A stretch of DNA of 59,611 bases, the filler included, from Sanchytrium tribonematis (Eukaryota), in NCBI GenBank assembly GCA_018985235.1. It is 8 parts of 8 records of this genome, joined end to end, with 100 filler letters (N's around TTAATTAATTAA, not from the genome) between each part and the next. Parts side by side here need not be neighbours in the genome. Positions count along the whole stretch, not along the records: positions 15,012 to 22,401 come from JADGIG010000438.1; 7 more parts are not named here. One strand, 5' to 3'. Both the position numbers and the translations under genes were made by a program. The notes beneath the pieces are model-generated. The model saw only the letters and a program-made list of their open reading frames with translations, had not been told where the DNA came from and did no database searches. Position 1 is the stretch's first letter; each line of letters opens with the position of its first letter. Shown here one piece after another: positions 1-59,611 of the stretch.

Positions 1-1227
1 ATGGACCCTGCAGTAAGCGGAATTATTAAAACTGTGGCCAAGCAACCATGGAATTTAAAAATATTTTTTGGAATCATATTTGATTGCAAACCATACACAA
101 CTAAATTTATGATCATATCTAGCATGCTGATTGTCTCTGGGTTGCTCCTTTTAATATTCACATTCGTTTATCACTCTATTGCGATAATTACAATAAGTCT
201 TGTTATTATAAACCTTGGTGGAGCTTGTACAGATGTCATTGGTGACGGTGAAATGGTCAGAATAACGCAAAAGTCAGAAGATGGTGAAGCTTTAAGCTCC
301 TATCTGCAGAGCTTATCATGGATCGCCTATGGAATTGGAGGTATTTGTGGTACCATAATTGGTGGAAGTTTAGCAAAATATCTTGGTGCTCCATCATATT
401 TCATATTCTTACTTCCATTTCCAATTATGTTATCATACATGTCTAATCAGTATGACGCAGTAAAAGCTGTTCCAGCTTCCTTAAAGTTGTTTGGGTCGAA
501 ACTTATCCAAGTTATAAATGCAATGCGACATCCAAAAGTCATGAAGCCTCTTATATTTGTATTTGTTCAAAATTCTTGCGGCTTGGGAATCGGAGAGGGA
601 ATGACTTATTTTCGAGTTTCTATTGGAATGGACGCTCAAACATTGGGTTTTGCGAATACTTTTGCATATGGTGGGCTCATATTAGGCAGTTTTGTTTATA
701 GCAAATATTTTAGTGCGACGCCCATCAAAAAAATAATGATGGCAACTACAATTATTGGGTCTGTACTATCTCTACTAGATTTAGTGCAATTTAAGAGATG
801 GAATATCCAATTGGGTTTAAGTGATTTGTTGTTTTTAATTGGATTTGACGTTGTATTAGAAGTAATTGGACGTTTAAATTTGATGCCATTAATGGTTTTG
901 GCTGCCAAATTTTGCCCAGAAAATATTGAGGCAACCATGTTTGCAACAATCATGTCTTTTTTTAATTTCACAAGTGACATTGGCTCTTTATTGGGGTCTT
1001 GGCTACTTAGTTCCTATAATATCAATGATAATAATTACGTAGGATTGGATCAACTGATAATCTTAAGAGCCTTTGTAGGACTTATACCAATTTTATTCAT
1101 CAATTTTCTAGACACAAGCTCATACGAAGTTTTAAAAGAAGATGATCAAGATATCCCATTGTATCCTATCACAGAACCTGGCAGTCTTAGCCCTACTTCT
1201 CCTAGAAAGCGTATCATTGGCCATTAA
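1..1227 (+). CDS. Folate-biopterin transporter (BT1/FBT family, MFS), probably 5'-partial
   Basis: Many TM helices; motifs PWNLKIFFGIIFD, DVIGDGEMV, LQSLSW and LAAKFCPENIEATMFA resemble BT1 family signatures. Confidence 0.8.
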   Translation: MDPAVSGIIKTVAKQPWNLKIFFGIIFDCKPYTTKFMIISSMLIVSGLLLLIFTFVYHSIAIITISLVIINLGGACTDVIGDGEMVRITQKSEDGEALSSYLQSLSWIAYGIGGICGTIIGGSLAKYLGAPSYFIFLLPFPIMLSYMSNQYDAVKAVPASLKLFGSKLIQVINAMRHPKVMKPLIFVFVQNSCGLGIGEGMTYFRVSIGMDAQTLGFANTFAYGGLILGSFVYSKYFSATPIKKIMMATTIIGSVLSLLDLVQFKRWNIQLGLSDLLFLIGFDVVLEVIGRLNLMPLMVLAAKFCPENIEATMFATIMSFFNFTSDIGSLLGSWLLSSYNINDNNYVGLDQLIILRAFVGLIPILFINFLDTSSYEVLKEDDQDIPLYPITEPGSLSPTSPRKRIIGH

Positions 1228-1244
1228 ACTAAAATTTACATAGT

Positions 1245-2653
1245 TTATTCAGAGGAGGGTGTATTTAAAGCAATATTGTTGCCAGATTGCCTAAATGGTG
1301 TTGGAGTGGCCGGATCAACTCCAAAAGCTAGCTTTGTAGTAGATTTTGTAGGAGTGGCTTGCATCATGTTCATACCATTCACTTCTTTTAAAGCTTTCTG
1401 TCTTGCTTCTTCCGCTTTTTGTTTATCAATGTGGATCATCAAATTAATCGCTTTAGTTTTTTCTTCCTCATTGTAAATATGTTCTTTTGTAATCTTTTTT
1501 GAATTGGCAGTCAAATATTTGATCACATCAGATGCCGGAAATTCGGGAGGCACGCCATATTCCAATAAAATGTCATTAGCTATGTACAATTTAGAGACTT
1601 CATTTTTTGGACAGTTAATACGGATATACTCCCAAATCGATTGAAGGGCAATTTGTCTAGGTAAGTATAGATATTTTGTCATTGTTTTAACACAATCATT
1701 CCATTCCAGTAATTTTAAGGACTCAAATTTAATGACTTTCTTTCTCTTTTTATCTGGCTTGGTTTTCTTGTCAAGAAATGACGAGGAGCTTTTAACATGA
1801 CTCATATCTTGAATATCCATAACGAGTTTGATACTCTCTTGTACTGTCATATCTTCCACATTCATTTCTCTCAAGTTGTTTTTAATAACTGTTTTCAGTT
1901 CGGCAGTAGAAACTTGAGTCGATAAAAAAACACATAAATCTCCATTGGGAAAGATTTTGTCCTCATATTTGCATTGTTTCATTGTTGCATAGTCCATAGC
2001 CCGTTGATAAGCGATGTTTAAAGTGGTATATTTTGAACCAAGAAATTGCTCGAGAGCGGGACAAGTCCTCATTACAGCCTCCTCTCGAAACATAATTTTG
2101 GCATCTACTTCATAATCCTTAATTTTATCCAACATTTCAAGATATCGAAAAGTTTTTTGATATTCGGAATTCTGCACCTAAATTAAAAGGAAATTACTTC
2201 CCCGGGAGCAATCAATTTGCCTGGATAATTAAATTTTAAAGGATTGACACGCTCTACGTCTCCAAAAATAGGCTGTAATTCAGGTGTGACAACAATCATC
2301 AATGGTGACATCATTAGGCCTCTTTCTTTGCAATATTTCCAAATTAATTTTCCAATTAATGCATCTGGGAGATACTTTAAGCCAGTAATTCTTTCTATTG
2401 CGGAGTTACACTCGCGGAGAACATGGGTATCCCTTACCCATCTGAATTGCTTGCTCTCTTGAAATGCATATTCAGCGACTGTGATCATGAGGTTTACCCA
2501 ATCTTTTGAGTAGTCCAAAGATGCAGCAGCTTGAACCTCTTTCAAAATATGACCAAGTGGGTTGTTTGGATTTTTGACAAGTTCCTTTAGCTTATACTCT
2601 GCCTTCTTAGGAAGTTTTATAATTCCTTTGTATTTTTGGGTTGGTTTTAGCAT
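1245..2653 (-). CDS. Multi-SWIB-domain protein, 462 aa; join(2653..2198, 2177..1245)
   Basis: Removing a 20-nt GT-AG intron fuses two ORFs in frame (APGE|VQNSEY). Three SWIB-like segments: LIWKYCKERGL..LQPIFG, PALEQFLG..IFPNGDL and SIWEYIR. Confidence 0.65.
2178..2197 (-). other. 20-nt spliceosomal intron GTAATTTCCTTTTAATTTAG
   Basis: GT..AG ends, phase 0, restores the frame between ORFs 2183..2653 and 1245..2177. Confidence 0.75.
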
Positions 2654-2860
2654 TTTAAAATTTTTATATCACAAAGAAGTTTCACTTTCTAGTTGTGCTT
2701 GGCTCTTTAAATATCGCTAGTCACGTGCTCAAAATTAAAAATTTCAAAAACATCAATCCTTGATCACCTGTAAGCGCAAGTTGTGAACTACCGCTCCTAA
2801 ACTGAATGATGATTCCAAAATGGCCTAATTTAACTTTGAGAGATATAAATAATTTGAAAC

Positions 2861-4572
2861 ATGTTAACTCCTGTACTCATTTCAGTCGAGGTGAGAAATG
2901 CCTTTCAAGTATTGGAGAAGCTATCACAATTAAGGTCGTTCCACATAAAAGATCAAAACGACCCCAAATTTAACCAGCAGCTTAATAATAGTTTCTTGAT
3001 GCGACAAAAATTGCAAAAACTTGTTAAAAAGTCAAATGCATCAGAATATACTCCCATAAATATAGAAAATTTTAAATTATACAACAAGATTATGCCGGGT
3101 TTGGTGATGAATTTATTGTCTTAGTGCACTCCAAATCTAAAAAGATTGAAAAATTAGTAAAACTACTTGGCGCCAAAATTATACCCACAAAGGCTGTCAC
3201 CGAGTCAATACTTGAGCAGCAAATTTCAGAGATCGAGCAGTTAATCACAAATACCCAAGTCATGCTAAATAATGAAAAAGGATATCATGAGGTTTTGCTT
3301 CAAAAATGGTTGTTTAGCGTCAATGTTGACATAAATTATTTCAAGATATTGAACAAAGCGAGCCTCAAAGAGCAATTGGAGATCCATGGATTTTTAAAGT
3401 CTGGAGATTTAGAACAGGTAAAAGCGGTTTTAGACACTTTGCATAATGCAACAATGACCATGCTCTATGAAAATGAATATCCTACTATAATCAAGCACGA
3501 GTATTTTGGAATCAAATCCTACAATGAGGTAGACCCTTTTCAATTTATAATGATTGTTCCAATACTGTTTGGAATTTTAATAGGCGACATTGGGCATGGC
3601 CTGATATATCTGATTATCACATTGTTTCTATACACATCCATTGCAGATAAGATATTTTATCTGAAAGGAACTCTCAAATTTCTCACAGTGTTGATTTCAT
3701 TGTTTACTATTTACTCAGGTTTCATTTTCAACCAATTTTTTAGCGTCCCATTGGCAATTTTCAAAAGTCCTTTTGACGAGAACTCTGGCCCTTATTTATT
3801 TGGTCTTGATTATCATTTTTATGATTTTAACCGTTTCGACTTCCTTTTTCATTTTAAACTGAAACTGATTTATGTTTTGGTTTTTACCATGATTCTATTC
3901 GGACTGTGTGTCAAATTCATTAATATCTCGATGGAATTTAAACTCATGCGTCTCTTCAATGCTTTGCCACAATTTATTCTATTTTTTACTTGGTTTGGAT
4001 ACCCCATATTTTTAATGATCTTAGTATGGCTGAAATTTGATGTCAGCGTATACCACTCAATATTTAATATGATTCTAAAACCTTTGACTCCCTATGATAT
4101 GTACCCTCATCAATTTGTGGTTGAAAATTGCCTTAAATTAATTGCTTTGCTCTGTTTATTATGGTTGCTTCTTGTAAACCCAATTACGTTGTACTTTAAG
4201 CAAAGAATATACAACCAACAGGGATATATACCAATAAGTCACATACATTTGTCAACTTTTAGCTCAATTTTGCACAAAAATATGCTTGAAATTTCTGCAT
4301 TTGTGTTTAATATTTGGAGCGGAATGCAAAGTTTTCTTAGAATATTTGCATTTAGCATCGTTCATTGCGAGTTAAATACCCTGTTATGGATGCTGCATCG
4401 GCACTACTTGATATGGACATTTCTAACTCTTGTCTTGGCAATCGTGCATGGTTTGTTTGCTCTTGGGATTTCAGTTCAAGGATTTATTGTTTTTACAAAC
4501 CAATTTTACAAGGGAAATGGCACTAGATTCAGTCATATTGACTTGTACCGTAAATCCGAAGTACGCACGTGA
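2861..4572 (+). CDS. Divergent, shortened V-ATPase V0 subunit a (Vph1/Stv1-like), split into two frames near 3075-3124
   Basis: YNEVDP, LFGILIGDIGHG, YSGFIFNQFFS, GPYLFGLD, SFLRIFAFSIVH (cf. SYLRLWALSLAH) and FYKGNG. The short upstream ORF resembles the subunit-a N-terminus. Confidence 0.75.
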
Positions 4573-4684
4573 TTTACCAAGGCATACTTGAACCAATCAG
4601 ATTTGCATTCTTAAATTTGATTTGATATGAAAATTCCTTTGACATGCTACATCGCGATATTTATCAAATGAATGCCCTTTACTC

Positions 4685-5323
4685 ATGTTTTCAGCATGGG
4701 AACGCGGCATAGCATTTTGGAAAGGGCGAAATTTTGATATGGCGCTTAAGGAGTTCAAATCTTGCGATCCTTCACCTAAAATTCATTTTAATTTGGCAAT
4801 AATACATATAAACAAGAAAGAATACGTGAAAGCAATAAAATGCTTGACAAACGTGATCCATTTGAGATGGCCCATTCACACTTTTATCATTGGAAATTGC
4901 CTATGCGGCTTAGAGCTTTGGGAAGATGCTCTTATTTGGTATGAAAGGTCCTTAAAGGAATTTCGACAATACAAAGAGATTGACTACACGCCTCTGGGTC
5001 TAAACTGCAAATTAGAAAGTTTTGATTTGTATATGAATATGTTCATTGCACATGAAAAAGCAGGTTTCGATGATTTGGCTAGAAATGATTTGCTGATTGC
5101 TAAAATGAAATATCCAGGAAGACTCAGAAATTTTCCTCGAAGAATTGTAGACATTGATTGTCTATTTCAACCTCCAACTGGACTCGAAAGTTCTCCAATT
5201 AGTGCAAAGTCTATTCATACACTTATCCCGAAATCTCGCAAACCTTCTGATACTGACAAGAATGAAAATGATCCCAGGCAGTGTATACCGCTAGCATCCT
5301 CAAGCCCGGTTTACTGCAAATAA
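4685..5323 (+). CDS. noxR: NADPH oxidase regulator NoxR/p67phox-like TPR protein
   Basis: TPR repeats with KIHFN, the IDYTPLGLNCKL motif (cf. IDYxQLGLxFKL) and LFQPP. Confidence 0.75.
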   Translation: MFSAWERGIAFWKGRNFDMALKEFKSCDPSPKIHFNLAIIHINKKEYVKAIKCLTNVIHLRWPIHTFIIGNCLCGLELWEDALIWYERSLKEFRQYKEIDYTPLGLNCKLESFDLYMNMFIAHEKAGFDDLARNDLLIAKMKYPGRLRNFPRRIVDIDCLFQPPTGLESSPISAKSIHTLIPKSRKPSDTDKNENDPRQCIPLASSSPVYCK

Positions 5324-5328
5324 ATTTA

Positions 5329-6465
5329 ATGAAACAAATTTTGCCAAATGAGATTTTACAACAGATATTCTCAAATTTCGATAGCAAAAGCAGATTGCCT
5401 TATATGGTGAACAAGGCTTTGACAATATGGCATTTACGAAAAAAATATCGCAGAATTGAATTCCAACGAAATAATAGATTTATCTCTGGTCAAAAAAGGG
5501 AAAACTACCCATTGATTAAAAGGCTTCCATTATATATAGGCAATTATTACTTTGAATATGCACAATGGATTTTTGAGATTGAAATATCATTAGTTTCTGA
5601 TTTGACAGAACTTTTCGTGCTCCCTTTTTACAAAATGTCTAATTTAAGGGCTTTGGTTTTGGAATTGGGAAACGATCGATATGAAATTCCTAAATTTTAC
5701 GATCTTTTGAAAAAAATTAAAAAAGAGACAATTACTGTATCAAAATTGGTTATACGCCGACTCGAAAAATTTACAGTAGGTCTATCTACGATTTTACGAA
5801 ACTGGGAAACTTTGAGCAATGTACAGATAGGATTAGATTACTTTCCTGATTATAGTGTACTCGATATCTCATTACCTTTTGTTAAGCATTTGTATTTGTG
5901 GAGAGCTAATAATATTTCTCAAAAACAAATTGATAAACTTTATGATTGCTTCAAATGCTTGGAACTCTTGCACTTTTTTGACTTCGAGTCTAAAAATCCT
6001 TTACACCTAGATCATTTAAAAACAGTTTCTAAATTATACTGTTCGGATGTACTTTCTTTTCCGCCAAATCTTACTTATTTGAAATTATCATCAGGCGTAA
6101 ACAAATTAAATCTTCCTAATTATGATGTCACAAAAACTGAGATTGAATTATTAGAAATCCCGTTGGTAAGCAATTACCTCGTGTGTCTTGATTTTTTAAG
6201 AAAATTTTGCACGGACTATTTTATAAACGTTTGGCATAATCACGATTTCATTTTTGAAATATCAAGTTCAAAATACCCTGAGAATGTTTCCAACTCAGAA
6301 ACTTTAAAAGCATTTGGAAAAGAAATAGTAATAGCTTCAATTATTCGTCGGAACGATAATCTTACCCAACTCAAACAATTTCTAGCAGATTTAGTTGAGT
6401 CTGGCAATGGCAATGACATTGAGATTGCCGAATTTGTAGCTCAAGTAAACAAAATCAAACTTTAA
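5329..6465 (+). CDS. F-box protein with LRR-like C-terminal region
   Basis: N-terminal LPNEILQQIFSNF F-box motif after the ATG at 5329, followed by LxxLxL repeats. Confidence 0.65.
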   Translation: MKQILPNEILQQIFSNFDSKSRLPYMVNKALTIWHLRKKYRRIEFQRNNRFISGQKRENYPLIKRLPLYIGNYYFEYAQWIFEIEISLVSDLTELFVLPFYKMSNLRALVLELGNDRYEIPKFYDLLKKIKKETITVSKLVIRRLEKFTVGLSTILRNWETLSNVQIGLDYFPDYSVLDISLPFVKHLYLWRANNISQKQIDKLYDCFKCLELLHFFDFESKNPLHLDHLKTVSKLYCSDVLSFPPNLTYLKLSSGVNKLNLPNYDVTKTEIELLEIPLVSNYLVCLDFLRKFCTDYFINVWHNHDFIFEISSSKYPENVSNSETLKAFGKEIVIASIIRRNDNLTQLKQFLADLVESGNGNDIEIAEFVAQVNKIKL

Positions 6466-6490
6466 AGTAAATTGCACACAATCTCCTCGT

Positions 6491-7412
6491 ATGGAATGCT
6501 TGACAAATTTGAATCAATTACAAAATCGTAATTACACCCTTTATTTATATCACATCATGAGCAAGACCAAAGACTATTCACTACTTCTGCAATTCCAACA
6601 CTTTATTGAAAACCATGTGATCGACTTTGAATTGCTAATTTTCTTTCTTTCTGTTTTTAAAAAAATTCTTCCTTTTAATCACCCTTCTAAAATTCTTAAG
6701 AAAATCCACATGAAATTCATAAGTTGCACGATAGGAATGATGGGAGAAGACCTACTCAAAAACCGAATTTTATTCCACAGGTTTTTAGGATTAATGGAAG
6801 TCATATTCACTCAACCTGTTTGCAAGCCCATCCGGTTTCACTGGAACAGACATGAACTTTATCAAGTATCAAATCCGCTTTGGATAGAAAACAAGGAAGA
6901 AAAATCTGGTGTTGATTTATTTAAATTTATATTACTAGAAAAGACTCTCAAAAATCAAGATAAGGAGGAAAAACTAAAATACGGTTTTTATCAAAGCATC
7001 AACACAATCCAGTGGGAATATTGGCTTAAATCGTTTCGGCCGGGAAAGTGCTTACAATACGTTTTATACCAAGGGAATTTAGTTTTAAATGCCCCTCCAA
7101 AAGAACTTGAAAATATGCTAAGCTATGCCGCTGGAATGCCAATTGAAAGGATTTATCCGACTTCTGCTGAACTAAATAGGCTTTTGAAATCTTGTTTTCC
7201 ATCTATCAGAAAATTTGGCTATATTATTATGAAAAATATGATTCAAGATCTGGATCAGGCGATTTTGGGAGAGGTGATATCATGTGTTATTGATATTTGT
7301 CAGTGGCTTCACAAATTACTGGATTATTGGCAAAGTGACGATTCAATAACAATCGAAGGAACTTTTCAAGACATAGAAATGGAAGAAGAAGACGGGGAGA
7401 TCGGTGTTAATG
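6491..7412 (+). CDS. Hypothetical protein, 3'-partial at contig end
   Basis: ORF of >300 codons running into the linker; no recognisable motif. Confidence 0.5.
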
Positions 7413-7512
7413 NNNNNNNNNNNNNNNNNNNNNNNNNNNNNNNNNNNNNNNNNNNNTTAATTAATTAANNNNNNNNNNNNNNNNNNNNNNNNNNNNNNNN
7501 NNNNNNNNNNNN
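7413..7512. other. Artificial contig linker
   Basis: 44 N + TTAATTAATTAA (stops in all six frames) + 44 N. Confidence 0.98.
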
Positions 7513-8504
7513 CTTCGAGGGTGCTTTTTAAAAGGCTGTTTTCCTTTAAATGACTTTCCTTGATAATAAGGTTTTTGTTGAACGGAATCTTTGTTCTCGT
7601 AACTTTTGAATGCTTTCTTTTGAGGTTTAAAGAAGCTTTTGTCATTTGTAAACTTTCGCTTATTAGGAATGTTGGTCTTAAAAGAGTTTGTTGCTTCTGA
7701 CTCTAAGTTAATTGCCAACTCGTACGCATCGCGAAAGTTCTTGCATCGATCTTGTGAGTATTCGGCTTTTATCTGTCTCATAATTCTAGAGTCTTGTAGC
7801 GATGAACAAAACTTTCGAAAGAAAATTACACACTCATTTGGATCCTCTGTATCAAAATTGCATTTCTGGTGAAATTCTTTGAGCACTTTCACATACTGCT
7901 GAATTGATTGATTTTGTCTCTGAGACAAGCGAAAAAATTCATTGGTGAATTTTATATCATTGCTTGGCGGTTTCAATTCCAACAGTAAAGTGTCTTTCAA
8001 ACTTTTATAATTCTTTTCACAATTTTGAATTTGTTTGAACAGGGACGATGGCAGTCTTAATTTGACTTCTTTATATAGTCTGTCCTGATCCCATCCAAGT
8101 AGTTCCATATTGTCTTCCATTTTAGAAAGCCAATCTTCAATTTTATCTCTCTTTTCATCAAATCCGGGAATGTTGTATTTAAAGTCTTTAACAATATCGT
8201 TGACGCTGTTGGACTTTACCCAAGGAGGTGGTTGCATTTGACCAGGACTAGGATACTTAGTAATTTGTTCAATACTTTTCTTCATCTCTTTGAATTCTTT
8301 CATCATCGTTTCTAAATCTGTAGGATCTTCATCAATTGCCGTCACTGGTGTACTAGTGGGTTCATTGTCATTGGAAGTTTTTGGAATTCGAACTAAAGCT
8401 TCTCCATTTGAATTTGTTTCTAAATCTAATTGTTCTTCATAATTGTTAGTGGAAGTTCTTTGTTGTTCCTGTGGATCGGTTTCACGTAGATCACTCGCTG
8501 CCAT
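7513..8504 (-). mobile_element. LTR-retrotransposon Gag-like ORF (Ty3/Gypsy type), 3'-partial
   Basis: IPGFDEKRDKIEDWLSKME and RLSQRQNQSIQQYVKVLKEFHQKCNF resemble retrotransposon capsid motifs; a basic region follows. Confidence 0.7.
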
Positions 8505-9267
8505 GTAAAGGAGGAAAGGTATTTATTGGGGGGGAGATTACTTTATAACTGGAATGTAGAATGTTCTAGATGACATTCCTGTTACACACCACTTTCGTAT
8601 TCCACACTTTGGGCTGTTTCTTCAAACCATTTGGCCAATTTGATTGAAGGATCATTTTTGGCTTTCAAGCCTTTAAAGTATGGTAAAGCATTGAAAAATA
8701 ATTTAAATTTGGCTATTTTTTTTTAAAGTTGTTCAAAATTTATTAATAGAGTGGATTTCGCATCATCCATGAGAGAAAAATACCAAACGGTAATAAATCT
8801 CCGGGTTACGCCATTCAAGTACTGGTAAAAGCATTCCATATGGTTGCACACATTGGTTGAATTGAATAAATAAATTAATCACTTTCAGCAGGCCACCCTG
8901 CGTCATATTTTTCGGAATATAGGCTCCAAAAAAAGCGTCACCGCAGTTTATAGCTTCTGGGTTCTGATGCACAATTTGTTCCACTAAAAATGCTCTCAGT
9001 TATCGCATGGTAAAAGGGGAAAACAAATAAAAAAACCCTTTGCAATTTGTGAGTCGGCCGTTGATTCATCTTGACAAATAATACTTTAGTTGCTCTTTTT
9101 TAGGCAATTTGATTGATTTCTGTCTTTCTTTTCACTCTAGGAATCTTTTTTGCACTTTTGTCTTTGGTCATTGTTTGTCCGTTGCAAGGAGGGAAAACCG
9201 AATTCAAAATCAAAGACATTTAAGTCAGTATGACGAAATTTATTACTAATATGATGTCATTTTCGAA

Positions 9268-9567
9268 ATGTCCTGTCCAAATCAATCAGGTCCGGTAGAT
9301 CACAAAAGGTATTGCCGGTACTGGAATTGCATTATTGTATTGGTGCCATACGGACAACCTGAATTGTATAATCACTTCGATAGACATACATACAATATCT
9401 GGACTAGTAGGATAAGAATGGTTGCTGCAATTGACTTTGGCCTGCTCAAGCGCCGATTTAGGCCACTCTCTTTGCCTTTGATGATCAATTACCATTTGCA
9501 TGTTAAACTGTGCTATGATATTCGTAACATTTGTGTGGATGCTAGTATTTTTTCTAAATATAAATGA
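9268..9567 (+). pseudogene. PIF/Harbinger (HARBI1-like) transposase C-terminal remnant
   Basis: VPY..YNIWTSRIRMVAAIDFGLLKRRFRPL..CYDIRNICVD matches FNxxHSxxRxxVERxFGxLKxRFRxL..CxxLHN, with the catalytic E lost. Confidence 0.6.
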
Positions 9568-9994
9568 TACATTTGTTTTTGAAAATAATAACACATTTGG
9601 AACCAAATCCCAGAAGGGATAGAGATGCAATGAGTTCATTCATATTCGGTAAGTAGAACGCTGCTCAAGCTATTGTTTCTGAGATAAATTCAACCTATTT
9701 GCATGATTTAAAGTATCACGTACGGAGCTCCCCTATTGAGACTGCACATCCTCAATTCCTAAGTTAAAACCCGGATTGTATTTTGGGGAAAGCATGTTAA
9801 AAAGATTTAGGTGTTTACGATGAACATTGACAGCAATTTTCCAACTGATTTATTTCATTCAATCTTCTTTCCTAGTATCGTTGTGTTCTAGAACTGATCG
9901 GTCTGGTGTCGAATGAACCACAAAACTTATTGATAAATAAACACGCTTCGCTTTCTAAAAATAATTTTACACAAATTGCATTAGAAATATTACA

Positions 9995-10642
9995 TCAGAC
10001 AATCGTTTTTTGAACATTTACAATTTTAAGGTCACGTCTATAAAGCAATTGCAACGGAGAAAATCGCTTTGAGCTATGTTCAATATAACAATAATTTGCC
10101 ATAAGAACAAGACTGACTTTTAACCATTCAAGATTTTCACAAAGTCTAATAAATACCCTATCCCGTTGAAATGGCTCATTGTTCAAGAATGTGATTTGCC
10201 TTTGCCAAGTTCACCATATGAATCAAAGACAACAATATCCAAGAATTTGACTAAAGCATTGGTAAAATAGAAAACATTTAAAGATCAAAGTCATTTTGCG
10301 TAGCAGTCTGACCAATGATATTTGACTTGACATCATCACTAGCTTGATTTAAAGCTATAAGAACATCATCAGTGAGAAAGAGTTTAAGGTTTTGGACGCT
10401 TTCTTGTGGAGTCCAGGCATACGCGATGCTGATAGGGAAAAAAAACTGAGCCAACCCAAGAAACTTTGTTGCGGATGGCCATGAAACATGTTAAACTTGT
10501 GCTTATGGGTGTTTTCACTGTCTTCGGAGAGTTTGAGTTTGAGAGCGATTTGTTGTGGTGTGAACTTGCTGTTTGAAGTCAATTTTTGAAAGTATCTGTT
10601 TTCTGGGTCTTTATCTGACGCCAGGTATGGCATCCGAATCAT
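9995..10642 (-). pseudogene. Degenerate LTR-retrotransposon pol fragments (RT thumb and integrase)
   Basis: QSFLGWLSFF (cf. LQSFLGLxNYY) followed by HSSKRFSPLQLLYRR (cf. HSSTGFSPFxLLYGR); fragmented. Confidence 0.45.
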
Positions 10643-10820
10643 TGAGAAGAGCTATTTTAAGTGCGATTCTTGTACGATTAATTTCACCACAAACTGATTT
10701 CTTGTTCTGTATTTCTTGTAAAGTCTTAACGTATTAGAGTTTGAAATTAATTGTCTTAGACTCTCAGTACACCCTTAATGAATAAGGGTTTCGTATGAAA
10801 ACACTGTTGTTTAGTAAAAT

Positions 10821-12380
10821 TTATAAAGTCTTTACCAACTCCCTCCCCCACCATATTTTTAAAATGTCAAGAAAAATAAAACAATTACTTACTTCATGTA
10901 TTAATAAAGTTTCACCACTTAAATTAATAGTTACTTCTTGTGGAACATTTGCATCAAAAGTCACCTCATCTTCATTAAATAGTGCAATTCCGAACTCTTC
11001 TACGCCTTTTGCTCCCAAAGTAACACTCCAATTCCAAAATTTGTTGGATTTACAAGTAATAGAATAATGCACACATAATTGTAACCTTTTACTTTTCACT
11101 GGAACCAGTAATTGAAATTTGTCTTGCTCCAGTGGATTCTAATGTTTGTTTGGTTTCCATATTCATCCAAATTGTAGTTTCATCTGCAAATACATTGGAA
11201 TATAGTGACAATTTGCTTTTAACTTTTAAAATATGCTTTGCTGCTGATTCAATGAAATACTGACCATCATTTTAACTGATTGTGTCGCTGTTCTTGGTAT
11301 GAAATAATTTCTTTTTGATGTTTGATCATTAAATTCTTCAAAATTTTGTTTTTCAATCCATTTATTTAAACATTCTTTAGTAACAATTAATCGATTTGCA
11401 TAACATTAAATTATAATTAATGTGACTCAAATGTAGATGGATTCCGAGATGGTTTGAGATTCGGAATAAATGTGTAGAACTATATGGGCTGTAATAACTG
11501 AGTCTGATGGCTCATATAACTTATATTGGTTCATATTTGCAAAATATGAGTGTTCTTTGTTTATTGGTGACTCAACTCAAAGCTGCTTCGAGATATTCCA
11601 GATCGTTAGAAGTGGCACAATTGACTAACCGGCTTCAAAGTAATTCATTTCTTCTTAAATCTTTGATTATACTTAATGCAATGGCATTCGAGCAATAGTT
11701 GCAGCTTTGTCTGTGGCTTTATCGATTGCAATTTTTCTTAAATCTGATTCTATGTGGTTTTGTCCAAGATATATTTTGTAAATGTTTAAAAACTGGAAGT
11801 TTTACATCAAGTTTCTTGTGTTTACTAAACCTGAAAAATCACCAGACATAGAAACAACATTTGATTTTGAATTTAAAATCTCGCATTACAAAAGCTTAAC
11901 TGGGAAAATACAAAGGTGAGATATCTAAATGAGACACGTCATTCCATTTTGCCTTAAACAACATCCCAATTTGATCATGCTCAAAATCTGTGCTTCCTTT
12001 TTCACAATTTCAGCTTTTTCGGCCGCCACCCATCTTTTTTTACGAGTTCTAGGTAAATCAGAGTTTAAAAGCTAAATTTTTTCTTCATGCCATTCATATG
12101 CACTAGTTCATGAAAATGGGCAACAAATATTTAGGAAATGTTTCCAAGCGGTGTATGGCTTGACTTGATAATCACGAATAAAGATCAAAAAGTCCTGCAG
12201 AAGCCCAACAATATTTGCTTGACTATGAATAACCATATTTATTAACCTGAATTTCTCTTTTTTAGTAAATAGATTCATTTTTGATTGGCTGAAACACTTT
12301 TGTAGAATTGTTTTAGCCCATTGAGAATTTGCAAATTTGGTTTCAGTTCTAAATTTGGGTTCGTTTAGCGCAACTTGCAA
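10821..12380 (-). pseudogene. pogo/Tigger-like (Tc1-mariner superfamily) transposase remnant
   Basis: Manual translation near 11190-11060 gives FADETTIWMNMETKQTLESTGARQISITGSSEK*KVTIMCA (DDE_1-type motif); near 12100-12015 gives W..RTRKKDGGGRK. Stops and frameshifts are present. Confidence 0.6.
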
Positions 12381-12521
12381 TTTAAAATTCCAATTGAATT
12401 TGAGGGGCTGATAATCGAATGTTTGCTAACTCTTTCATCATTAAAAAGTCATTTGCATTACAGGCTCGGACTTTATTCAGTCCAACCTCAACGTATTTTA
12501 TGATAAATTGATTGAAACAAT

Positions 12522-14171
12522 ATGAAACAACTGTACAGTTCCATCGCCATTCTCACAATATTTATTGCAATCAGCGAATATTACACTTATCAATCAGGTT
12601 TAGCGACCTCCGAATTAATTCCAGCTATCCTGAAATCAGATAAGGAATTATTTAATGCTCTAATTGTAAAATTTGTTTTTTTATTAGCTCTAAGTGCAAT
12701 TTTAAAATCGTTGACCTCTTTTTGTTCGAGCTACTTATCATTTGTAATTAGATTTGAAGTGCTAGAATCACTTAAACTTAAATTTAAATTGGTAGACATT
12801 GATTTCGATCAACGTTTGACGCAAGATTTAGAACTTATGTGTAATAAGCTATCAGAAATAGTGACCACGATGATTCCGGCTCCATTTATGGTGGTATTTT
12901 ATTGGTATAAGTCTGTGGAAGTTGCTGGTGACCTTTCACCTATAATAATTTTTGGATTTGTTATAGTTTCTTTTGTGGTTTCCTCAGTTATTGGTAAAAA
13001 AGTTCCCAGTCTGGTCTATTCAAAAGAAAAATCAGAAGGTAAATTAAGAATGCAATTTGTTAACTTGAAAGAAAGTGAAGAGTTGATAAAATTGTACAAT
13101 GGGATGAAAGTGGAGATGAATAATCTTCAAGAGTGTCTACAAATTTTAAAAAAAGTACAACTAAAAGTTATTTTGAATCTATTCGATGTTGATTTTTGGT
13201 CTCAACTTGTTGCTTACCTTGGCGGGATCTTGCCTTATTTTGTTCTTTCAATAGTAATTTTCAATTCAGCTTCTGATAAAATCAATACGTTATCAAGCGA
13301 AGATTTAGCTGGTGTAATTCAGATGGCAGTTTTTGTGCTCTTAATGTTAATGAACCGCTTTACAACAATCCTAGACAAATTCCCAATAATTTTTGAATTT
13401 ATTGGTTATTATAAAAGAGTATCTGAGACTCTTAAAATGATGGCTGAAGATGAAAAACCTGGTAATATGGAGACTAAATATCAATTTGGCACATTCGGGA
13501 TAGAAAATGCAAATGCAATTGCCAATGATGGATCTACGATTTTTGAAAAGCAAAGCATTGTTGCGCATCTGAACAACTCTTTATTTGTCACTGGTGAAAA
13601 TGGATGTGGTAAAACAACAATCACTCGTCTGATACGCAATTTATGGACTAATTCTACAGGAACGCGAGTTTTGCCGAGAGAAGCAAAATGGATGGTTATT
13701 CCTAGCAATCCCTATTTTGTTCAAGGTTCAATTATTCAAAATATTATTTATCCTTTATCTGACCAAGACAATATAAAACCTGAGGACGTATTACCATATT
13801 TAAAAATGATGGGTTTGGATTTCAACTCTAGGATTCACAGTTTAATGCTAAATTTTGATAAAAGTCCATTACAAGCTGTGTTGCCACTTGAGTTTTACAA
13901 ATCCCTCAGTATTGGTGAGCAGCAGAAGCTTTGTTTATGTAGAGCGTTGTTCTATAGACCCGAGTTTCTCATTATGGATGAATCTTTAAATAGCGTTGAC
14001 GAGGAATCGACTGCTGAATATTTTAGATTTTTAAAGCAACATAATTGTACTTTTATAACGATATCGCACAATCAACACCTTGAGCAATATCACGAAAGAT
14101 ATCTAGACTTGTCCCCAAATGACGGTGAAGAAAGCAGAAACACAAGAGCTCAGAGATTTGGACTTTTTTGA
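12522..14171 (+). CDS. ABCD-family half transporter (ABCD4/PXA-like)
   Basis: DQRLTQD, EGKLR (EAA-like), Walker A GENGCGKT, signature LSIGEQQKL, Walker B LIMDE and TISH. Confidence 0.88.
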   Translation: MKQLYSSIAILTIFIAISEYYTYQSGLATSELIPAILKSDKELFNALIVKFVFLLALSAILKSLTSFCSSYLSFVIRFEVLESLKLKFKLVDIDFDQRLTQDLELMCNKLSEIVTTMIPAPFMVVFYWYKSVEVAGDLSPIIIFGFVIVSFVVSSVIGKKVPSLVYSKEKSEGKLRMQFVNLKESEELIKLYNGMKVEMNNLQECLQILKKVQLKVILNLFDVDFWSQLVAYLGGILPYFVLSIVIFNSASDKINTLSSEDLAGVIQMAVFVLLMLMNRFTTILDKFPIIFEFIGYYKRVSETLKMMAEDEKPGNMETKYQFGTFGIENANAIANDGSTIFEKQSIVAHLNNSLFVTGENGCGKTTITRLIRNLWTNSTGTRVLPREAKWMVIPSNPYFVQGSIIQNIIYPLSDQDNIKPEDVLPYLKMMGLDFNSRIHSLMLNFDKSPLQAVLPLEFYKSLSIGEQQKLCLCRALFYRPEFLIMDESLNSVDEESTAEYFRFLKQHNCTFITISHNQHLEQYHERYLDLSPNDGEESRNTRAQRFGLF

Positions 14172-14193
14172 ATAATTTTAAATAAAAATTTTA

Positions 14194-14910
14194 CTAGCTA
14201 TAAAAGTTTTGTCTTTTCAAGTCGTGGTGTAATAATACGCCATCGCCACTCACAACTTCAGTCTTTTGATATCGCTTTGCGCGATCACATAACAAATGAG
14301 CCTGTTTGACTACATTGGGGATAGAAGTAGGGGCGGCGCTTCTTTGGAAGAGATAGCAAAGGGTGAAAGTCAATTGTTGCAAATTGTTTGCTGTAACATT
14401 CATTTCGTTTTTCAATACAACATATCGAGTAGGAATCGCCGTACCTTGTAAACCATTGTGGCTTTGCATGAAAAACTCGAGATGTTTTCCAGTAATCTCG
14501 CTGTCAATTACAAGTCCATTCTTTAAGTTTCCGTTTTTGGATGTGATTTTTGGATCTTCAGAAAAGAAGCGAGTCTGATGGCGTTTAACGCAACAAATGA
14601 AAAGAAGCTTCGCGTCGAACTTCAATTTTGACATAGCTTGCTTCATTGCTAAAATTTCTTTTGCGCCATATGTGTCAAATTGGCCCTCTGACAAGCCATC
14701 TCGAAAAACAATCAAATTTTTTGGCATCATTTTTGTTTTTTCCTTAAAAAAAGCAAACAACTCCATAGTGGCCTTGCAAATGACCTCGGAAGTATCCTCA
14801 CCATCTACCTCGTAAAATACGCTACGCATCTCATAAAAACCAGAGTTGACAGTTCCCACAAAACTAGCAGTGCTCTTTTGTCCAGATCTAGAACTGATTT
14901 CATCCCCATG
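14194..14910 (-). CDS. Argonaute, C-terminal PIWI domain (5'-partial)
   Basis: FRDGLSEGQF, KRHQTRFF, QSHNGLQGTAIPTRY and AHLLCDRA; the frame stays open to the contig edge. Confidence 0.93.
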   Translation of the reverse strand, partial: HGDEISSRSGQKSTASFVGTVNSGFYEMRSVFYEVDGEDTSEVICKATMELFAFFKEKTKMMPKNLIVFRDGLSEGQFDTYGAKEILAMKQAMSKLKFDAKLLFICCVKRHQTRFFSEDPKITSKNGNLKNGLVIDSEITGKHLEFFMQSHNGLQGTAIPTRYVVLKNEMNVTANNLQQLTFTLCYLFQRSAAPTSIPNVVKQAHLLCDRAKRYQKTEVVSGDGVLLHHDLKRQNFYS

Positions 14911-14911
14911 A

Positions 14912-15011
14912 NNNNNNNNNNNNNNNNNNNNNNNNNNNNNNNNNNNNNNNNNNNNTTAATTAATTAANNNNNNNNNNNNNNNNNNNNNNNNNNNNNNNNN
15001 NNNNNNNNNNN
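14912..15011. other. Artificial contig linker
   Basis: N44-TTAATTAATTAA-N44. Confidence 0.98.
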
Positions 15012-15013
15012 CA

Positions 15014-15442
15014 AATCATGCCAAAACCAGTGTCGAATTAACAGATGCCAAAGTCAAGACTGATGAAGCTTATGTTGCAAAGAATTGTGGATTTGAATTA
15101 CGATGTTCTGCAAATATTTCTAAATGTCCTGTGGGTGCAGATGGATGTGCTTATACGCCATTAATTGATCCAATATTGGGTATTTGCTATAAAGATTTAA
15201 CGAATTCATGCGAATATGCATTTGGTCATGGATGTTATATTCAAAAATTAAAATCACAAGATTCTGATGCGTGTGTTAAATTTCATGATACTGAATTGGT
15301 TCCATCTACAAAAGCACGACATCATGCAAAAAAGATTAAAAGTGATGCGCAATGGGCTATGGCAGGATTAGGACTGGCAGCTATTGCAGAAGGGATTGCC
15401 GCATATGGTATTTTGATTTATTTGAAAGGGATGAAGCAATAA
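15014..15442 (+). CDS. Cys-rich array member 1 (5'-partial), close paralogue of 17256..18158
   Basis: CGFELRC..GIC..C..GCYIQKLKSQDSDAC aligns with CAFEFRC..GIC..C..GCYIQPLKSKDSDAC; C-terminal hydrophobic helix. Confidence 0.75.
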   Translation, partial: NHAKTSVELTDAKVKTDEAYVAKNCGFELRCSANISKCPVGADGCAYTPLIDPILGICYKDLTNSCEYAFGHGCYIQKLKSQDSDACVKFHDTELVPSTKARHHAKKIKSDAQWAMAGLGLAAIAEGIAAYGILIYLKGMKQ

Positions 15443-15485
15443 ATACATGATTTGACAGTGTTTTGCACTAATAGGAGGTTAAACA

Positions 15486-15530
15486 ATCACGCCATGATAT
15501 CGTCATAATGGCGTGATAGTCACTATAAAT
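15486..15530 (+). promoter_or_regulatory. Putative promoter: 10-bp inverted repeat plus TATA-like element
   Basis: ATCACGCCAT (15486-95) and ATGGCGTGAT (15508-17), then TATAAAT (15524-30), 24 nt before the ATG. Confidence 0.4.
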
Positions 15531-15554
15531 AGAATCTCGTGTTGATGGCGCATC

Positions 15555-16337
15555 ATGTTGTTTATCAATGCGATATTTGCCAGAATTCATTTGCCACAAA
15601 TAGTGATTTCAACAAGCAATGATTTGTTAAATGCTGCTAGTCAATATGAATTAGAAGCACTAGAATGCTTTAAACAACTATTTAACAATGCACCATGTCA
15701 TGTACCCACTGAAATTCGTAGTGAAATGACTATGAAATGGAATGCATGGATTGATGCCATTCGAATGAATCCAGGATCAAAAAAAGTGATTTTTGAGTTA
15801 TTATTTGGTGTGAAGCAGTATCATGAGCCACAACTGTTGAAAAGGAACATTAAGAAATATGAGAATGCTTTGACGAGGATTTTATTGCCTCATTCATCTA
15901 AAATACACAAAAATGTGATGATGAAATTATTATATGCTGTAATTTTGGATTCGGGATTATTGGGGAATTCTGGGTACTTTTGCTTTCTTTGGAATAGAAG
16001 AGTACGGGATGAAAAGTTTATTATTCATGCAGATCAAGCTATTCAACAACTGATTCAAGATAATTGCTATTTTGCATTTCAATCAAATGATGGAGCATTG
16101 TGTTTTGATGACACGCAAGATATTTGTCAATCTGCACCACTGGGTGATTTAAAATTAAATCAATGTATAAATTATTATACAAATGAATACAGGAAAGCCA
16201 AAAAAGCGTATCAAGAGATAATTCATATTGAAGCATCATTGGTTCATCTTTCCATGATGGGATTTATACAAGTAATTGCATTTGTATTTGCATTAAGTGC
16301 ATTAAGAAATGCATTGGTGAATAATAAAGGACAATAA
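15555..16337 (+). CDS. Array member 2: signal peptide, LLKR site, hydrophobic helix, Cys loop, hydrophobic helix
   Basis: MLFINAIFA, LLKR, CYFAF..C..C..C and a C-terminal hydrophobic stretch. Confidence 0.7.
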   Translation: MLFINAIFARIHLPQIVISTSNDLLNAASQYELEALECFKQLFNNAPCHVPTEIRSEMTMKWNAWIDAIRMNPGSKKVIFELLFGVKQYHEPQLLKRNIKKYENALTRILLPHSSKIHKNVMMKLLYAVILDSGLLGNSGYFCFLWNRRVRDEKFIIHADQAIQQLIQDNCYFAFQSNDGALCFDDTQDICQSAPLGDLKLNQCINYYTNEYRKAKKAYQEIIHIEASLVHLSMMGFIQVIAFVFALSALRNALVNNKGQ

Positions 16338-16437
16338 ATCTATTTTTACAAAATTTTGCACTGCAAAATGAGGGGGATACATAATGATGTCATTTATGAT
16401 GTCATTTTAACTTCATTATGATGACATTTAAAACAAC

Positions 16438-17139
16438 ATGTTGATTTCTATTGCAATTGTATTTGCCAGACCTGTATTGCTATTACAGCCAGTACAAACA
16501 AATCCATTTGCACAATTATTCTTTAAATCCATGGGATTGTCAGATCATGTAGTGCAATCTGGTATTCAATTCTTGAAATTTGCAATGATTTGTGAACCAA
16601 TCTTTTTAAAATGTGATAATTTGAAAGATTGTTCATTACATGCAACAGATATGGAATATGGCACTAATTTGTGGAATCAATTGATTGATACAATGGATGA
16701 TGAGTCATTTAAACTCATGAGAGATCATTTGATAGCAAATTTAAAGTGGGGAACCCATGTAAAATTACGAAAAAGAACATTACAAGAAAATGATATTGAA
16801 AGTAATTTACCAGGAAATCGCAGAGTACCAACTGTTTCTAATTATCGAGCTATTCCAATTTCAATCTATTTGTTAAATTTGATGATTGTCACAATGATAT
16901 TTTTATTAATCAAAAATCATTCATTTTATTCAACAATCCATGCCACAACACCAATTTGTGATGTAAAAGCATCCAATTACAATGAGTGTCATAAATTAAT
17001 TGAAAATGTTGATCATCAGCCAATTGAAACATATATGCAAGATACGCCTGCAAATATTATCTGGAATCCATCAAATGAGGATGTTTTAGGATCATTTTTG
17101 TTACTTGTCAAACAACAAATGGATTTTTTTAATCAATAA
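16438..17139 (+). CDS. Array member 3
   Basis: MLISIAIVFAR, LFFKSMGL (shared with member 5), LRKR, a TM helix and CDVKASNYNEC; the second hydrophobic helix is weak. Confidence 0.7.
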   Translation: MLISIAIVFARPVLLLQPVQTNPFAQLFFKSMGLSDHVVQSGIQFLKFAMICEPIFLKCDNLKDCSLHATDMEYGTNLWNQLIDTMDDESFKLMRDHLIANLKWGTHVKLRKRTLQENDIESNLPGNRRVPTVSNYRAIPISIYLLNLMIVTMIFLLIKNHSFYSTIHATTPICDVKASNYNECHKLIENVDHQPIETYMQDTPANIIWNPSNEDVLGSFLLLVKQQMDFFNQ

Positions 17140-17255
17140 ATGGTATTGCACAACAAGGAGATGAATGACTGCCACATGATATTTTATTTCATCATTTATG
17201 GCATCATCATGGCATCATATTTATAATAAAAGTCATTTCATGTCTTTGATGCATC

Positions 17256-18158
17256 ATGTTGTTTATATTGTTGCTATTTGCCACCCAATTGCTTGAATTA
17301 TCACCAGCCACTCAAACATTTATTCAATTTGCCATTCAAATTGAAGCACAAGGAATAAACATACTTGAATGCTTAAAACAAGCATCAAATCCAAATGAAT
17401 GTGATGTAGATTCAGTATTAATCCAACAAGCATTTGATGAATCAAAACAATTTGCAAATTCATTAAATTTAGAGGCATTGGAACAAATCAGTCAATTTTT
17501 ACAAGGTCATGGTCCATCTCATTTGATTGTACTACCACAAACACGATTTAAAAGAGCATTGACTGAATTACCAATAACGCATCCCATTAATAATCGAATG
17601 ATTAAAATCACTTTTAAACGTGCCATTAAATTAATTGGAATTGTATTGGGTTTGGCGGCATTAAATGCAGCTTGGTATCCAATTGTACATACGTTGATTA
17701 AAAATCATCATAAAATACACCCATTAAACCACATTATCAATATTCAAACTGATCAAATTAACAAATTAGAAAATCAATTTAATTCTGATTGTGCATTTGA
17801 ATTTAGATGTAAAGGCCCTGATCCATCACAAGTAGATTGTCTTGTAGGAGATGATAAATGTGAAATACAGCCAATGATTGATACAAAATATGGTATTTGT
17901 TTACAAGAAGTGAAAGTTATTTGTGAAAATGCATTGAAACACGGATGTTATATTCAACCATTAAAATCAAAAGATTCAGATGCATGTATTGCGTATGATG
18001 TTACTAAAATCGAACCAATTAAAAGTGAAAGACACATTCAAAAAACAAGGAGATTTAATATTAGAGGAACATTGGTAGGATATTATTTTTTGGGAGCTTT
18101 GGATGCCATTGTGATTGCCTATTTACTACATAGTTTAAAAATTGAGTTTAAAAATTAA
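17256..18158 (+). CDS. Array member 4
   Basis: MLFILLLFA, RFKR, TM1, an 8-Cys loop and TM2. Confidence 0.72.
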   Translation: MLFILLLFATQLLELSPATQTFIQFAIQIEAQGINILECLKQASNPNECDVDSVLIQQAFDESKQFANSLNLEALEQISQFLQGHGPSHLIVLPQTRFKRALTELPITHPINNRMIKITFKRAIKLIGIVLGLAALNAAWYPIVHTLIKNHHKIHPLNHIINIQTDQINKLENQFNSDCAFEFRCKGPDPSQVDCLVGDDKCEIQPMIDTKYGICLQEVKVICENALKHGCYIQPLKSKDSDACIAYDVTKIEPIKSERHIQKTRRFNIRGTLVGYYFLGALDAIVIAYLLHSLKIEFKN

Positions 18159-18253
18159 ATTCAATAAATCACGGGTTTGACAATGTTTTGTATTTGGGGT
18201 AATTTCTGCCAATGATAGCAGAGTACAACGTCACCCGCTCATGAAAAAGAATC

Positions 18254-18991
18254 ATGTTATTGTCCATTTTCATTTCATTTGCAAGAGTATCCCATACAAC
18301 ATCAGAAACAGTCAGAATTGCAAATAATCCATTAAATAAACAGTCTGATGGAATGAATATGCAATTATTATTTGAATCCATGGGTCTACATCCTAATATA
18401 ATACAATCTGGTGCTCAATTCATGTCATTTGTCATATTACATAAAGCAGAATTAATGAAATGTGTTAGGCAATCAAATTGTCTATTAAAGAACACAAAGC
18501 AACATGGACGATTATTATGGATCCAATTTATGAATACAATGACTAATGAGTCATATCAAAAGATTAAAGACTATTTAATGAAATTGATTAAAGTGAAAAT
18601 GAATTCAAATCATCTTGTTGAAAGATCACCAGAGAAGACTGATGATGACGCAGATGTAATTGATTTGAATCAAGAAAATACATCCAAAATAGTAGCACTA
18701 TTCAAATTGATGGCTCTTTTAGTGCTATCTCTTGGATTGGGATATATTGGAATTTTATTACATAAATATGGAGATACTACTAAATTAATGGATGAAGTAT
18801 GCGGCATAGAATTAAGAGTAGCCAATTATAGAGAATGTCGCTATGATGTCCATATGGTCGGTGGAGACATTGAAAATCAAATTAATTCTGCTGAATTTTA
18901 TCAAATTGTGACACGCCTCATTTTTACGACGGATATTGTTTTTATTCCTATTTTATTGACTTTGATGTATGATGTTCATTTTAATCAGTAA
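18254..18991 (+). CDS. Array member 5
   Basis: MLLSIFISFAR, LLFESMGL, LVER, TM1, CGIELRVANYREC and TM2. Confidence 0.7.
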   Translation: MLLSIFISFARVSHTTSETVRIANNPLNKQSDGMNMQLLFESMGLHPNIIQSGAQFMSFVILHKAELMKCVRQSNCLLKNTKQHGRLLWIQFMNTMTNESYQKIKDYLMKLIKVKMNSNHLVERSPEKTDDDADVIDLNQENTSKIVALFKLMALLVLSLGLGYIGILLHKYGDTTKLMDEVCGIELRVANYRECRYDVHMVGGDIENQINSAEFYQIVTRLIFTTDIVFIPILLTLMYDVHFNQ

Positions 18992-19080
18992 ATGATGCAA
19001 ATATGATGCAATTTTGGAGTTAATCTGACAAATGACAGCACGGTATGGCGTCATTTGCAATTTAAAAATAGTCACCCATC

Positions 19081-20077
19081 ATGATGTGGTCCATTGTCTT
19101 CTTATTCCTATAAATTTAATGGCCATGTATGATGCTATTTGCCAATGAATTACGATTCTAAAATGTTTGGTATCCAGCCCCCTTGTGACAATGTTGCTTC
19201 CTGCTATGACAGTTCCACGATTGAATGGATTCAGTGGAGATACTGTTGTGGCAGCAAATCAGTTATCCCATTAAGTAATGAAGTATCGGGTAGCTGCAGA
19301 ATATTGCGTGCAACATGTCTGGAAGAAATGCAACGTACCATATCGAGTAAAACAGGGTGCTTTGCGTACATGGTATGCATTTACAGATACTGTTGATCGT
19401 AAACAATTTCCATTAATTGCTAAATATCTAGCAGGTGGTCAATGGAACAAGGTAAAGGAGCATTTAAATGTCATTTTGGCACGTGGCTCTCTTTATAAAA
19501 GAGTATTACGAAATGAGGTAATGGAAGCACAAACCGGTGAGCAAATAGGGAATTCTAATGAGAACAAAGCTAAAAAGAGACGAAATCGTATTTATAATCG
19601 ATTTTAGCTATTTTAGCACTAAGTGGCTTATTGTATGCTGCTGTATGGGGTTATATTCAAAATGAGCATGGTTTAGAACATATGAGTGAAATAAGCAACT
19701 TGGCAAATAAGGGTGAAGAAGACATTTTACAAAAAATTATAAACAATTGTGAGTTCAAAAACGTTGGACCAGGCTGTGATGTTCTAGATATTAATCCGTA
19801 TTATTGGACATGTTTGCCAGCCAAAATGGAAGCGTGTCAAACATCCATTAAAGATGGAACATGCCATGTGGAACAAAAAGGAGAATTTGATCAAGAAAAA
19901 TGCAACAAGTTGAGCAATAATTTATCAACAGCATTAGACGATGTGGACGATGCAAAAACACGAGTGAATGAATTGAGTCAAAGAAAAGTTTGGATTCTTA
20001 TAGCTACTTGTACTGATACAGCAGCGTTGCTTGCTGCGGTATATTCACTTTACAAGGCTGTCTTTAAGATCAAATAA
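19081..20077 (+). pseudogene. Array member 6, disrupted; paralogue of 20097..21050
   Basis: MMWSIVFLFL* signal fragment, several in-frame stops and a frameshift near 19605. VAAEYC..RVKQGALRTWYAFTDT is nearly identical to member 7; LYKR site. Confidence 0.65.
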
Positions 20078-20096
20078 ATCTAAAATTACAATTATC

Positions 20097-21050
20097 ATGC
20101 TGTTTAGCAAGGAAAAGTGCAATTTTAACCCCTTTCTGACAATGTTGCTTCCTTCTATGACATATTTTCTACGATGGAATGGAATCAGTACAAATACTAT
20201 AAAAGCAGCAAATCGATTATCCAAATATGTAATGGAGCATCAGGTAGCTGCAGAATACTGCTTTCATCAACTACCAAAGAGATGCATTGTGCCAAATCGA
20301 GTAAAAAAGGGTGCTTTGCGTACATGGTATACATTTACAGATACCATTCATGAACGAGAATATAATGTCATTGCCAAGCTTCTAGCAGGCCAACAATGGG
20401 ATCAAATCCCAAAAGATTTGAGATATTTAAATGAGCATTCTCTTTTAAAAAGAGGTTTAACCACTGATGGAACTCATGAATTTGCTAGTGGAGATGTAGA
20501 ATTAGCCATTCAACTCCCACAACAGTCTGCTGATACCAATGACAAGAAATCCATTGATGAATTTCGAAAATCTATTTTTCTAAAATTAGTTACAATTTTA
20601 TTACTTGCAGGTTCAATGTTTGCAACTGGTTGGGGTATGAAGTCTTATTATCACAAAACTGGGTTGGGTGAAGCTAGAATTACATTTGCAGATGAGACAT
20701 TAGCAACCGTGTCTAATACAATCAGAAATCATTGCGGATTTAAATTTGTAGAACCAAAATGCGACTATTTGATCAGTGATTATGGTGATTGTGTGATAGA
20801 TGATGGATGTCAAAGTGCAATTAACAATGGAGTGTGTCATGTGGTGCCTACAAAAGATTATAATTATACGGATTGCCAGAACTTGATCCCTCAACTGCAA
20901 GCAGCCACAAGAGACCTTGAAGATGCTAATTCAGAATGTTCGCTGTTATATTTTACAGATGCTTTAATCGTTGTAGCGGGATTATTTCAAATTTGTTGGT
21001 TTGTTTGGGTACTTTCAGAATTGCGCAGCGAGGTGCGAAAACATAAATAA
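20097..21050 (+). CDS. Array member 7 (signal peptide apparently missing)
   Basis: LLKR, TM1, CGFKF..C..C..C..C..C and TM2; starts 19 nt after the member 6 stop. Confidence 0.65.
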   Translation: MLFSKEKCNFNPFLTMLLPSMTYFLRWNGISTNTIKAANRLSKYVMEHQVAAEYCFHQLPKRCIVPNRVKKGALRTWYTFTDTIHEREYNVIAKLLAGQQWDQIPKDLRYLNEHSLLKRGLTTDGTHEFASGDVELAIQLPQQSADTNDKKSIDEFRKSIFLKLVTILLLAGSMFATGWGMKSYYHKTGLGEARITFADETLATVSNTIRNHCGFKFVEPKCDYLISDYGDCVIDDGCQSAINNGVCHVVPTKDYNYTDCQNLIPQLQAATRDLEDANSECSLLYFTDALIVVAGLFQICWFVWVLSELRSEVRKHK

Positions 21051-21095
21051 ATTGGAATAACATTACTAAATAAATCATTTGCACAATCCAATTTA

Positions 21096-21434
21096 TTATA
21101 ATTTAGCACCTTGTTGTAATGTCTTTAACGCGGAATCCAATTTTAAAGCAGTCATCATATTTCCCTTGATTTTCAATTTACCCTTCATAAATGCATTTTG
21201 GGATGTCAATTTACCTTGTACGATATCCATTAAATCTTTTTCTTTTAATAATATAGTCACATCTCCACTTTCTGATGCATGCTTCTTAATATTCCCACTT
21301 TTGAAATCTAAGACGTATTTCGTGCCATCAATCTCGATAATGAAGATGGAATTGATTTTACTCAACATTTCTTTGCGTTTGGATTCGGATAATGATTGAA
21401 ATGATGCTGATAATGTGTCAATGACTTGGGACAT
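21096..21434 (-). CDS. SCP2 sterol-carrier domain protein with PTS1
   Basis: GKLTSQNAFMKGKLKIKGNMMTALKL; C-terminal AKL peroxisomal signal. Confidence 0.9.
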   Translation of the reverse strand: MSQVIDTLSASFQSLSESKRKEMLSKINSIFIIEIDGTKYVLDFKSGNIKKHASESGDVTILLKEKDLMDIVQGKLTSQNAFMKGKLKIKGNMMTALKLDSALKTLQQGAKL

Positions 21435-21467
21435 GTTTAAAGGGGATTGTCACAAAAATCATTAAAA

Positions 21468-21540
21468 TGGAGAATCAGGGCTTCGATCCCTGTACCTTTC
21501 GCATGCAAAGCGAACGCTCTACCAATTGAGCTAATTCCCC
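21468..21540 (-). tRNA. tRNA-Ala(TGC)
   Basis: 73-nt cloverleaf GGGGAATTAGCTCAATTGGTAGAGCG..TTTGCAT..GGGATCGAAGCCC..TTCTCCA with a G3:U70 pair, followed by TTTT. Confidence 0.95.
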
Positions 21541-21574
21541 AATGTTTTCTCCTATGAAATAGACACTATATTTA

Positions 21575-22401
21575 TTAATACAATAAGTAGGATAATACAA
21601 TAAATGACCAGGATAATGAATTAGCGGGAGATACTTCAAATCCATCTGAATATTCAGCATAAGAATTCTTTGCATATTTTATAGTTGATTTTAAACCGGG
21701 GTGATTTGTGAAATAATGGGCATTTGGATCTGCTGAAGGAACCTTGTCATGTAGATATGCAACAACTTTTTGACAATATTGTGGGATATCTTGTGCGACA
21801 TCTTGGATTTCTTTAGGGAGTAAATTGAGGGCATATTGAGGGATTTTAAGATTTTGAAATGAAATGAGGACATCGGGAAGGGATTCTTGTTGCAAATTAG
21901 GGTTGGAAGAGTCCGTTGGAGTAGCTATAGGACTAGATGAACCAGTTGGGGATGCTGGTGGGGATGGAATGGCTGGAGATGATACATTTTTATGTGCAGA
22001 TGCCAGACTTGCTGGTGATGACGGAATAGCTGGTGGAGGGGTGACTGGAGTTGGACCAGAACTTGCTGGTGATTTTGGGGAAGATTGAGTGGGTTGTGGA
22101 ATCGGGATGGAGATTTTTGGCAAATTTGGAATTGAAGCAACAGAGGATTTTGTTGGCGTGACGACTGCTGGTGTAGCTGGTGCTGCCGATTTGGGTGCTT
22201 GTGGGGCACCAGGAATTGGCGCATCAATATCAATAGGCTTATAATCACTAGTAGGATGTGAAAAGGTTTGAGTCCAATATATTTTACCATCACTCCCTGT
22301 AGATTCAAAATAGCCGAATCTGTCATAATTGGGATTTAAAAGATTCTCTCTGTGTCCTGCTGAGTTCATCCACGCAGTCATGACTTCTTCAACAGATTTT
22401 T
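21575..22401 (-). CDS. CAP/SCP-domain protein with Pro/Ser/Thr-rich stalk and likely GPI signal (5'-partial)
   Basis: VMTAWMNSAGHRENLLNP..YWTQTF, a PST-rich linker and a hydrophobic C-terminus. Confidence 0.82.
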
Positions 22402-22501
22402 NNNNNNNNNNNNNNNNNNNNNNNNNNNNNNNNNNNNNNNNNNNNTTAATTAATTAANNNNNNNNNNNNNNNNNNNNNNNNNNNNNNNNNNNNNNNNNNN
22501 N
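22402..22501. other. Artificial contig linker
   Basis: N44-TTAATTAATTAA-N44. Confidence 0.98.
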
Positions 22502-22545
22502 TGAAACAATCTGAAGAAGTCCTCATTTGAAATCGATGCCTTTGT

Positions 22546-25500
22546 TTGGAGTTCCTCGTAAAATCTTCTTTGAGGAATAAGATTCCGAAGTCAGAGTGGT
22601 TAAACGTTATGATTAACTTGTTGCCAGAGAGGGTAGCTTGTCTTTTTAACGTCGACGACTACCCTACATATGAAAGGTTTTTGCGAGGACTTATTACGAA
22701 GTTCCGAGCAAAAAGTAAGCTGGCTAAATTGGTGAACGAGATGACCTCGACCATGCAGAAGCCAGGAACGAATGTCTCAGATTACTGCGAGGAAATGAGA
22801 ATGAATGTGGACAAATTAAAGTTCGTACTTAGGAAGCCACTAAGTAGCGATACAGAGATGATGCGTGAGCAAGCAAGAAGATTAGTTACGGATGAGTACG
22901 TTATCTTTAGACTACTACATTTCTGCAGCCCGACCATGAAAGCTAGTGTGCGACATAGCCTGACGGTCAGAGAAGTAACTACAATCTCAGGAGCAGAGCA
23001 CATGCTGGAAACGATCGAACGAGAAGTCAAATTCTTGATCGGATCAAAGTATTACGAATATAGGGACCCTTTTGATGAGGATGTTGCGGGAGGTACCGTA
23101 AAGAAGAACCAAGGAGGTAAGCCTAAGACGGAGGCTAATCCGGAAGGAAAATTTAAGAATTTGATGAAGACGACCATTCGTCGGTTGTCTCCCGAAGACA
23201 GGCAAATGTGTCTCGATGAAGGGCTATGTTTTTTGTGTAAAGACCCGGAAAATAAGCACCGGGCTAGGGATTGCCCCACGATAAGGTCAAAGCACCATAG
23301 AACTCGCCCTAAGGAGGACGAAGCTGGAGGATCGGTCAGGGAGCGTTTTTCTAAGGTACATAAGGTGAAGGCCCGAAGAGTAACCCAAGATTCGACAATT
23401 CCTTGCATCGAGGCAGAGGGTACTGTCGAAGGCGTTTCCAGTAAGCTGCTAGTCGATACGGGCAGTGAAGTGAATCTGGTAACAGTTAAATGGTTGTTAG
23501 ACCATGCGGAAGGACTTCAGGTTAAGAGGTCACCTTACGACCTACTGGAGACATTTAATGAAAAGACGGCAGAGAAGGTACTGGGTAGAGTGGATCTACG
23601 ATGTACTTTAGCTTTTGGGAGCGATGCAATCCTGCCGTTTGAAATAGTAAAGAATAGCGGGTGTCATATTTTGTTGGGCATCGGCAGCATTCAACCATTA
23701 AATATAATTATAAATGGTAAAAGAGGCATCATCGAAATGGGGAACAAAGTAGTTGATTTCAAAACCATGAAGGAAGTGGTTCCCAACTTCTCAGAATCTT
23801 CAAGAGCTTCCGCGGACTCCGAGAGGACTCCGGCCCAAGTAAAGAAGGTCAAAAACTCAGCAAAGGTGTACTACGTGACCAACAAAATGGGCCGCAAGTT
23901 TGAAGACCCAGAAGTGGTAATGGAAGAGCCACCTGAGTTTAACGGTAAAGACCTAACTACTAGAATATCGGTAGAATACCGGGAGCTCCACGATGTAATT
24001 CGTCCCGATTTCCATTCTGGTTTTACCAAAAACGAACCGGAACAGTTGTCGAAACTTTGCATGGAGCTCATTCAAGATGAGGCGGATCCGCCTACTGATA
24101 TGGAGATTGTTAGTGAAGAATTTCCAAGAATGCCAGAGGAAGACTACCCCGGGAATGAGGACATCGTGCACTTTGATGAAATTCCCATTTTAGTGGATGA
24201 TGGTAAACGGCAAGTAGACGCCATTATTAGTGAAATCCGATTTGGGACAACACTTACTCAATCCCAAAAACAGAAAGTGGAGCAGTTAGTAAGGAAACAT
24301 TTGAGTGTGTTTACCGGGAAATTGGGCGCCAAGGTGCCGGCCGCGAAGATCGAGCTAAGAGATATCACACCTTATAAGGAGAAGAGACGACATCGAGATG
24401 CGACCCAGGAGGCGGTGATAGCCGAAAACATTGAAGAGATGCTCGCTCTAGGGTATATAACGGAATGCCCAACGTCAGAATATACACACGAGACAGTTCT
24501 GATTAAGAAGAAAGGCACCAGTAAGTGGCGTTTCTGCATCGATTTTCGTCCTTTGAACGGGAAGTTAGTTTATTGCCACTACCCCCAAGCAGATATTGAA
24601 GACAATATACTACGTTTTGCGGGTAAAAGGTATTTTTGCAAATTTGATATGACTAGTGGGTTCTGGCAGATCAAACTAGATCCAGAATCACAACCATACA
24701 CCGCATTCTACGCTAATGGAAAGCTATACATGTTCTGTGTGCTACCCTTCGGGATTGCTAATGCACCAGCATGGTTTCAACAAATATTAGATAGAGTACT
24801 GGAAGGTTTAGATTTTGCTAAAGCCTTCCTTGACGACATCTCTATGGGTCACGAGACCTTCGAAGGGATGATGGAAGACCTTGAGCGTCTTTTAATTAGA
24901 TTAGACCAATACAACATCAAGTTGAGCGCAAAGAAATGTTATATTGGATTTAAACAAATGGCCTTGTTAGGACATGTCATCGACGATAGTGGGATACGCC
25001 CTGACGATGAGAAGGTCGCGGCATTGTTAAAGGCCAATGTTCCGACCAATAAGAAAGAGTTGGCCTCCTTTCATGGGGCCATGCAGTGGCATCAGCGCTA
25101 CATTCCCGATTACTCGATAATCGCGAAATGTCTTTTAGATCTACTGGCGAAAAAATCGCCGTGGATTTGGGATGAAGAACATCAGGAGGCCTATGATAAG
25201 GTTTTGAACATCTTGGCCAAAAAGGTGGTATTGCATTACCCAGACCCTCGGAAGCCATATCAGATCCGCACGGATGCGTCTAGCAAAAAGGGTCTTGGTG
25301 CGGTCCTCCTACAAGAAGGATTGCCTATCTTTTTCTGGAGTAGGAAATTGTCGGAACGCGAGCTGAAGTGGCACATTACTGAACTAGAGTGTCTCGCCAT
25401 AGTAGAAAGCCTCAAACGATTTGAGAGATATGTCTCGGGCCAGAGTATCACTGTTTTCACTGACCATGGAGCCCTGAGTTGGCTACTTACGGGTCGACCG

Positions 25501-27099
25501 GCGTTAAAAGGAAAACTTTATAGATGGAGTATTTACTTGAGTCAGTTTCAGTTGAAAATTGTTTACATCAAAGGTCATCGTAATCTAGATGCGGACTTTT
25601 TAAGTCGACACCCTTGCGCAGCCGACGCCGAGCAACTTGCTTTCTCGTCAAAGGAGGAGAGAGACTGCAAGAAGGGCGTGGTTGACGAGAATGTGGTTGA
25701 CGAGAGTAAGAAGGGCGTGGTTGACGAGAATGTGGGCGACGAGACGGTTAATTTTTTAAACGCCAAAGTGGGAGAGGTCTCCGCGAAACGAATGTCAGAG
25801 AACAACGTACTTTTGGATCAACAAACAACAGATGAAGAAGTTAGAATGAGATACGATGTCATTCGTACCCGAATGAAGAAAGGTGAAGAAGACGTCATAA
25901 CGGCGAATAATGCCTTGTCTTCCGGGTTCATCCCGAAGTTTGAACCGGTAACTGAGAACTCGTCAAACTTGATGAATGCGATGGTTAAAGATTGGGCGCG
26001 CTACCCCTACCGAGTCTGTCCTGCTAATGAAGTCATTCTGGACATCACAGAATTAGAAAGCGAGATCAATGAGAACCCCTTGAAAAGGTTTTTCCCAGTA
26101 AGGGATCACACTACTAACCCTGGTGACCCAGTCAGGTTCAAAGAGGTTTTGGCCAAAGTGGTGGGACCGGGAACTGAGTATGTGGTAATCGTCACGGCGA
26201 TTGGAGATATGGCGGGAGATCCAGTTCTACCTTCCCGCTACACCTGCACTATTGGGATGGAAGGGCAGACAGATTTGCAAACTAGGTTCGCGCTTCTTGT
26301 ATTAGAATGGGTCATTCCAATTGGGTTGGAAACTATTGGAAGGTTGAACAAGCTATACGCGCTAACCGGTAGAAAAGAAAATCGTTCTAAAGGAGAGCGT
26401 CGACAAACCAGAGAATCGACCGATGTAGAGCATTTTAAGCTATCGGACGATATCAGCAATCGACAGAAGGAGATCGACGAGCTTGTTAAATTGGTTGGTG
26501 GCTCCATTCGAGTGGCTGTTCGTTTTATTGAAAGGGACCGCTTTGAACCGAGACTGCCGGATCATTTTAACATCCTCTTGGGAGAACGATCGGGTTATGG
26601 GGACGTCGTTGCAAAAGATTTAGTATGGGAGGTTCTACCCGTGCCAGTGGGAGACCTAAAAAATAAGTACGCGGAGGCTGAGTCCAAGCTTACCCACGAC
26701 TTGGGTGGCCAGCTGTCGAAGCTGTACCTAGAGTTGGTGTCTTTTAGGGAGCCAGCAGCCCGACTAATCGCTGGTAGCATTCGGCTTCCTGCCACTAGTT
26801 TTTCCCAAATGAGACTTGAAGTAGGGAATCGGGTGTCCTGGATCTTACCCATCAAGGACAGCTCGAAGTACAATAAGGCCCCACTCCAAGGGAAAGACGT
26901 AGTTCTTTTACCCGATGAGCAGCCATGGACGGACCACTTACTGGTGAAAAAAGAGGCCCTAGCCAAACAATATTGTAGTGCGTGGGGATTATTCCTTAGG
27001 AATGCCATGGAGAGATATGGCTTATTCGTTCAAGGGTTCGATCCCACAAGATGGAGGGAGCACCCTTTTGCTTCAAACCAAACCGGAAGCATGGGTTAA
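22546..27099 (+). CDS. Gag-Pol polyprotein: zinc knuckle, protease, RT, RNase H and an unknown extension
   Basis: CFLCKDPENKHRARDC, LVDTGS, WRFCIDFRPLN, LPFGIANAP, FLDD, TDASS..ELECLAIV..TDH..NLDADFLSR. Confidence 0.92.
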   Translation: MEFLVKSSLRNKIPKSEWLNVMINLLPERVACLFNVDDYPTYERFLRGLITKFRAKSKLAKLVNEMTSTMQKPGTNVSDYCEEMRMNVDKLKFVLRKPLSSDTEMMREQARRLVTDEYVIFRLLHFCSPTMKASVRHSLTVREVTTISGAEHMLETIEREVKFLIGSKYYEYRDPFDEDVAGGTVKKNQGGKPKTEANPEGKFKNLMKTTIRRLSPEDRQMCLDEGLCFLCKDPENKHRARDCPTIRSKHHRTRPKEDEAGGSVRERFSKVHKVKARRVTQDSTIPCIEAEGTVEGVSSKLLVDTGSEVNLVTVKWLLDHAEGLQVKRSPYDLLETFNEKTAEKVLGRVDLRCTLAFGSDAILPFEIVKNSGCHILLGIGSIQPLNIIINGKRGIIEMGNKVVDFKTMKEVVPNFSESSRASADSERTPAQVKKVKNSAKVYYVTNKMGRKFEDPEVVMEEPPEFNGKDLTTRISVEYRELHDVIRPDFHSGFTKNEPEQLSKLCMELIQDEADPPTDMEIVSEEFPRMPEEDYPGNEDIVHFDEIPILVDDGKRQVDAIISEIRFGTTLTQSQKQKVEQLVRKHLSVFTGKLGAKVPAAKIELRDITPYKEKRRHRDATQEAVIAENIEEMLALGYITECPTSEYTHETVLIKKKGTSKWRFCIDFRPLNGKLVYCHYPQADIEDNILRFAGKRYFCKFDMTSGFWQIKLDPESQPYTAFYANGKLYMFCVLPFGIANAPAWFQQILDRVLEGLDFAKAFLDDISMGHETFEGMMEDLERLLIRLDQYNIKLSAKKCYIGFKQMALLGHVIDDSGIRPDDEKVAALLKANVPTNKKELASFHGAMQWHQRYIPDYSIIAKCLLDLLAKKSPWIWDEEHQEAYDKVLNILAKKVVLHYPDPRKPYQIRTDASSKKGLGAVLLQEGLPIFFWSRKLSERELKWHITELECLAIVESLKRFERYVSGQSITVFTDHGALSWLLTGRPALKGKLYRWSIYLSQFQLKIVYIKGHRNLDADFLSRHPCAADAEQLAFSSKEERDCKKGVVDENVVDESKKGVVDENVGDETVNFLNAKVGEVSAKRMSENNVLLDQQTTDEEVRMRYDVIRTRMKKGEEDVITANNALSSGFIPKFEPVTENSSNLMNAMVKDWARYPYRVCPANEVILDITELESEINENPLKRFFPVRDHTTNPGDPVRFKEVLAKVVGPGTEYVVIVTAIGDMAGDPVLPSRYTCTIGMEGQTDLQTRFALLVLEWVIPIGLETIGRLNKLYALTGRKENRSKGERRQTRESTDVEHFKLSDDISNRQKEIDELVKLVGGSIRVAVRFIERDRFEPRLPDHFNILLGERSGYGDVVAKDLVWEVLPVPVGDLKNKYAEAESKLTHDLGGQLSKLYLELVSFREPAARLIAGSIRLPATSFSQMRLEVGNRVSWILPIKDSSKYNKAPLQGKDVVLLPDEQPWTDHLLVKKEALAKQYCSAWGLFLRNAMERYGLFVQGFDPTRWREHPFASNQTGSMG
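25669..25746 (+). repeat. In-frame 39-bp tandem duplication (KKGVVDENVV/GDE)
   Basis: AAGAAGGGCGTGGTTGACGAGAATGTGG starts at both 25669 and 25708. Confidence 0.9.
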
Positions 27100-27376
27100 C
27101 CCAGAGGACATCTATTATGAACATGAAGAGTTACAAAAGAATCGCAAGGCCGTGGTCGAAATTCCTAAGAGGGAAAGGGTGATCAAAACATCTTCTTCCC
27201 CACCGCGTAGTCCTTTGTTGGACTTTGAGGAGAATTTAGTCTTTAGGAAGCAGACAAAGAGACCGAAGGTCGACTCTAGAGGAATGGTGAGTTATGCTGA
27301 TCTGAACACGACTAGTGAGGCGATGGTAGCCGCCGTGACCACCTGACGACAAGAGAAGGAAGCGAGAGACGTAGTC

Positions 27377-29197
27377 GTGCTGGACGGAGGTCCCGACCCA
27401 GATGCGATGGACTTGATGGCGGAACCAGATGAATCGGAGACGCTGGAGGAAATAGACTTCCTAAATAGTCAGCTATCCGTAGAGAATATTAAGCGCGTCC
27501 AGGACGCTAACGGACAGATAAAGGACACAACCATGACGGAGGCCCCCGTACCTGGGCATGATACGGCGGAAGAAAACTTCAAGGAATCCATAGACTCTAC
27601 AAACCGGCTATTAGTCGATCCCACACCACTGATGCTACCTGGATTTACTATAGATCAGTTTCGAGAGATTCAGTTAATGGATTCGTCGACTGAAGAAGCC
27701 ACACGTGCCGGGATGGATGAACAGCCACCCCTGGAGAAAGGATTTGATCGGGAACGACACCTGATTACCGTTGGCGGAAGGATTGTCATGCCACGAGTTT
27801 TGGTGCCTACGGCTCTGATGTTTGCACATTGCCATAGAGCGCACGCCAACACAGAGTCCGTGCTGAAGGAGTTGGATGGTTTCTACTGGCCAAAGAAGGC
27901 TGAAGAAATCCGGCATTTCGTGAGCCGCTGTTTCTGGTGCCGAGTGTTTAAAAGCAACAACATGGGAATTGGATACTACACCCGGACGCCCCCTACGATG
28001 CCTTGGGAATGTGCAGCGATCGATGTGCTTTATTTGATTGAGGAAGAGCGACCAGATGGGTCAGCAGTCAGCAAGATCTTCGTCTTTGCAGATGTGCTAA
28101 CTGGATGGGTGAGACTCATCCCGATTCCAGACGAGACGGCAAAGAGTGTAGCCATTGCAATGCTACAAGTAGTAAAATGTGGGAGACACCCTAAGCACAT
28201 CCTCTCCGACAACGCGTCGTATTTTAGAGCTCTACATAAGAGCGCATCAGATTGGAAACTAAATGGACATGTAGAGACCACGTTCCATTTTTGCACCCCT
28301 TATCTGCATCACTCAAACCCGGCAGAGCGACTAAATCGAGAAGTGCTCACCCTGCTGAAGATACATTGTAAGTACTCCGCAGATGGGAGTGAGAGAGCGA
28401 GCCCTTGGACCGAACAATTGGATCTGGTAGAGTCCATCATAAACCATCGGAAAATGGGAAAGAAGCCATCTCCATCTAGTCTGCAGTTTTTGGCTATTGA
28501 CGTGAATGAAATGTCAGAGCCGGTAACTCGAGATGAGAGAGAGGGAGTCGCTCGAATTTGGAATAGGCAGAGGAAAGCGGTTGATGAATTTAGAGCACAA
28601 AAATACGCAGATGCTATTTCTAAAGCCGCGAAAAGAAACCACACGAGGAAAAATACGAGTGACCTGGTGGTGGGGCAACTGGTAGTCTACTGCCCGGATG
28701 TAGGGAAAAAGACCAAGATGGGTAGTAATGCAACTGGCCCATACGTTATTACTGCGAAAAATGGACCTTATGTGGCCCTGGAACATATCCAAAATCGCAG
28801 TGACGCTTTAACAGTCAGCGAGCACCAAGTCAAGTTGGTACATGAGATTGAGTATGATTTAGGAGCCCAGCAGCTTAGAGAAGGGGAGGTATTAAACCCC
28901 ACTGCAGAACGAGGGCGACAGGAGTTAGCAAGAACGAGAATTATTAGGGCCGGTGGTAAAGCCTCGGTCGAAAAGTGCAACCTGGGAGGGATGAGACGTG
29001 TGCCGGAAGTACCTGAGGTAGCCCTTATGTCGACCGAAGGATATGGGGCTGTAATTCGTCGTATCCGGTATGAGCCACTCGTAGGTCGAAACACAGACAC
29101 ACCAGACGAGTTGATTGGTGAGCCAAACAACGTACCAATCAAGGAAGTGACGGGGAACCATAAGAAGGTTGGCTCCCCAAGGACACATCATGACTAG
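27377..29197 (+). CDS. Retrotransposon integrase ORF; its frame extends back through one TGA (27344-46) to about 26978
   Basis: HHCC (H..H..CFWC), DDE (AIDV, SDN, AERLNR) and a GPY motif. Confidence 0.88.
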   Translation: MLDGGPDPDAMDLMAEPDESETLEEIDFLNSQLSVENIKRVQDANGQIKDTTMTEAPVPGHDTAEENFKESIDSTNRLLVDPTPLMLPGFTIDQFREIQLMDSSTEEATRAGMDEQPPLEKGFDRERHLITVGGRIVMPRVLVPTALMFAHCHRAHANTESVLKELDGFYWPKKAEEIRHFVSRCFWCRVFKSNNMGIGYYTRTPPTMPWECAAIDVLYLIEEERPDGSAVSKIFVFADVLTGWVRLIPIPDETAKSVAIAMLQVVKCGRHPKHILSDNASYFRALHKSASDWKLNGHVETTFHFCTPYLHHSNPAERLNREVLTLLKIHCKYSADGSERASPWTEQLDLVESIINHRKMGKKPSPSSLQFLAIDVNEMSEPVTRDEREGVARIWNRQRKAVDEFRAQKYADAISKAAKRNHTRKNTSDLVVGQLVVYCPDVGKKTKMGSNATGPYVITAKNGPYVALEHIQNRSDALTVSEHQVKLVHEIEYDLGAQQLREGEVLNPTAERGRQELARTRIIRAGGKASVEKCNLGGMRRVPEVPEVALMSTEGYGAVIRRIRYEPLVGRNTDTPDELIGEPNNVPIKEVTGNHKKVGSPRTHHD

Positions 29198-29711
29198 TGA
29201 ACGCAATAAACAGTCTAAGTTACTTGCCTTTTATGAGGAGTTATTCAACTCGCTCAACGAACCCTTTACACGAGCCGCGTCGCAGTTTCAGGAGCGACTT
29301 GCAAGATTAGAGACAGGTAAGGTAGCTGCGGACGCGAAGGTTTACGTTATGGTCCGCGATAACGTAAATGCGTGTACCGCGTTACAGGAGAAGTTTGCAG
29401 ACGAGCAAGAGGTGTACAGACAGTACATCCGAGACGCCTGTACTGCCGGGTTTGGGGACTCTGAGATCCTGGTTCAGCTGCTAGGCTTAGGACAGACAAA
29501 CCGGTTGTATGGCAAGGCGTATATTGAAGTCGCACAGATGGCTAAGGTTGATTTACAAGCAATCAACCGCGCAGTAGACGACTGGATGCAGAAGCACTGG
29601 TTTCCTCCCTTTATGGAAGTAGATGCGCCTACGGCAAGCGCGGCCCCCGGAATGGCCGAACGTTACATAATACATGAATACCTCTGTGGTTTTTTAAATG
29701 CTACCGAATAA
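29190..29711 (+). CDS. Extra ORF downstream of integrase, unknown function
   Basis: The ATG lies 5 nt before the integrase stop (ATGACTAG); 173 aa, helical-looking, element-like composition until about 29660. Confidence 0.5.
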   Translation: MTSERNKQSKLLAFYEELFNSLNEPFTRAASQFQERLARLETGKVAADAKVYVMVRDNVNACTALQEKFADEQEVYRQYIRDACTAGFGDSEILVQLLGLGQTNRLYGKAYIEVAQMAKVDLQAINRAVDDWMQKHWFPPFMEVDAPTASAAPGMAERYIIHEYLCGFLNATE

Positions 29712-29869
29712 TATCAACGAGCAAGAATTAGTCATGAAAATCAAATAAAAAACATCATTTTAACTTTGGAACAGCAAAATACGCCCCAAAACTACTTAGA
29801 ATTGCTTAAACGTGATACATCAATGGCCTGCAATATTAATGACTATATTCCTCTTGATACAGGGACTTC

Positions 29870-29969
29870 NNNNNNNNNNNNNNNNNNNNNNNNNNNNNNN
29901 NNNNNNNNNNNNNTTAATTAATTAANNNNNNNNNNNNNNNNNNNNNNNNNNNNNNNNNNNNNNNNNNNN
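29870..29969. other. Artificial contig linker
   Basis: N44-TTAATTAATTAA-N44. Confidence 0.98.
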
Positions 29970-30282
29970 CTGCTTTTATGATACTTGTGTGCTCAATTTC
30001 AACAAATGATCCACATTTTAAAGGAAAATACTTAAAAGAGTCTCCCAGCTGAAAAGGTGGGACAATTAAGCAATTTTTCATAATGAATACGTATTTCCCT
30101 AAAATAATGGATGGAGCATTCTTTTTGGAGCCTCTCAAGTCGCCCCTTATCATAACGTCCTCAAGCAAAATGCAATTTCCGCCAAACGCAATAAAATCTG
30201 AACCGGTAATTCTTGACTTCCGACTGACTTTATTACCAGAAGTTGTGATGATATAATCTGAAGCGTGGAAGTGCGACAGCAT
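29970..30282 (-). CDS. DCTN5: Dynactin subunit 5 (p25), 3'-partial
   Basis: YIITTSGNKVSRKS..IRGDLR..IILGKY left-handed beta-helix signature. Confidence 0.85.
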
Positions 30283-30325
30283 CCCTTATGGTTAGAAAAA
30301 ATATCTGGGCCCAAGCCACTTGAAC

Positions 30326-31411
30326 ATGTCTGACTGTGATGCTATTCAAAATTCTTTATGGGATATGGGTGTGTATATTGGTGGATCTACATCAAATTGC
30401 TGTAATAATCCGGCATATAAGCTAAATTGTAATCAATTTAATCGAGTAACAGAAGTTTATTGGGATAATTTTAATTTGACTGGAACATTTACGCTAGGAT
30501 ATTCAGATCTACAGTATGTCACTAAGATTAGTATTGCAAACAATCCCAATTTGAAAAATTTAAACGCTTTATGCGATGTAAATTTCAAGACACTTCAATG
30601 GTTGGATATTAGTAAAACCAAAGCGGCTGTAAACTGTTTACCTCAAGCACTAGGTCAGTTATATGCTAGGGATGCAGGATTGACAGTCTTGCCAAAGCAA
30701 TGTAGTCTCCCATTGAGAATCTTAGATATTTCGAAAAATCAAGTTCAGTCTCTGCCATGTAATTGGCCTCTAAATAGGTTGTACGCCAGTAACAATTTAA
30801 TTGATTCTACATTGAATTTGTGTTCTTCTACAATGGAAATTGTCGATCTATCCTCAAACAAATTAGGAAATGGCATCTTATGCAAATGGAACTCTGCCAA
30901 ATATATTAGCTTGAAAAATAACAATATCAAAAGCACAAATAATTTGTGCGGAATAGCATCCCTTAAGTCAATCAACTTGGCCAACAATCAAATTCAATCG
31001 ATATCTAATTGCAATGCTAACCTGCAGGAGATTTCAATTGAAAACAATAATGTGCAGAATATTACTGATATCCTTTGCGACAGTAATCAGCTTCAATATT
31101 TAAACGCTGAAGGAAACTACCTCAGCGTTATGCCAAATTGTTTCTCATCGTCAAAAGTAGAAATATATGGAACTGTAAATGAAATCCAATACTATCAAAA
31201 TTCCACCATCATTCAGACCTTTGGGTTACATACTCCGGATCCGATTGCAACAACATTGGTAGTAACGACACTTGAAGGAATGATAGATCAGTCTCCTACA
31301 CCATCTCCATCTCCAAGAGCCACGAAATTACCAAATATCGAAAATCAGAGTGATGCTGCGATCATGGGACAATTGAGTTTAGTTATCGTTTTTCTTTTTT
31401 TGTTCAAGTAA
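30326..31411 (+). CDS. Extracellular-type LRR protein with Cys caps and a GPI-like C-terminus
   Basis: NCC..C..RVTEVYW..NLTG N-cap, repeated LxxLxLSxNxL, a Pro/Thr stalk and a hydrophobic tail. Confidence 0.8.
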   Translation: MSDCDAIQNSLWDMGVYIGGSTSNCCNNPAYKLNCNQFNRVTEVYWDNFNLTGTFTLGYSDLQYVTKISIANNPNLKNLNALCDVNFKTLQWLDISKTKAAVNCLPQALGQLYARDAGLTVLPKQCSLPLRILDISKNQVQSLPCNWPLNRLYASNNLIDSTLNLCSSTMEIVDLSSNKLGNGILCKWNSAKYISLKNNNIKSTNNLCGIASLKSINLANNQIQSISNCNANLQEISIENNNVQNITDILCDSNQLQYLNAEGNYLSVMPNCFSSSKVEIYGTVNEIQYYQNSTIIQTFGLHTPDPIATTLVVTTLEGMIDQSPTPSPSPRATKLPNIENQSDAAIMGQLSLVIVFLFLFK

Positions 31412-32161
31412 TTCTTTCTTTGAATAAAACAATTCTGAAATGTTTTCAACTTCTAATTGATGTACCCGTTTTTCTTCAAAAGGCTTAAGCTTTATAGTTT
31501 TTCTAGGATTTTTACATAAAATTTGAACAAATTTTTCCATCTCATCAAAATCTGGAAGCGACAGAATGTTCTTTTTTCTAGTGAAAAGAATCATTGCCCC
31601 ATCAACCTTTGGACGGGGTGAAAAATTCGACTTGTCAACGTATTTAATCAACTTGACGTCTGTGTATAGTTGGGACATGATAGATAACCTTAATCGCATG
31701 CGACTGCCAACTTTAGCAATGATCCGATCGCCCACTTCTTTCTGGAACATAAACAACAATCCTTCAGGATTCAAACCACTGTTATAATACATATCTCGTA
31801 AATTACAGAACAATATTCTAGTTGATATGTTAAAAGGCAGATTTCCAACAACCCAGGTGGGATAATTGCTGGATGGTTTTTCAACATTCAAAAAGTCTCC
31901 CCAAATGACATTTTTACCTTCTAATAATCCTTTCAAACGAGTATCTTTTTCAAATAAAAGTAATTCTTTTGGGTTTAATTCTTCCAAGGCTTCGGTAAAA
32001 ACACCCGGCCCACTACCGACTTCACATATCCTTTTGGCAACGGGATTGGGAATAGATTCCAGAAGCGACTTGCAAAATTGCTTATCAAATATAAAATTTT
32101 GACCCAATTCACTCAATCTGTTAACTTTATAGATTTTCAAAAGATGGCTCTTCAAAATCAT
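31379..32161 (-). CDS. rRNA dimethyladenosine transferase (KsgA/TFB1M-like)
   Basis: LGQNFI, EVGSGPG, VGNLPFNIS, MFQKEV and FSPRPKVD. Confidence 0.88.
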   Translation of the reverse strand: MILKSHLLKIYKVNRLSELGQNFIFDKQFCKSLLESIPNPVAKRICEVGSGPGVFTEALEELNPKELLLFEKDTRLKGLLEGKNVIWGDFLNVEKPSSNYPTWVVGNLPFNISTRILFCNLRDMYYNSGLNPEGLLFMFQKEVGDRIIAKVGSRMRLRLSIMSQLYTDVKLIKYVDKSNFSPRPKVDGAMILFTRKKNILSLPDFDEMEKFVQILCKNPRKTIKLKPFEEKRVHQLEVENISELFYSKKELLEQKKKNDN

Positions 32162-32198
32162 TGTAGAAGTTTTACCCTTACTGTTTTAAAGTATTTAT

Positions 32199-33371
32199 TT
32201 AATCCTTTTTATCAAATAAATTTTCTTTAGGTTTAGCGATATAAGTATCGTCAGCAGCGCTCTCTTCACCAAAATCTTCTTCTTCGAACTCGCTTCCAGA
32301 AATTTTTTTAAGTTTGTCCAAATTTGCCCATGAATCGGTCTTGAAAAATTTCTTCTTCTTAGGAGATTTCGGTTTTTTCTTTCCATATAATTCTTCGTAG
32401 TTCCATTCAATCTTATAGCTTCCAAGATTATTAGCATTATTACTACTTGTCTGTCGTTTCTCACTTGTTAATTGAAAATTTGGATTGTATGGAATATTTT
32501 GGTCATTATCAATGACATACTCATGGTGGTCAATAACAATTGTTTTATACTCTCTAGCATTAGGGTCTGGTGAAATTATGTTTGGTTCGTCTGAATCATT
32601 ATGACCAGAAGGTTTTTGAAGTTTTCGTACTTCAATAGATCTGCCCTTTACTGTCCCAGACTGGTTATCTCCTTCGTGTGCAAAGCTCCACCAAATGGAA
32701 AGTAAATCATTAACGACTGAATTATGGGATCCGTGGTGATTCCAAGGTTTAGCGTTTCCAAAAAAGTGTAACACTTTCACCTTGTCTTTGAATCTCAGGT
32801 AAGCTGGCTTATATGAATAAACTGGCTCCACAGACACCGTGACATTGTAAAGGAATGGGAGCCTATTCCATTCAGGAAAAAAATCGTTCAAAATTCCTTG
32901 ATCAGCACCATCAAAACTACCTTGTGAAGTAGCTTGAAATCGAAGATGCTCGAACGTCCTAAATGATGGACACAAGACCATTAAACCAGAATTGAAGCAA
33001 TCAGGCCAGCCTACATCTGGAGCAGCACTTAGTTCAGGCTTTGCAAATAAATCATCAATACATTTCAAGATTAGCATATCCGCGTCTAAATAAACAACTT
33101 TTTCGTAGTCAAGCGTCCAGGCATAAAACTTAGTGTACGTACTTTCTAAGGGTCTCTCCAATAATTCAATTCTTGAATCATCACTGACTAAAGGTTCTAC
33201 AGGAACAATTTCATCGAAATACGAATTTAGAGGCTCATAATGAATATGTTTGTTAACAATTACGACTAATGGATAATTGGTTACCTTTTTTAAACTTTTT
33301 GACAAAGTTTGGGCAGCAAAAACATAGTCTTGCGAAGTAACTAATGTACAATACGCGAATCTTTCTGTCAT
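32199..33371 (-). CDS. Glycogenin (GT8)
   Basis: AYCTLVT, YLDAD, AAPDVGWPDCFNSG, SFDGADQGILN, LPFLYN and HF..KPW. Confidence 0.92.
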   Translation of the reverse strand: MTERFAYCTLVTSQDYVFAAQTLSKSLKKVTNYPLVVIVNKHIHYEPLNSYFDEIVPVEPLVSDDSRIELLERPLESTYTKFYAWTLDYEKVVYLDADMLILKCIDDLFAKPELSAAPDVGWPDCFNSGLMVLCPSFRTFEHLRFQATSQGSFDGADQGILNDFFPEWNRLPFLYNVTVSVEPVYSYKPAYLRFKDKVKVLHFFGNAKPWNHHGSHNSVVNDLLSIWWSFAHEGDNQSGTVKGRSIEVRKLQKPSGHNDSDEPNIISPDPNAREYKTIVIDHHEYVIDNDQNIPYNPNFQLTSEKRQTSSNNANNLGSYKIEWNYEELYGKKKPKSPKKKKFFKTDSWANLDKLKKISGSEFEEEDFGEESAADDTYIAKPKENLFDKKD

Positions 33372-33550
33372 TTGTTTCGCTTGGAGATCCGTTATCCCAT
33401 CTCGATAAATACTAAGCTTGGAGAGAAATTACGTAATGCTTCGAGTTCCAAGGCTCTGCTTTCTCGTAAATATAATGACTTTCTAATGATTGATTTTTTT
33501 GATTTTCCAACAATTTTGAGGTTTTTAATTGAGAAAAACGGAGAAATCAA

Positions 33551-34723
33551 ATGAATCTCTTGAAAAAAGACAAGTTTTCCCGCGCAATGGCTAGTGGAAA
33601 GAGACGCATTAGCAAGATAAAGTTGGACCTTGGTAGCTTGCAATCAGTCAATTATAAAAAAGACAGGATTGAGGAATACAATAATGATCTTGTCAGCTTA
33701 GATCGTTGGAAGGAAGACTTAGAAGAACCTCCCGTTGAAATGACAGAAAACCTGACTGGCCTGACTTATTATTTTGATGAAAACAGCTATTTCTTTGTAT
33801 TCTTGCCACACAAGAATCATAGCGACGAGATAATTGTTTTTAAACTATCAAATCATCATATGTTTGTGGGTCAGATGAATATGTCGTTTGTGGAAAAATG
33901 GAAAAATTCAAAAGTGGTTCAAAGATCATCAAGTTTTACCGAATTTGAGAATTTGAAATTAAAAACAACAAAGCGTAGTCAGAGCCTGGTGATGACTCGA
34001 AGCAATGCTAGAAATATGGGTGATCTATTCTATTCTCTTAAATATGATAGAGTTGGATATATTAAAAACTCAAAGATTATTGATATGACGAAAGAAAATG
34101 ACACTTTAAATTCATTTTTATTAACAAACAGGAATTACATATTTTACCTTCAAGCGTTGTCGGGGTATTCGAAAAGAAAGTTTAACAATTTAATTTATTT
34201 TTATTCTAATTCGTCTTTTCGAAAGATAAATCGCTTTGTTTTGGAAAAACAAGATCAACAACCTACTTCTGTTTCCAAGATTGTCGAGAAGCACAAAGAA
34301 AAGTTGCAAAAATATACACATCAATTTGGGAAAATTGCTTATAACGTATCTCTCTGTGAAGATGAAATTATAAAACTTAAAAATACTCTCGCAAAGTTTT
34401 CGAAGTATGAAGATTACTTGAGTCAAAAAACATTGGATTCAATAGAGCAATTAAAATCCGAATTTGCACCAACGTTTGAGTCTCAAGATCAATCTTATTC
34501 ACAAATGCGATCAACGTTAACAAACATTGACAATTTTATTTCACAAATTCGGACTGAGGTCGATGGTAAAATGAAGGAAGCTCTTACTCGTTTATCCGGA
34601 TTTCGATCTAACTTGATTTCTATCAATGAAAAGCAAGATAAGTACCGAAGACGGGCTATGTTAGTTTCTTTCGTAGTGGGTGGATTATGTTGTTTTGTAT
34701 CTTTATTTTGGATTTTTAAATAA
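33551..34723 (+). CDS. Hypothetical coiled-coil protein with C-terminal membrane anchor
   Basis: 390-aa ORF with a heptad-like region and a terminal hydrophobic helix after RRR. Confidence 0.55.
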   Translation: MNLLKKDKFSRAMASGKRRISKIKLDLGSLQSVNYKKDRIEEYNNDLVSLDRWKEDLEEPPVEMTENLTGLTYYFDENSYFFVFLPHKNHSDEIIVFKLSNHHMFVGQMNMSFVEKWKNSKVVQRSSSFTEFENLKLKTTKRSQSLVMTRSNARNMGDLFYSLKYDRVGYIKNSKIIDMTKENDTLNSFLLTNRNYIFYLQALSGYSKRKFNNLIYFYSNSSFRKINRFVLEKQDQQPTSVSKIVEKHKEKLQKYTHQFGKIAYNVSLCEDEIIKLKNTLAKFSKYEDYLSQKTLDSIEQLKSEFAPTFESQDQSYSQMRSTLTNIDNFISQIRTEVDGKMKEALTRLSGFRSNLISINEKQDKYRRRAMLVSFVVGGLCCFVSLFWIFK

Positions 34724-34960
34724 TTATTTATTCAAATTGAAAGCTTCACATGCATCCTTCAACTTCAAAATATCCTGCATAATGGGCTTCGAAAATGTTG
34801 TATTCCATTCTATATATTCTTGATCATCAATTTTATGCCGGGTCGCAAAAACTCTTCTTCCGTGTATAAGCATCTCGTTTTTATCCTCGCTTAGATACTT
34901 TGAGTTGTCTATGTCTCCCTTGTGCAGACAAGTAAATGGAAAAATGTGAATTTTCTCCAT
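34724..34960 (-). CDS. Putative miniature RNase H2 subunit C
   Basis: IHIFPFTCLHKG..SKYL..IHGRRV..IEW resembles HLLPCxIxxxG..YF..FRGRxL..W. Confidence 0.45.
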   Translation of the reverse strand: MEKIHIFPFTCLHKGDIDNSKYLSEDKNEMLIHGRRVFATRHKIDDQEYIEWNTTFSKPIMQDILKLKDACEAFNLNK

Positions 34961-35113
34961 TGATTAGAAAAAAAATAAAAAGATTCTCATGCTTAAGAAT
35001 CGCAACTGTATTTATCAAGTAAATGAATTAGTTTAACATTTTGTTATTTCTAAATACTTTTCTTTGAAACCAATCAATTAGCCACTTTGAATTTTTCACG
35101 CGCTTTCTAGTTA

Positions 35114-36467
35114 ATGTTCAACACTGTTAGAAGTAAAGTTTCCAAGAAAAAGAAAAGGTATGTGGACGAAAAGGAAGGATTTGACTTGGATTTGTCGTAT
35201 ATTACGGATTATATAATAGCTATGGGGTACCCAAGTCCTTCAGATTCGATAGAAGGGTTATATAGAAATCCAATGAGTGAAGTTTATCGATTTTTAGAAA
35301 CCAAGCACAAAGATCATTACAAAGTATACAATTTATGCTCAGAAAGACATTATGACCCAGCAAAATTTAATGGTAGAGTTTGTCGATATCCTTTTGATGA
35401 CCACAATGCACCTCCTTTAGAAATGATTAAATTCTTTTGCGAAGACGTTGGTCAATTTTTAAAAAAAGACAAGAAAAACATTGCAATTGTGCACTGCAAG
35501 GCTGGTAAGGGGCGTACAGGAACTATGATTGCATCTTATTTGATGCACTGCGGACTCAAGAAATCTGCGAAAGATGCCTTGCTTTACTACGCCAAAGCAC
35601 GAACATATAATGGTGAAGGAGTTACAATTCCAAGTCAGATCAGATATGTTTATTATTATGAGAAACTGATCCAATTGAATTTTAATTATATACCAAAGAA
35701 GATTTATTTTTCGAGATTGATTTTACATAATGTGCCACATTCCATGGTAAATAATCCAGGTATATTTTATTAATTAAGCTTTGTCTCTCAGTATTGTGTC
35801 TAAAAATATGAAAATTTACGAGTCCAAAGAAAATGAGGACTGTCGAATTATAATAGACAAAGGGAAGGATGCCATGTTGGTTTTAAACGAGCCTTTGGTT
35901 TTAGCAGGCGATGTGAAATTCGAACTGACTGCTAAGGCTATTAAAAAAGGAAAATTTGCTACATTTTGGCTAAATACTACATTTATACCCGAGGATGGAA
36001 TCCTGGGATTAACAAAGGGAGAAATAGACAAGCTTTGTAAGGATAGCTCACATAAGGAAGTTCCTGACAAGTTTTGGATCGAGGTACGTTACCACTCTCA
36101 TGTGGAGAAAAATGCCCTGCCTATTGTTAATACATCAGCGGTGCTGAGGCAACAAATAAGGCCAATTTCTGTTCTTGGACTAGGGTCTCCATTGTCATCC
36201 AACGAAGACGTAGTTTCTCAAAAATCAATTAATGTCAGAAGGTCTAGCGCTAGTGATGTTCAGGTTGCAAATATCAGGACAAATCTTGAAAAGGAATTAT
36301 CTAGATCAAAGACATCAGTGCATGTTTCCAATTCTAAAATTTTAGAAGAAACGGAAGAATCAATACGGCGTTCCGGAAGCTTACCTGACATACGGAAAAG
36401 CTCCACAGTAGGCGACAATCATGAAGACGATGATGAAGAAACAGACGAAGAAACAGATGACGAATAA
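35114..36467 (+). CDS. PTEN: PTEN lipid phosphatase; join(35114..35759, 35779..36467)
   Basis: VSKKKKRY..FDLDLSYIT, HCKAGKGRTG and GVTIPSQIRYV; the C2 domain (FWLNTTFI) lies in exon 2. Confidence 0.93.
35760..35778 (+). other. 19-nt intron GTATATTTTATTAATTAAG
   Basis: Removal gives CCA G|CT TTG, joining the phosphatase and C2 regions in frame. Confidence 0.85.
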
Positions 36468-36484
36468 AATGTTCTTTATTTTAA

Positions 36485-37304
36485 TCACGATGTATCCATA
36501 GCATCTAAATTTTCGATATGTTCCTCAATTTCCAAATTTTCCTCCGTAGTTTTCAACACTTCTACATTAACTTGAAATACTTGTGATAGGTGTAGACATA
36601 GTATAATTTCCAAAAACTTTTGGTTTGGGATTTGGTTGTTCATAATTTCTCAAATATTCAGTTTTTTCTTTAGTTATAACACAAACATCAATATTTGAAC
36701 CTGAACCTAAATCGTTAAACACACCAGCTGCAATTGCATTTCTAACCAATTTTATAGCGTCTTCTTTTTCGAGATTTGGTTTAAATTGTGACTCAAACAC
36801 AGACATTGCCGCTAATGAGCCAGATCCCATTGTGACATACGGCAGGGTATCTGTTGAACCATGAGGATAAACTGTATATAAATGTGGTCCAGTAACATCG
36901 AATCCACCGACAACTAATGCAGCTCCAACATGACCTTGATATTTGAACAAATACTGTTTAAGAATGGTAAGCACAGTGTTTACGCGAGGATGGGAGCCAG
37001 TTTCCAAGCTGTGCAATTCTAACTGATATCTTGCCATATTAGTGGTATAGTCAGTGTCAGCAGCAGTCCCGGCTCCACAGCAGTATATATTTGGTGCAAT
37101 ATAATGTATTTTGGTACAGTTTTTGTCAGCTACAACTTGTCCAGCTGTTGCCCTAGTATCAGCACCTAATACAACACCGTCTTTATAAACAATTCCAACA
37201 ATCGTTGTACCTGTTTTCGTAGTCTTGGCTTTGAAGTTCTTAGTTTTGTCTCCAGTCAAATGTTCATTTCTAGCAGATAATGAAAAATCAAATCCTGTGG
37301 TCAT
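36485..37304 (-). CDS. PUP1: 20S proteasome beta-2 subunit; join(37304..36581, 36561..36485)
   Basis: [21 protein letters not shown] and DLGSGSNID; the spliced C-terminus ends ..AMDTS*, like PSMB7 orthologues. Confidence 0.93.
36562..36580 (-). other. 19-nt intron GTATTTCAAGTTAATGTAG
   Basis: Removal restores the tail [27 protein letters not shown]. Confidence 0.85.
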
Positions 37305-37319
37305 TTGTTGCAAAAATTA

Positions 37320-37419
37320 NNNNNNNNNNNNNNNNNNNNNNNNNNNNNNNNNNNNNNNNNNNNTTAATTAATTAANNNNNNNNNNNNNNNNNNNNNNNNN
37401 NNNNNNNNNNNNNNNNNNN
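37320..37419. other. Artificial contig linker
   Basis: N44-TTAATTAATTAA-N44. Confidence 0.98.
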
Positions 37420-37907
37420 GGCTGACAACTTCTTTTGATAATAGCGCCCTTTAAATCCAATAAAGAAGCACTACCAAGTACTTGAATCCATGCTTTTTCA
37501 ATCAAATTATGACGATTAAATAGTTTATGGGGATAAATGTCTTTAAAATGTGGTATGATGACGTGTTTTAATGTGATTAATTCATCGATAAAGTGTGCTA
37601 AATGATTAGCGATGATTTGATCACGATTTTTAACAAAAGATTGTAATTCTAAATACTTTTCTTGAAATATATTTTGTAGATTCTCATAGGGTTTTGTGCA
37701 ATAACATTTCGGTGTTGCATGTATCTTTACATTCAATCCTAGATCTATTTGATTTTTAAACTGCTTTACAAACCAATTTGCCATGCAAGTAGCGTGGTAG
37801 AGATGTTTTGCAGGACTGGTGCATTGGATGGTAATTTCTTCACTTTTAATGATCTCTCGACAAAAATGACACTCTTGCGATAAAAATAGTAGCATCAGGA
37901 TCAACAT
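37420..37907 (-). CDS. Signal-peptide-bearing RING-H2-like protein (3'-partial)
   Basis: MLILMLLFLS followed by CHFC..C..HLYHATCMANW..CYC. Confidence 0.6.
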
Positions 37908-38071
37908 TTACCAATCGGCAAACTGGGTAATAGGGGTGTATCAGTTGGTACTGATAAACTATTTTAAAATTTATACCCTTTAACCATTATTACACATGGA
38001 TAAGACACAATGATTACTGGTTTATTGCTCTAATGGCATATTGAGAAGAAAATTATCATTGCAAATGCGAT

Positions 38072-38767
38072 TTACTTGGAACGATCAGTGTCAACGGACT
38101 GAGTTGTGTTTTTGACTTGTTCATTCTGATTCAACACCTTGGATTTCAAATGGTCAGAAACTTTATTCTGTTGAGTGCTATTTTTCACCGCGTTGTTTTC
38201 AAATTTAAGTTTGGAGCCGACATTAATTTGTTGGGCGCTATTCTTGACTTGATCCTTTTCTGAAATCACATTGGGATTATCTACAATAAAAGGTACTTGT
38301 TCCGTTCTATTTGCGCATTCAATACCATGGAAATCACAAGTAATAATAAAATCAATTTTACAATTCCCCTTCATTTCTTTGGTGATTGTGACATTTCTAG
38401 TTGCTTTCCAATTGATATAACCATATCTCAATTTAAAATAGTATCCAAATAATTGCTTAACGGGTGTTTCTGGGACGACACATTTTCTGTATTTGACATC
38501 AGGGCATTCAATCCAAAATGAGGCCTCTCCATGGTCATAAAATCGTACTTCTCTAGCAATTAATTCTATTTTAAGTGTCTCATTTACTTTATAAGTGGGA
38601 TTGGCGTATTGATTTGGGGATAAAAAGTTGAATTGTCTTCCATAATTCGTAGTGAAAAACAGAGTCCATATTCCAAATGGGTAACTAAATAGAATCATGT
38701 ACAATGTATTATATCCCGGAATAAATGAATAGAATCCCTGTACCGTGAGAATAGTCAACAGAAGCAT
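38072..38767 (-). CDS. Hypothetical secreted or membrane protein with short C-terminal repeats
   Basis: Hydrophobic N-terminus MLLLTILTVQG, several Cys, and VKNSAQQ/VKNSTQQ/VKNTTQS repeats. Confidence 0.55.
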   Translation of the reverse strand: MLLLTILTVQGFYSFIPGYNTLYMILFSYPFGIWTLFFTTNYGRQFNFLSPNQYANPTYKVNETLKIELIAREVRFYDHGEASFWIECPDVKYRKCVVPETPVKQLFGYYFKLRYGYINWKATRNVTITKEMKGNCKIDFIITCDFHGIECANRTEQVPFIVDNPNVISEKDQVKNSAQQINVGSKLKFENNAVKNSTQQNKVSDHLKSKVLNQNEQVKNTTQSVDTDRSK

Positions 38768-38856
38768 CTTTCTCCGGTTGTTTCTTCTGAGAATGAAATC
38801 AATTGTCATGCTTCTACACGTGTATATTCGTCAATATGAGAATGAATATCAAGTAT

Positions 38857-39711
38857 TTATTTCAGTCCACCATATGCCAATTCAGTGCTATTCAATGATG
38901 GTCTTTGAATTGCGACATAAATCACATTTTTCAATAATTCCAAAATTCCAATTTGTACCACTCTTTTCTCCCATGCAGCTGGAAATCTTTCATTCAATAA
39001 GAATTCCTTAGCGAATGCCACTGAAATCTTGTCATCTCTACCCATCACATTTGCCAAAAGCACAGTCTCACCATGCATCACAAAATAATCTTTAATCACC
39101 ATTTTCTCTACCATTTTATCACTTCTGTGCTGCAATAATCTCAATTTTCTTGCTTTAATGATCTGATGAAGTGTCAATTCGTCATCTTCTGCAAATTTAA
39201 GCAATTGAGCAACTAGTGTTGGATTTACAGGGATGGCTCTATATTTATCATTATTGGCATCTAATCTGGTCAATGATGCATCATGCTCAATCGCATCATG
39301 TTCTTTATTGGAATGTAGACCCAATTCATTTAAAGAAATGACTGGTACGCCCTTTACAGTTCTTCCCAACTTCTTTGCAAAATCAGTTAAAATCTTGACA
39401 ACTCGTGCAGATGCTTGACTAGTGTGGTGTACAGCTTCAAATAGTTGTTGAATTGGAATATCTGTACCATTAAATGGTAGAATATTGTGATTTGCCAATG
39501 TATTGATGAATGGACATGGGGATCTCAAAGTTATTTTAGAAGGTTGCTTCCATGTAAATTTGTGAACATCAATGCCTTTATATCCATATATATTGGTTGG
39601 ATCTTCAGTCGTATCTGACTTTCGAAATTGATCAGCGTATTCGTTGATAGAATGAACATATTGAGCATCGTGATCATCAGTTTGAGCAAAAAGTAAATTT
39701 GAAAGCAACAT
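38857..39711 (-). CDS. Heme-thiolate peroxidase (chloroperoxidase/UPO family)
   Basis: RSPCPFINTLANH (PCP heme ligand) and IEHDASLTR; short signal peptide MLLSNLLFA. Confidence 0.9.
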   Translation of the reverse strand: MLLSNLLFAQTDDHDAQYVHSINEYADQFRKSDTTEDPTNIYGYKGIDVHKFTWKQPSKITLRSPCPFINTLANHNILPFNGTDIPIQQLFEAVHHTSQASARVVKILTDFAKKLGRTVKGVPVISLNELGLHSNKEHDAIEHDASLTRLDANNDKYRAIPVNPTLVAQLLKFAEDDELTLHQIIKARKLRLLQHRSDKMVEKMVIKDYFVMHGETVLLANVMGRDDKISVAFAKEFLLNERFPAAWEKRVVQIGILELLKNVIYVAIQRPSLNSTELAYGGLK

Positions 39712-40096
39712 GGGTGATTGTGAGAGAGACTGCTTATATACCCTGCAGGATCGTCTGATTGGAATCATTCACGTGTTTGGGGAACCAGGAGAACTCCAAA
39801 ATCCAATCAGAACTTGAGAATGACTAAAAATGACGTCACGTTTTCGCCCTTGAAAAATGAAACATAGTCAATTTGAATACAAGTGTGCACGAGATCGTAC
39901 AATTCATGGCTATAATTGATAAACATATTTGGGATCAAAATCGATATGAAACAGTCAAATCTTTGAAGAATGATGACCTATGATGCGACGGGCAAACTAC
40001 GTCAAATGAGAGTACTCATTTCGCCATAGATGATGTGATGTAGCCAAATATGATGTCATTCTTCAAGTTATCTTGAAAGTTGCGATTTCTCCCTAA

Positions 40097-41134
40097 ATGC
40101 TCTTTGGCCTGTTGATCTATGGGATAGTCAATATTATAGTAGCCGGAGTAGGTCTATTTTCAATGGTTCCTCTATTAGAAAGACAAATATTTAGTATTTT
40201 AAACAATCCCAAAGAAATTGGTCAAGATTTAAAAGAAATTCCATTTGATAAGATATTAAAATTATTAAATAAGCTAGGTGGCAGTATAGAAGCAGCTAAA
40301 ATTCACTGGGGATTCTATAAAAGGGCTACGGAAGCTTCATTAGCAGTTACACCTGTGCACGAAGAAATATTTCTAAAATTGTCAAAATATGGATATTTTA
40401 TTAATTTGATACATAGTCCTTTATTAAACCATATTCATAGCAAATATAAGATCAAATCAATTCATCCAGACATATTCCCAGTTAATATTGCTAAAATTGC
40501 ATTTGTTTTAGATGATCCAGATAAATTTGAACATTTGCAATTCGAGTCATTGGAGCCAAATGAGAAACCAGCAGATGTGGCACGCTTTTACACAATGGTA
40601 TTAAGTACACCATATGCATACGCTTATGAGTTATTGCGGCATTCCATATTGACAATTGATAATTTGCCACTTTTAGAATTGCAAATTCTATATTACATGA
40701 TTTACAATCCCCATCAATCTAGAGATATGCTGAAGGATATCATAATTCAGTATAAAATACTATATAGTACTCAAATCTCTATATTCTCTGATTATAAGCC
40801 ATTTGTCATATTTTTTGACATGAACAAGTTAACCAGCTTCAAACAGGTTAAAAATGAGCAATCGTTTCATTCATTTGCGTATAATCAACTATTGAATGGA
40901 TATGGAAATGAATATTTGCAATTATTTGATGTGTTTTATGCAGATCAAACTCAAAATTGTGAAAGAATCATTTCAATTAGACACCAAATAGACCAATATA
41001 GGCTCACTCTCACTGCCACGTATGAAAATTTACAAGCCATTCGTAGAGAATACGAAACAGAATCGACTGATTTTCATTGCAAATCACAAATCGCATTTTT
41101 GTTTCAACGAGCAGAACATTTAGAAGAAGAATAG
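40097..41134 (+). CDS. Hypothetical protein with N-terminal hydrophobic segment
   Basis: 345-aa ORF; no recognisable domain. Confidence 0.55.
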   Translation: MLFGLLIYGIVNIIVAGVGLFSMVPLLERQIFSILNNPKEIGQDLKEIPFDKILKLLNKLGGSIEAAKIHWGFYKRATEASLAVTPVHEEIFLKLSKYGYFINLIHSPLLNHIHSKYKIKSIHPDIFPVNIAKIAFVLDDPDKFEHLQFESLEPNEKPADVARFYTMVLSTPYAYAYELLRHSILTIDNLPLLELQILYYMIYNPHQSRDMLKDIIIQYKILYSTQISIFSDYKPFVIFFDMNKLTSFKQVKNEQSFHSFAYNQLLNGYGNEYLQLFDVFYADQTQNCERIISIRHQIDQYRLTLTATYENLQAIRREYETESTDFHCKSQIAFLFQRAEHLEEE

Positions 41135-41681
41135 ATCAAATAAATAGTCATTTGTATATGTATAGGTTTTATTTATAGTATTTTATGCTACATACGACTG
41201 ATATATAGCCAATTCATGCCTCGCATTAGGATACCTTCTCAGTATCATATTAACTTGTTTGTTTGATATTTCAGGACACATCACAGCTGCAAATGTGAGT
41301 GGGAATTCTTGTGATATATTAGATAACATGCTCCTCGTAAGCACACGTTGTCTAAGATTAGTCGGCTGTTTATTTTTAACCGTATGTATAAATTGAGACA
41401 CTTTAGATAAATCGACCATTATATATATTGGAGATATTCTGAATGGGATATGGTCGCTTATATAGTAAATATATGTCACAGCTGATTAACAAATGCAGAA
41501 TGACGTGCGAATAGATCTTTTCCAAGCAAGTGATTGGATGGATAAGCACAGATTGCTTAAAAAGGCGATGTCAAAGTATTAAAATGTGGACTGGTTGCCA
41601 CATCTAAAATATTAGATCTAATATATCAATTTCATACACATTGAAAGCGCAATTAGAAATCGAATATGTCTATTTCATTTA

Positions 41682-42095
41682 TTATACCAAGTTCACCGTC
41701 TTTTTAAAGGTCTTTTCCAGTTCTTTAGCAGTTTCAACATGCTTATACATCAATATATAGCTTATAATATTCCCGATCAAGTATCCAGCAAATAGATACA
41801 CTCCCATAATTACTTCTATAATGAATCCTGCTTTCGTATTTTCGTCATATTCATCAGGTGCATTAATCTTGACAATCATGCACTCCAAAATGATAAATAC
41901 AGATTGGACTATGATCTGCATACTAAATATAACTTGCTTTAATCGTATAAAGTCACTATGGACTGCGTATATGCTTAATAAATCAAATAAAAGAGGTATC
42001 AATAAAATGAAATTGCCATAAACAATCATGGCTGAGTTTAATGTGGCACTAATAGAAAGCCATAGCAGTAATAGAAATCTGTATTTCTCAATCAT
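41682..42095 (-). CDS. Small multi-pass membrane protein
   Basis: 137 aa with about four hydrophobic helices. Confidence 0.5.
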   Translation of the reverse strand: MIEKYRFLLLLWLSISATLNSAMIVYGNFILLIPLLFDLLSIYAVHSDFIRLKQVIFSMQIIVQSVFIILECMIVKINAPDEYDENTKAGFIIEVIMGVYLFAGYLIGNIISYILMYKHVETAKELEKTFKKTVNLV

Positions 42096-42408
42096 CTTGG
42101 AAATAGATTAAGAAACAGTCAAATACCCATTTTGGATTGTCTGATTGGAACCATGTCATCATTTTTCCTCCGTATTTTAATCGACACCAATAGATTAAGA
42201 GATGGCATCATTTTAGTGAAGTAATAGGAGACTGTTTAACAATCAATTTTGCACAGCTACATGGTATGTACGGTCTAATATTCGCCGTAGAAGAGCCTCA
42301 AAATGACCATTCTGATGATAAAATATCTAATATTTGCTAGAAATGACAGCCAAAGTGACTTGCCACTTGCACACTTACTCTGCAACGTATAGCCATGAAT
42401 TTATTAAC

Positions 42409-44052
42409 TTATTCTTGAAATGCCAATAATTTAGTGATTTTACCCATTGCCACAGTCGTATTCTCTGTTCTTACAGTAAATCGCCCTAATTGTGGCACAT
42501 CTTTAAACTTTTCAGCACAAATAGCATGATCCATCACTTTAATTCTCACAATACAGCAATCTCCCTTTTTCACAAATGTCGGTGCTTTTTTTGATTTTCT
42601 CTTTGTTTTCTTATCTACCATGTGTAGTAACCCATCAATCGTAATTTCACTAGTAGCATGTCCCAAATGCATCACGGCACTATATCCAGCAGCAATAATA
42701 TGTTTTGTATCCAAAATAACCAATTGGCACTCAAAAACAGAAATGGCTTTAATGGGTCTATCTACTGCACAAATCACATTTCCAACGAATATTTCATCTT
42801 CTTCTACGCCTTTGATCTTTAATCTGATATTATCACCACTTTTAGCGCGATCAACTTCACCAGAATCATCTTCAATGGCAATGACTTGAATTTGCTTATT
42901 TGAAGGCATAATGACCAATTGATCCTTATTTTGGACGACTCCGGTGGCTATTTTACCAGAGACATAGACACCCATATCTTTAACTTTGTCTGTAATCATC
43001 ATAATAAATGGTTTGTTGATTTGGGCATTTGATAATTTGAATTCATTGAGATATTCTAGTAAAGATGGGCCATTATAATGGTCAAATACACCCTTATCTA
43101 GTCTATTTTTGACATTAGCACCCGTATAACCGCTAATTGGCATAAAATGGACATCTTCTTTGGAATAACCACATTGTTTTAAAAATGGAGCAATTTTATC
43201 AACAATTTCAGTGTATCTATGAATACTCCAGTTGACAGTGGATTCATCCATCTTATTAATGACTACTACAAGATATTTTAAACCAGCTGTTTTAGCTAAA
43301 ATGGCGTGTTCACGACTTTGACCATTCTTTTCAAATCCGGCCTCAAATTCACCTTTACGGGCTGAAATGACTAATATACCTAGATCTGCTTGTTGTGCTG
43401 CACCTATCATATTTGGAATATAGTTTTTATGGCCTGGTGCATCTAAAATGATGACTTTTTTGTTTTCTGTCTCAAAGAATGCTTTACCTGCTTCTACAGT
43501 AATACCTTTAGATCTTTCATCTTGATTGAGATCTAATGCCCATGCTAGATACCATGACTCTCTATTTTGTTCAGCGGCTTCACGCTGGTATTTCTCCAAA
43601 GTTCTTTGATCTACCATTCCGGATTGAATCAAGATTTGACCACCTAGAGTGGATTTGCCTGCATCTACATGGCCAATAAATACGATATTTAATGCATCTT
43701 TGAGATTAAAGAACTCATTGGCGACCTTTAAATCCATATCTTTGAACGTTTCTGTGATTTCTTTAAATTCGGATTTGACAACTTTTTTAGGTTTTGCTTC
43801 TACTTTATCCGCTGATTTAGATTCTTTAGTGGTAGGTTCTACTGTTTTCGACTCTACTGGCTCTGTAGGCTCAACAGGTTTGTTGGGTTTGACAATTTTG
43901 ATTTTGTTGGCATTTCCAGAAGGTTTGATTTCAGCGGCTTTCACTACTTTAGGCTTCAGAGGGGCTTGAATTTGCTCATTTTCTGGGTAATATTGCTGGT
44001 ACATATCTTGCCAGTCGTCATCAGGTGTAAAAGATTCCCAATTTTCACTCAT
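42409..44052 (-). CDS. SUP35: Translation release factor eRF3 (GTPase)
   Basis: FIGHVDAGKSTLGG, RESWYLAWALD, DAPGHK, NKMD and QLGRFTVR. Confidence 0.93.
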   Translation of the reverse strand: MSENWESFTPDDDWQDMYQQYYPENEQIQAPLKPKVVKAAEIKPSGNANKIKIVKPNKPVEPTEPVESKTVEPTTKESKSADKVEAKPKKVVKSEFKEITETFKDMDLKVANEFFNLKDALNIVFIGHVDAGKSTLGGQILIQSGMVDQRTLEKYQREAAEQNRESWYLAWALDLNQDERSKGITVEAGKAFFETENKKVIILDAPGHKNYIPNMIGAAQQADLGILVISARKGEFEAGFEKNGQSREHAILAKTAGLKYLVVVINKMDESTVNWSIHRYTEIVDKIAPFLKQCGYSKEDVHFMPISGYTGANVKNRLDKGVFDHYNGPSLLEYLNEFKLSNAQINKPFIMMITDKVKDMGVYVSGKIATGVVQNKDQLVIMPSNKQIQVIAIEDDSGEVDRAKSGDNIRLKIKGVEEDEIFVGNVICAVDRPIKAISVFECQLVILDTKHIIAAGYSAVMHLGHATSEITIDGLLHMVDKKTKRKSKKAPTFVKKGDCCIVRIKVMDHAICAEKFKDVPQLGRFTVRTENTTVAMGKITKLLAFQE

Positions 44053-44155
44053 TTGGCAAATGTATCGAGGGGAATTTGTCACCATCAAAATATGAAATAA
44101 AGAGGTATTTTATTAAATTCTAATAGTTGTAATACATTAAATCACACGAAATGAC

Positions 44156-44470
44156 TCAACGGAAGAAAGATTTGAGACCAGACCAGATAGATCTCCATTT
44201 GGTGATCGCATATCCTCCAATAAGCAATTTACCAGGAAAGAAAAAGATCCCAAGTCCCAACATCTTCCAAACACTCTTCTTCTTCTTGAATACTGCTGGA
44301 TGTGGGTTTTTTGAGTTATAATATTTGCCATTTATGTAAATCATCTTTGGTATTTTACTTTTTACGCTTTTAGTGGTATTTGTTTTAATAATAATCTTAT
44401 TCGGTTGATCTATAATAGTCATATTAGTCGGCAATGCATTCATGATCAACAGAAGCAATAAAATGTGCAT
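44156..44470 (-). CDS. Small basic protein with signal-like N-terminus
   Basis: MHILLLLLIMNA, Lys-rich, with a C-terminal hydrophobic segment. Confidence 0.4.
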   Translation of the reverse strand: MHILLLLLIMNALPTNMTIIDQPNKIIIKTNTTKSVKSKIPKMIYINGKYYNSKNPHPAVFKKKKSVWKMLGLGIFFFPGKLLIGGYAITKWRSIWSGLKSFFR

Positions 44471-44765
44471 TTGTGTTTACAGGAGATGACATTTAAAATT
44501 TTTAATCACAAATCGCAAAATGGTTACACAATATCACATGTGTCACCCAACGTATACAATTTGATTTTATTGATCAGTCTATAAAGTCTTAGCTTCCTCT
44601 GGTGATATATTCTGTGAATTATATGGCCTATTTCCGTTTGAATTCTTGACTCCCGTTTTTCTTTTTGCGTCCACAAATGCCTGTCGAAATGGATTGGTTT
44701 CTTGTTTTGGATGAACTGCTTTATAAGCTATCAATGCACCAGCTACTCCAATTGCTGCCTTTTTA

Positions 44766-44865
44766 NNNNNNNNNNNNNNNNNNNNNNNNNNNNNNNNNNN
44801 NNNNNNNNNTTAATTAATTAANNNNNNNNNNNNNNNNNNNNNNNNNNNNNNNNNNNNNNNNNNNN
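44766..44865. other. Artificial contig linker
   Basis: N44-TTAATTAATTAA-N44. Confidence 0.98.
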
Positions 44866-44973
44866 AAATTTCAGTTTGCAAGTCATTTGTATTTAATGTG
44901 ACGTCCTGGTCATCACCGTCAGTTTCTTATCGAATTCAAATGATTATTTTCTCAATTACTCTTCCCTGTTTCA

Positions 44974-46479
44974 ATGATGAAAACCGTATATACGCAAATT
45001 GAAGATTCCTATGAATCATCAGAAGAAGACATTACGATCATAGACCCGCCTACTTGGTTATCGACTATGAAAAATATAAAGAGCGAGATTCAATCCTATT
45101 TAAAATTGCTGTCTATATTGCTTCAATCTATTTGCATCTCACAGTATGCGTCTATTTCCTTATGTATGCTATTATCTCTAATTATTTATGACTTTTATGA
45201 ATTCCCCTTTTATTTAAGGCTAATTTTGTTCATAGGAAAATTAAATTGGTTTCTGACTGAAAATCAAATTGAGATACCATTTATGAAAAATTGGACAATT
45301 CAAAACCCATTGAAAAAAATCAATTATCAGTCCAAATACAAAATAGTCAACTATTTAATAAGACCTGTAGCTGAATCTTCGAGATTAACACATTTGGATA
45401 CAATTCGTGGAATTGCTGCCTTGATTGTTGTCATCCATCATTCTATTCAAGTAACATCAAAAAACAAATCATTTGTGGCTCGAGAATACAACCGCACTTT
45501 AACCAAAGCACCTACTGACTCATTCAGATATTATTTCCAACATGGAAATTTAATGGTGCCTATTTTCTTAGTCTTGAGCGGTTTTATTCTTTGTAAAATC
45601 CACTGGACACCTAAAAGAAGTAAGAATTTGAAAAGGCTTATTATTGGGAGACTTACTCGATTTTATCCTATTTTTTGGATTGCCCAAATCTTATACATGG
45701 TTTTTACATATTACAGTTTTTGTCATTGGAACAATAAGCTATTTAAACAAATTAATGCTGACGGAATGATTTCTTGCTTGACATTGACTCATCATTTCAG
45801 ATTTATTGGCTGGGGGAATCAAAATCGATTTTGCGTTTACCCAGCGTGGACATTAAGCGTAGAACTCATGTTTAATTTGGGAATGTATCTTGTGATTCGA
45901 TATTTACCAGTTTATTGGGGAATCTTTGCATTTGAATTGGCAACTTTATTTACATATTTTTCATTTACTTCTTACTTTGTCAATTCCAAAATTTTACAAG
46001 TTGGTTTCGCTTTCTGTATTGGTGTTTTATATTATAAAATATTTGGTAAATTCAAGGTATTTCGTCCAATTTTTCAAATTCCATTCGATTTTATTGTCAT
46101 CTATTTATTATGGAATATTGATTCACTTTTATTGAATAATTGGCAGTTTTATGGACCTATCTGGGGTCTGTCTTTAATTGTAGCATTGGATAATTCGTAC
46201 TTTTTAAAACGTGTTTTTGGTTATTTCAGCATTCTCGGAGATTTGTCATTTGCAATTTATTTATTGCATGTTCCTCTTGGTGATTTGATGGTGATACTGG
46301 TTAATTATGGATATATCAGCAAAATTGATAGCGATCTAAACATGCTTTTTTGGCTATTTATTTTGTGTAGTGTGAGTTATTTAATGCATATAAAATTTGA
46401 AATGCCCGTCAAGAAATATTTGGATGAGATTCTAGGGTTGCGTGAAAGAGCCAAAAAAGAGTTGAAGGAGCATGTATGA
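44974..46479 (+). CDS. Acyltransferase-3 family (OafA/YrhL-like) membrane O-acyltransferase
   Basis: LDTIRGIAALIVVIHH, FLVLSGF, RLTRFYP, WTLSVE, LGDLSFAIYLLH and FEMP. Confidence 0.88.
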   Translation: MMKTVYTQIEDSYESSEEDITIIDPPTWLSTMKNIKSEIQSYLKLLSILLQSICISQYASISLCMLLSLIIYDFYEFPFYLRLILFIGKLNWFLTENQIEIPFMKNWTIQNPLKKINYQSKYKIVNYLIRPVAESSRLTHLDTIRGIAALIVVIHHSIQVTSKNKSFVAREYNRTLTKAPTDSFRYYFQHGNLMVPIFLVLSGFILCKIHWTPKRSKNLKRLIIGRLTRFYPIFWIAQILYMVFTYYSFCHWNNKLFKQINADGMISCLTLTHHFRFIGWGNQNRFCVYPAWTLSVELMFNLGMYLVIRYLPVYWGIFAFELATLFTYFSFTSYFVNSKILQVGFAFCIGVLYYKIFGKFKVFRPIFQIPFDFIVIYLLWNIDSLLLNNWQFYGPIWGLSLIVALDNSYFLKRVFGYFSILGDLSFAIYLLHVPLGDLMVILVNYGYISKIDSDLNMLFWLFILCSVSYLMHIKFEMPVKKYLDEILGLRERAKKELKEHV

Positions 46480-46740
46480 TTTAGTAAATTAGGTTTAAGG
46501 ACGTCTTTCAAGATTATTTTCGGACAAATTTCAGAAATTTATAAATAAAAGAATCATCTATTCACTCATTAATTGTGCCGGTACTACGAAGAGAAAATAG
46601 TTCCAGTGGATGCAACAATTTTGAGTCATGAAGTTTAAATCAATTAATTACAACAAGCGTTAAGTGATGAGATCTCAAAATAGATCAAAGTATAAATCAT
46701 TTTAAATTATTCAAAGAGAGTAGTTGTTTATTGAATCAAA

Positions 46741-47941
46741 TTAGCCTTTCACAACACCAAGTTTATCAATAGCACGAGTTCCATATTCTGCCCAATCTTC
46801 TTTGGTGATCCAAAAGTGAGGTTTATCTTTCATGATATCAGCCAACACACTTCCACCCAACCACACCATATGTTTTCTTCTAGGTGGATCTTCCACCTTT
46901 ATTTTAAATTTCTTCAGTCTGGACAAGTCACCATTGGCAATTTTCTGCAAATATAATTGCTTTACTTCTCTTTCTAATCGACTTGGCAATCCTGGATACC
47001 TAAATAAATTAAAAATACATAGTAGAACCACCACTTAAAACAATGTGCTTGTACAATTCACTCCGAATATCCATATCTGCAGTTTGAATGGTATTAAACA
47101 AAAGCTCTGCAACTCCTGCACTTTCTACATCGACTAAATGAGGTTGAAATAAGACCTCTGGTGCCTCAAATCTTTCACTTCCAACTTTAATCGTTCTTCC
47201 ATCTGGTAAAACATATTTTTCAACGCAATAAGTAGTTTCTTGGGCCAACTTCATTTCTTGTGGAATATCATATGCAACGTAGCACAATTCTTCTTTGATT
47301 TCTCTAACAGTCTCAAAATCAGCGCTTTTATTAAAAGCGTATCCTCTTTGAAGAAGTAATTTGATAAGGTATTTTGTGACATCTCGACCAGCAATATCTA
47401 ATCTTCTTGTCAAATGATTAAGCGAATATCCATCATAAACTGGTACAATGTGTGTGACACCGTCACCAGCATCTACCACAACACCAGTTAATAATCCTTG
47501 GGCATATAGAGTTAAAACAGCCTGAATAGCAATGTAACAACCACTAAATTGATATTGCTCCATCATTGTTTCAACCATTCTTTCTCGGTTCTTTTTTGGA
47601 TTGAGAGGAGGCTCTGTCAACATCGTATAAGTTTCCTTTGGGTTGCATTTTAATTTTTCAAAAGTGTAATTCCAAACGAAGTGCATATCGTCCCAGTTAC
47701 GTACTTGTCCATTTTCCATAGGATAGTTCATTTGCAATAATTGTGTGAATGGTGTACATTCGTCACCGACCATGATATCTTTTACGGTTTTGCCAGTTTT
47801 CTCTTGAATGGCTTTTAGATCCGTCTGACTAGTCAAAATAGGTCTACCAACAACTGATGGAAAAATTGATGTTGGGAAATTACTACCTGCCCATCCCGCC
47901 TTAACAAATCCAGATCCATTATCAATAACGATGGGTTTCAT
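46741..47941 (-). CDS. ARP2: Actin-related protein 2; join(47941..47019, 46999..46741)
   Basis: [33 protein letters not shown], spliced [15 protein letters not shown] and [10 protein letters not shown]. Confidence 0.96.
47000..47018 (-). other. 19-nt intron GTATTTTTAATTTATTTAG
   Basis: Removal gives ACT AT|G TAT CCA GGA, the highly conserved GGSTMYPG motif. Confidence 0.92.
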
Positions 47942-48111
47942 TTTTACTGTTTCAAAAATTTGTCAAAATTTTATAGGAAATTAAACTGAATTCTTCATCA
48001 ACAGTTCATATTGTCGAAATCGAAAATAGATTTATTTGAATAATTACACTGGTCATTAGCATCCTTCAATATTTGATTAAACATTTCTTTTGTTTGCATT
48101 AATTTAGCACG

Positions 48112-49074
48112 TTATTGCTTTCTGCAGTGAAGTTTTTTCAATAAATTTGGTATTTCTTTTACCAAAATTGTATCTTGAAGTGCATCCAACCTTTTTGCAA
48201 TTCTCTCTTGCATCCATTTTTCGTACACCTCGAATTTTGATTGAAAATCTAGCTTTTTGTAATAATCTATTTGCTCCATTGGCGTGAATGTTTCTCGACC
48301 AGTTGTTCTTTTCAATTCCATTTTTAGCCAAGTTTGCTTTCCACTTTCTACATCTTGGTATTGATCTTTCCCAGTGACTGATTTGGGTAAAATATCCAGC
48401 AAGTCATCCTGAGATTGAAAATAATATCCCAAATCAATTGACAATTCATGAACATGGCCCTGCAATGAATTTGAGGTTCTAATTAGTGGATTTTTATAAA
48501 GATCTATATTTTTAGCATTATAGTGCCATGGAAGAGAAGACATCGGTTTGGGCATAGATCTGTCTATATCAGTATTATCAACATATAGGCCCAACATTAT
48601 TGGCAGATAAAAAGAATAGTAACTTGTTTTAAATTTGCAAATCGAAAAATGACAAGGATGGGATTGCATGTCTAAATGTTGACCAAACATAGTATATAAA
48701 TGACAATGATTAAATAAATTGATTATGTTTGTATAATTCGGGTGGCCTTGAAATTCTTCTAAAAGAACTTGATGAATAAGTTCCCTTAAAAAAATGCCAT
48801 CATTGATGGCACTGGTTCCAACCTGCTTATGCCAAGCCGGTTTTCCTCTTCTATATTCGGCCCCGTCCATTATATCATCAAGAATCAGATAGCTTGATTG
48901 CAAATATTCTGAGCAGGCACCTAATATGGCGGCTTGTTGTTTGTTCTGGGTCGCAATTGAAAACGCCAAATTTCCACGCATTAATTTGCCATCTAGAATA
49001 TTTGAATGGATGACGTTTTTGAAGTGAGGATCTTTAATATTGTTTGCAATTTTTTGAATTGCTGACTTAAGCAT
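48112..49074 (-). CDS. ERG20: Farnesyl diphosphate synthase-like trans-prenyltransferase
   Basis: GKLMRG, first Asp-rich motif LDDIMD..RRGKPAW, GQHLD, KTSYYSFYLP and second motif FQSQDDLLD. Confidence 0.85.
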   Translation of the reverse strand: MLKSAIQKIANNIKDPHFKNVIHSNILDGKLMRGNLAFSIATQNKQQAAILGACSEYLQSSYLILDDIMDGAEYRRGKPAWHKQVGTSAINDGIFLRELIHQVLLEEFQGHPNYTNIINLFNHCHLYTMFGQHLDMQSHPCHFSICKFKTSYYSFYLPIMLGLYVDNTDIDRSMPKPMSSLPWHYNAKNIDLYKNPLIRTSNSLQGHVHELSIDLGYYFQSQDDLLDILPKSVTGKDQYQDVESGKQTWLKMELKRTTGRETFTPMEQIDYYKKLDFQSKFEVYEKWMQERIAKRLDALQDTILVKEIPNLLKKLHCRKQ

Positions 49075-49192
49075 GAAACAAGGAATTTATTTTATATCAA
49101 ATTATACATTTTCGGGTGCCTAGCTAAACAAACATCGCTGCAACAACCGACATGCAAGGTGCTTAACAATAAACAGAAAATTTTTAATTTTC

Positions 49193-50143
49193 ATGACAAA
49201 GGAGCACTCTGTATGGGTCGAAAAGTACAGACCGCACAAACTTGATGACATTTGTGGACAAGAACACGTCACATCATCATTGAAAGGATATTTACACAGC
49301 AAAGATATGCCGCATTTGTTGTTTTATGGTGCTGCAGGGACTGGAAAGACATCTACGATTTTGGCATTTGCGAAACAATTTTATGAGATACACAATTCAC
49401 ATTATAAACAACATATATTAGAATTGAATGCTTCTGATGAAAGAGGGATACAAGTTGTCAGAGACAAAATCAAATTATTTGCACGTCAACAAATTCATGG
49501 TGTTCCGTACAAATTAATCGTTTTAGACGAGTTTGACGCTATGACAAATGATGCACAAGCCGCTCTTCGTCGAATTATGGAAGATTATGTATCAGTCACC
49601 AGATTTTGTCTGATTTGTAATTATGTTGGTAAAATTATTGACCCCATCAAAAGCAGATGTGCGCAATTTCAATTTAAAGGATTAGAATATTCCCAAATAC
49701 AAGCCAAACTTCGAAATATATGCAATCGCGAAGATTTTGAGTTATCAGATGACCGAATTACCAAAATTGTCCAATACTCTGAAGGCGATATGCGAAAATG
49801 TGTATACACTTTGCAAACTTTGAAATCTATTAAATCCACTGAGGTCGAAGATGTGCTTGGTATCGTGCCAGATGATTCCATATTAGAAATCTTGAAAGTT
49901 TTAAAATCAGAATCATTTCAAACAGTATTTGAAACGGTGAATGATTTAATGATGGAGGGATATAGTGCCAGCAACATTTTAAATCAGCTTTATGATTTTG
50001 TTGTGATGGACATGGAAATTAGTGAGGAAAAAAAGGCCAAATTGGCAATGATATTTGGTGAGTTTGACACCAACATGCTAAGGGGCAATGGGAAAATTCA
50101 ACTTTGCGGAGCCTTGGCCAAGACTCACATCGTGCTTCAATAA
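49193..50143 (+). CDS. RFC2: Replication factor C small subunit (yeast Rfc2/human RFC4-like)
   Basis: WVEKYRP, GAAGTGKTS, LELNASDERGI, AQAALRR, TRFCLICNY and SRC. Confidence 0.85.
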   Translation: MTKEHSVWVEKYRPHKLDDICGQEHVTSSLKGYLHSKDMPHLLFYGAAGTGKTSTILAFAKQFYEIHNSHYKQHILELNASDERGIQVVRDKIKLFARQQIHGVPYKLIVLDEFDAMTNDAQAALRRIMEDYVSVTRFCLICNYVGKIIDPIKSRCAQFQFKGLEYSQIQAKLRNICNREDFELSDDRITKIVQYSEGDMRKCVYTLQTLKSIKSTEVEDVLGIVPDDSILEILKVLKSESFQTVFETVNDLMMEGYSASNILNQLYDFVVMDMEISEEKKAKLAMIFGEFDTNMLRGNGKIQLCGALAKTHIVLQ

Positions 50144-50237
50144 ATTTGGTCAAAATTATACTATCAATTAATTTAGAAAATGATTGTTTGAGAAAATTGA
50201 GAGCTTGCGACGTCGCTTTCGAACATCATTCGTTCAA

Positions 50238-52205
50238 ATGAGTTCTGATGACTTAGTGAATCTGAAAGATAAAAACAAAGATTCAGTAGTCGATACGATT
50301 CATACTTTACTAAGCAATAACAAACATGCTAAAATGGGATCTCAAGTACTTATAACAAGCCAAACTTTAAATGTTTATGATCCTCAGCAATACATAGAGG
50401 GTTACAAAAATAGCAAAGAGAAGTGGAGAACGGATGCGCATCCTTTTCAGCAAGTTAATCAAGCTTATTTTAATTTAAGAAGGCTAGCTAAGGATCAAAC
50501 GATTGGCTATTTGGGAAATGGCGGAGAGGTGAGAAATCAAATGATTTATTATCTTGGACAGGTGATGGGACACAAGAGAGATATTAAGTATTGCAACAAG
50601 GTTGCGCAGGCAATAAAAATTCACGAATTGATGCAGTCTGCTGATTTACAAGGCGAGTCACTTCCAAGATGCGGAGTTATTGTCCAAGCTCAAATTAACG
50701 AAAGGGGGCATCTCAACGGTTTTCGCTTAACTTCTACATTAGGTGATCATAAAAGACTATGCGGAAAGGGATCAAACCAGCGAAACTTTGATATATTTTA
50801 TGCTTTACTTGCAGCTACAGATTTGCTGGAATTGAACTTGGGCAGCCCTTCAGATTTTTATTATTTGAATCGTTACGACGTAAAGATTAAGCCAAAAGAC
50901 GCATCAAATTATCAATCTTTAACTCAAGCTATTTCGACTTTCTTTAGTGAGGCATCCAAAATGCATTTTTATAAAGTTTTGGCAGCCATTTTACATCTCG
51001 GAAACATTCAATTTACAAATGATGATAAACAAGCTGCTAAAATCAGCAACCCTGCTACTCGTGATTTAATTGGCCAACTATTAATGGTCGACCCTAATGC
51101 TTTGGAAGCTTCTTTGACTGTCAATACTCAGATTAGAAAGGGTGAGTACATTACGAAAGTATTGAATGCACAGGAATCTGCATCTCAAAGAGATTTATTG
51201 GCGAATCAGCTTTATTTTATGATTTATGCTTGGTTTATTGAACATATTAATAAGAAGATTTCAAGCTCTGATTATGCCAATTCTCTTATATTTGTGGATT
51301 TGAAGCCAATATATCAAAATGACAAAGAAAATGACCTTTTTGACTTTTTGTCAAATTCGACTTATCAGTCTTTCTATGAATTTGCAATGAAGCAGATTAT
51401 AATTGATCCAAATATGAATATGCAAGTTCAGGGTCATGCTTCTGCTCCAACACAATTCAAAGCACAAATTGAGCTTCTTTTTGGCAACCAGAAAAAAAGT
51501 ATTTCTCAATTGATCAACAAATCCACTTCAAATGGCAACACTTTCGGCGAACTACTTCAAGATATTAGACAAGAATATCAGAGTAATGAGATTTTCACAA
51601 CTGGTAGATCTGCACATTATTTTGGATTAGAGCATCTTGGCCAAACTGTTTTTTATAATGGTCAGAGCTTTATCACCGATAATATTGATTATTTGAGTAA
51701 TGATCTCGTCTCTTTAATGGCTGGAAGTGCCGAATTCCCACCATCTGATCACCCTATCTTGATGAAATTGTTTAAATCAAAAACAATCAAAACAATTGCA
51801 CAAAAACAATCAAATGTATTAGTCCCCGCCAAAGAAAAACAGCAAACACTTGTGAACCATTATTCAAGTGCTTACTTTAAACTTTTGTCTATTTTAAAAG
51901 AATCAATGCTTCATTTGACCATTTTGACTCAAAACATCAAAAAAGACCCAATTAAAAAACAATTACTGCAATTATTAAAAGAATTTAATGGTGACTACAT
52001 TTTAAGAATGTCTTTTAATGATTTTACGTTAAAGTATGCTCCAGTTTTACAGATGGATCCACTTCCAAATGCTGAATATTTAATGCAATTTAAAATTAAC
52101 AACAATTACTCTGACTCTGATGTATTTATTGGTCATTCTCAGGTATTTTTGAGTCATGCTGTGTTTAATCAATTGGAAATTAAATTGAAATATCACCAAA
52201 TACAG
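50238..52205 (+). CDS. Degenerate myosin-motor-like domain, probably the N-terminus of a myosin-chitin synthase (3'-partial)
   Basis: AHPFQ..AY..LRR..DQ, RNFDIFYALLA, LAAILHLGNIQF and QRDLLA..LY..WFIEHIN; no canonical GESGAGKT P-loop. Confidence 0.7.
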
Positions 52206-52305
52206 NNNNNNNNNNNNNNNNNNNNNNNNNNNNNNNNNNNNNNNNNNNNTTAATTAATTAANNNNNNNNNNNNNNNNNNNNNNNNNNNNNNNNNNNNNNN
52301 NNNNN
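52206..52305. other. Artificial contig linker
   Basis: N44-TTAATTAATTAA-N44. Confidence 0.98.
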
Positions 52306-52530
52306 TTCTTGCATTTGAGCTTCAGCAAGCTTAAAATCAATTTTTTTACCTCTTGTCTTGCGTGGTAAGATTTCAGGTCTTTCAGGGTCTGTTTCTAATT
52401 CATCCAATTCTTTTTGCAACTCCTCGCCCTCGAAAGAATCATCAGAGGAACTTGCCATAGAATCTTCATATGCTTCTAATTGATTTTCAGCAATGTGTTG
52501 TAAATGTTGCAAATCTTGAGCGTCACTCAT
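52306..52530 (-). CDS. Chz1-like H2A.Z histone chaperone (3'-partial)
   Basis: Acidic protein with ILPRKTRGKKIDF, resembling the CHZ motif RRTRGxxIDY/F. Confidence 0.6.
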
Positions 52531-52647
52531 CTTGTATGGAAAATTATTTTAAAATTATAAATTTGCCCAATAGTTGCCGATTTATATTTAAGTTTTAAAA
52601 GGTCCAAGAGCTATTCTAAAAGTTCTTCGCCTGGCCAAGATTTTAAA

Positions 52648-53526
52648 ATGAAGAGTTTAAATAAATTACTAGGAGTAAAACAAATGTTGAGACAAATTCT
52701 AACAAAATCGTTATTTCTTGCTGCTGCCCCCATTCACCTTCATAATCAGCATACATTTAAGCAGCTATACAACTACTATGCAAATAATGACAAATTAGGT
52801 AGAAATGAAATTCTCAAATTATTTGTTGGAACCGAGGTAAATGATGACAAATCATTGTCAACAATTATACCAGATCACCTCACTTTCAAACAATTTGCAG
52901 TACTTTATGAGCTATTGAGCACACCCAGAAGAAGACTACTGCTTGCATTTAAAACTTTAGATGTTGATGGAAACCAAATTCTTACTAAAGACGAGCTGAG
53001 TGCCATCTCTGTTGTAGAAAAGGATATGAGCTTCAAAGATTTTCAATCCTGGTTGGAAAAATTGCAGGAGACTTTCACGCAGCTAAAATTTAAGACACAC
53101 TCTGAAGATGGGAAGATAAGTGGTTCAACAGTTTCAAAACTCATTAATTTAGTTAAACCTCTCCCCAAAAGCATTTCGAAAAACGGCGACTTATTGGCAT
53201 CTGAACTTTTAAATTCTAAAGAATTTAGCGACATATGGAAAATTTTGAACGAATCTGAGAAGCTTCATGATGTATTGGCCTTTTTAGGTCCTAAAAATAT
53301 AGATTTACCTCTTTTTTCAAGAGCAATCAATGCGGCTGCATCATCAAGTGGGTTTACGGTGGCTCCTAATACAAGTTCATTTCTATTTAGTTTATTAGAT
53401 GTTGATAAAAGTGGACATTTGGACAGCAAAGAAATTATTAATTTTTTTGAATCGCATTTTGATGCTCGCTCTGGAAGCAAACTTGTTCATTGCTTTAATC
53501 AGGCCAAAGAATCATTAGAGTTCTAA
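52648..53526 (+). CDS. MICU-like EF-hand mitochondrial calcium uptake regulator
   Basis: LSTPRRRLLLAFKTLDVDGN, FKDFQSWLEKLQ and FSLLDVDKSGHLDSKE are collinear with MICU1 motifs; transit-peptide-like N-terminus. Confidence 0.68.
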   Translation: MKSLNKLLGVKQMLRQILTKSLFLAAAPIHLHNQHTFKQLYNYYANNDKLGRNEILKLFVGTEVNDDKSLSTIIPDHLTFKQFAVLYELLSTPRRRLLLAFKTLDVDGNQILTKDELSAISVVEKDMSFKDFQSWLEKLQETFTQLKFKTHSEDGKISGSTVSKLINLVKPLPKSISKNGDLLASELLNSKEFSDIWKILNESEKLHDVLAFLGPKNIDLPLFSRAINAAASSSGFTVAPNTSSFLFSLLDVDKSGHLDSKEIINFFESHFDARSGSKLVHCFNQAKESLEF

Positions 53527-53535
53527 TAAAACATA

Positions 53536-56500
53536 TTACAAATCTATAGTTCCCCTGCTACCTTGCCTTAATCTTTCCAGTGTACTCCGCTCTCCTTGAG
53601 AAAAAGCATAAGTCGAGAATTTTTTATCCTTAAGTCTCTGCAAAAACTTGACCTTGTCCACAACTTTTGTTATTTTAGATTTTTTAGGGGTTTTTAATTC
53701 TATTGCTTGTATCTCCTGAGCAATGTGATATGGCTCAAATTTAAATATGCGCTTGTACACTTTCCAAAATATATCTCTAAACAAGTTGACCATGGGTATG
53801 AGTGAAATAACTAGATAAAATTTTGGATTTGTCAGTAAAATTTCAGATACACCAACAATTTCGAGACCAATATTGATGCTTGGAGCTAGTGCACTATACG
53901 AATAAATGAAGGCAAACCAAATAAATACACTTCCAAAAATAGATACATAAAAAATCCAATTCCACCAATTTATAATAACTGCTGCTTTAAAGTTAACTGT
54001 AATTAAAATAGCAGTATACATGGTCACACCTATCATATATAGACCTATACTGTTGCCGCTATATTCCATATCAACATCAAAAATTGCATAAATAATAAAA
54101 AAGGATGTTGCAGAATGAAAAATTGCGTTTCCGATATACGACCAATACACTTTAGGACTGAAGAAGGTCCCTAATTGCCCACTTTTATATAATTGAGGAT
54201 ATTTGTAAATAATATTGTGACTAACGATTTGCTCAAAAACTCCGATATACATCGGTTGAAATGCCGTGAATAACAAATTATAAAAAGAAACAATCCAAGA
54301 CTCATAAATGGATTGACCACTAAAGTAGTTTGTACAAGCAAACCAAAATTGTGTCAAGTACAAGGTGATATTTTTGTAAAAGAAAAATAAAACCAACTTA
54401 GAGATTCTATGATGATTCCAAACTCCGTGTATCAAAAGAAGTTGTTGCAATGCCTTGAATTCATTAATTGAAATATCCGAAGTTCTAGCTGCCTGACTAC
54501 CTTCCTTACCCATGATTCCAATCCCAATATGGGCTTCCTGAATCATTGAAACATCGTTTGCGCCATCTCCAATGCTGAGAGTAATTTTGTTCAAATATTT
54601 TTTTACCAGGGCAACAACTTGGGATTTCTGCAACGGACTAACTCTGCAACAAATTACAGTTTTACAAAGACATGCTAATCTTAAAAATTGCACTTCATGC
54701 TTCAAAGCAAATTCGAGGCTGGCACCTGTTATAACTAATGCTAAAGGATCTCCTTGTGATGTGTAATCAAACTGGTCTACTTCTTCTCCTATAAAGTAAT
54801 TGTTCAATTTTGTCAGAAATGACTTTTTGATATTCAAATCAGGTTTTTTGTACTTGTACATGCTGTGGTAAGTTTTAAGATTTTTTTTAAATAATTTTTC
54901 ATCATCAAAATTAAATACTATGAGTTCCATATCATGTGTCAGCAATTTGCAAGAAAATCCAATGTTTATGGCAGTTTCCAGTTTATCACCTGTGAGCACC
55001 CACAATTTAATATTTGCATTCCTAAGTAACTCTATTGTTTCGCATACTTGTTCTTGAAGTTTATCTTCAATTCCTGTGCATCCAAGTAGAGTCATTTTAG
55101 ACTCTAATTCTTCAACCAACTTGATTTTTAAATCCGATGTTGGGTTGTTTTTGAAGTCGTGTAGCCACTTGTACGCCAGATCTTTTGATAATTGTTTATA
55201 GCAGCAACATAGAGTTCGCAATCCTTCGTTGCTATAAACTTGCAACTGATCTAATATATGATCATTCTGCTTACAAAGTGGTAGAATTACAGAATCGGCA
55301 CCCTTACAAAGAAGGAAAAACTCATCATCAACTTGACAAAGCATGGACATTCGTTTTCTGTCGCTATCAAACTCATTTATATGAAGAACTTTCAATGTGG
55401 TCCTACTGTGGTGATGCTCCACAATTATAGTGTCACTGGTTCTATCCAAAAGTTTATAGCCCATCAAGACTGCTCCTTTCACCAAAGCTAGCTCATCTGG
55501 ACTGCTTGCTTGATATTCCTTGTTTATAATGACAGTGTGACAAGCACTTAGAATCAAGAGGAAAAAATGAGTATGTTTATCTTTGTTTACAACGATCCCT
55601 CCAAATTGATTACTCAGCGAGTAGTTTTTGTCTATTATTGCAATCCTTTGAAGTTCCATTACATTTTGAGTGAGAGTCCCGGTTTTATCACTGAAAATAT
55701 ACTCTATTTGACCAAGTTCTTCAACCAAAGAACTTCTTTTAACATTTGCTGTCATCAACTTGTCGTTGTTTATAAACATCGCAAGTGCCGACTTTACTAT
55801 TTCAACGGTCACAATTAAACTGATAGGAATGACATTATTGAGCAATATGACAAACGTCAAAAAATCTTTGCCTTCTTGAAGAGAGGATTTGTCATTACTT
55901 GTGTAACCTGATGAAAACTGAGATTGGATGAAAGAACTAATTCCAGCAAGTAAAATCAGAAGCAGAATTAAAACTACTAAATAATTGTTGGTGCTATGCA
56001 TAACTTTTGAGGTCTTGATTGGAGTTTCCTTTGAATTTAAAATGACCTTGGTATCATTACCTGCGAAGACAACAAAACCGTAAACATACGAGGTGTTTTT
56101 TAAAGTGCAGCCTCTGGGAATAAAATTATGGGGAGTTAGTGGTACCTCTTTCGAGTTGATTTTAAGTATGCCCTGAAAATCTTCAATATTTGGAGTTGGA
56201 TCGTCTACTTGACAACTAAGTCTTTTAATTTTTTGCATTTGAGTCTTAGATATGATCGACGACTTACATTTAAGATTTGTCTCACCATCCAGTGCCATAG
56301 TATCTACATATGCCTCAGGATCACTAGCACATAAAACAATAATATCAGCGGGCACAGTATCTTTATCTTCAATTCGAACAATATTTCCAGATGTAAGATT
56401 TTTTCTATTGGTACTCTTTAATTCGTTAAAATGAACAAAATACAAATCACTCTTTGCAACATAGGTCTCTTTTTTAAGATTTTCGCTTTTATCGAAGGTT

Positions 56501-56757
56501 TGTCGCCGTCTATCCTCAATCATTTCCTTGACAAAACTTGCTGCTATAACAAACATCAAAGGCACAAGAGTAGCATAAGGTGATAATGGAGATACATTTG
56601 GAATTAGCTGAATACATGCAGTAATCAGAAAAAATAAATTAGCGTAATTAGAAAATTGCTCCCATAGAAACTTAAATATTAAGTTGTAATAAGTATATTT
56701 GGCAGTGGATATCTCGTTATCATTCCCAGGTATAAATTTGACGGGAATTTCTCTCAT
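53536..56757 (-). CDS. P4-ATPase phospholipid flippase (Drs2/ATP8A-like)
   Basis: LDGETNLK, PISL, DKTGTLT, SPDELALV, TGDKLETA, CCRVSPLQK and GDGANDVSMIQ. Confidence 0.95.
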   Translation of the reverse strand: MREIPVKFIPGNDNEISTAKYTYYNLIFKFLWEQFSNYANLFFLITACIQLIPNVSPLSPYATLVPLMFVIAASFVKEMIEDRRRQTFDKSENLKKETYVAKSDLYFVHFNELKSTNRKNLTSGNIVRIEDKDTVPADIIVLCASDPEAYVDTMALDGETNLKCKSSIISKTQMQKIKRLSCQVDDPTPNIEDFQGILKINSKEVPLTPHNFIPRGCTLKNTSYVYGFVVFAGNDTKVILNSKETPIKTSKVMHSTNNYLVVLILLLILLAGISSFIQSQFSSGYTSNDKSSLQEGKDFLTFVILLNNVIPISLIVTVEIVKSALAMFINNDKLMTANVKRSSLVEELGQIEYIFSDKTGTLTQNVMELQRIAIIDKNYSLSNQFGGIVVNKDKHTHFFLLILSACHTVIINKEYQASSPDELALVKGAVLMGYKLLDRTSDTIIVEHHHSRTTLKVLHINEFDSDRKRMSMLCQVDDEFFLLCKGADSVILPLCKQNDHILDQLQVYSNEGLRTLCCCYKQLSKDLAYKWLHDFKNNPTSDLKIKLVEELESKMTLLGCTGIEDKLQEQVCETIELLRNANIKLWVLTGDKLETAINIGFSCKLLTHDMELIVFNFDDEKLFKKNLKTYHSMYKYKKPDLNIKKSFLTKLNNYFIGEEVDQFDYTSQGDPLALVITGASLEFALKHEVQFLRLACLCKTVICCRVSPLQKSQVVALVKKYLNKITLSIGDGANDVSMIQEAHIGIGIMGKEGSQAARTSDISINEFKALQQLLLIHGVWNHHRISKLVLFFFYKNITLYLTQFWFACTNYFSGQSIYESWIVSFYNLLFTAFQPMYIGVFEQIVSHNIIYKYPQLYKSGQLGTFFSPKVYWSYIGNAIFHSATSFFIIYAIFDVDMEYSGNSIGLYMIGVTMYTAILITVNFKAAVIINWWNWIFYVSIFGSVFIWFAFIYSYSALAPSINIGLEIVGVSEILLTNPKFYLVISLIPMVNLFRDIFWKVYKRIFKFEPYHIAQEIQAIELKTPKKSKITKVVDKVKFLQRLKDKKFSTYAFSQGERSTLERLRQGSRGTIDL

Positions 56758-56815
56758 CAATAAATGTTTCAAAAATGATGGCAAAATCCTATCTATTTTT
56801 ATTTATTAAAAAATA

Positions 56816-59255
56816 TTAAATATCCATCACAATGAATATGTTCAAAGTTTTGTCCTCTCTCTTTTCAGAGTATTGAAGGGAAGTCAGCACATCATTATCA
56901 TTAAGAATAAACACAGTTGAGCGATCTTCATCCTTGTAGTACTTCACTTTAAATCTTGCGGCGGCTTTAATTTTCGTTTGTATCCTGCTATAAAATTCAG
57001 CATACGTTAGTGATTTTTCTGTTATCATAAAAGCATAATGGTCATTTTGCACATGAATCTTAACTTTAATGGGTTGTAATGGTGTTTTGACTTGTTCCCG
57101 ACCAAGTGATGTTGATTCCACGGTTCCTGATCGAATTCTAAATTTATCGGATGGCGGCAAAGGTGCCTTTCGAGGAGAATTGTAAGTTGAACCTTCATCA
57201 ACTGCAGACGAGTTTGGTCTTTTAGGAGATTGTGCCGCGACTGATTTTGGTCGATCGGAACCCAACGGCTGAACAACATCATCAAGCTTAATTTGTGGTG
57301 GGGGACTTGGTCTTGGAGGTGCCTTTCCAATATTAGGTTTTTTTTCTTCCTTGGACAAACCTTCGTTTGAAAAAATGTGAGGGTAATCATATGGCGGCGG
57401 CGGTTTATATGAGGGTATTGGCGAGGGCATTTGTGCTGCATATGATAAAGAAGATCGTCTGCGTCCAAGAGTAGAATCCATGGACCTAGCTTGTTCGTAC
57501 TCAGCTTTATCCTCGGTATTATCAAAAAAAGATTTTGCATTAGGTGGGTTTTCACGCAACTCGACCTCTGGTGGAGGTGGACGTGGTGGTCTTGTCTTAT
57601 TTGGAGAAAATTCTTCATCGTCGTTGTCAAATTTTAATTGTAATTTGTTGGGAGCAATGCTTTGCTTCTTTTTCTTCCGATCCTTTAATTTTTCCAAGTA
57701 CCTTTCTAAAGTAGTTTGCCAAAGCTTGAGCTGTTCCTCGTTCCTACACTTCAAAGTGAAAGACTCCATTTCCTGACTTCTCCAAAAAACTTTCAACATA
57801 AATTCATCTAAATTAATAGCAGATACCTTTTGTAGTGCAATTGACCACGCCACTCACATTCCCAATCCATATTCTACCTTTGATTTGAAAAAATGTTTTG
57901 ACATTGCCCGACTTTTGTTTGAATGGTCGTAAAATTGATGTGCTCTGATTTTCTTTGCAGCATAAAATTATTCTTTCGAACAAATATACCAGTAGTTCTC
58001 TTTCTGTGTCGTTTACTAGCATCAAAAATTTGTCATGTAGCAAAAGGTCGCCAAATGATGACGGGTCATGCCCCTTCCATTCATCAACCCTCTTTTCCAA
58101 ATCTTCTTTAATTGCCAAATTTTCCTGCTTTCTTCTAACCTCGTTCACTCTGTCCGCAGCCTTTTTGACGCTTTTTAATCCAAGCTGCAATTCCTTATGT
58201 AAAGGGGCTTCTGCGTCTAGTTTAGAATGCTTAATTATCTCGTTGATTAATAATGGATATTTGCAAATTCTTTGTATAGGTTTTATAAGGTAAGAGGGAA
58301 GTTCATACGTACATTCCATTAAGTGATTTGCTTGAGACAAAGCAGGTGCCTCTGACTCTGTTAATTCTATTGCTTTGTTATAATTTTTACAAAAGTTGTC
58401 ATAAACTGAGAAAGCTGTTTCTGTTTGAACAAACAAAGCCCCAATTCGCATTCGCATATCCATTTCACTTGACTCGTCCATTAAAATTTCTGTGCAAATA
58501 GAGAAGCGCCTTTGAAAATCAACTAGTGCAGGTAAGTTGGCAAACAATACTTCAACTATTTCGGAGCTCAAAACCTTAAAATTCACAACATAAATTTGAT
58601 AATCAAGTAGTTTTTCAAGATCCTTGACATACTTCTTTTCTGTTTGAACCATTTCTGAAAAATTCTTACTCAGAACTCCATCAATTGCTATTCCACTTTT
58701 AGCACTGACACTTGATCGAAAATCTATTCTATCGTCATCGATGATCTGCTTTTCTACTAATATAAAGATAATTTTTTCTAAAGAATATAAAACTTTGGTA
58801 AACCCAGCAATGTCGTCATGATATAATTCACTAATTGTAAATAATTCAGAGTCAGCCCACCGTAAATTAGTCTTACAGGATACAATACAATGGTAGACCT
58901 GAGCTTTACATTGATTTAAATTCTGAGACTGCATGGCTGCTTCCCAGTTTTTAATTTCAATTAATTTATCTTTTGGTAAAATAAAATTCAAAAGTAAACA
59001 GAGAGGATCACCGGATCGTGTCAAGGTCCACAGAATTGATATTGGATCAGGTTTTCCTGTAATTAAATGTATGGGAGTCGCACAAACAAATAGAGTACCC
59101 AATTGCTCTACTGGACAAGCAACTGAAAAAGGAATGGATGCTGGACGTCTACTTAATTTTGAATCTATATAAGATATGAAATATTGAAATTTTGGAATCT
59201 GGTTTAATTGCTTTACGATCCTGCGCGATCTTTCGTAAAGACTGTCCAATTTCAT
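56816..59255 (-). CDS. CDC24: Cdc24/Scd1 Rho-GEF (CH-DH-PH-PB1); join(59255..57827, 57807..56816)
   Basis: SLYERS..L, CH region, DH (TEKKYVKDLE..LIKPIQRICKYPLL), PH (YLFERIILCCKE) and PB1 (IKVK..KVKYYKDED). Confidence 0.9.
57808..57826 (-). other. 19-nt intron GTATCTGCTATTAATTTAG
   Basis: Removal gives AAA G|AT GAA TTT ATG TTG AAA GTT TTT TGG, completing the PH domain. Confidence 0.87.
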
Positions 59256-59566
59256 TAATTGATGGAGTGGTGTTTCAAGATAAAATTTTACAGCCGAATC
59301 AATATTAATGCGCACATTTTCAAACAGTAAATCACGGCATACTTTTTGTGGCCGTTGCTGTTAATTAAGAATGGCGTTTCTAATAATTTGAAACAAAAAT
59401 CTCTTGCAAGAAGATTATGCGAGAAGCCATATCAAATTGATGAAATTCATAAATATAAATCGCAGAATTTATTAAAGAACACTACAGATATAGCGTTTCA
59501 AACTCTTATCTCCATGAATCCGCCAAAAAATTTGTTTGATGACATGCAAGATTTTATTTCAGGTGC

Positions 59567-59611
59567 CAGTGCTAAAAGTGGAATAGCAATTGATGGAGTT
59601 CTGAGTAAGAA
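59567..59611. repeat. 45-bp inverted duplicate of 58663-58707 at the window end
   Basis: CAGTGCTAAAAGTGGAATAGCAATTGATGGAGTTCTGAGTAAGAA is the exact reverse complement of 58663-58707. Confidence 0.92.

Follow-up and report, generated by a model that had tools for sequence, protein, structure and literature searches.

Probable spliceosomal introns of 19–20 nucleotides in conserved genes of the sanchytrid fungus Sanchytrium tribonematis

Introns of 15–16 nt are described for heterotrich ciliates in the accessible parts of the literature (PMC10245619; for Stentor coeruleus, PMC9505925). The original prediction for the DNA analyzed here cited these and the introns of chlorarachniophyte nucleomorphs as the known tiny-intron cases, but left out the mikrocytids (16–17 nt) and the myxobolids (median 22 nt). 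For fungi, the shortest intron length found in the accessible literature is 22 nt, and the 19–20 nt segments described here lie below it; the accessible part of PMC8476143, on fungal introns, contains none as short as these. The sister group of the sanchytrid lineage has ordinary intron-rich genes, e.g. Blastocladiella emersonii with 19,375 introns in 10,031 genes (PMC9730499).

The window, i.e. the whole stretch of DNA that was analyzed (59,611 nt with filler), consists of eight contig pieces of S. tribonematis, each 7.3–7.4 kb long, with N spacers between them. The GC content is 34–35% in seven of the eight pieces and 47% in the retrotransposon piece at positions 22502–29869, which encodes the reverse transcriptase, RNase H and integrase of an LTR retrotransposon. 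A separate gag open reading frame is found at positions 7513–8522 and a Piwi-domain gene at positions 14194–14911.

Five GT..AG segments, located on pieces 1, 5, 5, 7 and 8, are very probably U2-type spliceosomal introns of the sanchytrid, and would be ancestral introns that have shrunk to 19–21 bases. The coordinates, strands, lengths (20, 19, 19, 19 and 19 nt) and GT..AG ends given in the original prediction are all exact. The candidate introns and their host genes are as follows.

2178–2197, minus strand: SWIB-like candidate intron, 20 nt, phase 0, GT..AG, A at position −6
35760–35778, plus strand: PTEN candidate intron, 19 nt, phase 1, codon aligned with human Asn212
36562–36580, minus strand: proteasome beta-2 candidate intron, 19 nt, phase 1
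47000–47018, minus strand: Arp2 candidate intron, 19 nt, phase 2
57808–57826, minus strand: Cdc24 candidate intron, inside the PH domain, 19 nt, phase 1
1245–2653, minus strand: SWIB-like host gene, 462 aa with the intron removed, 156 aa unspliced
35114–36467, plus strand: PTEN host gene, 444 aa with the intron removed, 219 aa unspliced
36485–37304, minus strand: proteasome beta-2 host gene, 266 aa with the intron removed, 245 aa unspliced
46741–47941, minus strand: Arp2 host gene, 393 aa with the intron removed, 310 aa unspliced
56816–59255, minus strand: Cdc24 host gene, 806 aa with the intron removed, 480 aa unspliced

The donor GT and the acceptor AG are present in all five segments, as are a GTA start and an A at position −6, which is the sequence signal for a branch point. 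The segments are 74–89% AT, and their right-justified 3′ consensus is TTWAT-N-WAG. With the segments removed, the SWIB-like gene, PTEN, proteasome beta-2, Arp2 and Cdc24 each have a complete frame, of 462, 444, 266, 393 and 806 aa in that order; the protein repair that had been predicted was obtained. The Pfam PH_10 match of Cdc24 is divided between both exons. The predicted fusion of two SWIB-like open reading frames also agrees with three homologs (22–29% identity), which cross the intron site as a single open reading frame without a break. The PTEN and proteasome beta-2 genes lie tail to tail, 17 bases apart (positions 36467–36485), and share a contig in Amoeboradix gromovi too.

The sample is five introns in approximately 44 open reading frames and 59 kb, i.e. 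about one intron per nine open reading frames in the window; with a sample of this size, longer introns may exist elsewhere in the genome. The introns are located at 0.33–0.90 of the coding length in the five host genes and display no 5′ bias (n = 5), a result on which the greater difficulty of detecting short first exons bears. A 5′ intron bias is usual in intron-poor genomes. Introns of 18 or 21 nt that are in frame and have no stop codon are invisible unless homologs exist. Two 18-nt in-frame GTA..TAG sequences with an A at −6, at positions 38685–38702 (minus strand) and 40750–40767 (plus strand), are found in unannotated open reading frames and are possible hidden introns.

All frame-restoring deletions of 1–90 nt near the break were scored against full-length homologs in four genes (the first 40 homologs per set, three for SWIB). 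Among the GT/GC–AG deletions, the proposed intron comes first in each of the four genes, i.e. Arp2, Cdc24, beta-2 and SWIB. When all frame-restoring deletions are ranked, the Arp2 intron is joint first among 1689, the SWIB intron is at rank 7 of 1169, the Cdc24 intron at rank 13 of 1949 and the beta-2 intron at rank 16 of 2135. The deletions that slightly outscore the intron in the last three genes are non-GT-AG and mostly of equal length, shifted by a few bases; the top-scoring non-GT-AG deletion is 28 nt in beta-2 and 26 nt in SWIB. Use of a more distant acceptor at these sites (22, 26 or 37 nt) scores below the proposed introns. For PTEN, a PDB alignment was used instead of deletion scoring, and each exon by itself matches human PTEN. 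Chance was assessed with 100,000 simulated insertions per composition into the coding DNA of the window. A random 19 or 20-nt insertion is repaired by a same-length GT–AG deletion within 6 nt in 2.1–3.5% of trials, and in 0.3–0.4% if GTA and an A at −6 are required, a motif that was itself derived from these five introns.

The original prediction stated that no longer intron is needed, and this holds in the window; however, two more frame breaks fit no consensus intron. One is in a divergent V-ATPase subunit a-like gene at positions 2876–4572 (plus strand), where the break near 3075–3100 has no consensus-intron repair and the gene is either a pseudogene or the product of an assembly error. A candidate of 26 nt at positions 3099–3124 (plus strand) would delete residues aligned to yeast subunit a and was rejected. 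The other is in a tandem run of about eight open reading frames without a Pfam match, several of which are mutually related, at positions 15014–21050 (plus strand). The copy at 19.1–20.1 kb has an in-frame stop at position 19272 and a frameshift near 19597. Here a 20-nt candidate at positions 19588–19607 (plus strand) has no A at −6, its removal costs 7–8 residues that the intact paralog has, and the gene has an in-frame stop. Also rejected were a 21-nt candidate at positions 12841–12861 (plus strand), where the ABCD4 alignment is gapless, and five other 18–21-nt consensus matches, which connect no open reading frames.

The nearest named proteins are those of A. gromovi, with identities of 94% for Arp2, 87% for beta-2 and 73% for Cdc24, and with PTEN in the same 90% cluster. 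The best matches outside the sanchytrid clade do not exceed 72% for Arp2 and 75% for beta-2. The closest named relative by protein identity is thus a sanchytrid (Sanchytriomycota). Sanchytrids are parasites of algae. Several further ENA/NCBI records are as close as A. gromovi; a search of JGI with Arp2 found no relative. The database entries of the relatives are predictions of open reading frames only, in which an intron appears as a premature end or as an insert. Such a break or in-frame insert is present at the four conserved-gene sites in 13 of the 13 closest relative records that reach them. The three close relatives at the Arp2 site all stop at the same codon, the four PTEN relatives of the same 90% cluster all break at the site and the four close beta-2 relatives all stop at intron base 12. 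At the Cdc24 site, record P0123 stops and P0179 has seven additional residues in frame. The more divergent Cdc24 paralogs P0124, P0127 and P0128 (47–59%) are unbroken there, which, like the three uninterrupted SWIB homologs, counts against the intron reading. P0125 and P0126 terminate sooner, at a second site that is intronless in the window sequence. P0371, the SWIB-like homolog of A. gromovi, has an early end with a G-x-x-x-stop tail as in the phase-1 read-throughs, and possibly represents a further tiny intron.

The GT..AG lengths compatible with each of 15 read-through peptides were enumerated, i.e. from the peptides and not from the DNA of the relatives. Seven of the 15 give lengths, which are 19, 19, 19, 19, 20, 21 and 21 nt and represent all three frame classes. 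Four of these peptides continue past the intron and into the exon that follows, namely P0126 (19 nt, score 86 versus 23 for the runner-up), P0179 (21 nt, 167 versus 13), P0365 (19 nt) and P0363 (19 nt, with 13 nt also feasible). The lengths for P0002 (19 nt), P0123 (20 nt) and P0125 (21 nt) hold if the TAG acceptor supplies the stop codon. For A. gromovi, introns of 19 nt are predicted in Arp2 and at the second Cdc24 site. Five peptides stop at intron base 12, like three of the window introns, and no length is derivable from them; the remaining three are uninformative. The −6 base is forced to A in five of five determined cases and is free in two. Thus the five window lengths and the seven inferred from peptides, 12 of 12, are within 19–21 nt, and at a single Cdc24 site three organisms have 19, 20 and 21 nt.

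That the segments are assembly or amplification artefacts, or lie in dead gene copies, with GT–AG ends by coincidence, is extremely improbable. The assembly is fragmentary, and two of its frame breaks, in the V-ATPase a-like gene and the paralog at 19.1–20.1 kb, are real and have no intron, which speaks for such an origin. However, the same codons are broken in three to four clearly different sequences per conserved gene (two for Cdc24) and the inserted letters differ, chance repair is only 2–3.5% per site, and no full-length sanchytrid-level Arp2 or beta-2 is present among the 120 best matches for each. It is also very hard to credit that the segments are retained in the mRNA, with frameshifting, read-through or ribosome hopping, or with the truncated proteins as the real products. 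Unspliced beta-2 does lose merely its tail (245 of 266 aa), which would fit such retention, but unspliced Arp2 lacks 83 residues and unspliced PTEN lacks the C2 domain. Recoding assigns no role to the GT–AG ends, the branch-like A or the ancestral intron positions, and 19, 20 and 21 nt at the one Cdc24 site would require three distinct recoding events. Neither an artefact nor a pseudogene nor recoding readily accounts for this length series in three organisms.

A third alternative accepts true introns and regards them as the short end of a wider range of lengths, removed by an unmodified fungal spliceosome. It is unlikely, although the sample is small (five in the window, seven inferred), detection by open reading frame read-through is biased to short introns, and most core splicing factors are present. 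Against it are the restriction of all 12 lengths to 19–21 nt and the finding that no break in the window needed a longer GT–AG candidate. This alternative is compatible with the interpretation of the five segments as shrunken spliceosomal introns and differs from it solely on the genome-wide claim.

The PTEN intron is in phase 1 of the codon that matches human Asn212, seven residues past the end of the alignment, if no indel is present there. Human PTEN intron 6 is at c.634/c.635, in Asn212 (PMC5599331, accessible part). A scan for the intron-site pattern at the Arp2 codon gave eight JGI loci, none of them sanchytrid, of which six are intronless and two have long introns. The latter, L004 and L007, are distant, intron-rich eukaryotic contigs whose GT–AG introns at this very Arp2 base are 345 and 386 nt long. 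The long intron at L007:1-700 is full of TTTAGGG-like repeats, along with duplicates of the end of the exon. Since the PTEN and Arp2 positions are common to human intron 6 and to L004/L007, at least these two of the five are likely to be old introns that have shrunk and not new insertions.

The following model is proposed for these introns. U1 and U6 would recognise GTA, and U2 would pair weakly with the TTWAT stretch, from which the A at −6 would branch. The lariat loop would have 14–16 bases and the five-base tail would be constant, the 3′ AG being chosen because it lies at a fixed short distance from the branch A. Only the part upstream of the branch would vary in length. With so short a tail, Slu7 and Prp18 would be unnecessary, and both may be lost; this is the least certain step. 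The fixed five-base tail fits the 19-, 20- and 21-nt cases; P0125, given its assumed acceptor, does not agree with a branch held at base 14 as counted from the 5′ end. The original prediction, that gene finders overlook ultra-short spliceosomal introns here, is the best reading, to which the comparative evidence adds much, but the fixed length that it proposed applies to the five-base tail and not to the total length, which is 19–21 nt in the clade. Slu7 is unnecessary when the distance from branch to 3′ site is ≤9 nt (PMC10158995), and in yeast Slu7 and Prp18 are dispensable at 7 nt (PMC5340917), according to the accessible parts of both papers.

The A. gromovi eggNOG sheet (3,755 rows; PMC8371127, supplement file 4) lists Prp8, Brr2, SF3B1 and both U2AF subunits, and SF1/BBP, U1-70K, Prp22, Cwc25 and Isy1 are also present. 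Only about half of the proteome is annotated in it, and BUSCO completeness is 92%. SLU7, PRP18 and what we take to be their KEGG/KOG identifiers have no match in its 3,755 rows; with the proteome half annotated and at this completeness, their absence from the annotation is a lead only. The A. gromovi SF1/BBP consists of two adjoining open reading frames on one contig (rows 1135–1136), as an unrecognised intron would cause. In the window Rfam gives no snRNA, its sole match being a tRNA gene at positions 21468–21540 (minus strand). Of the inventory proposed with the original prediction (U2AF, SF1, SF3b and snRNAs), the proteins are thus annotated in A. gromovi and the snRNAs are not in the window. 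The suggestion of a modified spliceosome fits the unannotated Slu7 and Prp18, but U1-70K, U2AF, SF1/BBP, SF3B1, Prp8 and Brr2 are annotated. It is conceivable, though somewhat doubtful, that sanchytrids have genome-wide the shortest fungal introns (19–21 nt) together with a spliceosome converged on that of Stentor, i.e. with a five-base tail, with Slu7 and Prp18 lost and with U1, U2AF and SF1 kept.

In the sanchytrid genome paper (PMC8371127, accessible text), open reading frames were called by TransDecoder on genomic contigs with no intron model, and the word intron occurs only within a reference title, as it does in the accessible text of PMC10459994. That gene finders would miss such introns agrees with the records of the relatives, whose predicted proteins are broken at the same codons. 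If the segments are spliced, introns of 19–20 bases would account for truncated proteins in public sanchytrid lists, and in the proteomes behind phylogenomic and gene-loss claims the products of intron-bearing genes would be truncated or split. Among the literature matches listed, which do not extend to subscription papers, none reports spliceosomal introns in sanchytrids. Other lineages are known to have tiny introns, and the sanchytrid is apparently an independent and unreported fungal case. If true, near-minimal introns originated independently within the Fungi, under the 22-nt microsporidian minimum that was found. The 19–21-nt series at one orthologous site would show that the part 5′ of the branch is variable and the five-base tail is not, and would be a handle on how small a spliced intron can be and on the natural dispensability of Slu7 and Prp18.

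Comparison with known systems, as described in the accessible parts of the papers cited, shows that S. coeruleus (PMC9505925) shares the GTA start, AT-richness, a branch A six bases before the end and a five-base tail; it too yielded no Slu7 or Prp18. The sanchytrid differs in its 19–21 nt, in a loop of 14–16 versus 10–11 bases, in being a fungus with few introns per gene and in that splicing here is predicted. Chlorarachniophyte nucleomorph introns are similar in length (18–21 nt) and GT–AG ends, but they have no discernible branch A, number about three per gene and belong to a relic endosymbiont nucleus (PMC6009652), whereas the sanchytrid has a clear TTWAT at a fixed place and about one intron per nine open reading frames, in the main nucleus. 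The mikrocytids are also parasites with a narrow class of few introns (16–17 nt) of conserved sequence; however, they are rhizarians with shorter introns and a spliceosome down to 17–19 proteins (PMC10245619), and A. gromovi, unlike these, retains U1-70K, U2AF and SF1.

The microsporidian Encephalitozoon cuniculi is a fungal relative with very short GT–AG introns and a branch motif, but these are 22–76 nt long, number a few dozen per genome and belong to a separate lineage (PMC3629993, PMC6349667). The short introns of E. cuniculi are spliced <20% on average (PMC6349667), and by this analogy splicing may be inefficient and retention possibly high in the sanchytrid as well. The myxobolids and dicyemids, with median lengths of 22–27 nt (22 in myxobolids), are parasitic opisthokonts in which the donor is cut to GTa and ancestral positions are retained (PMC13644364). 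Their branch-like A shifts away from the AG as the intron lengthens (PMC13644364), whereas in the sanchytrid introns of 19–21 nt the A stays at −6.

Follow-up and report, generated by a model that had tools for sequence, protein, structure and literature searches.

The Kex2-processed pro-domain (K2PP) fungal effectors SnTox3, ToxA and SIX1/4/6 combine a signal peptide, an N-terminal pro-region and a disulfide-rich mature part; the first half of each chain bears a KR or LxxR site, and the hosts are photosynthetic (PMC8528282). These features recur, with the signal peptide and the disulfides putative, in a protein family encoded by a gene array of Sanchytrium tribonematis. However, whereas the pro-domains of K2PP effectors are often unstructured (PMC8528282), that of the family is conserved, contains a Cys pair and is predicted to fold as a three-helix domain, and whereas the named effectors are soluble, the family members have one or two transmembrane-like helices. 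K2PP effectors and the family showed no sequence similarity. The yeast K1 killer pre-pro-toxin, as described in the available part of PMC7021474, resembles the family in its pre-pro layout with a Kex2 site, at which K1 is cut, and in taking hydrophobic helices through the secretory pathway, and its pro-region is proposed there to hold the membrane-active part inactive. According to the same text, K1 is virus-encoded and soluble, and cutting removes gamma and leaves alpha and beta as a disulfide-linked heterodimer, whereas the family shows a single conserved site, a single predicted mature chain and, in most members, an anchor-like helix at the C-terminus; a delta-alpha-gamma-beta precursor with several Kex2 sites was not found in it. 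How zoosporic fungal parasites breach or use the membranes of algal hosts is nearly unknown, and the family offers candidates with a conserved putative activation site; for sanchytrid genomes, the available text of PMC8371127 names only wall-degrading enzymes.

The whole stretch of DNA analysed (59,611 nucleotides, hereafter the window) consists of eight pieces of about 7.3-7.5 kb each, linked by 44 N, 12 nt and 44 N. As the initial annotation had stated, seven coding units lie on one strand at 15014-21050, forming an array of paralogues (Table 1). The ABC-transporter and Piwi genes upstream are not neighbours of the array because a linker separates the pieces. Gene 1 begins at the piece edge (15012), and hence only its last 142 aa are visible; any signal peptide, N-domain, site and helix 1 of this gene would lie outside the visible part, so that the layout ascribed to all seven genes was observed in full in six. 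The reading frame of gene 6 is broken twice (near 19270 and near 19605), yet its pieces contain no in-frame stop, and recent decay and assembly error both fit. Gene 6 was 75% identical to gene 7 across 233 nt. The start of gene 7 was placed at the ATG matching the gene 6 start; an in-frame ATG upstream, at 20097, would give 317 aa.

Table 1 Coordinates of the array, its putative processing sites and adjoining features (aa, residues; P1, residue before the putative cut).
Feature	Position	Strand	Description
Artificial linker	14912..15011	.	44 N + 12 nt + 44 N, joining two assembly pieces; truncates gene 1
Gene 1, 3' part only, 142 aa	15014..15442	+	End of stalk helix 1, 8-Cys knot, stalk helix 2, hydrophobic helix 2, short basic tail; paired with gene 4
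Gene 2, 260 aa	15555..16337	+	Short hydrophobic N-terminus, N-domain C38/C48, LLKR, helix 1 ~121-146, 4-Cys knot, helix 2 232-250
Kex2-type site LLKR, gene 2	15834..15845	+	P1 = R97
Gene 3, 233 aa	16438..17139	+	N-terminus, N-domain, LRKR, strong helix 1 139-157, 2 Cys, without helix 2; paired with gene 5
Kex2-type site LRKR, gene 3	16765..16776	+	P1 = R113
Gene 4, 300 aa, complete 8-Cys member	17256..18158	+	Model: three-helix N-domain, helix 113-178, knot 179-244, helix 241-299
Kex2-type site RFKR, gene 4	17544..17555	+	P1 = R100; within low-confidence, probably flexible model stretch 81-112
Hydrophobic helix 1, gene 4	17631..17687	+	aa 126-144; basic stretch before it
Cysteine knot, gene 4	17790..17987	+	aa 179-244, 8 Cys
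Hydrophobic helix 2, gene 4	18072..18128	+	aa 273-291; short tail after
Gene 5, 245 aa	18254..18991	+	LVER site, strong helix 1 147-165, 2 Cys, helix 2 218-236 without basic tail
Non-canonical LxxR site LVER (no Lys), gene 5	18614..18625	+	P1 = R124
Gene 6, three reading-frame pieces	19191..20077	+	LYKR at 19491-19502; 6-Cys knot; paired with gene 7
Gene 7, 302 aa	20142..21050	+	LLKR at 20442-20453, helix 1 145-163, 6-Cys knot, helix 2 274-292, basic tail
SCP2 sterol-transfer family protein	21096..21434	-	Convergent, outside the family; Pfam PF02036 E 4e-20
tRNA-Ala(TGC)	21467..21541	-	Adjoining the array

Paralogy was assessed from Smith-Waterman scores against 200 shuffles for 28 pairs. The close pairs named by the initial annotation were recovered (genes 1/4, z33; 3/5, z27; 6/7, z47 and z23), genes 1 and 4 being identical at 49 of 138 residues, and cross-links between genes 2/7 (z17), 4/6 (z11), 5/7 (z7) and 2/4 (z6.5) joined the genes into one connected family. 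The score was reached by no shuffle or one shuffle in 12 of the 28 pairs and the other 16 were weak; mean identity among the seven paralogues was about 20%. Of 1.84 billion proteins searched with a profile, nine matched, namely six window proteins and three named proteins of Sanchytrium tribonematis. Since only these were matched, the family is likely sanchytrid, its source likely being an alga-infecting fungus. Gene 2 and the outside member P0020 aligned over their full length (27% identity, E 4e-29), and the three outside members were still significant with the site masked (z 5-39; 0/300 shuffles in 7/7 pairs). The family, multigene and highly divergent, is spread over at least four contigs. 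Pfam gave no gathering-score match for any of 11 sequences (eight window pieces and three outside proteins), hence none to a curated integral-membrane family; it was such a match that had been named beforehand as contrary to the initial annotation. PHROG and PDB-sequence comparison likewise gave the family no assignment, in keeping with its description as orphan. Taken together, the sequence comparisons indicate that the array genes are one undescribed, fast-diverging paralogous family.

The six basic sites quoted earlier were all found, and they occupy the same alignment column. Arg was present at the site in all nine members with an N-domain, as part of Lys-Arg in eight (3/3 of the outside members), and P4 was aliphatic in 8/9. 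Among the six window members with an N-domain, just three columns were invariant, the two Cys and the P1 Arg. P1 fell at residue 96-124, in the first half of the chain in 9/9 members with an N-domain, gene 5 (124 of 245) being at the midpoint. In 29 other window ORFs, the KR background was 0.0032 per residue, or 0.034 per 11-residue window; judged from sequence, the putative Kex2-type site is conserved far beyond chance. Its distance from the N-domain Cys was constant (48-57 aa) but that to helix 1 was variable (6-41 aa), and the site is therefore more than a basic flank of helix 1. It agrees with the L-x-K-R preference given in PMC8528282, where Glu, as in LVER of gene 5, is among the residues tolerated at P2. 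Further dibasic pairs were scattered and unaligned, which leaves one conserved site per protein.

A short, uncharged hydrophobic start (mean Kyte-Doolittle value, KD, 2.3-3.4) was found in six of the nine members and was weak in three (genes 6 and 7 and P0022). For residues 2-9, the mean was 2.3-3.4 in genes 2-5, 1.45 in gene 6 and 0.99 in gene 7; the short signal peptide proposed for the array is thus strong in the former but weak in the latter two. Just 3 of 32 other ORFs had such a start at the first Met. An equally short hydrophobic start was seen on a heme-thiolate peroxidase in the window, counted from its second Met. The Cys pair, helix 1, a 2-8-Cys loop beginning CxF/I/V and, except in gene 3, helix 2 were present as annotated. 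Loop Cys numbered 8, 4, 2, 8, 2, 6 and 6 in the window and 8, 8 and 4 outside, even in 10/10 and without CxxC. Being even in number and lost pairwise, they behave like disulfides, and the topology conflict that was pointed out, should helix 1 insert in the conventional way behind a signal peptide that is cleaved, therefore stands. Helix 2 was followed by a tail of 5-10 residues in eight of ten members, gene 3 and P0022 being without helix 2. Helices 1 and 2 were alike in LIVFM (0.55 vs 0.53) and G+A (0.18 vs 0.20) content. At least two K/R preceded helix 1 in 7/8 members, and none preceded helix 2 in 5/6; the C-terminal flank of helix 1 was basic too (7/8 members), and in gene 4 four K/R flank helix 2 towards the loop.

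In the AlphaFold model of gene 4, helices 113-178 and 241-299 surround the knot (pLDDT mostly 70-90). A long helical hairpin is predicted, whose cysteine knot lies opposite the end that holds both hydrophobic helices. The membrane-inserting hairpin of the initial annotation is supported insofar as the hydrophobic helices share one end, but, unlike in a colicin-type hairpin, they are not adjacent and form the two ends of a hairpin of 150 residues. The N-domain, with predicted helices 17-41, 53-69 and 72-83 (pLDDT 50-62), contains the conserved Cys pair and Trp, apparent disorder being limited to the surroundings of the site. It was of low confidence and without confident packing on the hairpin (monomer pTM 0.43), which does not bear out a pro-domain shielding the hairpin. 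Structural matches aligned 113-178 and 241-299 as an antiparallel hairpin. The best for the stalk were IpaB 74-242 (Z 11.7, rmsd 2.8, 122 aligned) and the EmrA hairpin (Z 11.3, rmsd 2.6, 127 aligned); SMC coiled coil, LegC3 and PspA/ESCRT-III were matched as well, with many unrelated chains within 1-2 Z units. We rejected kinship or function from these two-helix coiled-coil matches, all of which were below the helical-match threshold (Z about 13) at 5-10% identity and indicate a common shape only. Stalk amphipathicity exceeded that of shuffles (p<0.05) in just 4 of 14 segments.

In this family a protease-type site is kept ahead of what is predicted to be a membrane hairpin, its tip knotted by cysteines, and hence the proteins are likely inactive precursors activated by cutting at the cell surface. 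Our best explanation, held tentatively, is a kexin-primed protein that is anchored by helix 2 and whose helix 1 inserts only after cleavage. The hydrophobic N-terminus of 8-10 residues would be a cleaved signal peptide; the N-domain, site, helix 1 and knot would all enter the ER lumen, where the disulfides would form, and helix 2 alone would be integrated, giving a type I protein with a short cytosolic tail. In the late Golgi, a kexin-type protease would remove the helical N-domain of about 90 residues after L-x-K-R. A basic leader and helix 1 would then be exposed, and helix 1 could insert beside the anchor helix 2 with its basic flank cytosolic. The product would have two helices, oriented N-in, loop-out, C-in, and would sit either in the parasite's own membrane or in that of the adjoining host; outside the cell, a helical stalk would carry a head that is likely disulfide-knotted. 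As a guess, the divergent paralogues may act at the host interface by permeabilising membranes or binding the host surface, with specificity set by the variable knot. That a transmembrane-like helix may fail to span the ER membrane has precedents in the available parts of PMC4502930 and PMC10096305. Against this explanation, helix 1 equals helix 2 in hydrophobicity, and the standard translocon is therefore expected to integrate it. Moreover, a lumenal pro-domain cannot shield a helix inside the translocon channel, and the anchor step fails for gene 3 and P0022 since they have no helix 2. The weak signal peptides of genes 6 and 7 and P0022, the missing Lys of gene 5, the low-confidence N-domain, the basic C-terminal flank of helix 1, the four K/R before helix 2 of gene 4 and the stalk amphipathicity also speak against it. 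Whatever the function, disulfide-bonded domains on either side of a strong transmembrane-like helix would need a non-standard ER route, in the available sources so far documented for Plasmodium exported proteins. The broader proposal is unlikely as it stands: a protease-primed, membrane-anchored fungal family that drives a latent transmembrane helix into the membrane of the host alga, built like a class I fusion protein or tethered pore-former but with an independent origin and its own disulfide knot, which would be the first candidate sanchytrid host-attack machinery.

That these are ordinary membrane proteins we consider fairly unlikely. With a mean KD of 1.2-2.1, helix 1 counts as a full transmembrane-type helix and is basic on both flanks, the charges suit N-in, loop-out, C-in in genes 6 and 7, P0020 and P0021, and gene 3 resembles a simple single-pass protein. 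Furthermore, mean N-domain identity (0.22) equals that of helix 1 and is near that of the knot (0.26), a level compatible with a functional domain. If a weak signal were bypassed and helix 1 were the signal anchor of a two-pass receptor, with the N-domain cytosolic and the knot outside, the conserved hydrophobic start, Cys pair and L-x-K-R site would be left unexplained. If instead the signal were cleaved and helix 1 were a stop-transfer, kexin shedding the N-domain as the active secreted part, one to four Cys pairs, pairwise-lost and without CxxC, would lie in a cytosolic loop. Were an ordinary topology true, the family would be one more lineage-specific surface family. The soluble pre-pro pore-forming toxin favoured by the initial annotation is quite improbable. 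The whole chain would be secreted, the pro-domain removed and both hydrophobic helices would enter the algal membrane, perhaps in hetero-oligomers of neighbouring paralogues; in the ClyA family, tandem divergent paralogues build multi-component pores. Gene 3 and P0022, without helix 2, and the shared end of the two hydrophobic helices suit such a toxin, as does the likeness of the pre-pro layout and Kex2 site to K1 in the available part of PMC7021474. However, 8/10 members close with a strongly hydrophobic helix and a short tail, mostly basic, which is the usual mark of an anchor and fits one better; the second site that an alpha/gamma/beta layout needs between helix 1 and the knot is absent from most members, Pfam and PDB-sequence comparison matched no toxin family, and neither release as soluble toxins nor pore formation is supported for the array proteins.

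It is very unlikely, in our view, that the proteins are variant surface proteins like RIFIN and STEVOR, type I via helix 2, with helix 1 as a permanently buried core or oligomerisation helix, cleavage maturing the ectodomain and the knot serving adhesion or host recognition. The order of parts is identical, only one of two hydrophobic regions there spanning the membrane (PMC4502930, available part), and the family is similarly multigene and divergent. In the model, however, helix 1 lies beside helix 2 at the expected membrane position, continuous with the stalk, its basic N-flank resembles a membrane-orientation signal, and no Pfam model of these families appeared at E up to 1 in the 11 sequences. 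Highly improbable is an analogue of class I viral fusion proteins, in which kexin priming would free helix 1 for the opposing membrane and folding of the stalk helices into a hairpin would draw the membranes together in host entry or cell fusion. The model does look like a post-fusion hairpin, but helix 1 is no more Gly/Ala-rich than helix 2 and lies 6-41 residues past the site, and gene 3 and P0022 have no anchor. At least ten divergent copies are also unusual for a fusogen. Sanchytrids feed via a rhizoid, and host fusion is not described in the available part of PMC8371127. The order signal, N-subunit, convertase site, hydrophobic segment, helix, disulfide loop, helix, anchor and short tail matches that in the available part of PMC10866366.

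Class I fusion proteins, as presented there, resemble the family, as predicted here, in being type I, in convertase priming, in two hydrophobic tethers ending a helix-disulfide loop-helix hairpin and in a short tail. The putative convertase site before a hydrophobic segment, the predicted hairpin and, in 8/10 members, the C-terminal anchor-like helix were all found in the family, but a Gly/Ala-rich new N-terminus and a Cys pair flanking helix 1 were not. The family differs further in that its transmembrane-like helix 1 is away from the new N-terminus, in having no CX6CC, and in being a cellular multigene family of much smaller proteins. RIFIN, STEVOR and PfMC-2TM of Plasmodium use PEXEL/plasmepsin V export where the family has a putative kexin site, and they come from unrelated lineages without sequence similarity. 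They nevertheless have in common with its observed and predicted layout a multigene organisation, a signal, a processing motif, a hydrophobic region, a variable Cys region, a transmembrane helix and a short tail, and the question of one pass versus two passes, as set out in the available part of PMC4502930, is shared by both.

Seven coding units were found head to tail on the plus strand of the array-bearing piece, in agreement with the initial annotation, which had described seven tandem same-strand genes. The standard genetic code applies (TAA or TGA terminates 22 of 22 sampled ORFs), and the genome is compact and AT-rich, with a GC content of 30-36% outside a retroelement. The window consists of eight pieces of ~7.3-7.5 kb with a fixed 100-base linker between neighbours; because these pieces are unrelated and artificially joined, gene neighbourhood across a linker is meaningless. 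A tie of the array to the upstream Piwi and ABC genes was ruled out, since these lie on another assembly piece. The layout that had been attributed to all seven genes holds with the exception of gene 1, which is truncated by the linker and of which the last 142 residues are visible. Gene 6, probably the single pseudogene proposed earlier, appears broken into three reading-frame pieces, but these pieces contain no internal stops; the breaks may reflect either decay or assembly error. An intron in gene 6 was ruled out because its pieces match gene 7 across both breaks.

Other features of the window are collected in the table. The product with the RING-like motif may be a secreted mimic of RING ubiquitin ligases; it would need a host cytosol as its site of action. 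Among the five ORFs with a short hydrophobic start on one piece, three had no Pfam match and one encodes a heme-thiolate peroxidase; judged from these starts, the piece is likely a second cluster of secreted genes. By eye, three ORFs were recognized in the retroelement-like piece: the first (1496 aa) is gag/protease/RT/RNase H-like, the second (596 aa) is separate and integrase-like, and the remaining one has 173 aa. The stretch lacking longer ORFs is unusual for this gene-dense genome. The acyltransferase 3 family is common in bacteria, and horizontal acquisition of this gene is possible. As for the myosin head, it may belong to a fungal myosin-chitin synthase as its motor domain. For the replication factor C subunit, a housekeeping gene of the window, the best named relative came from Amoeboradix gromovi (65%).

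Positions of features along the window
Feature	Position	Strand	Remarks
Artificial linkers (seven, identical)	7413-7512, 14912-15011, 22402-22501, 29870-29969, 37320-37419, 44766-44865, 52206-52305		
Retrotransposon gag-like ORF	7513-8504		
Stretch of ~4 kb without ORF >120 aa	8505-12500		adjoins the gag-like ORF
Array-bearing piece	15012-22401		array, then SCP2 gene, tRNA-Ala, partial CAP gene
Retroelement-like piece	22609-29711	+	GC 42-49% vs ~34% elsewhere
Five ORFs with hydrophobic start of 8-10 residues	37420-44765		37907-, 38809- (Met 15), 39768- (Met 20), 40097+, 44470-
RING-like Cys/His motif directly after very short hydrophobic start	37421-37907	-	zf-RING_16 E 0.001, below curated cut-off
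Acyltransferase 3 family membrane protein	44974-46479	+	PF01757, E 1e-18
Divergent myosin head, cut by linker	50238-52205	+	

Pairwise alignment against 200 shuffles joined the seven genes into one family, although 16 of the 28 comparisons were weak. The close pairs 1/4, 3/5 and 6/7, which had been proposed earlier, were confirmed by these alignments and were also seen as DNA repeats; the pairs 2/7, 4/6, 5/7 and 2/4 served as bridges. In a tree of the 8 full-length members, only the grouping of genes 3 and 5 was resolved. Nei-Gojobori dN/dS was ~0.5-0.8 in three pairs, values that are near saturation and hence uninformative; a fourth comparison was left out, as only 9 codons were aligned. A profile search of the rest of the window gave no additional member. 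When a profile built on the eight protein pieces of the family in the window was searched against 1.84 billion representatives, as the initial annotation had proposed, 9 matches were obtained at E up to 0.001, namely six window proteins and three members outside the window, P0020 (2.6e-18), P0021 (2e-5) and P0022 (7e-5). In EukProt, all of them are named as proteins of Sanchytrium tribonematis, each on a contig of its own, and they may be further paralogues from one species or homologues in a sister species. Together with the Amoeboradix match above, they make a sanchytrid origin of the window likely.

Gene 4 itself was absent from the profile matches, indicating that the representative library is incomplete. 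Gene 4 (P0009) falls in a 90% cluster whose representative is an unrelated 55-aa peptide, and this clustering artefact may explain the absence. Its cluster mates P0010 and P0011 are short unrelated peptides and were rejected as relatives. Nothing significant was obtained for the family in Pfam, PHROGs or PDB sequences; thus, a known integral-membrane family, which had been named as evidence against the original proposal, was not found among curated families. ESM Atlas gave no usable match for gene 7 or for residues 100-297 of P0020, and no relative was detected in metagenome contigs scanned with gene 4 and the neighbouring SCP2 or in viral contigs scanned with gene 7. Word-seeded homologue searches recovered just 2 and 1 window proteins, and are insensitive and uninformative on absence. 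No description of the family was found in the literature on sanchytrid genomes and parasitism or on chytrid algal-parasite effectors; the supplementary tables of PMC8371127 list unannotated sanchytrid-specific proteins and may hold it as an unnamed group. The family is real, undescribed and outside curated families.

Across the six window members that have an N-domain, the alignment shows three invariant columns, namely two Cys and the basic-site Arg. With the outside members included, Arg is present in 9/9, Lys-Arg in 8/9 and an aliphatic P4 residue in 8/9, against a background of 0.0032 KR per residue in 29 other window ORFs. P0020-P0022 were still significant when the site was masked, and are therefore a fair hold-out for it. 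According to PMC8528282, Kex2 prefers L-x-K-R, and Glu is among the tolerated P2 residues; the predicted family site fits this preference. The site lies 48-57 residues past the second N-domain Cys and 6-41 residues ahead of helix 1 (the gene 6 value is one short). Its steady spacing to the second Cys, unlike the variable spacing to helix 1, indicates that the N-domain ends at this site. Processing by the predicted cleavage at the conserved Arg is likely.

An AlphaFold2 model of gene 4 was built on an 8-row alignment. In this model, helix 113-178 contains hydrophobic helix 1, helix 241-299 contains hydrophobic helix 2, and the knot (179-244) forms a small beta/helix cysteine unit between them. 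The pLDDT was mostly 70-90 in the helices and knot, 50-62 in the N-domain and <50 around the site, with a pTM of 0.43. The Foldseek search suggested previously returned no match with E up to 0.001 for the model, either in PDB or among viral models, and none for the knot alone against PDB. Using VIA, the whole model was matched best by antiparallel coiled-coil hairpins of a generic kind (top Z 11.7, rmsd 2.8, 122 aligned); as these align with the antiparallel hairpin, the model would bring both hydrophobic helices together at one end, opposite the knot. The knot alone (pLDDT 70.7) matched 2 of 48,161 chains, both ferredoxins (Z 2.1-2.2, rmsd 3.4-3.5, 50 aligned). These fold searches establish neither different folds nor novelty of the knot.

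The number of knot cysteines is 8, 6, 4 or 2, even in all ten members; cysteines are lost two at a time, and no CxxC was found among them. This pattern suggests that they behave like disulfides, and a metal finger was ruled out on the same two observations. A single extra Cys in or near the hydrophobic helices occurs in genes 2, 6 and 7 and in P0021. The predicted connectivity depends on the alignment: A1 gave 179-215/185-231/195-202/223-244 (gene 4 numbers), whereas the knot-focused A3 and also A2 gave 179-244/215-231/202-223/185-195. The latter pairing would staple the two helix ends, which suggests that it is to be preferred.

The proteins begin with 8-10 uncharged hydrophobic residues, the last of which is Ala in six members. 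This start is strong in six of nine members (weak in genes 6 and 7 and in P0022), against 3 of 32 other window ORFs. The heme-thiolate peroxidase has a like start at its second Met, so short signals are likely real here. The signal, Cys pair and kexin site would place the N-domain in the lumen, and paired cysteines would place the knot there as well. Between them lies helix 1, as hydrophobic as the C-terminal helix, and the topology conflict recognized in the initial annotation is therefore genuine. At least two K/R precede helix 1 in 7/8 and none precede helix 2 in 5/6; gene 4 is an exception, and basic residues also follow helix 1. From these charges we lean towards a final state of N-in, loop-out and C-in.

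A type I precursor anchored through helix 2 would account for most of these constraints; in it, helix 1 would pass into the lumen and insert in the membrane after cleavage. Such latent membrane insertion is plausible, although we hold it tentatively, and it would need a non-standard translocation step. Ordinary topologies are a less probable alternative. As for related situations, only one of two hydrophobic regions spans the membrane in RIFIN and STEVOR (PMC4502930), some Plasmodium proteins with transmembrane-like segments occur as ER-lumenal intermediates (PMC10096305), hydrophobic regions of K1 toxin are carried through the secretory pathway (PMC7021474), and class I fusion proteins are convertase-primed with two hydrophobic tethers (PMC10866366). 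A soluble toxin ranks below the anchored precursor, since 8/10 members end in an anchor-like helix followed by a 5-10 residue tail. A fusogen is likewise disfavoured, because helix 1 is neither Gly/Ala-rich nor at the new N-terminus.

Sanchytrids are described as parasites of freshwater algae, which they enter via a short rhizoid after encysting on the wall (PMC8371127). A tandem array of very divergent paralogues, which differ in their heads and include a broken copy and truncated ones, points in a probable parasite to a role at the host interface. The argument is one of pattern, and toxicity, pores, fusion and binding are all putative. In its mode of working the family probably resembles the known kexin-primed pro-proteins, with cleavage predicted. 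By the membership tests applied, it belongs with neither K1-like toxins, class I fusion proteins nor RIFINs, and it differs from the Kex2-processed pro-domain fungal effectors by its predicted folded pro-domain and transmembrane-like helices.

What the first reader, a model, noticed from the sequence alone, without database searches (positions are those of the whole stretch)
35760..35778. Branch point fused to the 3' splice site (A at -6) and a built-in stop codon in every mini-intron
Seen: the 3' ends are TTAATTTAG, TTAATTAAG, TTAATGTAG, TTTATTTAG and TTAATTTAG. All have A at -6, none has a separate polypyrimidine tract, and the 5' ends are GTAT (4 of 5) or GTAA. In all five, the upstream reading frame hits TAA inside the intron (2183, 35771, 36567, 47009, 57813), and none has a length divisible by 3. 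Known: a conserved A 6 nt from the 3' end also marks heterotrich ciliate mini-introns. Inference: convergent lariat geometry with a loop of only 14-15 nt, and unspliced RNA exposed to NMD. The sample is small and biased towards ORF-breaking introns.
Basis: partly seen in the sequence, partly recalled or inferred. Interest (0 to 1): 0.7.

Follow-up and report, generated by a model that had tools for sequence, protein, structure and literature searches.

The report
Nineteen-base introns in a sanchytrid fungus
Five genes of a sanchytrid fungus are interrupted by 19-20-base inserts with GT-AG ends and an A six bases from the end; these are very likely introns, probably shorter than any yet described in fungi, the A is likely the branch point, and the stop codons inside them are likely a by-product of that signal rather than a requirement.

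Summary
Five 19-20-nt GT-AG inserts break PTEN, proteasome beta2, Arp2, Cdc24 and a SWIB gene; all have A at -6 (p=0.0025) and an in-frame stop. The organism groups with Amoeboradix gromovi (sanchytrid fungi). Removing the inserts restores Arp2 without gaps, and the PTEN junction matches human intron 6 in codon and phase. Public proteins of relatives break at the same sites; back-translating 12 of them never excludes A at -6 and forces it twice, once in a 21-nt version, so the A is tied to the 3' end. The 'stop in every intron' rule fails: in 4 of 5 the stop is the branch-point TAA itself, p rises to 0.05-0.11 once the consensus is kept, and 3 of 12 orthologous introns lack a stop, one being 3n. 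The geometry and motif-made stops are published for Yarrowia; A at -6 for Stentor. New is the size and lineage: I found no paper on sanchytrid introns, and the shortest fungal-side introns I found in print are 22 nt. No RNA was available. This scan noted longer tiny introns in Rozella and Neolecta, none in sanchytrids.

The parts
35760..35778 (+). 19-nt phase-1 intron in PTEN; putative branch A at 35773; in-frame TAA 35771-35773 is part of the branch motif
   Evidence: Joins phosphatase domain to C2 domain; junction aligns with vertebrate GTC|NPQF, i.e. human Asn212, c.634|c.635, intron 6; 4 of 4 relatives' predicted proteins break at the same codon
35114..35759 (+). PTEN exon 1 (phosphatase domain)
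   Evidence: PDB PTEN E=1e-71
35779..36467 (+). PTEN exon 2 (C2 domain and tail)
   Evidence: Pfam PTEN_C2 E=1.1e-13; PDB PTEN E=1.6e-5
36562..36580 (-). 19-nt phase-1 intron in proteasome subunit beta2 (PSMB7/PUP1); putative branch A at 36567; a second in-frame AG lies 3 nt downstream
   Evidence: Splicing restores the conserved C-terminal ...AMD.S tail with no gap at the junction; 4 of 4 relatives stop at intron nt 12-14
47000..47018 (-). 19-nt phase-2 intron in Arp2; A(-6) at 47005; a better U2 match lies at -10; in-frame TAA at nt 8-10 and terminal TAG
   Evidence: Splicing gives a gapless junction against 10 of 10 homologues; 3 of 3 relatives break at the same site; A. gromovi read-through forces A at nt 14; U2 pairing scores
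57808..57826 (-). 19-nt phase-1 intron in Cdc24 (PH domain); putative branch A at 57813
   Evidence: PH_10 profile split over the two ORFs; gapless against P0379; relative P0428 carries a 21-nt stopless version at the same site
2178..2197 (-). 20-nt phase-0 intron in a SWIB-domain gene; putative branch A at 2183; an alternative in-frame AG 6 nt downstream would give 26 nt; least supported of the five
   Evidence: Joins 157 and 310 open codons; exon 1 SWIB E=0.00095, below the Pfam cut-off; exon 2 SWIB-like by language-model features at 0.83, a lead only; no homologue spans the junction

Best explanation
These GT-AG inserts of 19-20 bases, all with A at -6, are very likely ordinary U2-type spliceosomal introns shrunk to near the known minimum in an intron-poor sanchytrid fungus, with that A likely serving as the branch point and the in-frame stops likely a by-product of the splice signals. 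Shown: positions, lengths, the consensus GTA(W)...YTNAY-N-HAG, restoration of conserved proteins on removal, the same breakpoints in relatives, the shared position with human PTEN intron 6. Inferred: U1/U6 read the short 5' GTA; U2 (GUAGUA) pairs with the YTNAY element and bulges the A at -6; the AG three bases further on is taken as the 3' site, so branch point and acceptor act as one element with no pyrimidine tract; the lariat loop is 14-16 nt; length changes (19, 20, 21) fall between the 5' site and the branch point. Because the element contains TAA and usually ends in TAG, a 19-nt intron carries an in-frame stop in two of three phases without any further selection.
For: Gapless Arp2 junction against 10 of 10 homologues and restored PSMB7 tail. 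PTEN junction equals human c.634|635. Clade with A. gromovi at 100/99 and 100/100 support. A-6 in 5 of 5, p=0.0025; A-6 is the best U2-pairing A in 4 of 5. In 12 orthologous sites of relatives, by back-translation: A at -6 forced in 2 (P0125 if 19 nt; P0428, 21 nt, ending HAAYGTAG), a stop TRR at nt 12-14 in 5, compatible in 2, uninformative in 3, excluded in 0. Chance of the first stop at nt 12-14 is about 0.06 per intron. No in-frame stop in 3 of 12 (P0245, P0367, P0428). The length/phase classes that give stops here (20 nt phase 0, 19 nt phase 1 from the branch TAA; 19 nt phase 2 from TAG) are those listed for Yarrowia (PMC2911113).
Against: No RNA was seen: neither splicing nor branching is shown directly. 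Five introns in the window, four loci in relatives; relatives' introns are inferred from truncated proteins with GT assumed, not from DNA, and some rows come from the same organisms. In the Arp2 intron an A at -10 pairs better with U2 than the A at -6. The stop excess stays borderline (p=0.05-0.11) and 9 of 12 relatives' introns do hold a stop. P0245 also fits a 13-nt reading formally (score 17 over 6 residues against 10 over 4 for 19 nt). One further GTAT..AG candidate (19588-19607) lacks A at -6; I read it as a frameshift, but that rests on 337 against 315 alignment score. U2 snRNA and spliceosomal proteins of this organism could not be examined (no genome; only a tRNA in Rfam scan).
Confidence: 0.75

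Rival explanations
1. Selection for nonsense-mediated decay shapes length and phase so that each retained intron brings its own stop.
For: Stops in 5 of 5, p=0.007 against composition; in all four introns with a TAA branch motif the TAA is in frame; 0 of 4 19-nt introns are in phase 0; no credible 3n intron in the window; 9 of 12 relatives' introns hold a stop; Yarrowia shows a deficit of stopless 3n introns.
Against: p=0.05-0.11 once the consensus is kept; 3 of 12 orthologous introns have no stop, including a stopless 21-nt one; non-3n introns meet a stop 2-71 nt downstream anyway; the PTEN phase is ancestral, shared with human.
Confidence: 0.13
2. The introns are real but cut by a length ruler from the 5' end; the A is at +14 and its -6 position is incidental, or branching uses another A.
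For: Four of five introns are exactly 19 nt, so +14 and -6 coincide; the Arp2 intron has a better U2 match at -10.
Against: The 20-nt intron has the motif at +15 and the inferred 21-nt intron at +16, both -6; the A. gromovi Arp2 orthologue has TTY at nt 8-10 and A at nt 14.
Confidence: 0.08
3. The breaks are assembly errors or frameshifted pseudogenes, not introns.
For: No transcript seen; the window holds at least one plain frameshift (about 19596).
Against: Exact 19-nt excess in a gapless Arp2 region with GT-AG ends; same break sites in up to four other clade members with diverged insert sequence; human intron position shared; contigs of run X1 carry the PTEN and PSMB7 inserts without gaps (X1 may be the window's own source, so not independent).
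Confidence: 0.02

Closest known systems
Yarrowia lipolytica introns (PMC2911113 and PMC2483917, passages)
   Same: Fungus; branch point and 3' site form one element with the branch A at -6; no pyrimidine tract; branch TAA and acceptor TAG create premature stops in the same length/phase classes.
   Different: Yarrowia introns are described as rather long, with a strict ACTAAC and GTGAGT donor; here 19-21 nt, a degenerate T-rich YTNAY and a donor reduced to GTA.
Stentor coeruleus (heterotrich) 15-16-nt introns (PMC9505925, passages)
   Same: AT-rich, GTA start, invariant A at -6, small lariat loop, conserved U2 GUAGUA proposed to pair with a U-rich branch region.
   Different: Ciliate, 15-16 nt, about 8,800 introns, no strong branch consensus; here a recognisable fungal YTRAY-like motif, 19-21 nt, intron-poor.
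Encephalitozoon cuniculi introns, 22-76 nt (PMC3629993 and PMC2483917, passages)
   Same: Reduced parasite on the fungal side, few short introns, TAAYTT-type branch motif.
   Different: Longer and variable, strict GTAAGT donor. I could not check its branch-to-AG distance (PMC3809491 not held).
Mikrocytos mackini 16-17-nt introns (PMC10245619, passages) and Bigelowiella natans nucleomorph 19-nt introns (PMC2483917)
   Same: Near-fixed ultra-short length; Mikrocytos also combines few introns (224) with conserved sequence.
   Different: Rhizarian or algal nucleomorph; the nucleomorph is intron-dense and shows no branch signature, whereas these keep one.
Trichomonas vaginalis type B introns, 23-25 nt (PMC12316389, passages)
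   Same: Short, intron-poor genome, branch site fused to the 3' motif.
   Different: Branch A at -8; longer.

Membership tests
U2-type spliceosomal intron | GT...AG ends | tested here: met
   5 of 5
U2-type spliceosomal intron | Removal restores a conserved reading frame | tested here: met
   Arp2, PSMB7, PTEN, Cdc24; for the SWIB gene only ORF joining
U2-type spliceosomal intron | Branch motif able to pair with U2 GUAGUA | tested here: met
   A-6 best-scoring in 4 of 5, second in Arp2, using the motif quoted in PMC9505925, not this organism's U2
U2-type spliceosomal intron | Position shared with introns of distant eukaryotes | tested here: met
   PTEN only: human intron 6, same codon and phase; not tested for the other four
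U2-type spliceosomal intron | Excision seen in RNA; lariat at the branch A | not testable with these tools
   No RNA run was available for laying
U2-type spliceosomal intron | Organism encodes U1/U2/U4/U5/U6 and spliceosomal proteins | not testable with these tools
   No genome held; Rfam finds only a tRNA in the window
Fused branch point-acceptor introns (Yarrowia type) | Fixed short branch-to-AG distance, A at -6, no pyrimidine tract | tested here: met
   5 of 5 in the window; 0 of 12 relatives' sites exclude it, 2 force it
Fused branch point-acceptor introns (Yarrowia type) | Strict ACTAAC branch consensus | tested here: not met
   TTAAT in 4, TTTAT in 1; -7 varies in relatives
Ultra-short-intron lineages (Stentor, Mikrocytos, nucleomorph) | Genome-wide narrow length under about 25 nt | tested here: inconclusive
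   5 of 5 in 59.6 kb are 19-20 nt and no longer ORF-joining intron with these ends stood out, but the genome was not available
NMD-shaped introns (deficit of stopless 3n introns) | In-frame stops beyond what splice motifs give; stopless 3n introns depleted | tested here: inconclusive
   p=0.05-0.11; one stopless 3n orthologue; sample too small for a depletion test
Sanchytriomycota (organism) | Groups with Amoeboradix gromovi in protein trees | tested here: met
   PSMB7 100/99, Arp2 100/100; identity 87-94% against at most 75% for the other listed hits

The most novel reading that the evidence does not exclude
The whole phylum Sanchytriomycota runs on 19-21-nt introns, the shortest in Fungi and so far overlooked, and its spliceosome has been remodelled to read branch point and AG as one unit and to fit a 14-nt lariat, an independent arrival at the heterotrich geometry from an ancestral fungal intron set.
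Probability: 0.4. Interest if true: 0.7.

Novelty: new member of a known kind. Interest (0 to 1): 0.5.

Why it matters
It would add a fungal lineage to the short list with introns under 22 nt and lower the fungal minimum found in my searches (22 nt, E. cuniculi). At least one of these introns is ancestral (shared with human PTEN), so the case shows shrinkage of old introns rather than a new class. It combines few introns (about 0.12 per kb of ORF; Allomyces 1.30 per kb on an orthologue set, PMC8476143, a different measure) with a kept branch motif and a near-bare donor, a test of the intron-number rule for signal strength in PMC2483917. Practically, the published sanchytrid proteomes were made with TransDecoder on genomic contigs (PMC8371127); A. 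gromovi PTEN, PSMB7 and Arp2 records end inside these introns, and the window's own exons stand as separate EukProt proteins, so domain-loss calls in this phylum need rechecking. The -6 geometry and the motif-made stops are themselves already published for Yarrowia.

Tried and rejected
Genome-wide logo: no genome held. RNA: no RNA holder listed, which says nothing on expression; run X2 held only short pieces. Metagenome scan with A. gromovi Arp2 returned 4 loci at 62-67% identity, none a sanchytrid, all four intronless at the Arp2 site; left out of all counts. Sixth candidate 19588-19607(+), 20 nt, T at -6: against its intact paralogue 20004-21050 a one-base frameshift scores 337 and the spliced form 315 with a 6-residue gap; run X1 has the same letters there; rejected as an intron but not excluded. 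Match 19491-19509(-) is antisense to that gene; treated as chance. Stopless 3n introns: of 137 in-frame GTA..AG stretches of 15/18/21/24 nt, 3 carry the branch motif; by eye they lie in coding motifs (LRR cap, GT8, RhoGEF; motif identities recalled, not tested) and were rejected. The 6-residue insertion near the Arp2 N-terminus is conserved in sequence in relatives, so coding. Cdc24 hits P0378-P0380 (49-59% to exon 1) have no insert at the site; they are paralogues or distant relatives and were used only for collinearity, not counted among the 12. Literature for prior reports: searches 'sanchytrid+intron', five-term search (19), tiny-intron terms with early fungi, 'Sanchytri+splic' (78), 'Amoeboradix+intron' (79); passages of PMC8371127, PMC10459994, PMC10406608 do not mention nuclear introns of sanchytrids. 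Supplements and subscription journals were not seen and could hold a mention. A search on minimal branch-to-AG distance returned nothing. PMC5659724 and PMC3809491 were not held.

Full report
What the window is. The window is eight contigs of about 7.3-7.4 kb joined by N spacers with a 12-nt linker. It is gene-dense, about 32-36% GC outside a retrotransposon, uses the standard code and carries fungal genes such as Cdc24 with its CDC24 calponin domain. The closest named protein to its proteasome beta2 is Amoeboradix gromovi at 87%, and to its Arp2 A. gromovi at 94%; other listed hits outside this group reach at most 75% and 73%. In maximum-likelihood trees of 20 and 17 hand-picked rows the window, A. 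gromovi and unnamed ENA/NCBI proteins form one clade at 100/99 and 100/100. The organism is a sanchytrid (Sanchytriomycota, sister to Blastocladiomycota according to PMC8371127, passages). No whole genome was held.

Checking the observation. A systematic scan of all GT/GC..AG stretches of 14-60 nt that join open frames found these five as the only ones with both long flanking frames and the 3' motif. Shuffling intron interiors gives A at -6 in all five with p=0.0025 (0.036 allowing any column) and four invariant 3' columns with p=0.0014. Density is 5 in 43.4 kb of ORFs from 47 ORFs on the seven non-retrotransposon contigs, about 0.12 per kb; introns near gene ends or in UTRs would be missed.

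Are they introns? Removing the 19 nt from Arp2 gives a junction without gaps against 10 of 10 homologues; the PSMB7 removal restores the conserved C-terminal tail with no gap at the junction; the PTEN removal joins phosphatase and C2 domains. The PTEN junction aligns with vertebrate GTC|NPQF; by ungapped extension from the PDB alignment that codon is human Asn212, and human intron 6 lies between c.634 and c.635, phase 1 of codon 212 (PMC5599331, passages). So this is an old intron position. Cdc24 is gapless against P0379. The 20-nt SWIB intron has no spanning homologue and is the weakest; a 26-nt alternative exists.

Evidence from relatives. Public proteins of this clade were predicted without splicing (TransDecoder on genomic contigs for A. 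gromovi, PMC8371127), so their ends read into the introns and can be back-translated, assuming GT at the homologous site. Twelve orthologous sites were examined. PSMB7: 4 of 4 stop exactly at intron nt 12-14, the register of the window's branch TAA, although the three codons before differ in each; chance is about 0.06 per intron, and these rows are related, so the product of 1e-5 overstates the case. PTEN: P0366 (A. gromovi) stops at 12-14, P0368 at 6-8, P0245 and P0367 have no stop in the intron; for P0367 only a 19-nt intron yields SLSLSIVS against the window's ALSLSIVS, while P0245 fits 19 nt and formally 13 nt. Arp2: A. gromovi reads through to a stop at 17-19 and forces A at nt 14; P0126 stops at 2-4, P0244 at 8-10. 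Cdc24: P0428, 84% and 67% identical to the two exons, has seven extra residues at the site; the only possible GT..AG reading is a phase-1, 21-nt intron ending A-T-H-A-A-Y-G-T-A-G, with A forced at -6 and no stop; a random 8-residue stretch allows GT..AG there and forces A at -6 in 1.4% of trials. That insert could also be a translated former intron. Tally: A at -6 forced in 2 of 12, stop at 12-14 in 5, compatible in 2, uninformative in 3, excluded in 0; in-frame stop inside the intron in 9 of 12, absent in 3.

How it likely works. With lengths of 19, 20 and 21 nt the A stays at -6, so it is anchored to the 3' end. With the U2 motif GUAGUA quoted in PMC9505925, A-6 is the best pairing position in 4 of 5 introns; in Arp2 an A at -10 scores higher, but the A. 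gromovi orthologue lacks that A and keeps A-6. Three bases separate the A from the AG and the lariat loop would be 14-15 nt in the window. I infer intron definition by a short GTA donor plus one fused branch-acceptor element, as proposed for Yarrowia, Trichomonas and Giardia. Branching and splicing are not shown directly.

The stop codons. In 4 of 5 the in-frame stop is the TAA of the branch motif; in Arp2 the terminal TAG is also in frame. Three relatives' introns lack a stop and one of them is 3n. Each window intron, being non-3n, would meet a stop 2-71 nt past the 3' site regardless. Mekouar et al. (PMC2911113, passages) list the same classes for Yarrowia: branch TAA in frame for 3n+2 phase 0 and 3n+1 phase 1, acceptor TAG for 3n+1 phase 2, with motifs giving about half of all stops; they also report a deficit of stopless 3n introns, so some NMD shaping here is not excluded.

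Comparison and novelty. The -6 geometry is known from Yarrowia (PMC2483917, abstract and passages) and Stentor (PMC9505925, passages); fused elements at -8 from Trichomonas and Giardia. Introns under 22 nt are known from Stentor, Mikrocytos (PMC10245619, passages) and the B. natans nucleomorph. On the fungal side the shortest I found in print are E. cuniculi at 22-76 nt (PMC3629993, passages) and about 30 nt in Rozella (PMC6349667, passages); a 2026 overview lists ciliates, microsporidia and dicyemids as the exceptions under 30 bp (PMC13644364, first third of text). My searches found no report of sanchytrid nuclear introns; supplements and subscription journals were not seen. Earlier notes of this scan describe 25-32-nt introns in Rozella and about 37-nt introns in Neolecta, none in sanchytrids; they are unchecked and give context only.

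Verdict. Real feature; branch-point reading likely right; 'stop in every intron' is mostly a consequence of the motif and is not universal. The geometry is a known kind; its occurrence in 19-21-nt introns of a fungal phylum whose proteomes ignore them appears unreported. Interest 0.5.

Noticed in passing
window 7413-7512 and every ~7.45 kb: The window is a concatenation of eight contigs sorted by length, joined by 44 N, a 12-nt six-frame-stop linker and 44 N; genes at these edges (Piwi 14197, DCTN5 29970, myosin 52205) are cut by the join, not by introns.
   Followed up: yes
window 15012-21050: Tandem family of unknown proteins with hydrophobic N-terminus, a transmembrane-like stretch and a cysteine-rich C-terminal part, no Pfam match; one copy (19275-20077) is broken near 19596, best read as a one-base frameshift.
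   Followed up: partly
window 18250: A contig of run X1 has 19 extra bases here that lack GT-AG ends in either orientation; X1 also shows clusters of alternative letters on this contig, suggesting two alleles or paralogues.
   Followed up: no
window 22531-29708 and 7464-8522: LTR-retrotransposon-like element with RT, RNase H and integrase in separate frames and higher GC; a gag-like ORF on another contig.
   Followed up: no
window 35114-37316: PTEN and PSMB7 lie tail to tail; A. gromovi holds both on NODE_256 with consecutive ids and three ENA pairs share contig lengths, so the neighbourhood is probably conserved in the clade.
   Followed up: partly
window about 47780-47835 (-): Arp2 has a clade-specific insertion of about 6 residues near the N-terminus, conserved in relatives and therefore coding.
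   Followed up: yes
P0428: This close Cdc24 relative begins at about residue 341 of the window protein, which may mark another intron or a contig end in that organism; three more distant Cdc24-like proteins (P0378-P0380) suggest paralogues in the clade.
   Followed up: no
window 3076-4572: V-ATPase subunit a-like ORF of 498 codons covers only profile positions 210-650 of 815 and looks divergent; no mini-intron extends it.
   Followed up: partly
window 38860-39768, 44944-46476, 1-1224: Heme-thiolate peroxidase (Peroxidase_2), acyltransferase-3 and BT1 transporter genes; origin not examined.
   Followed up: no
window 36565: Run X1 differs at position -4 of the PSMB7 intron while A-6 and the ends are unchanged.
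   Followed up: yes
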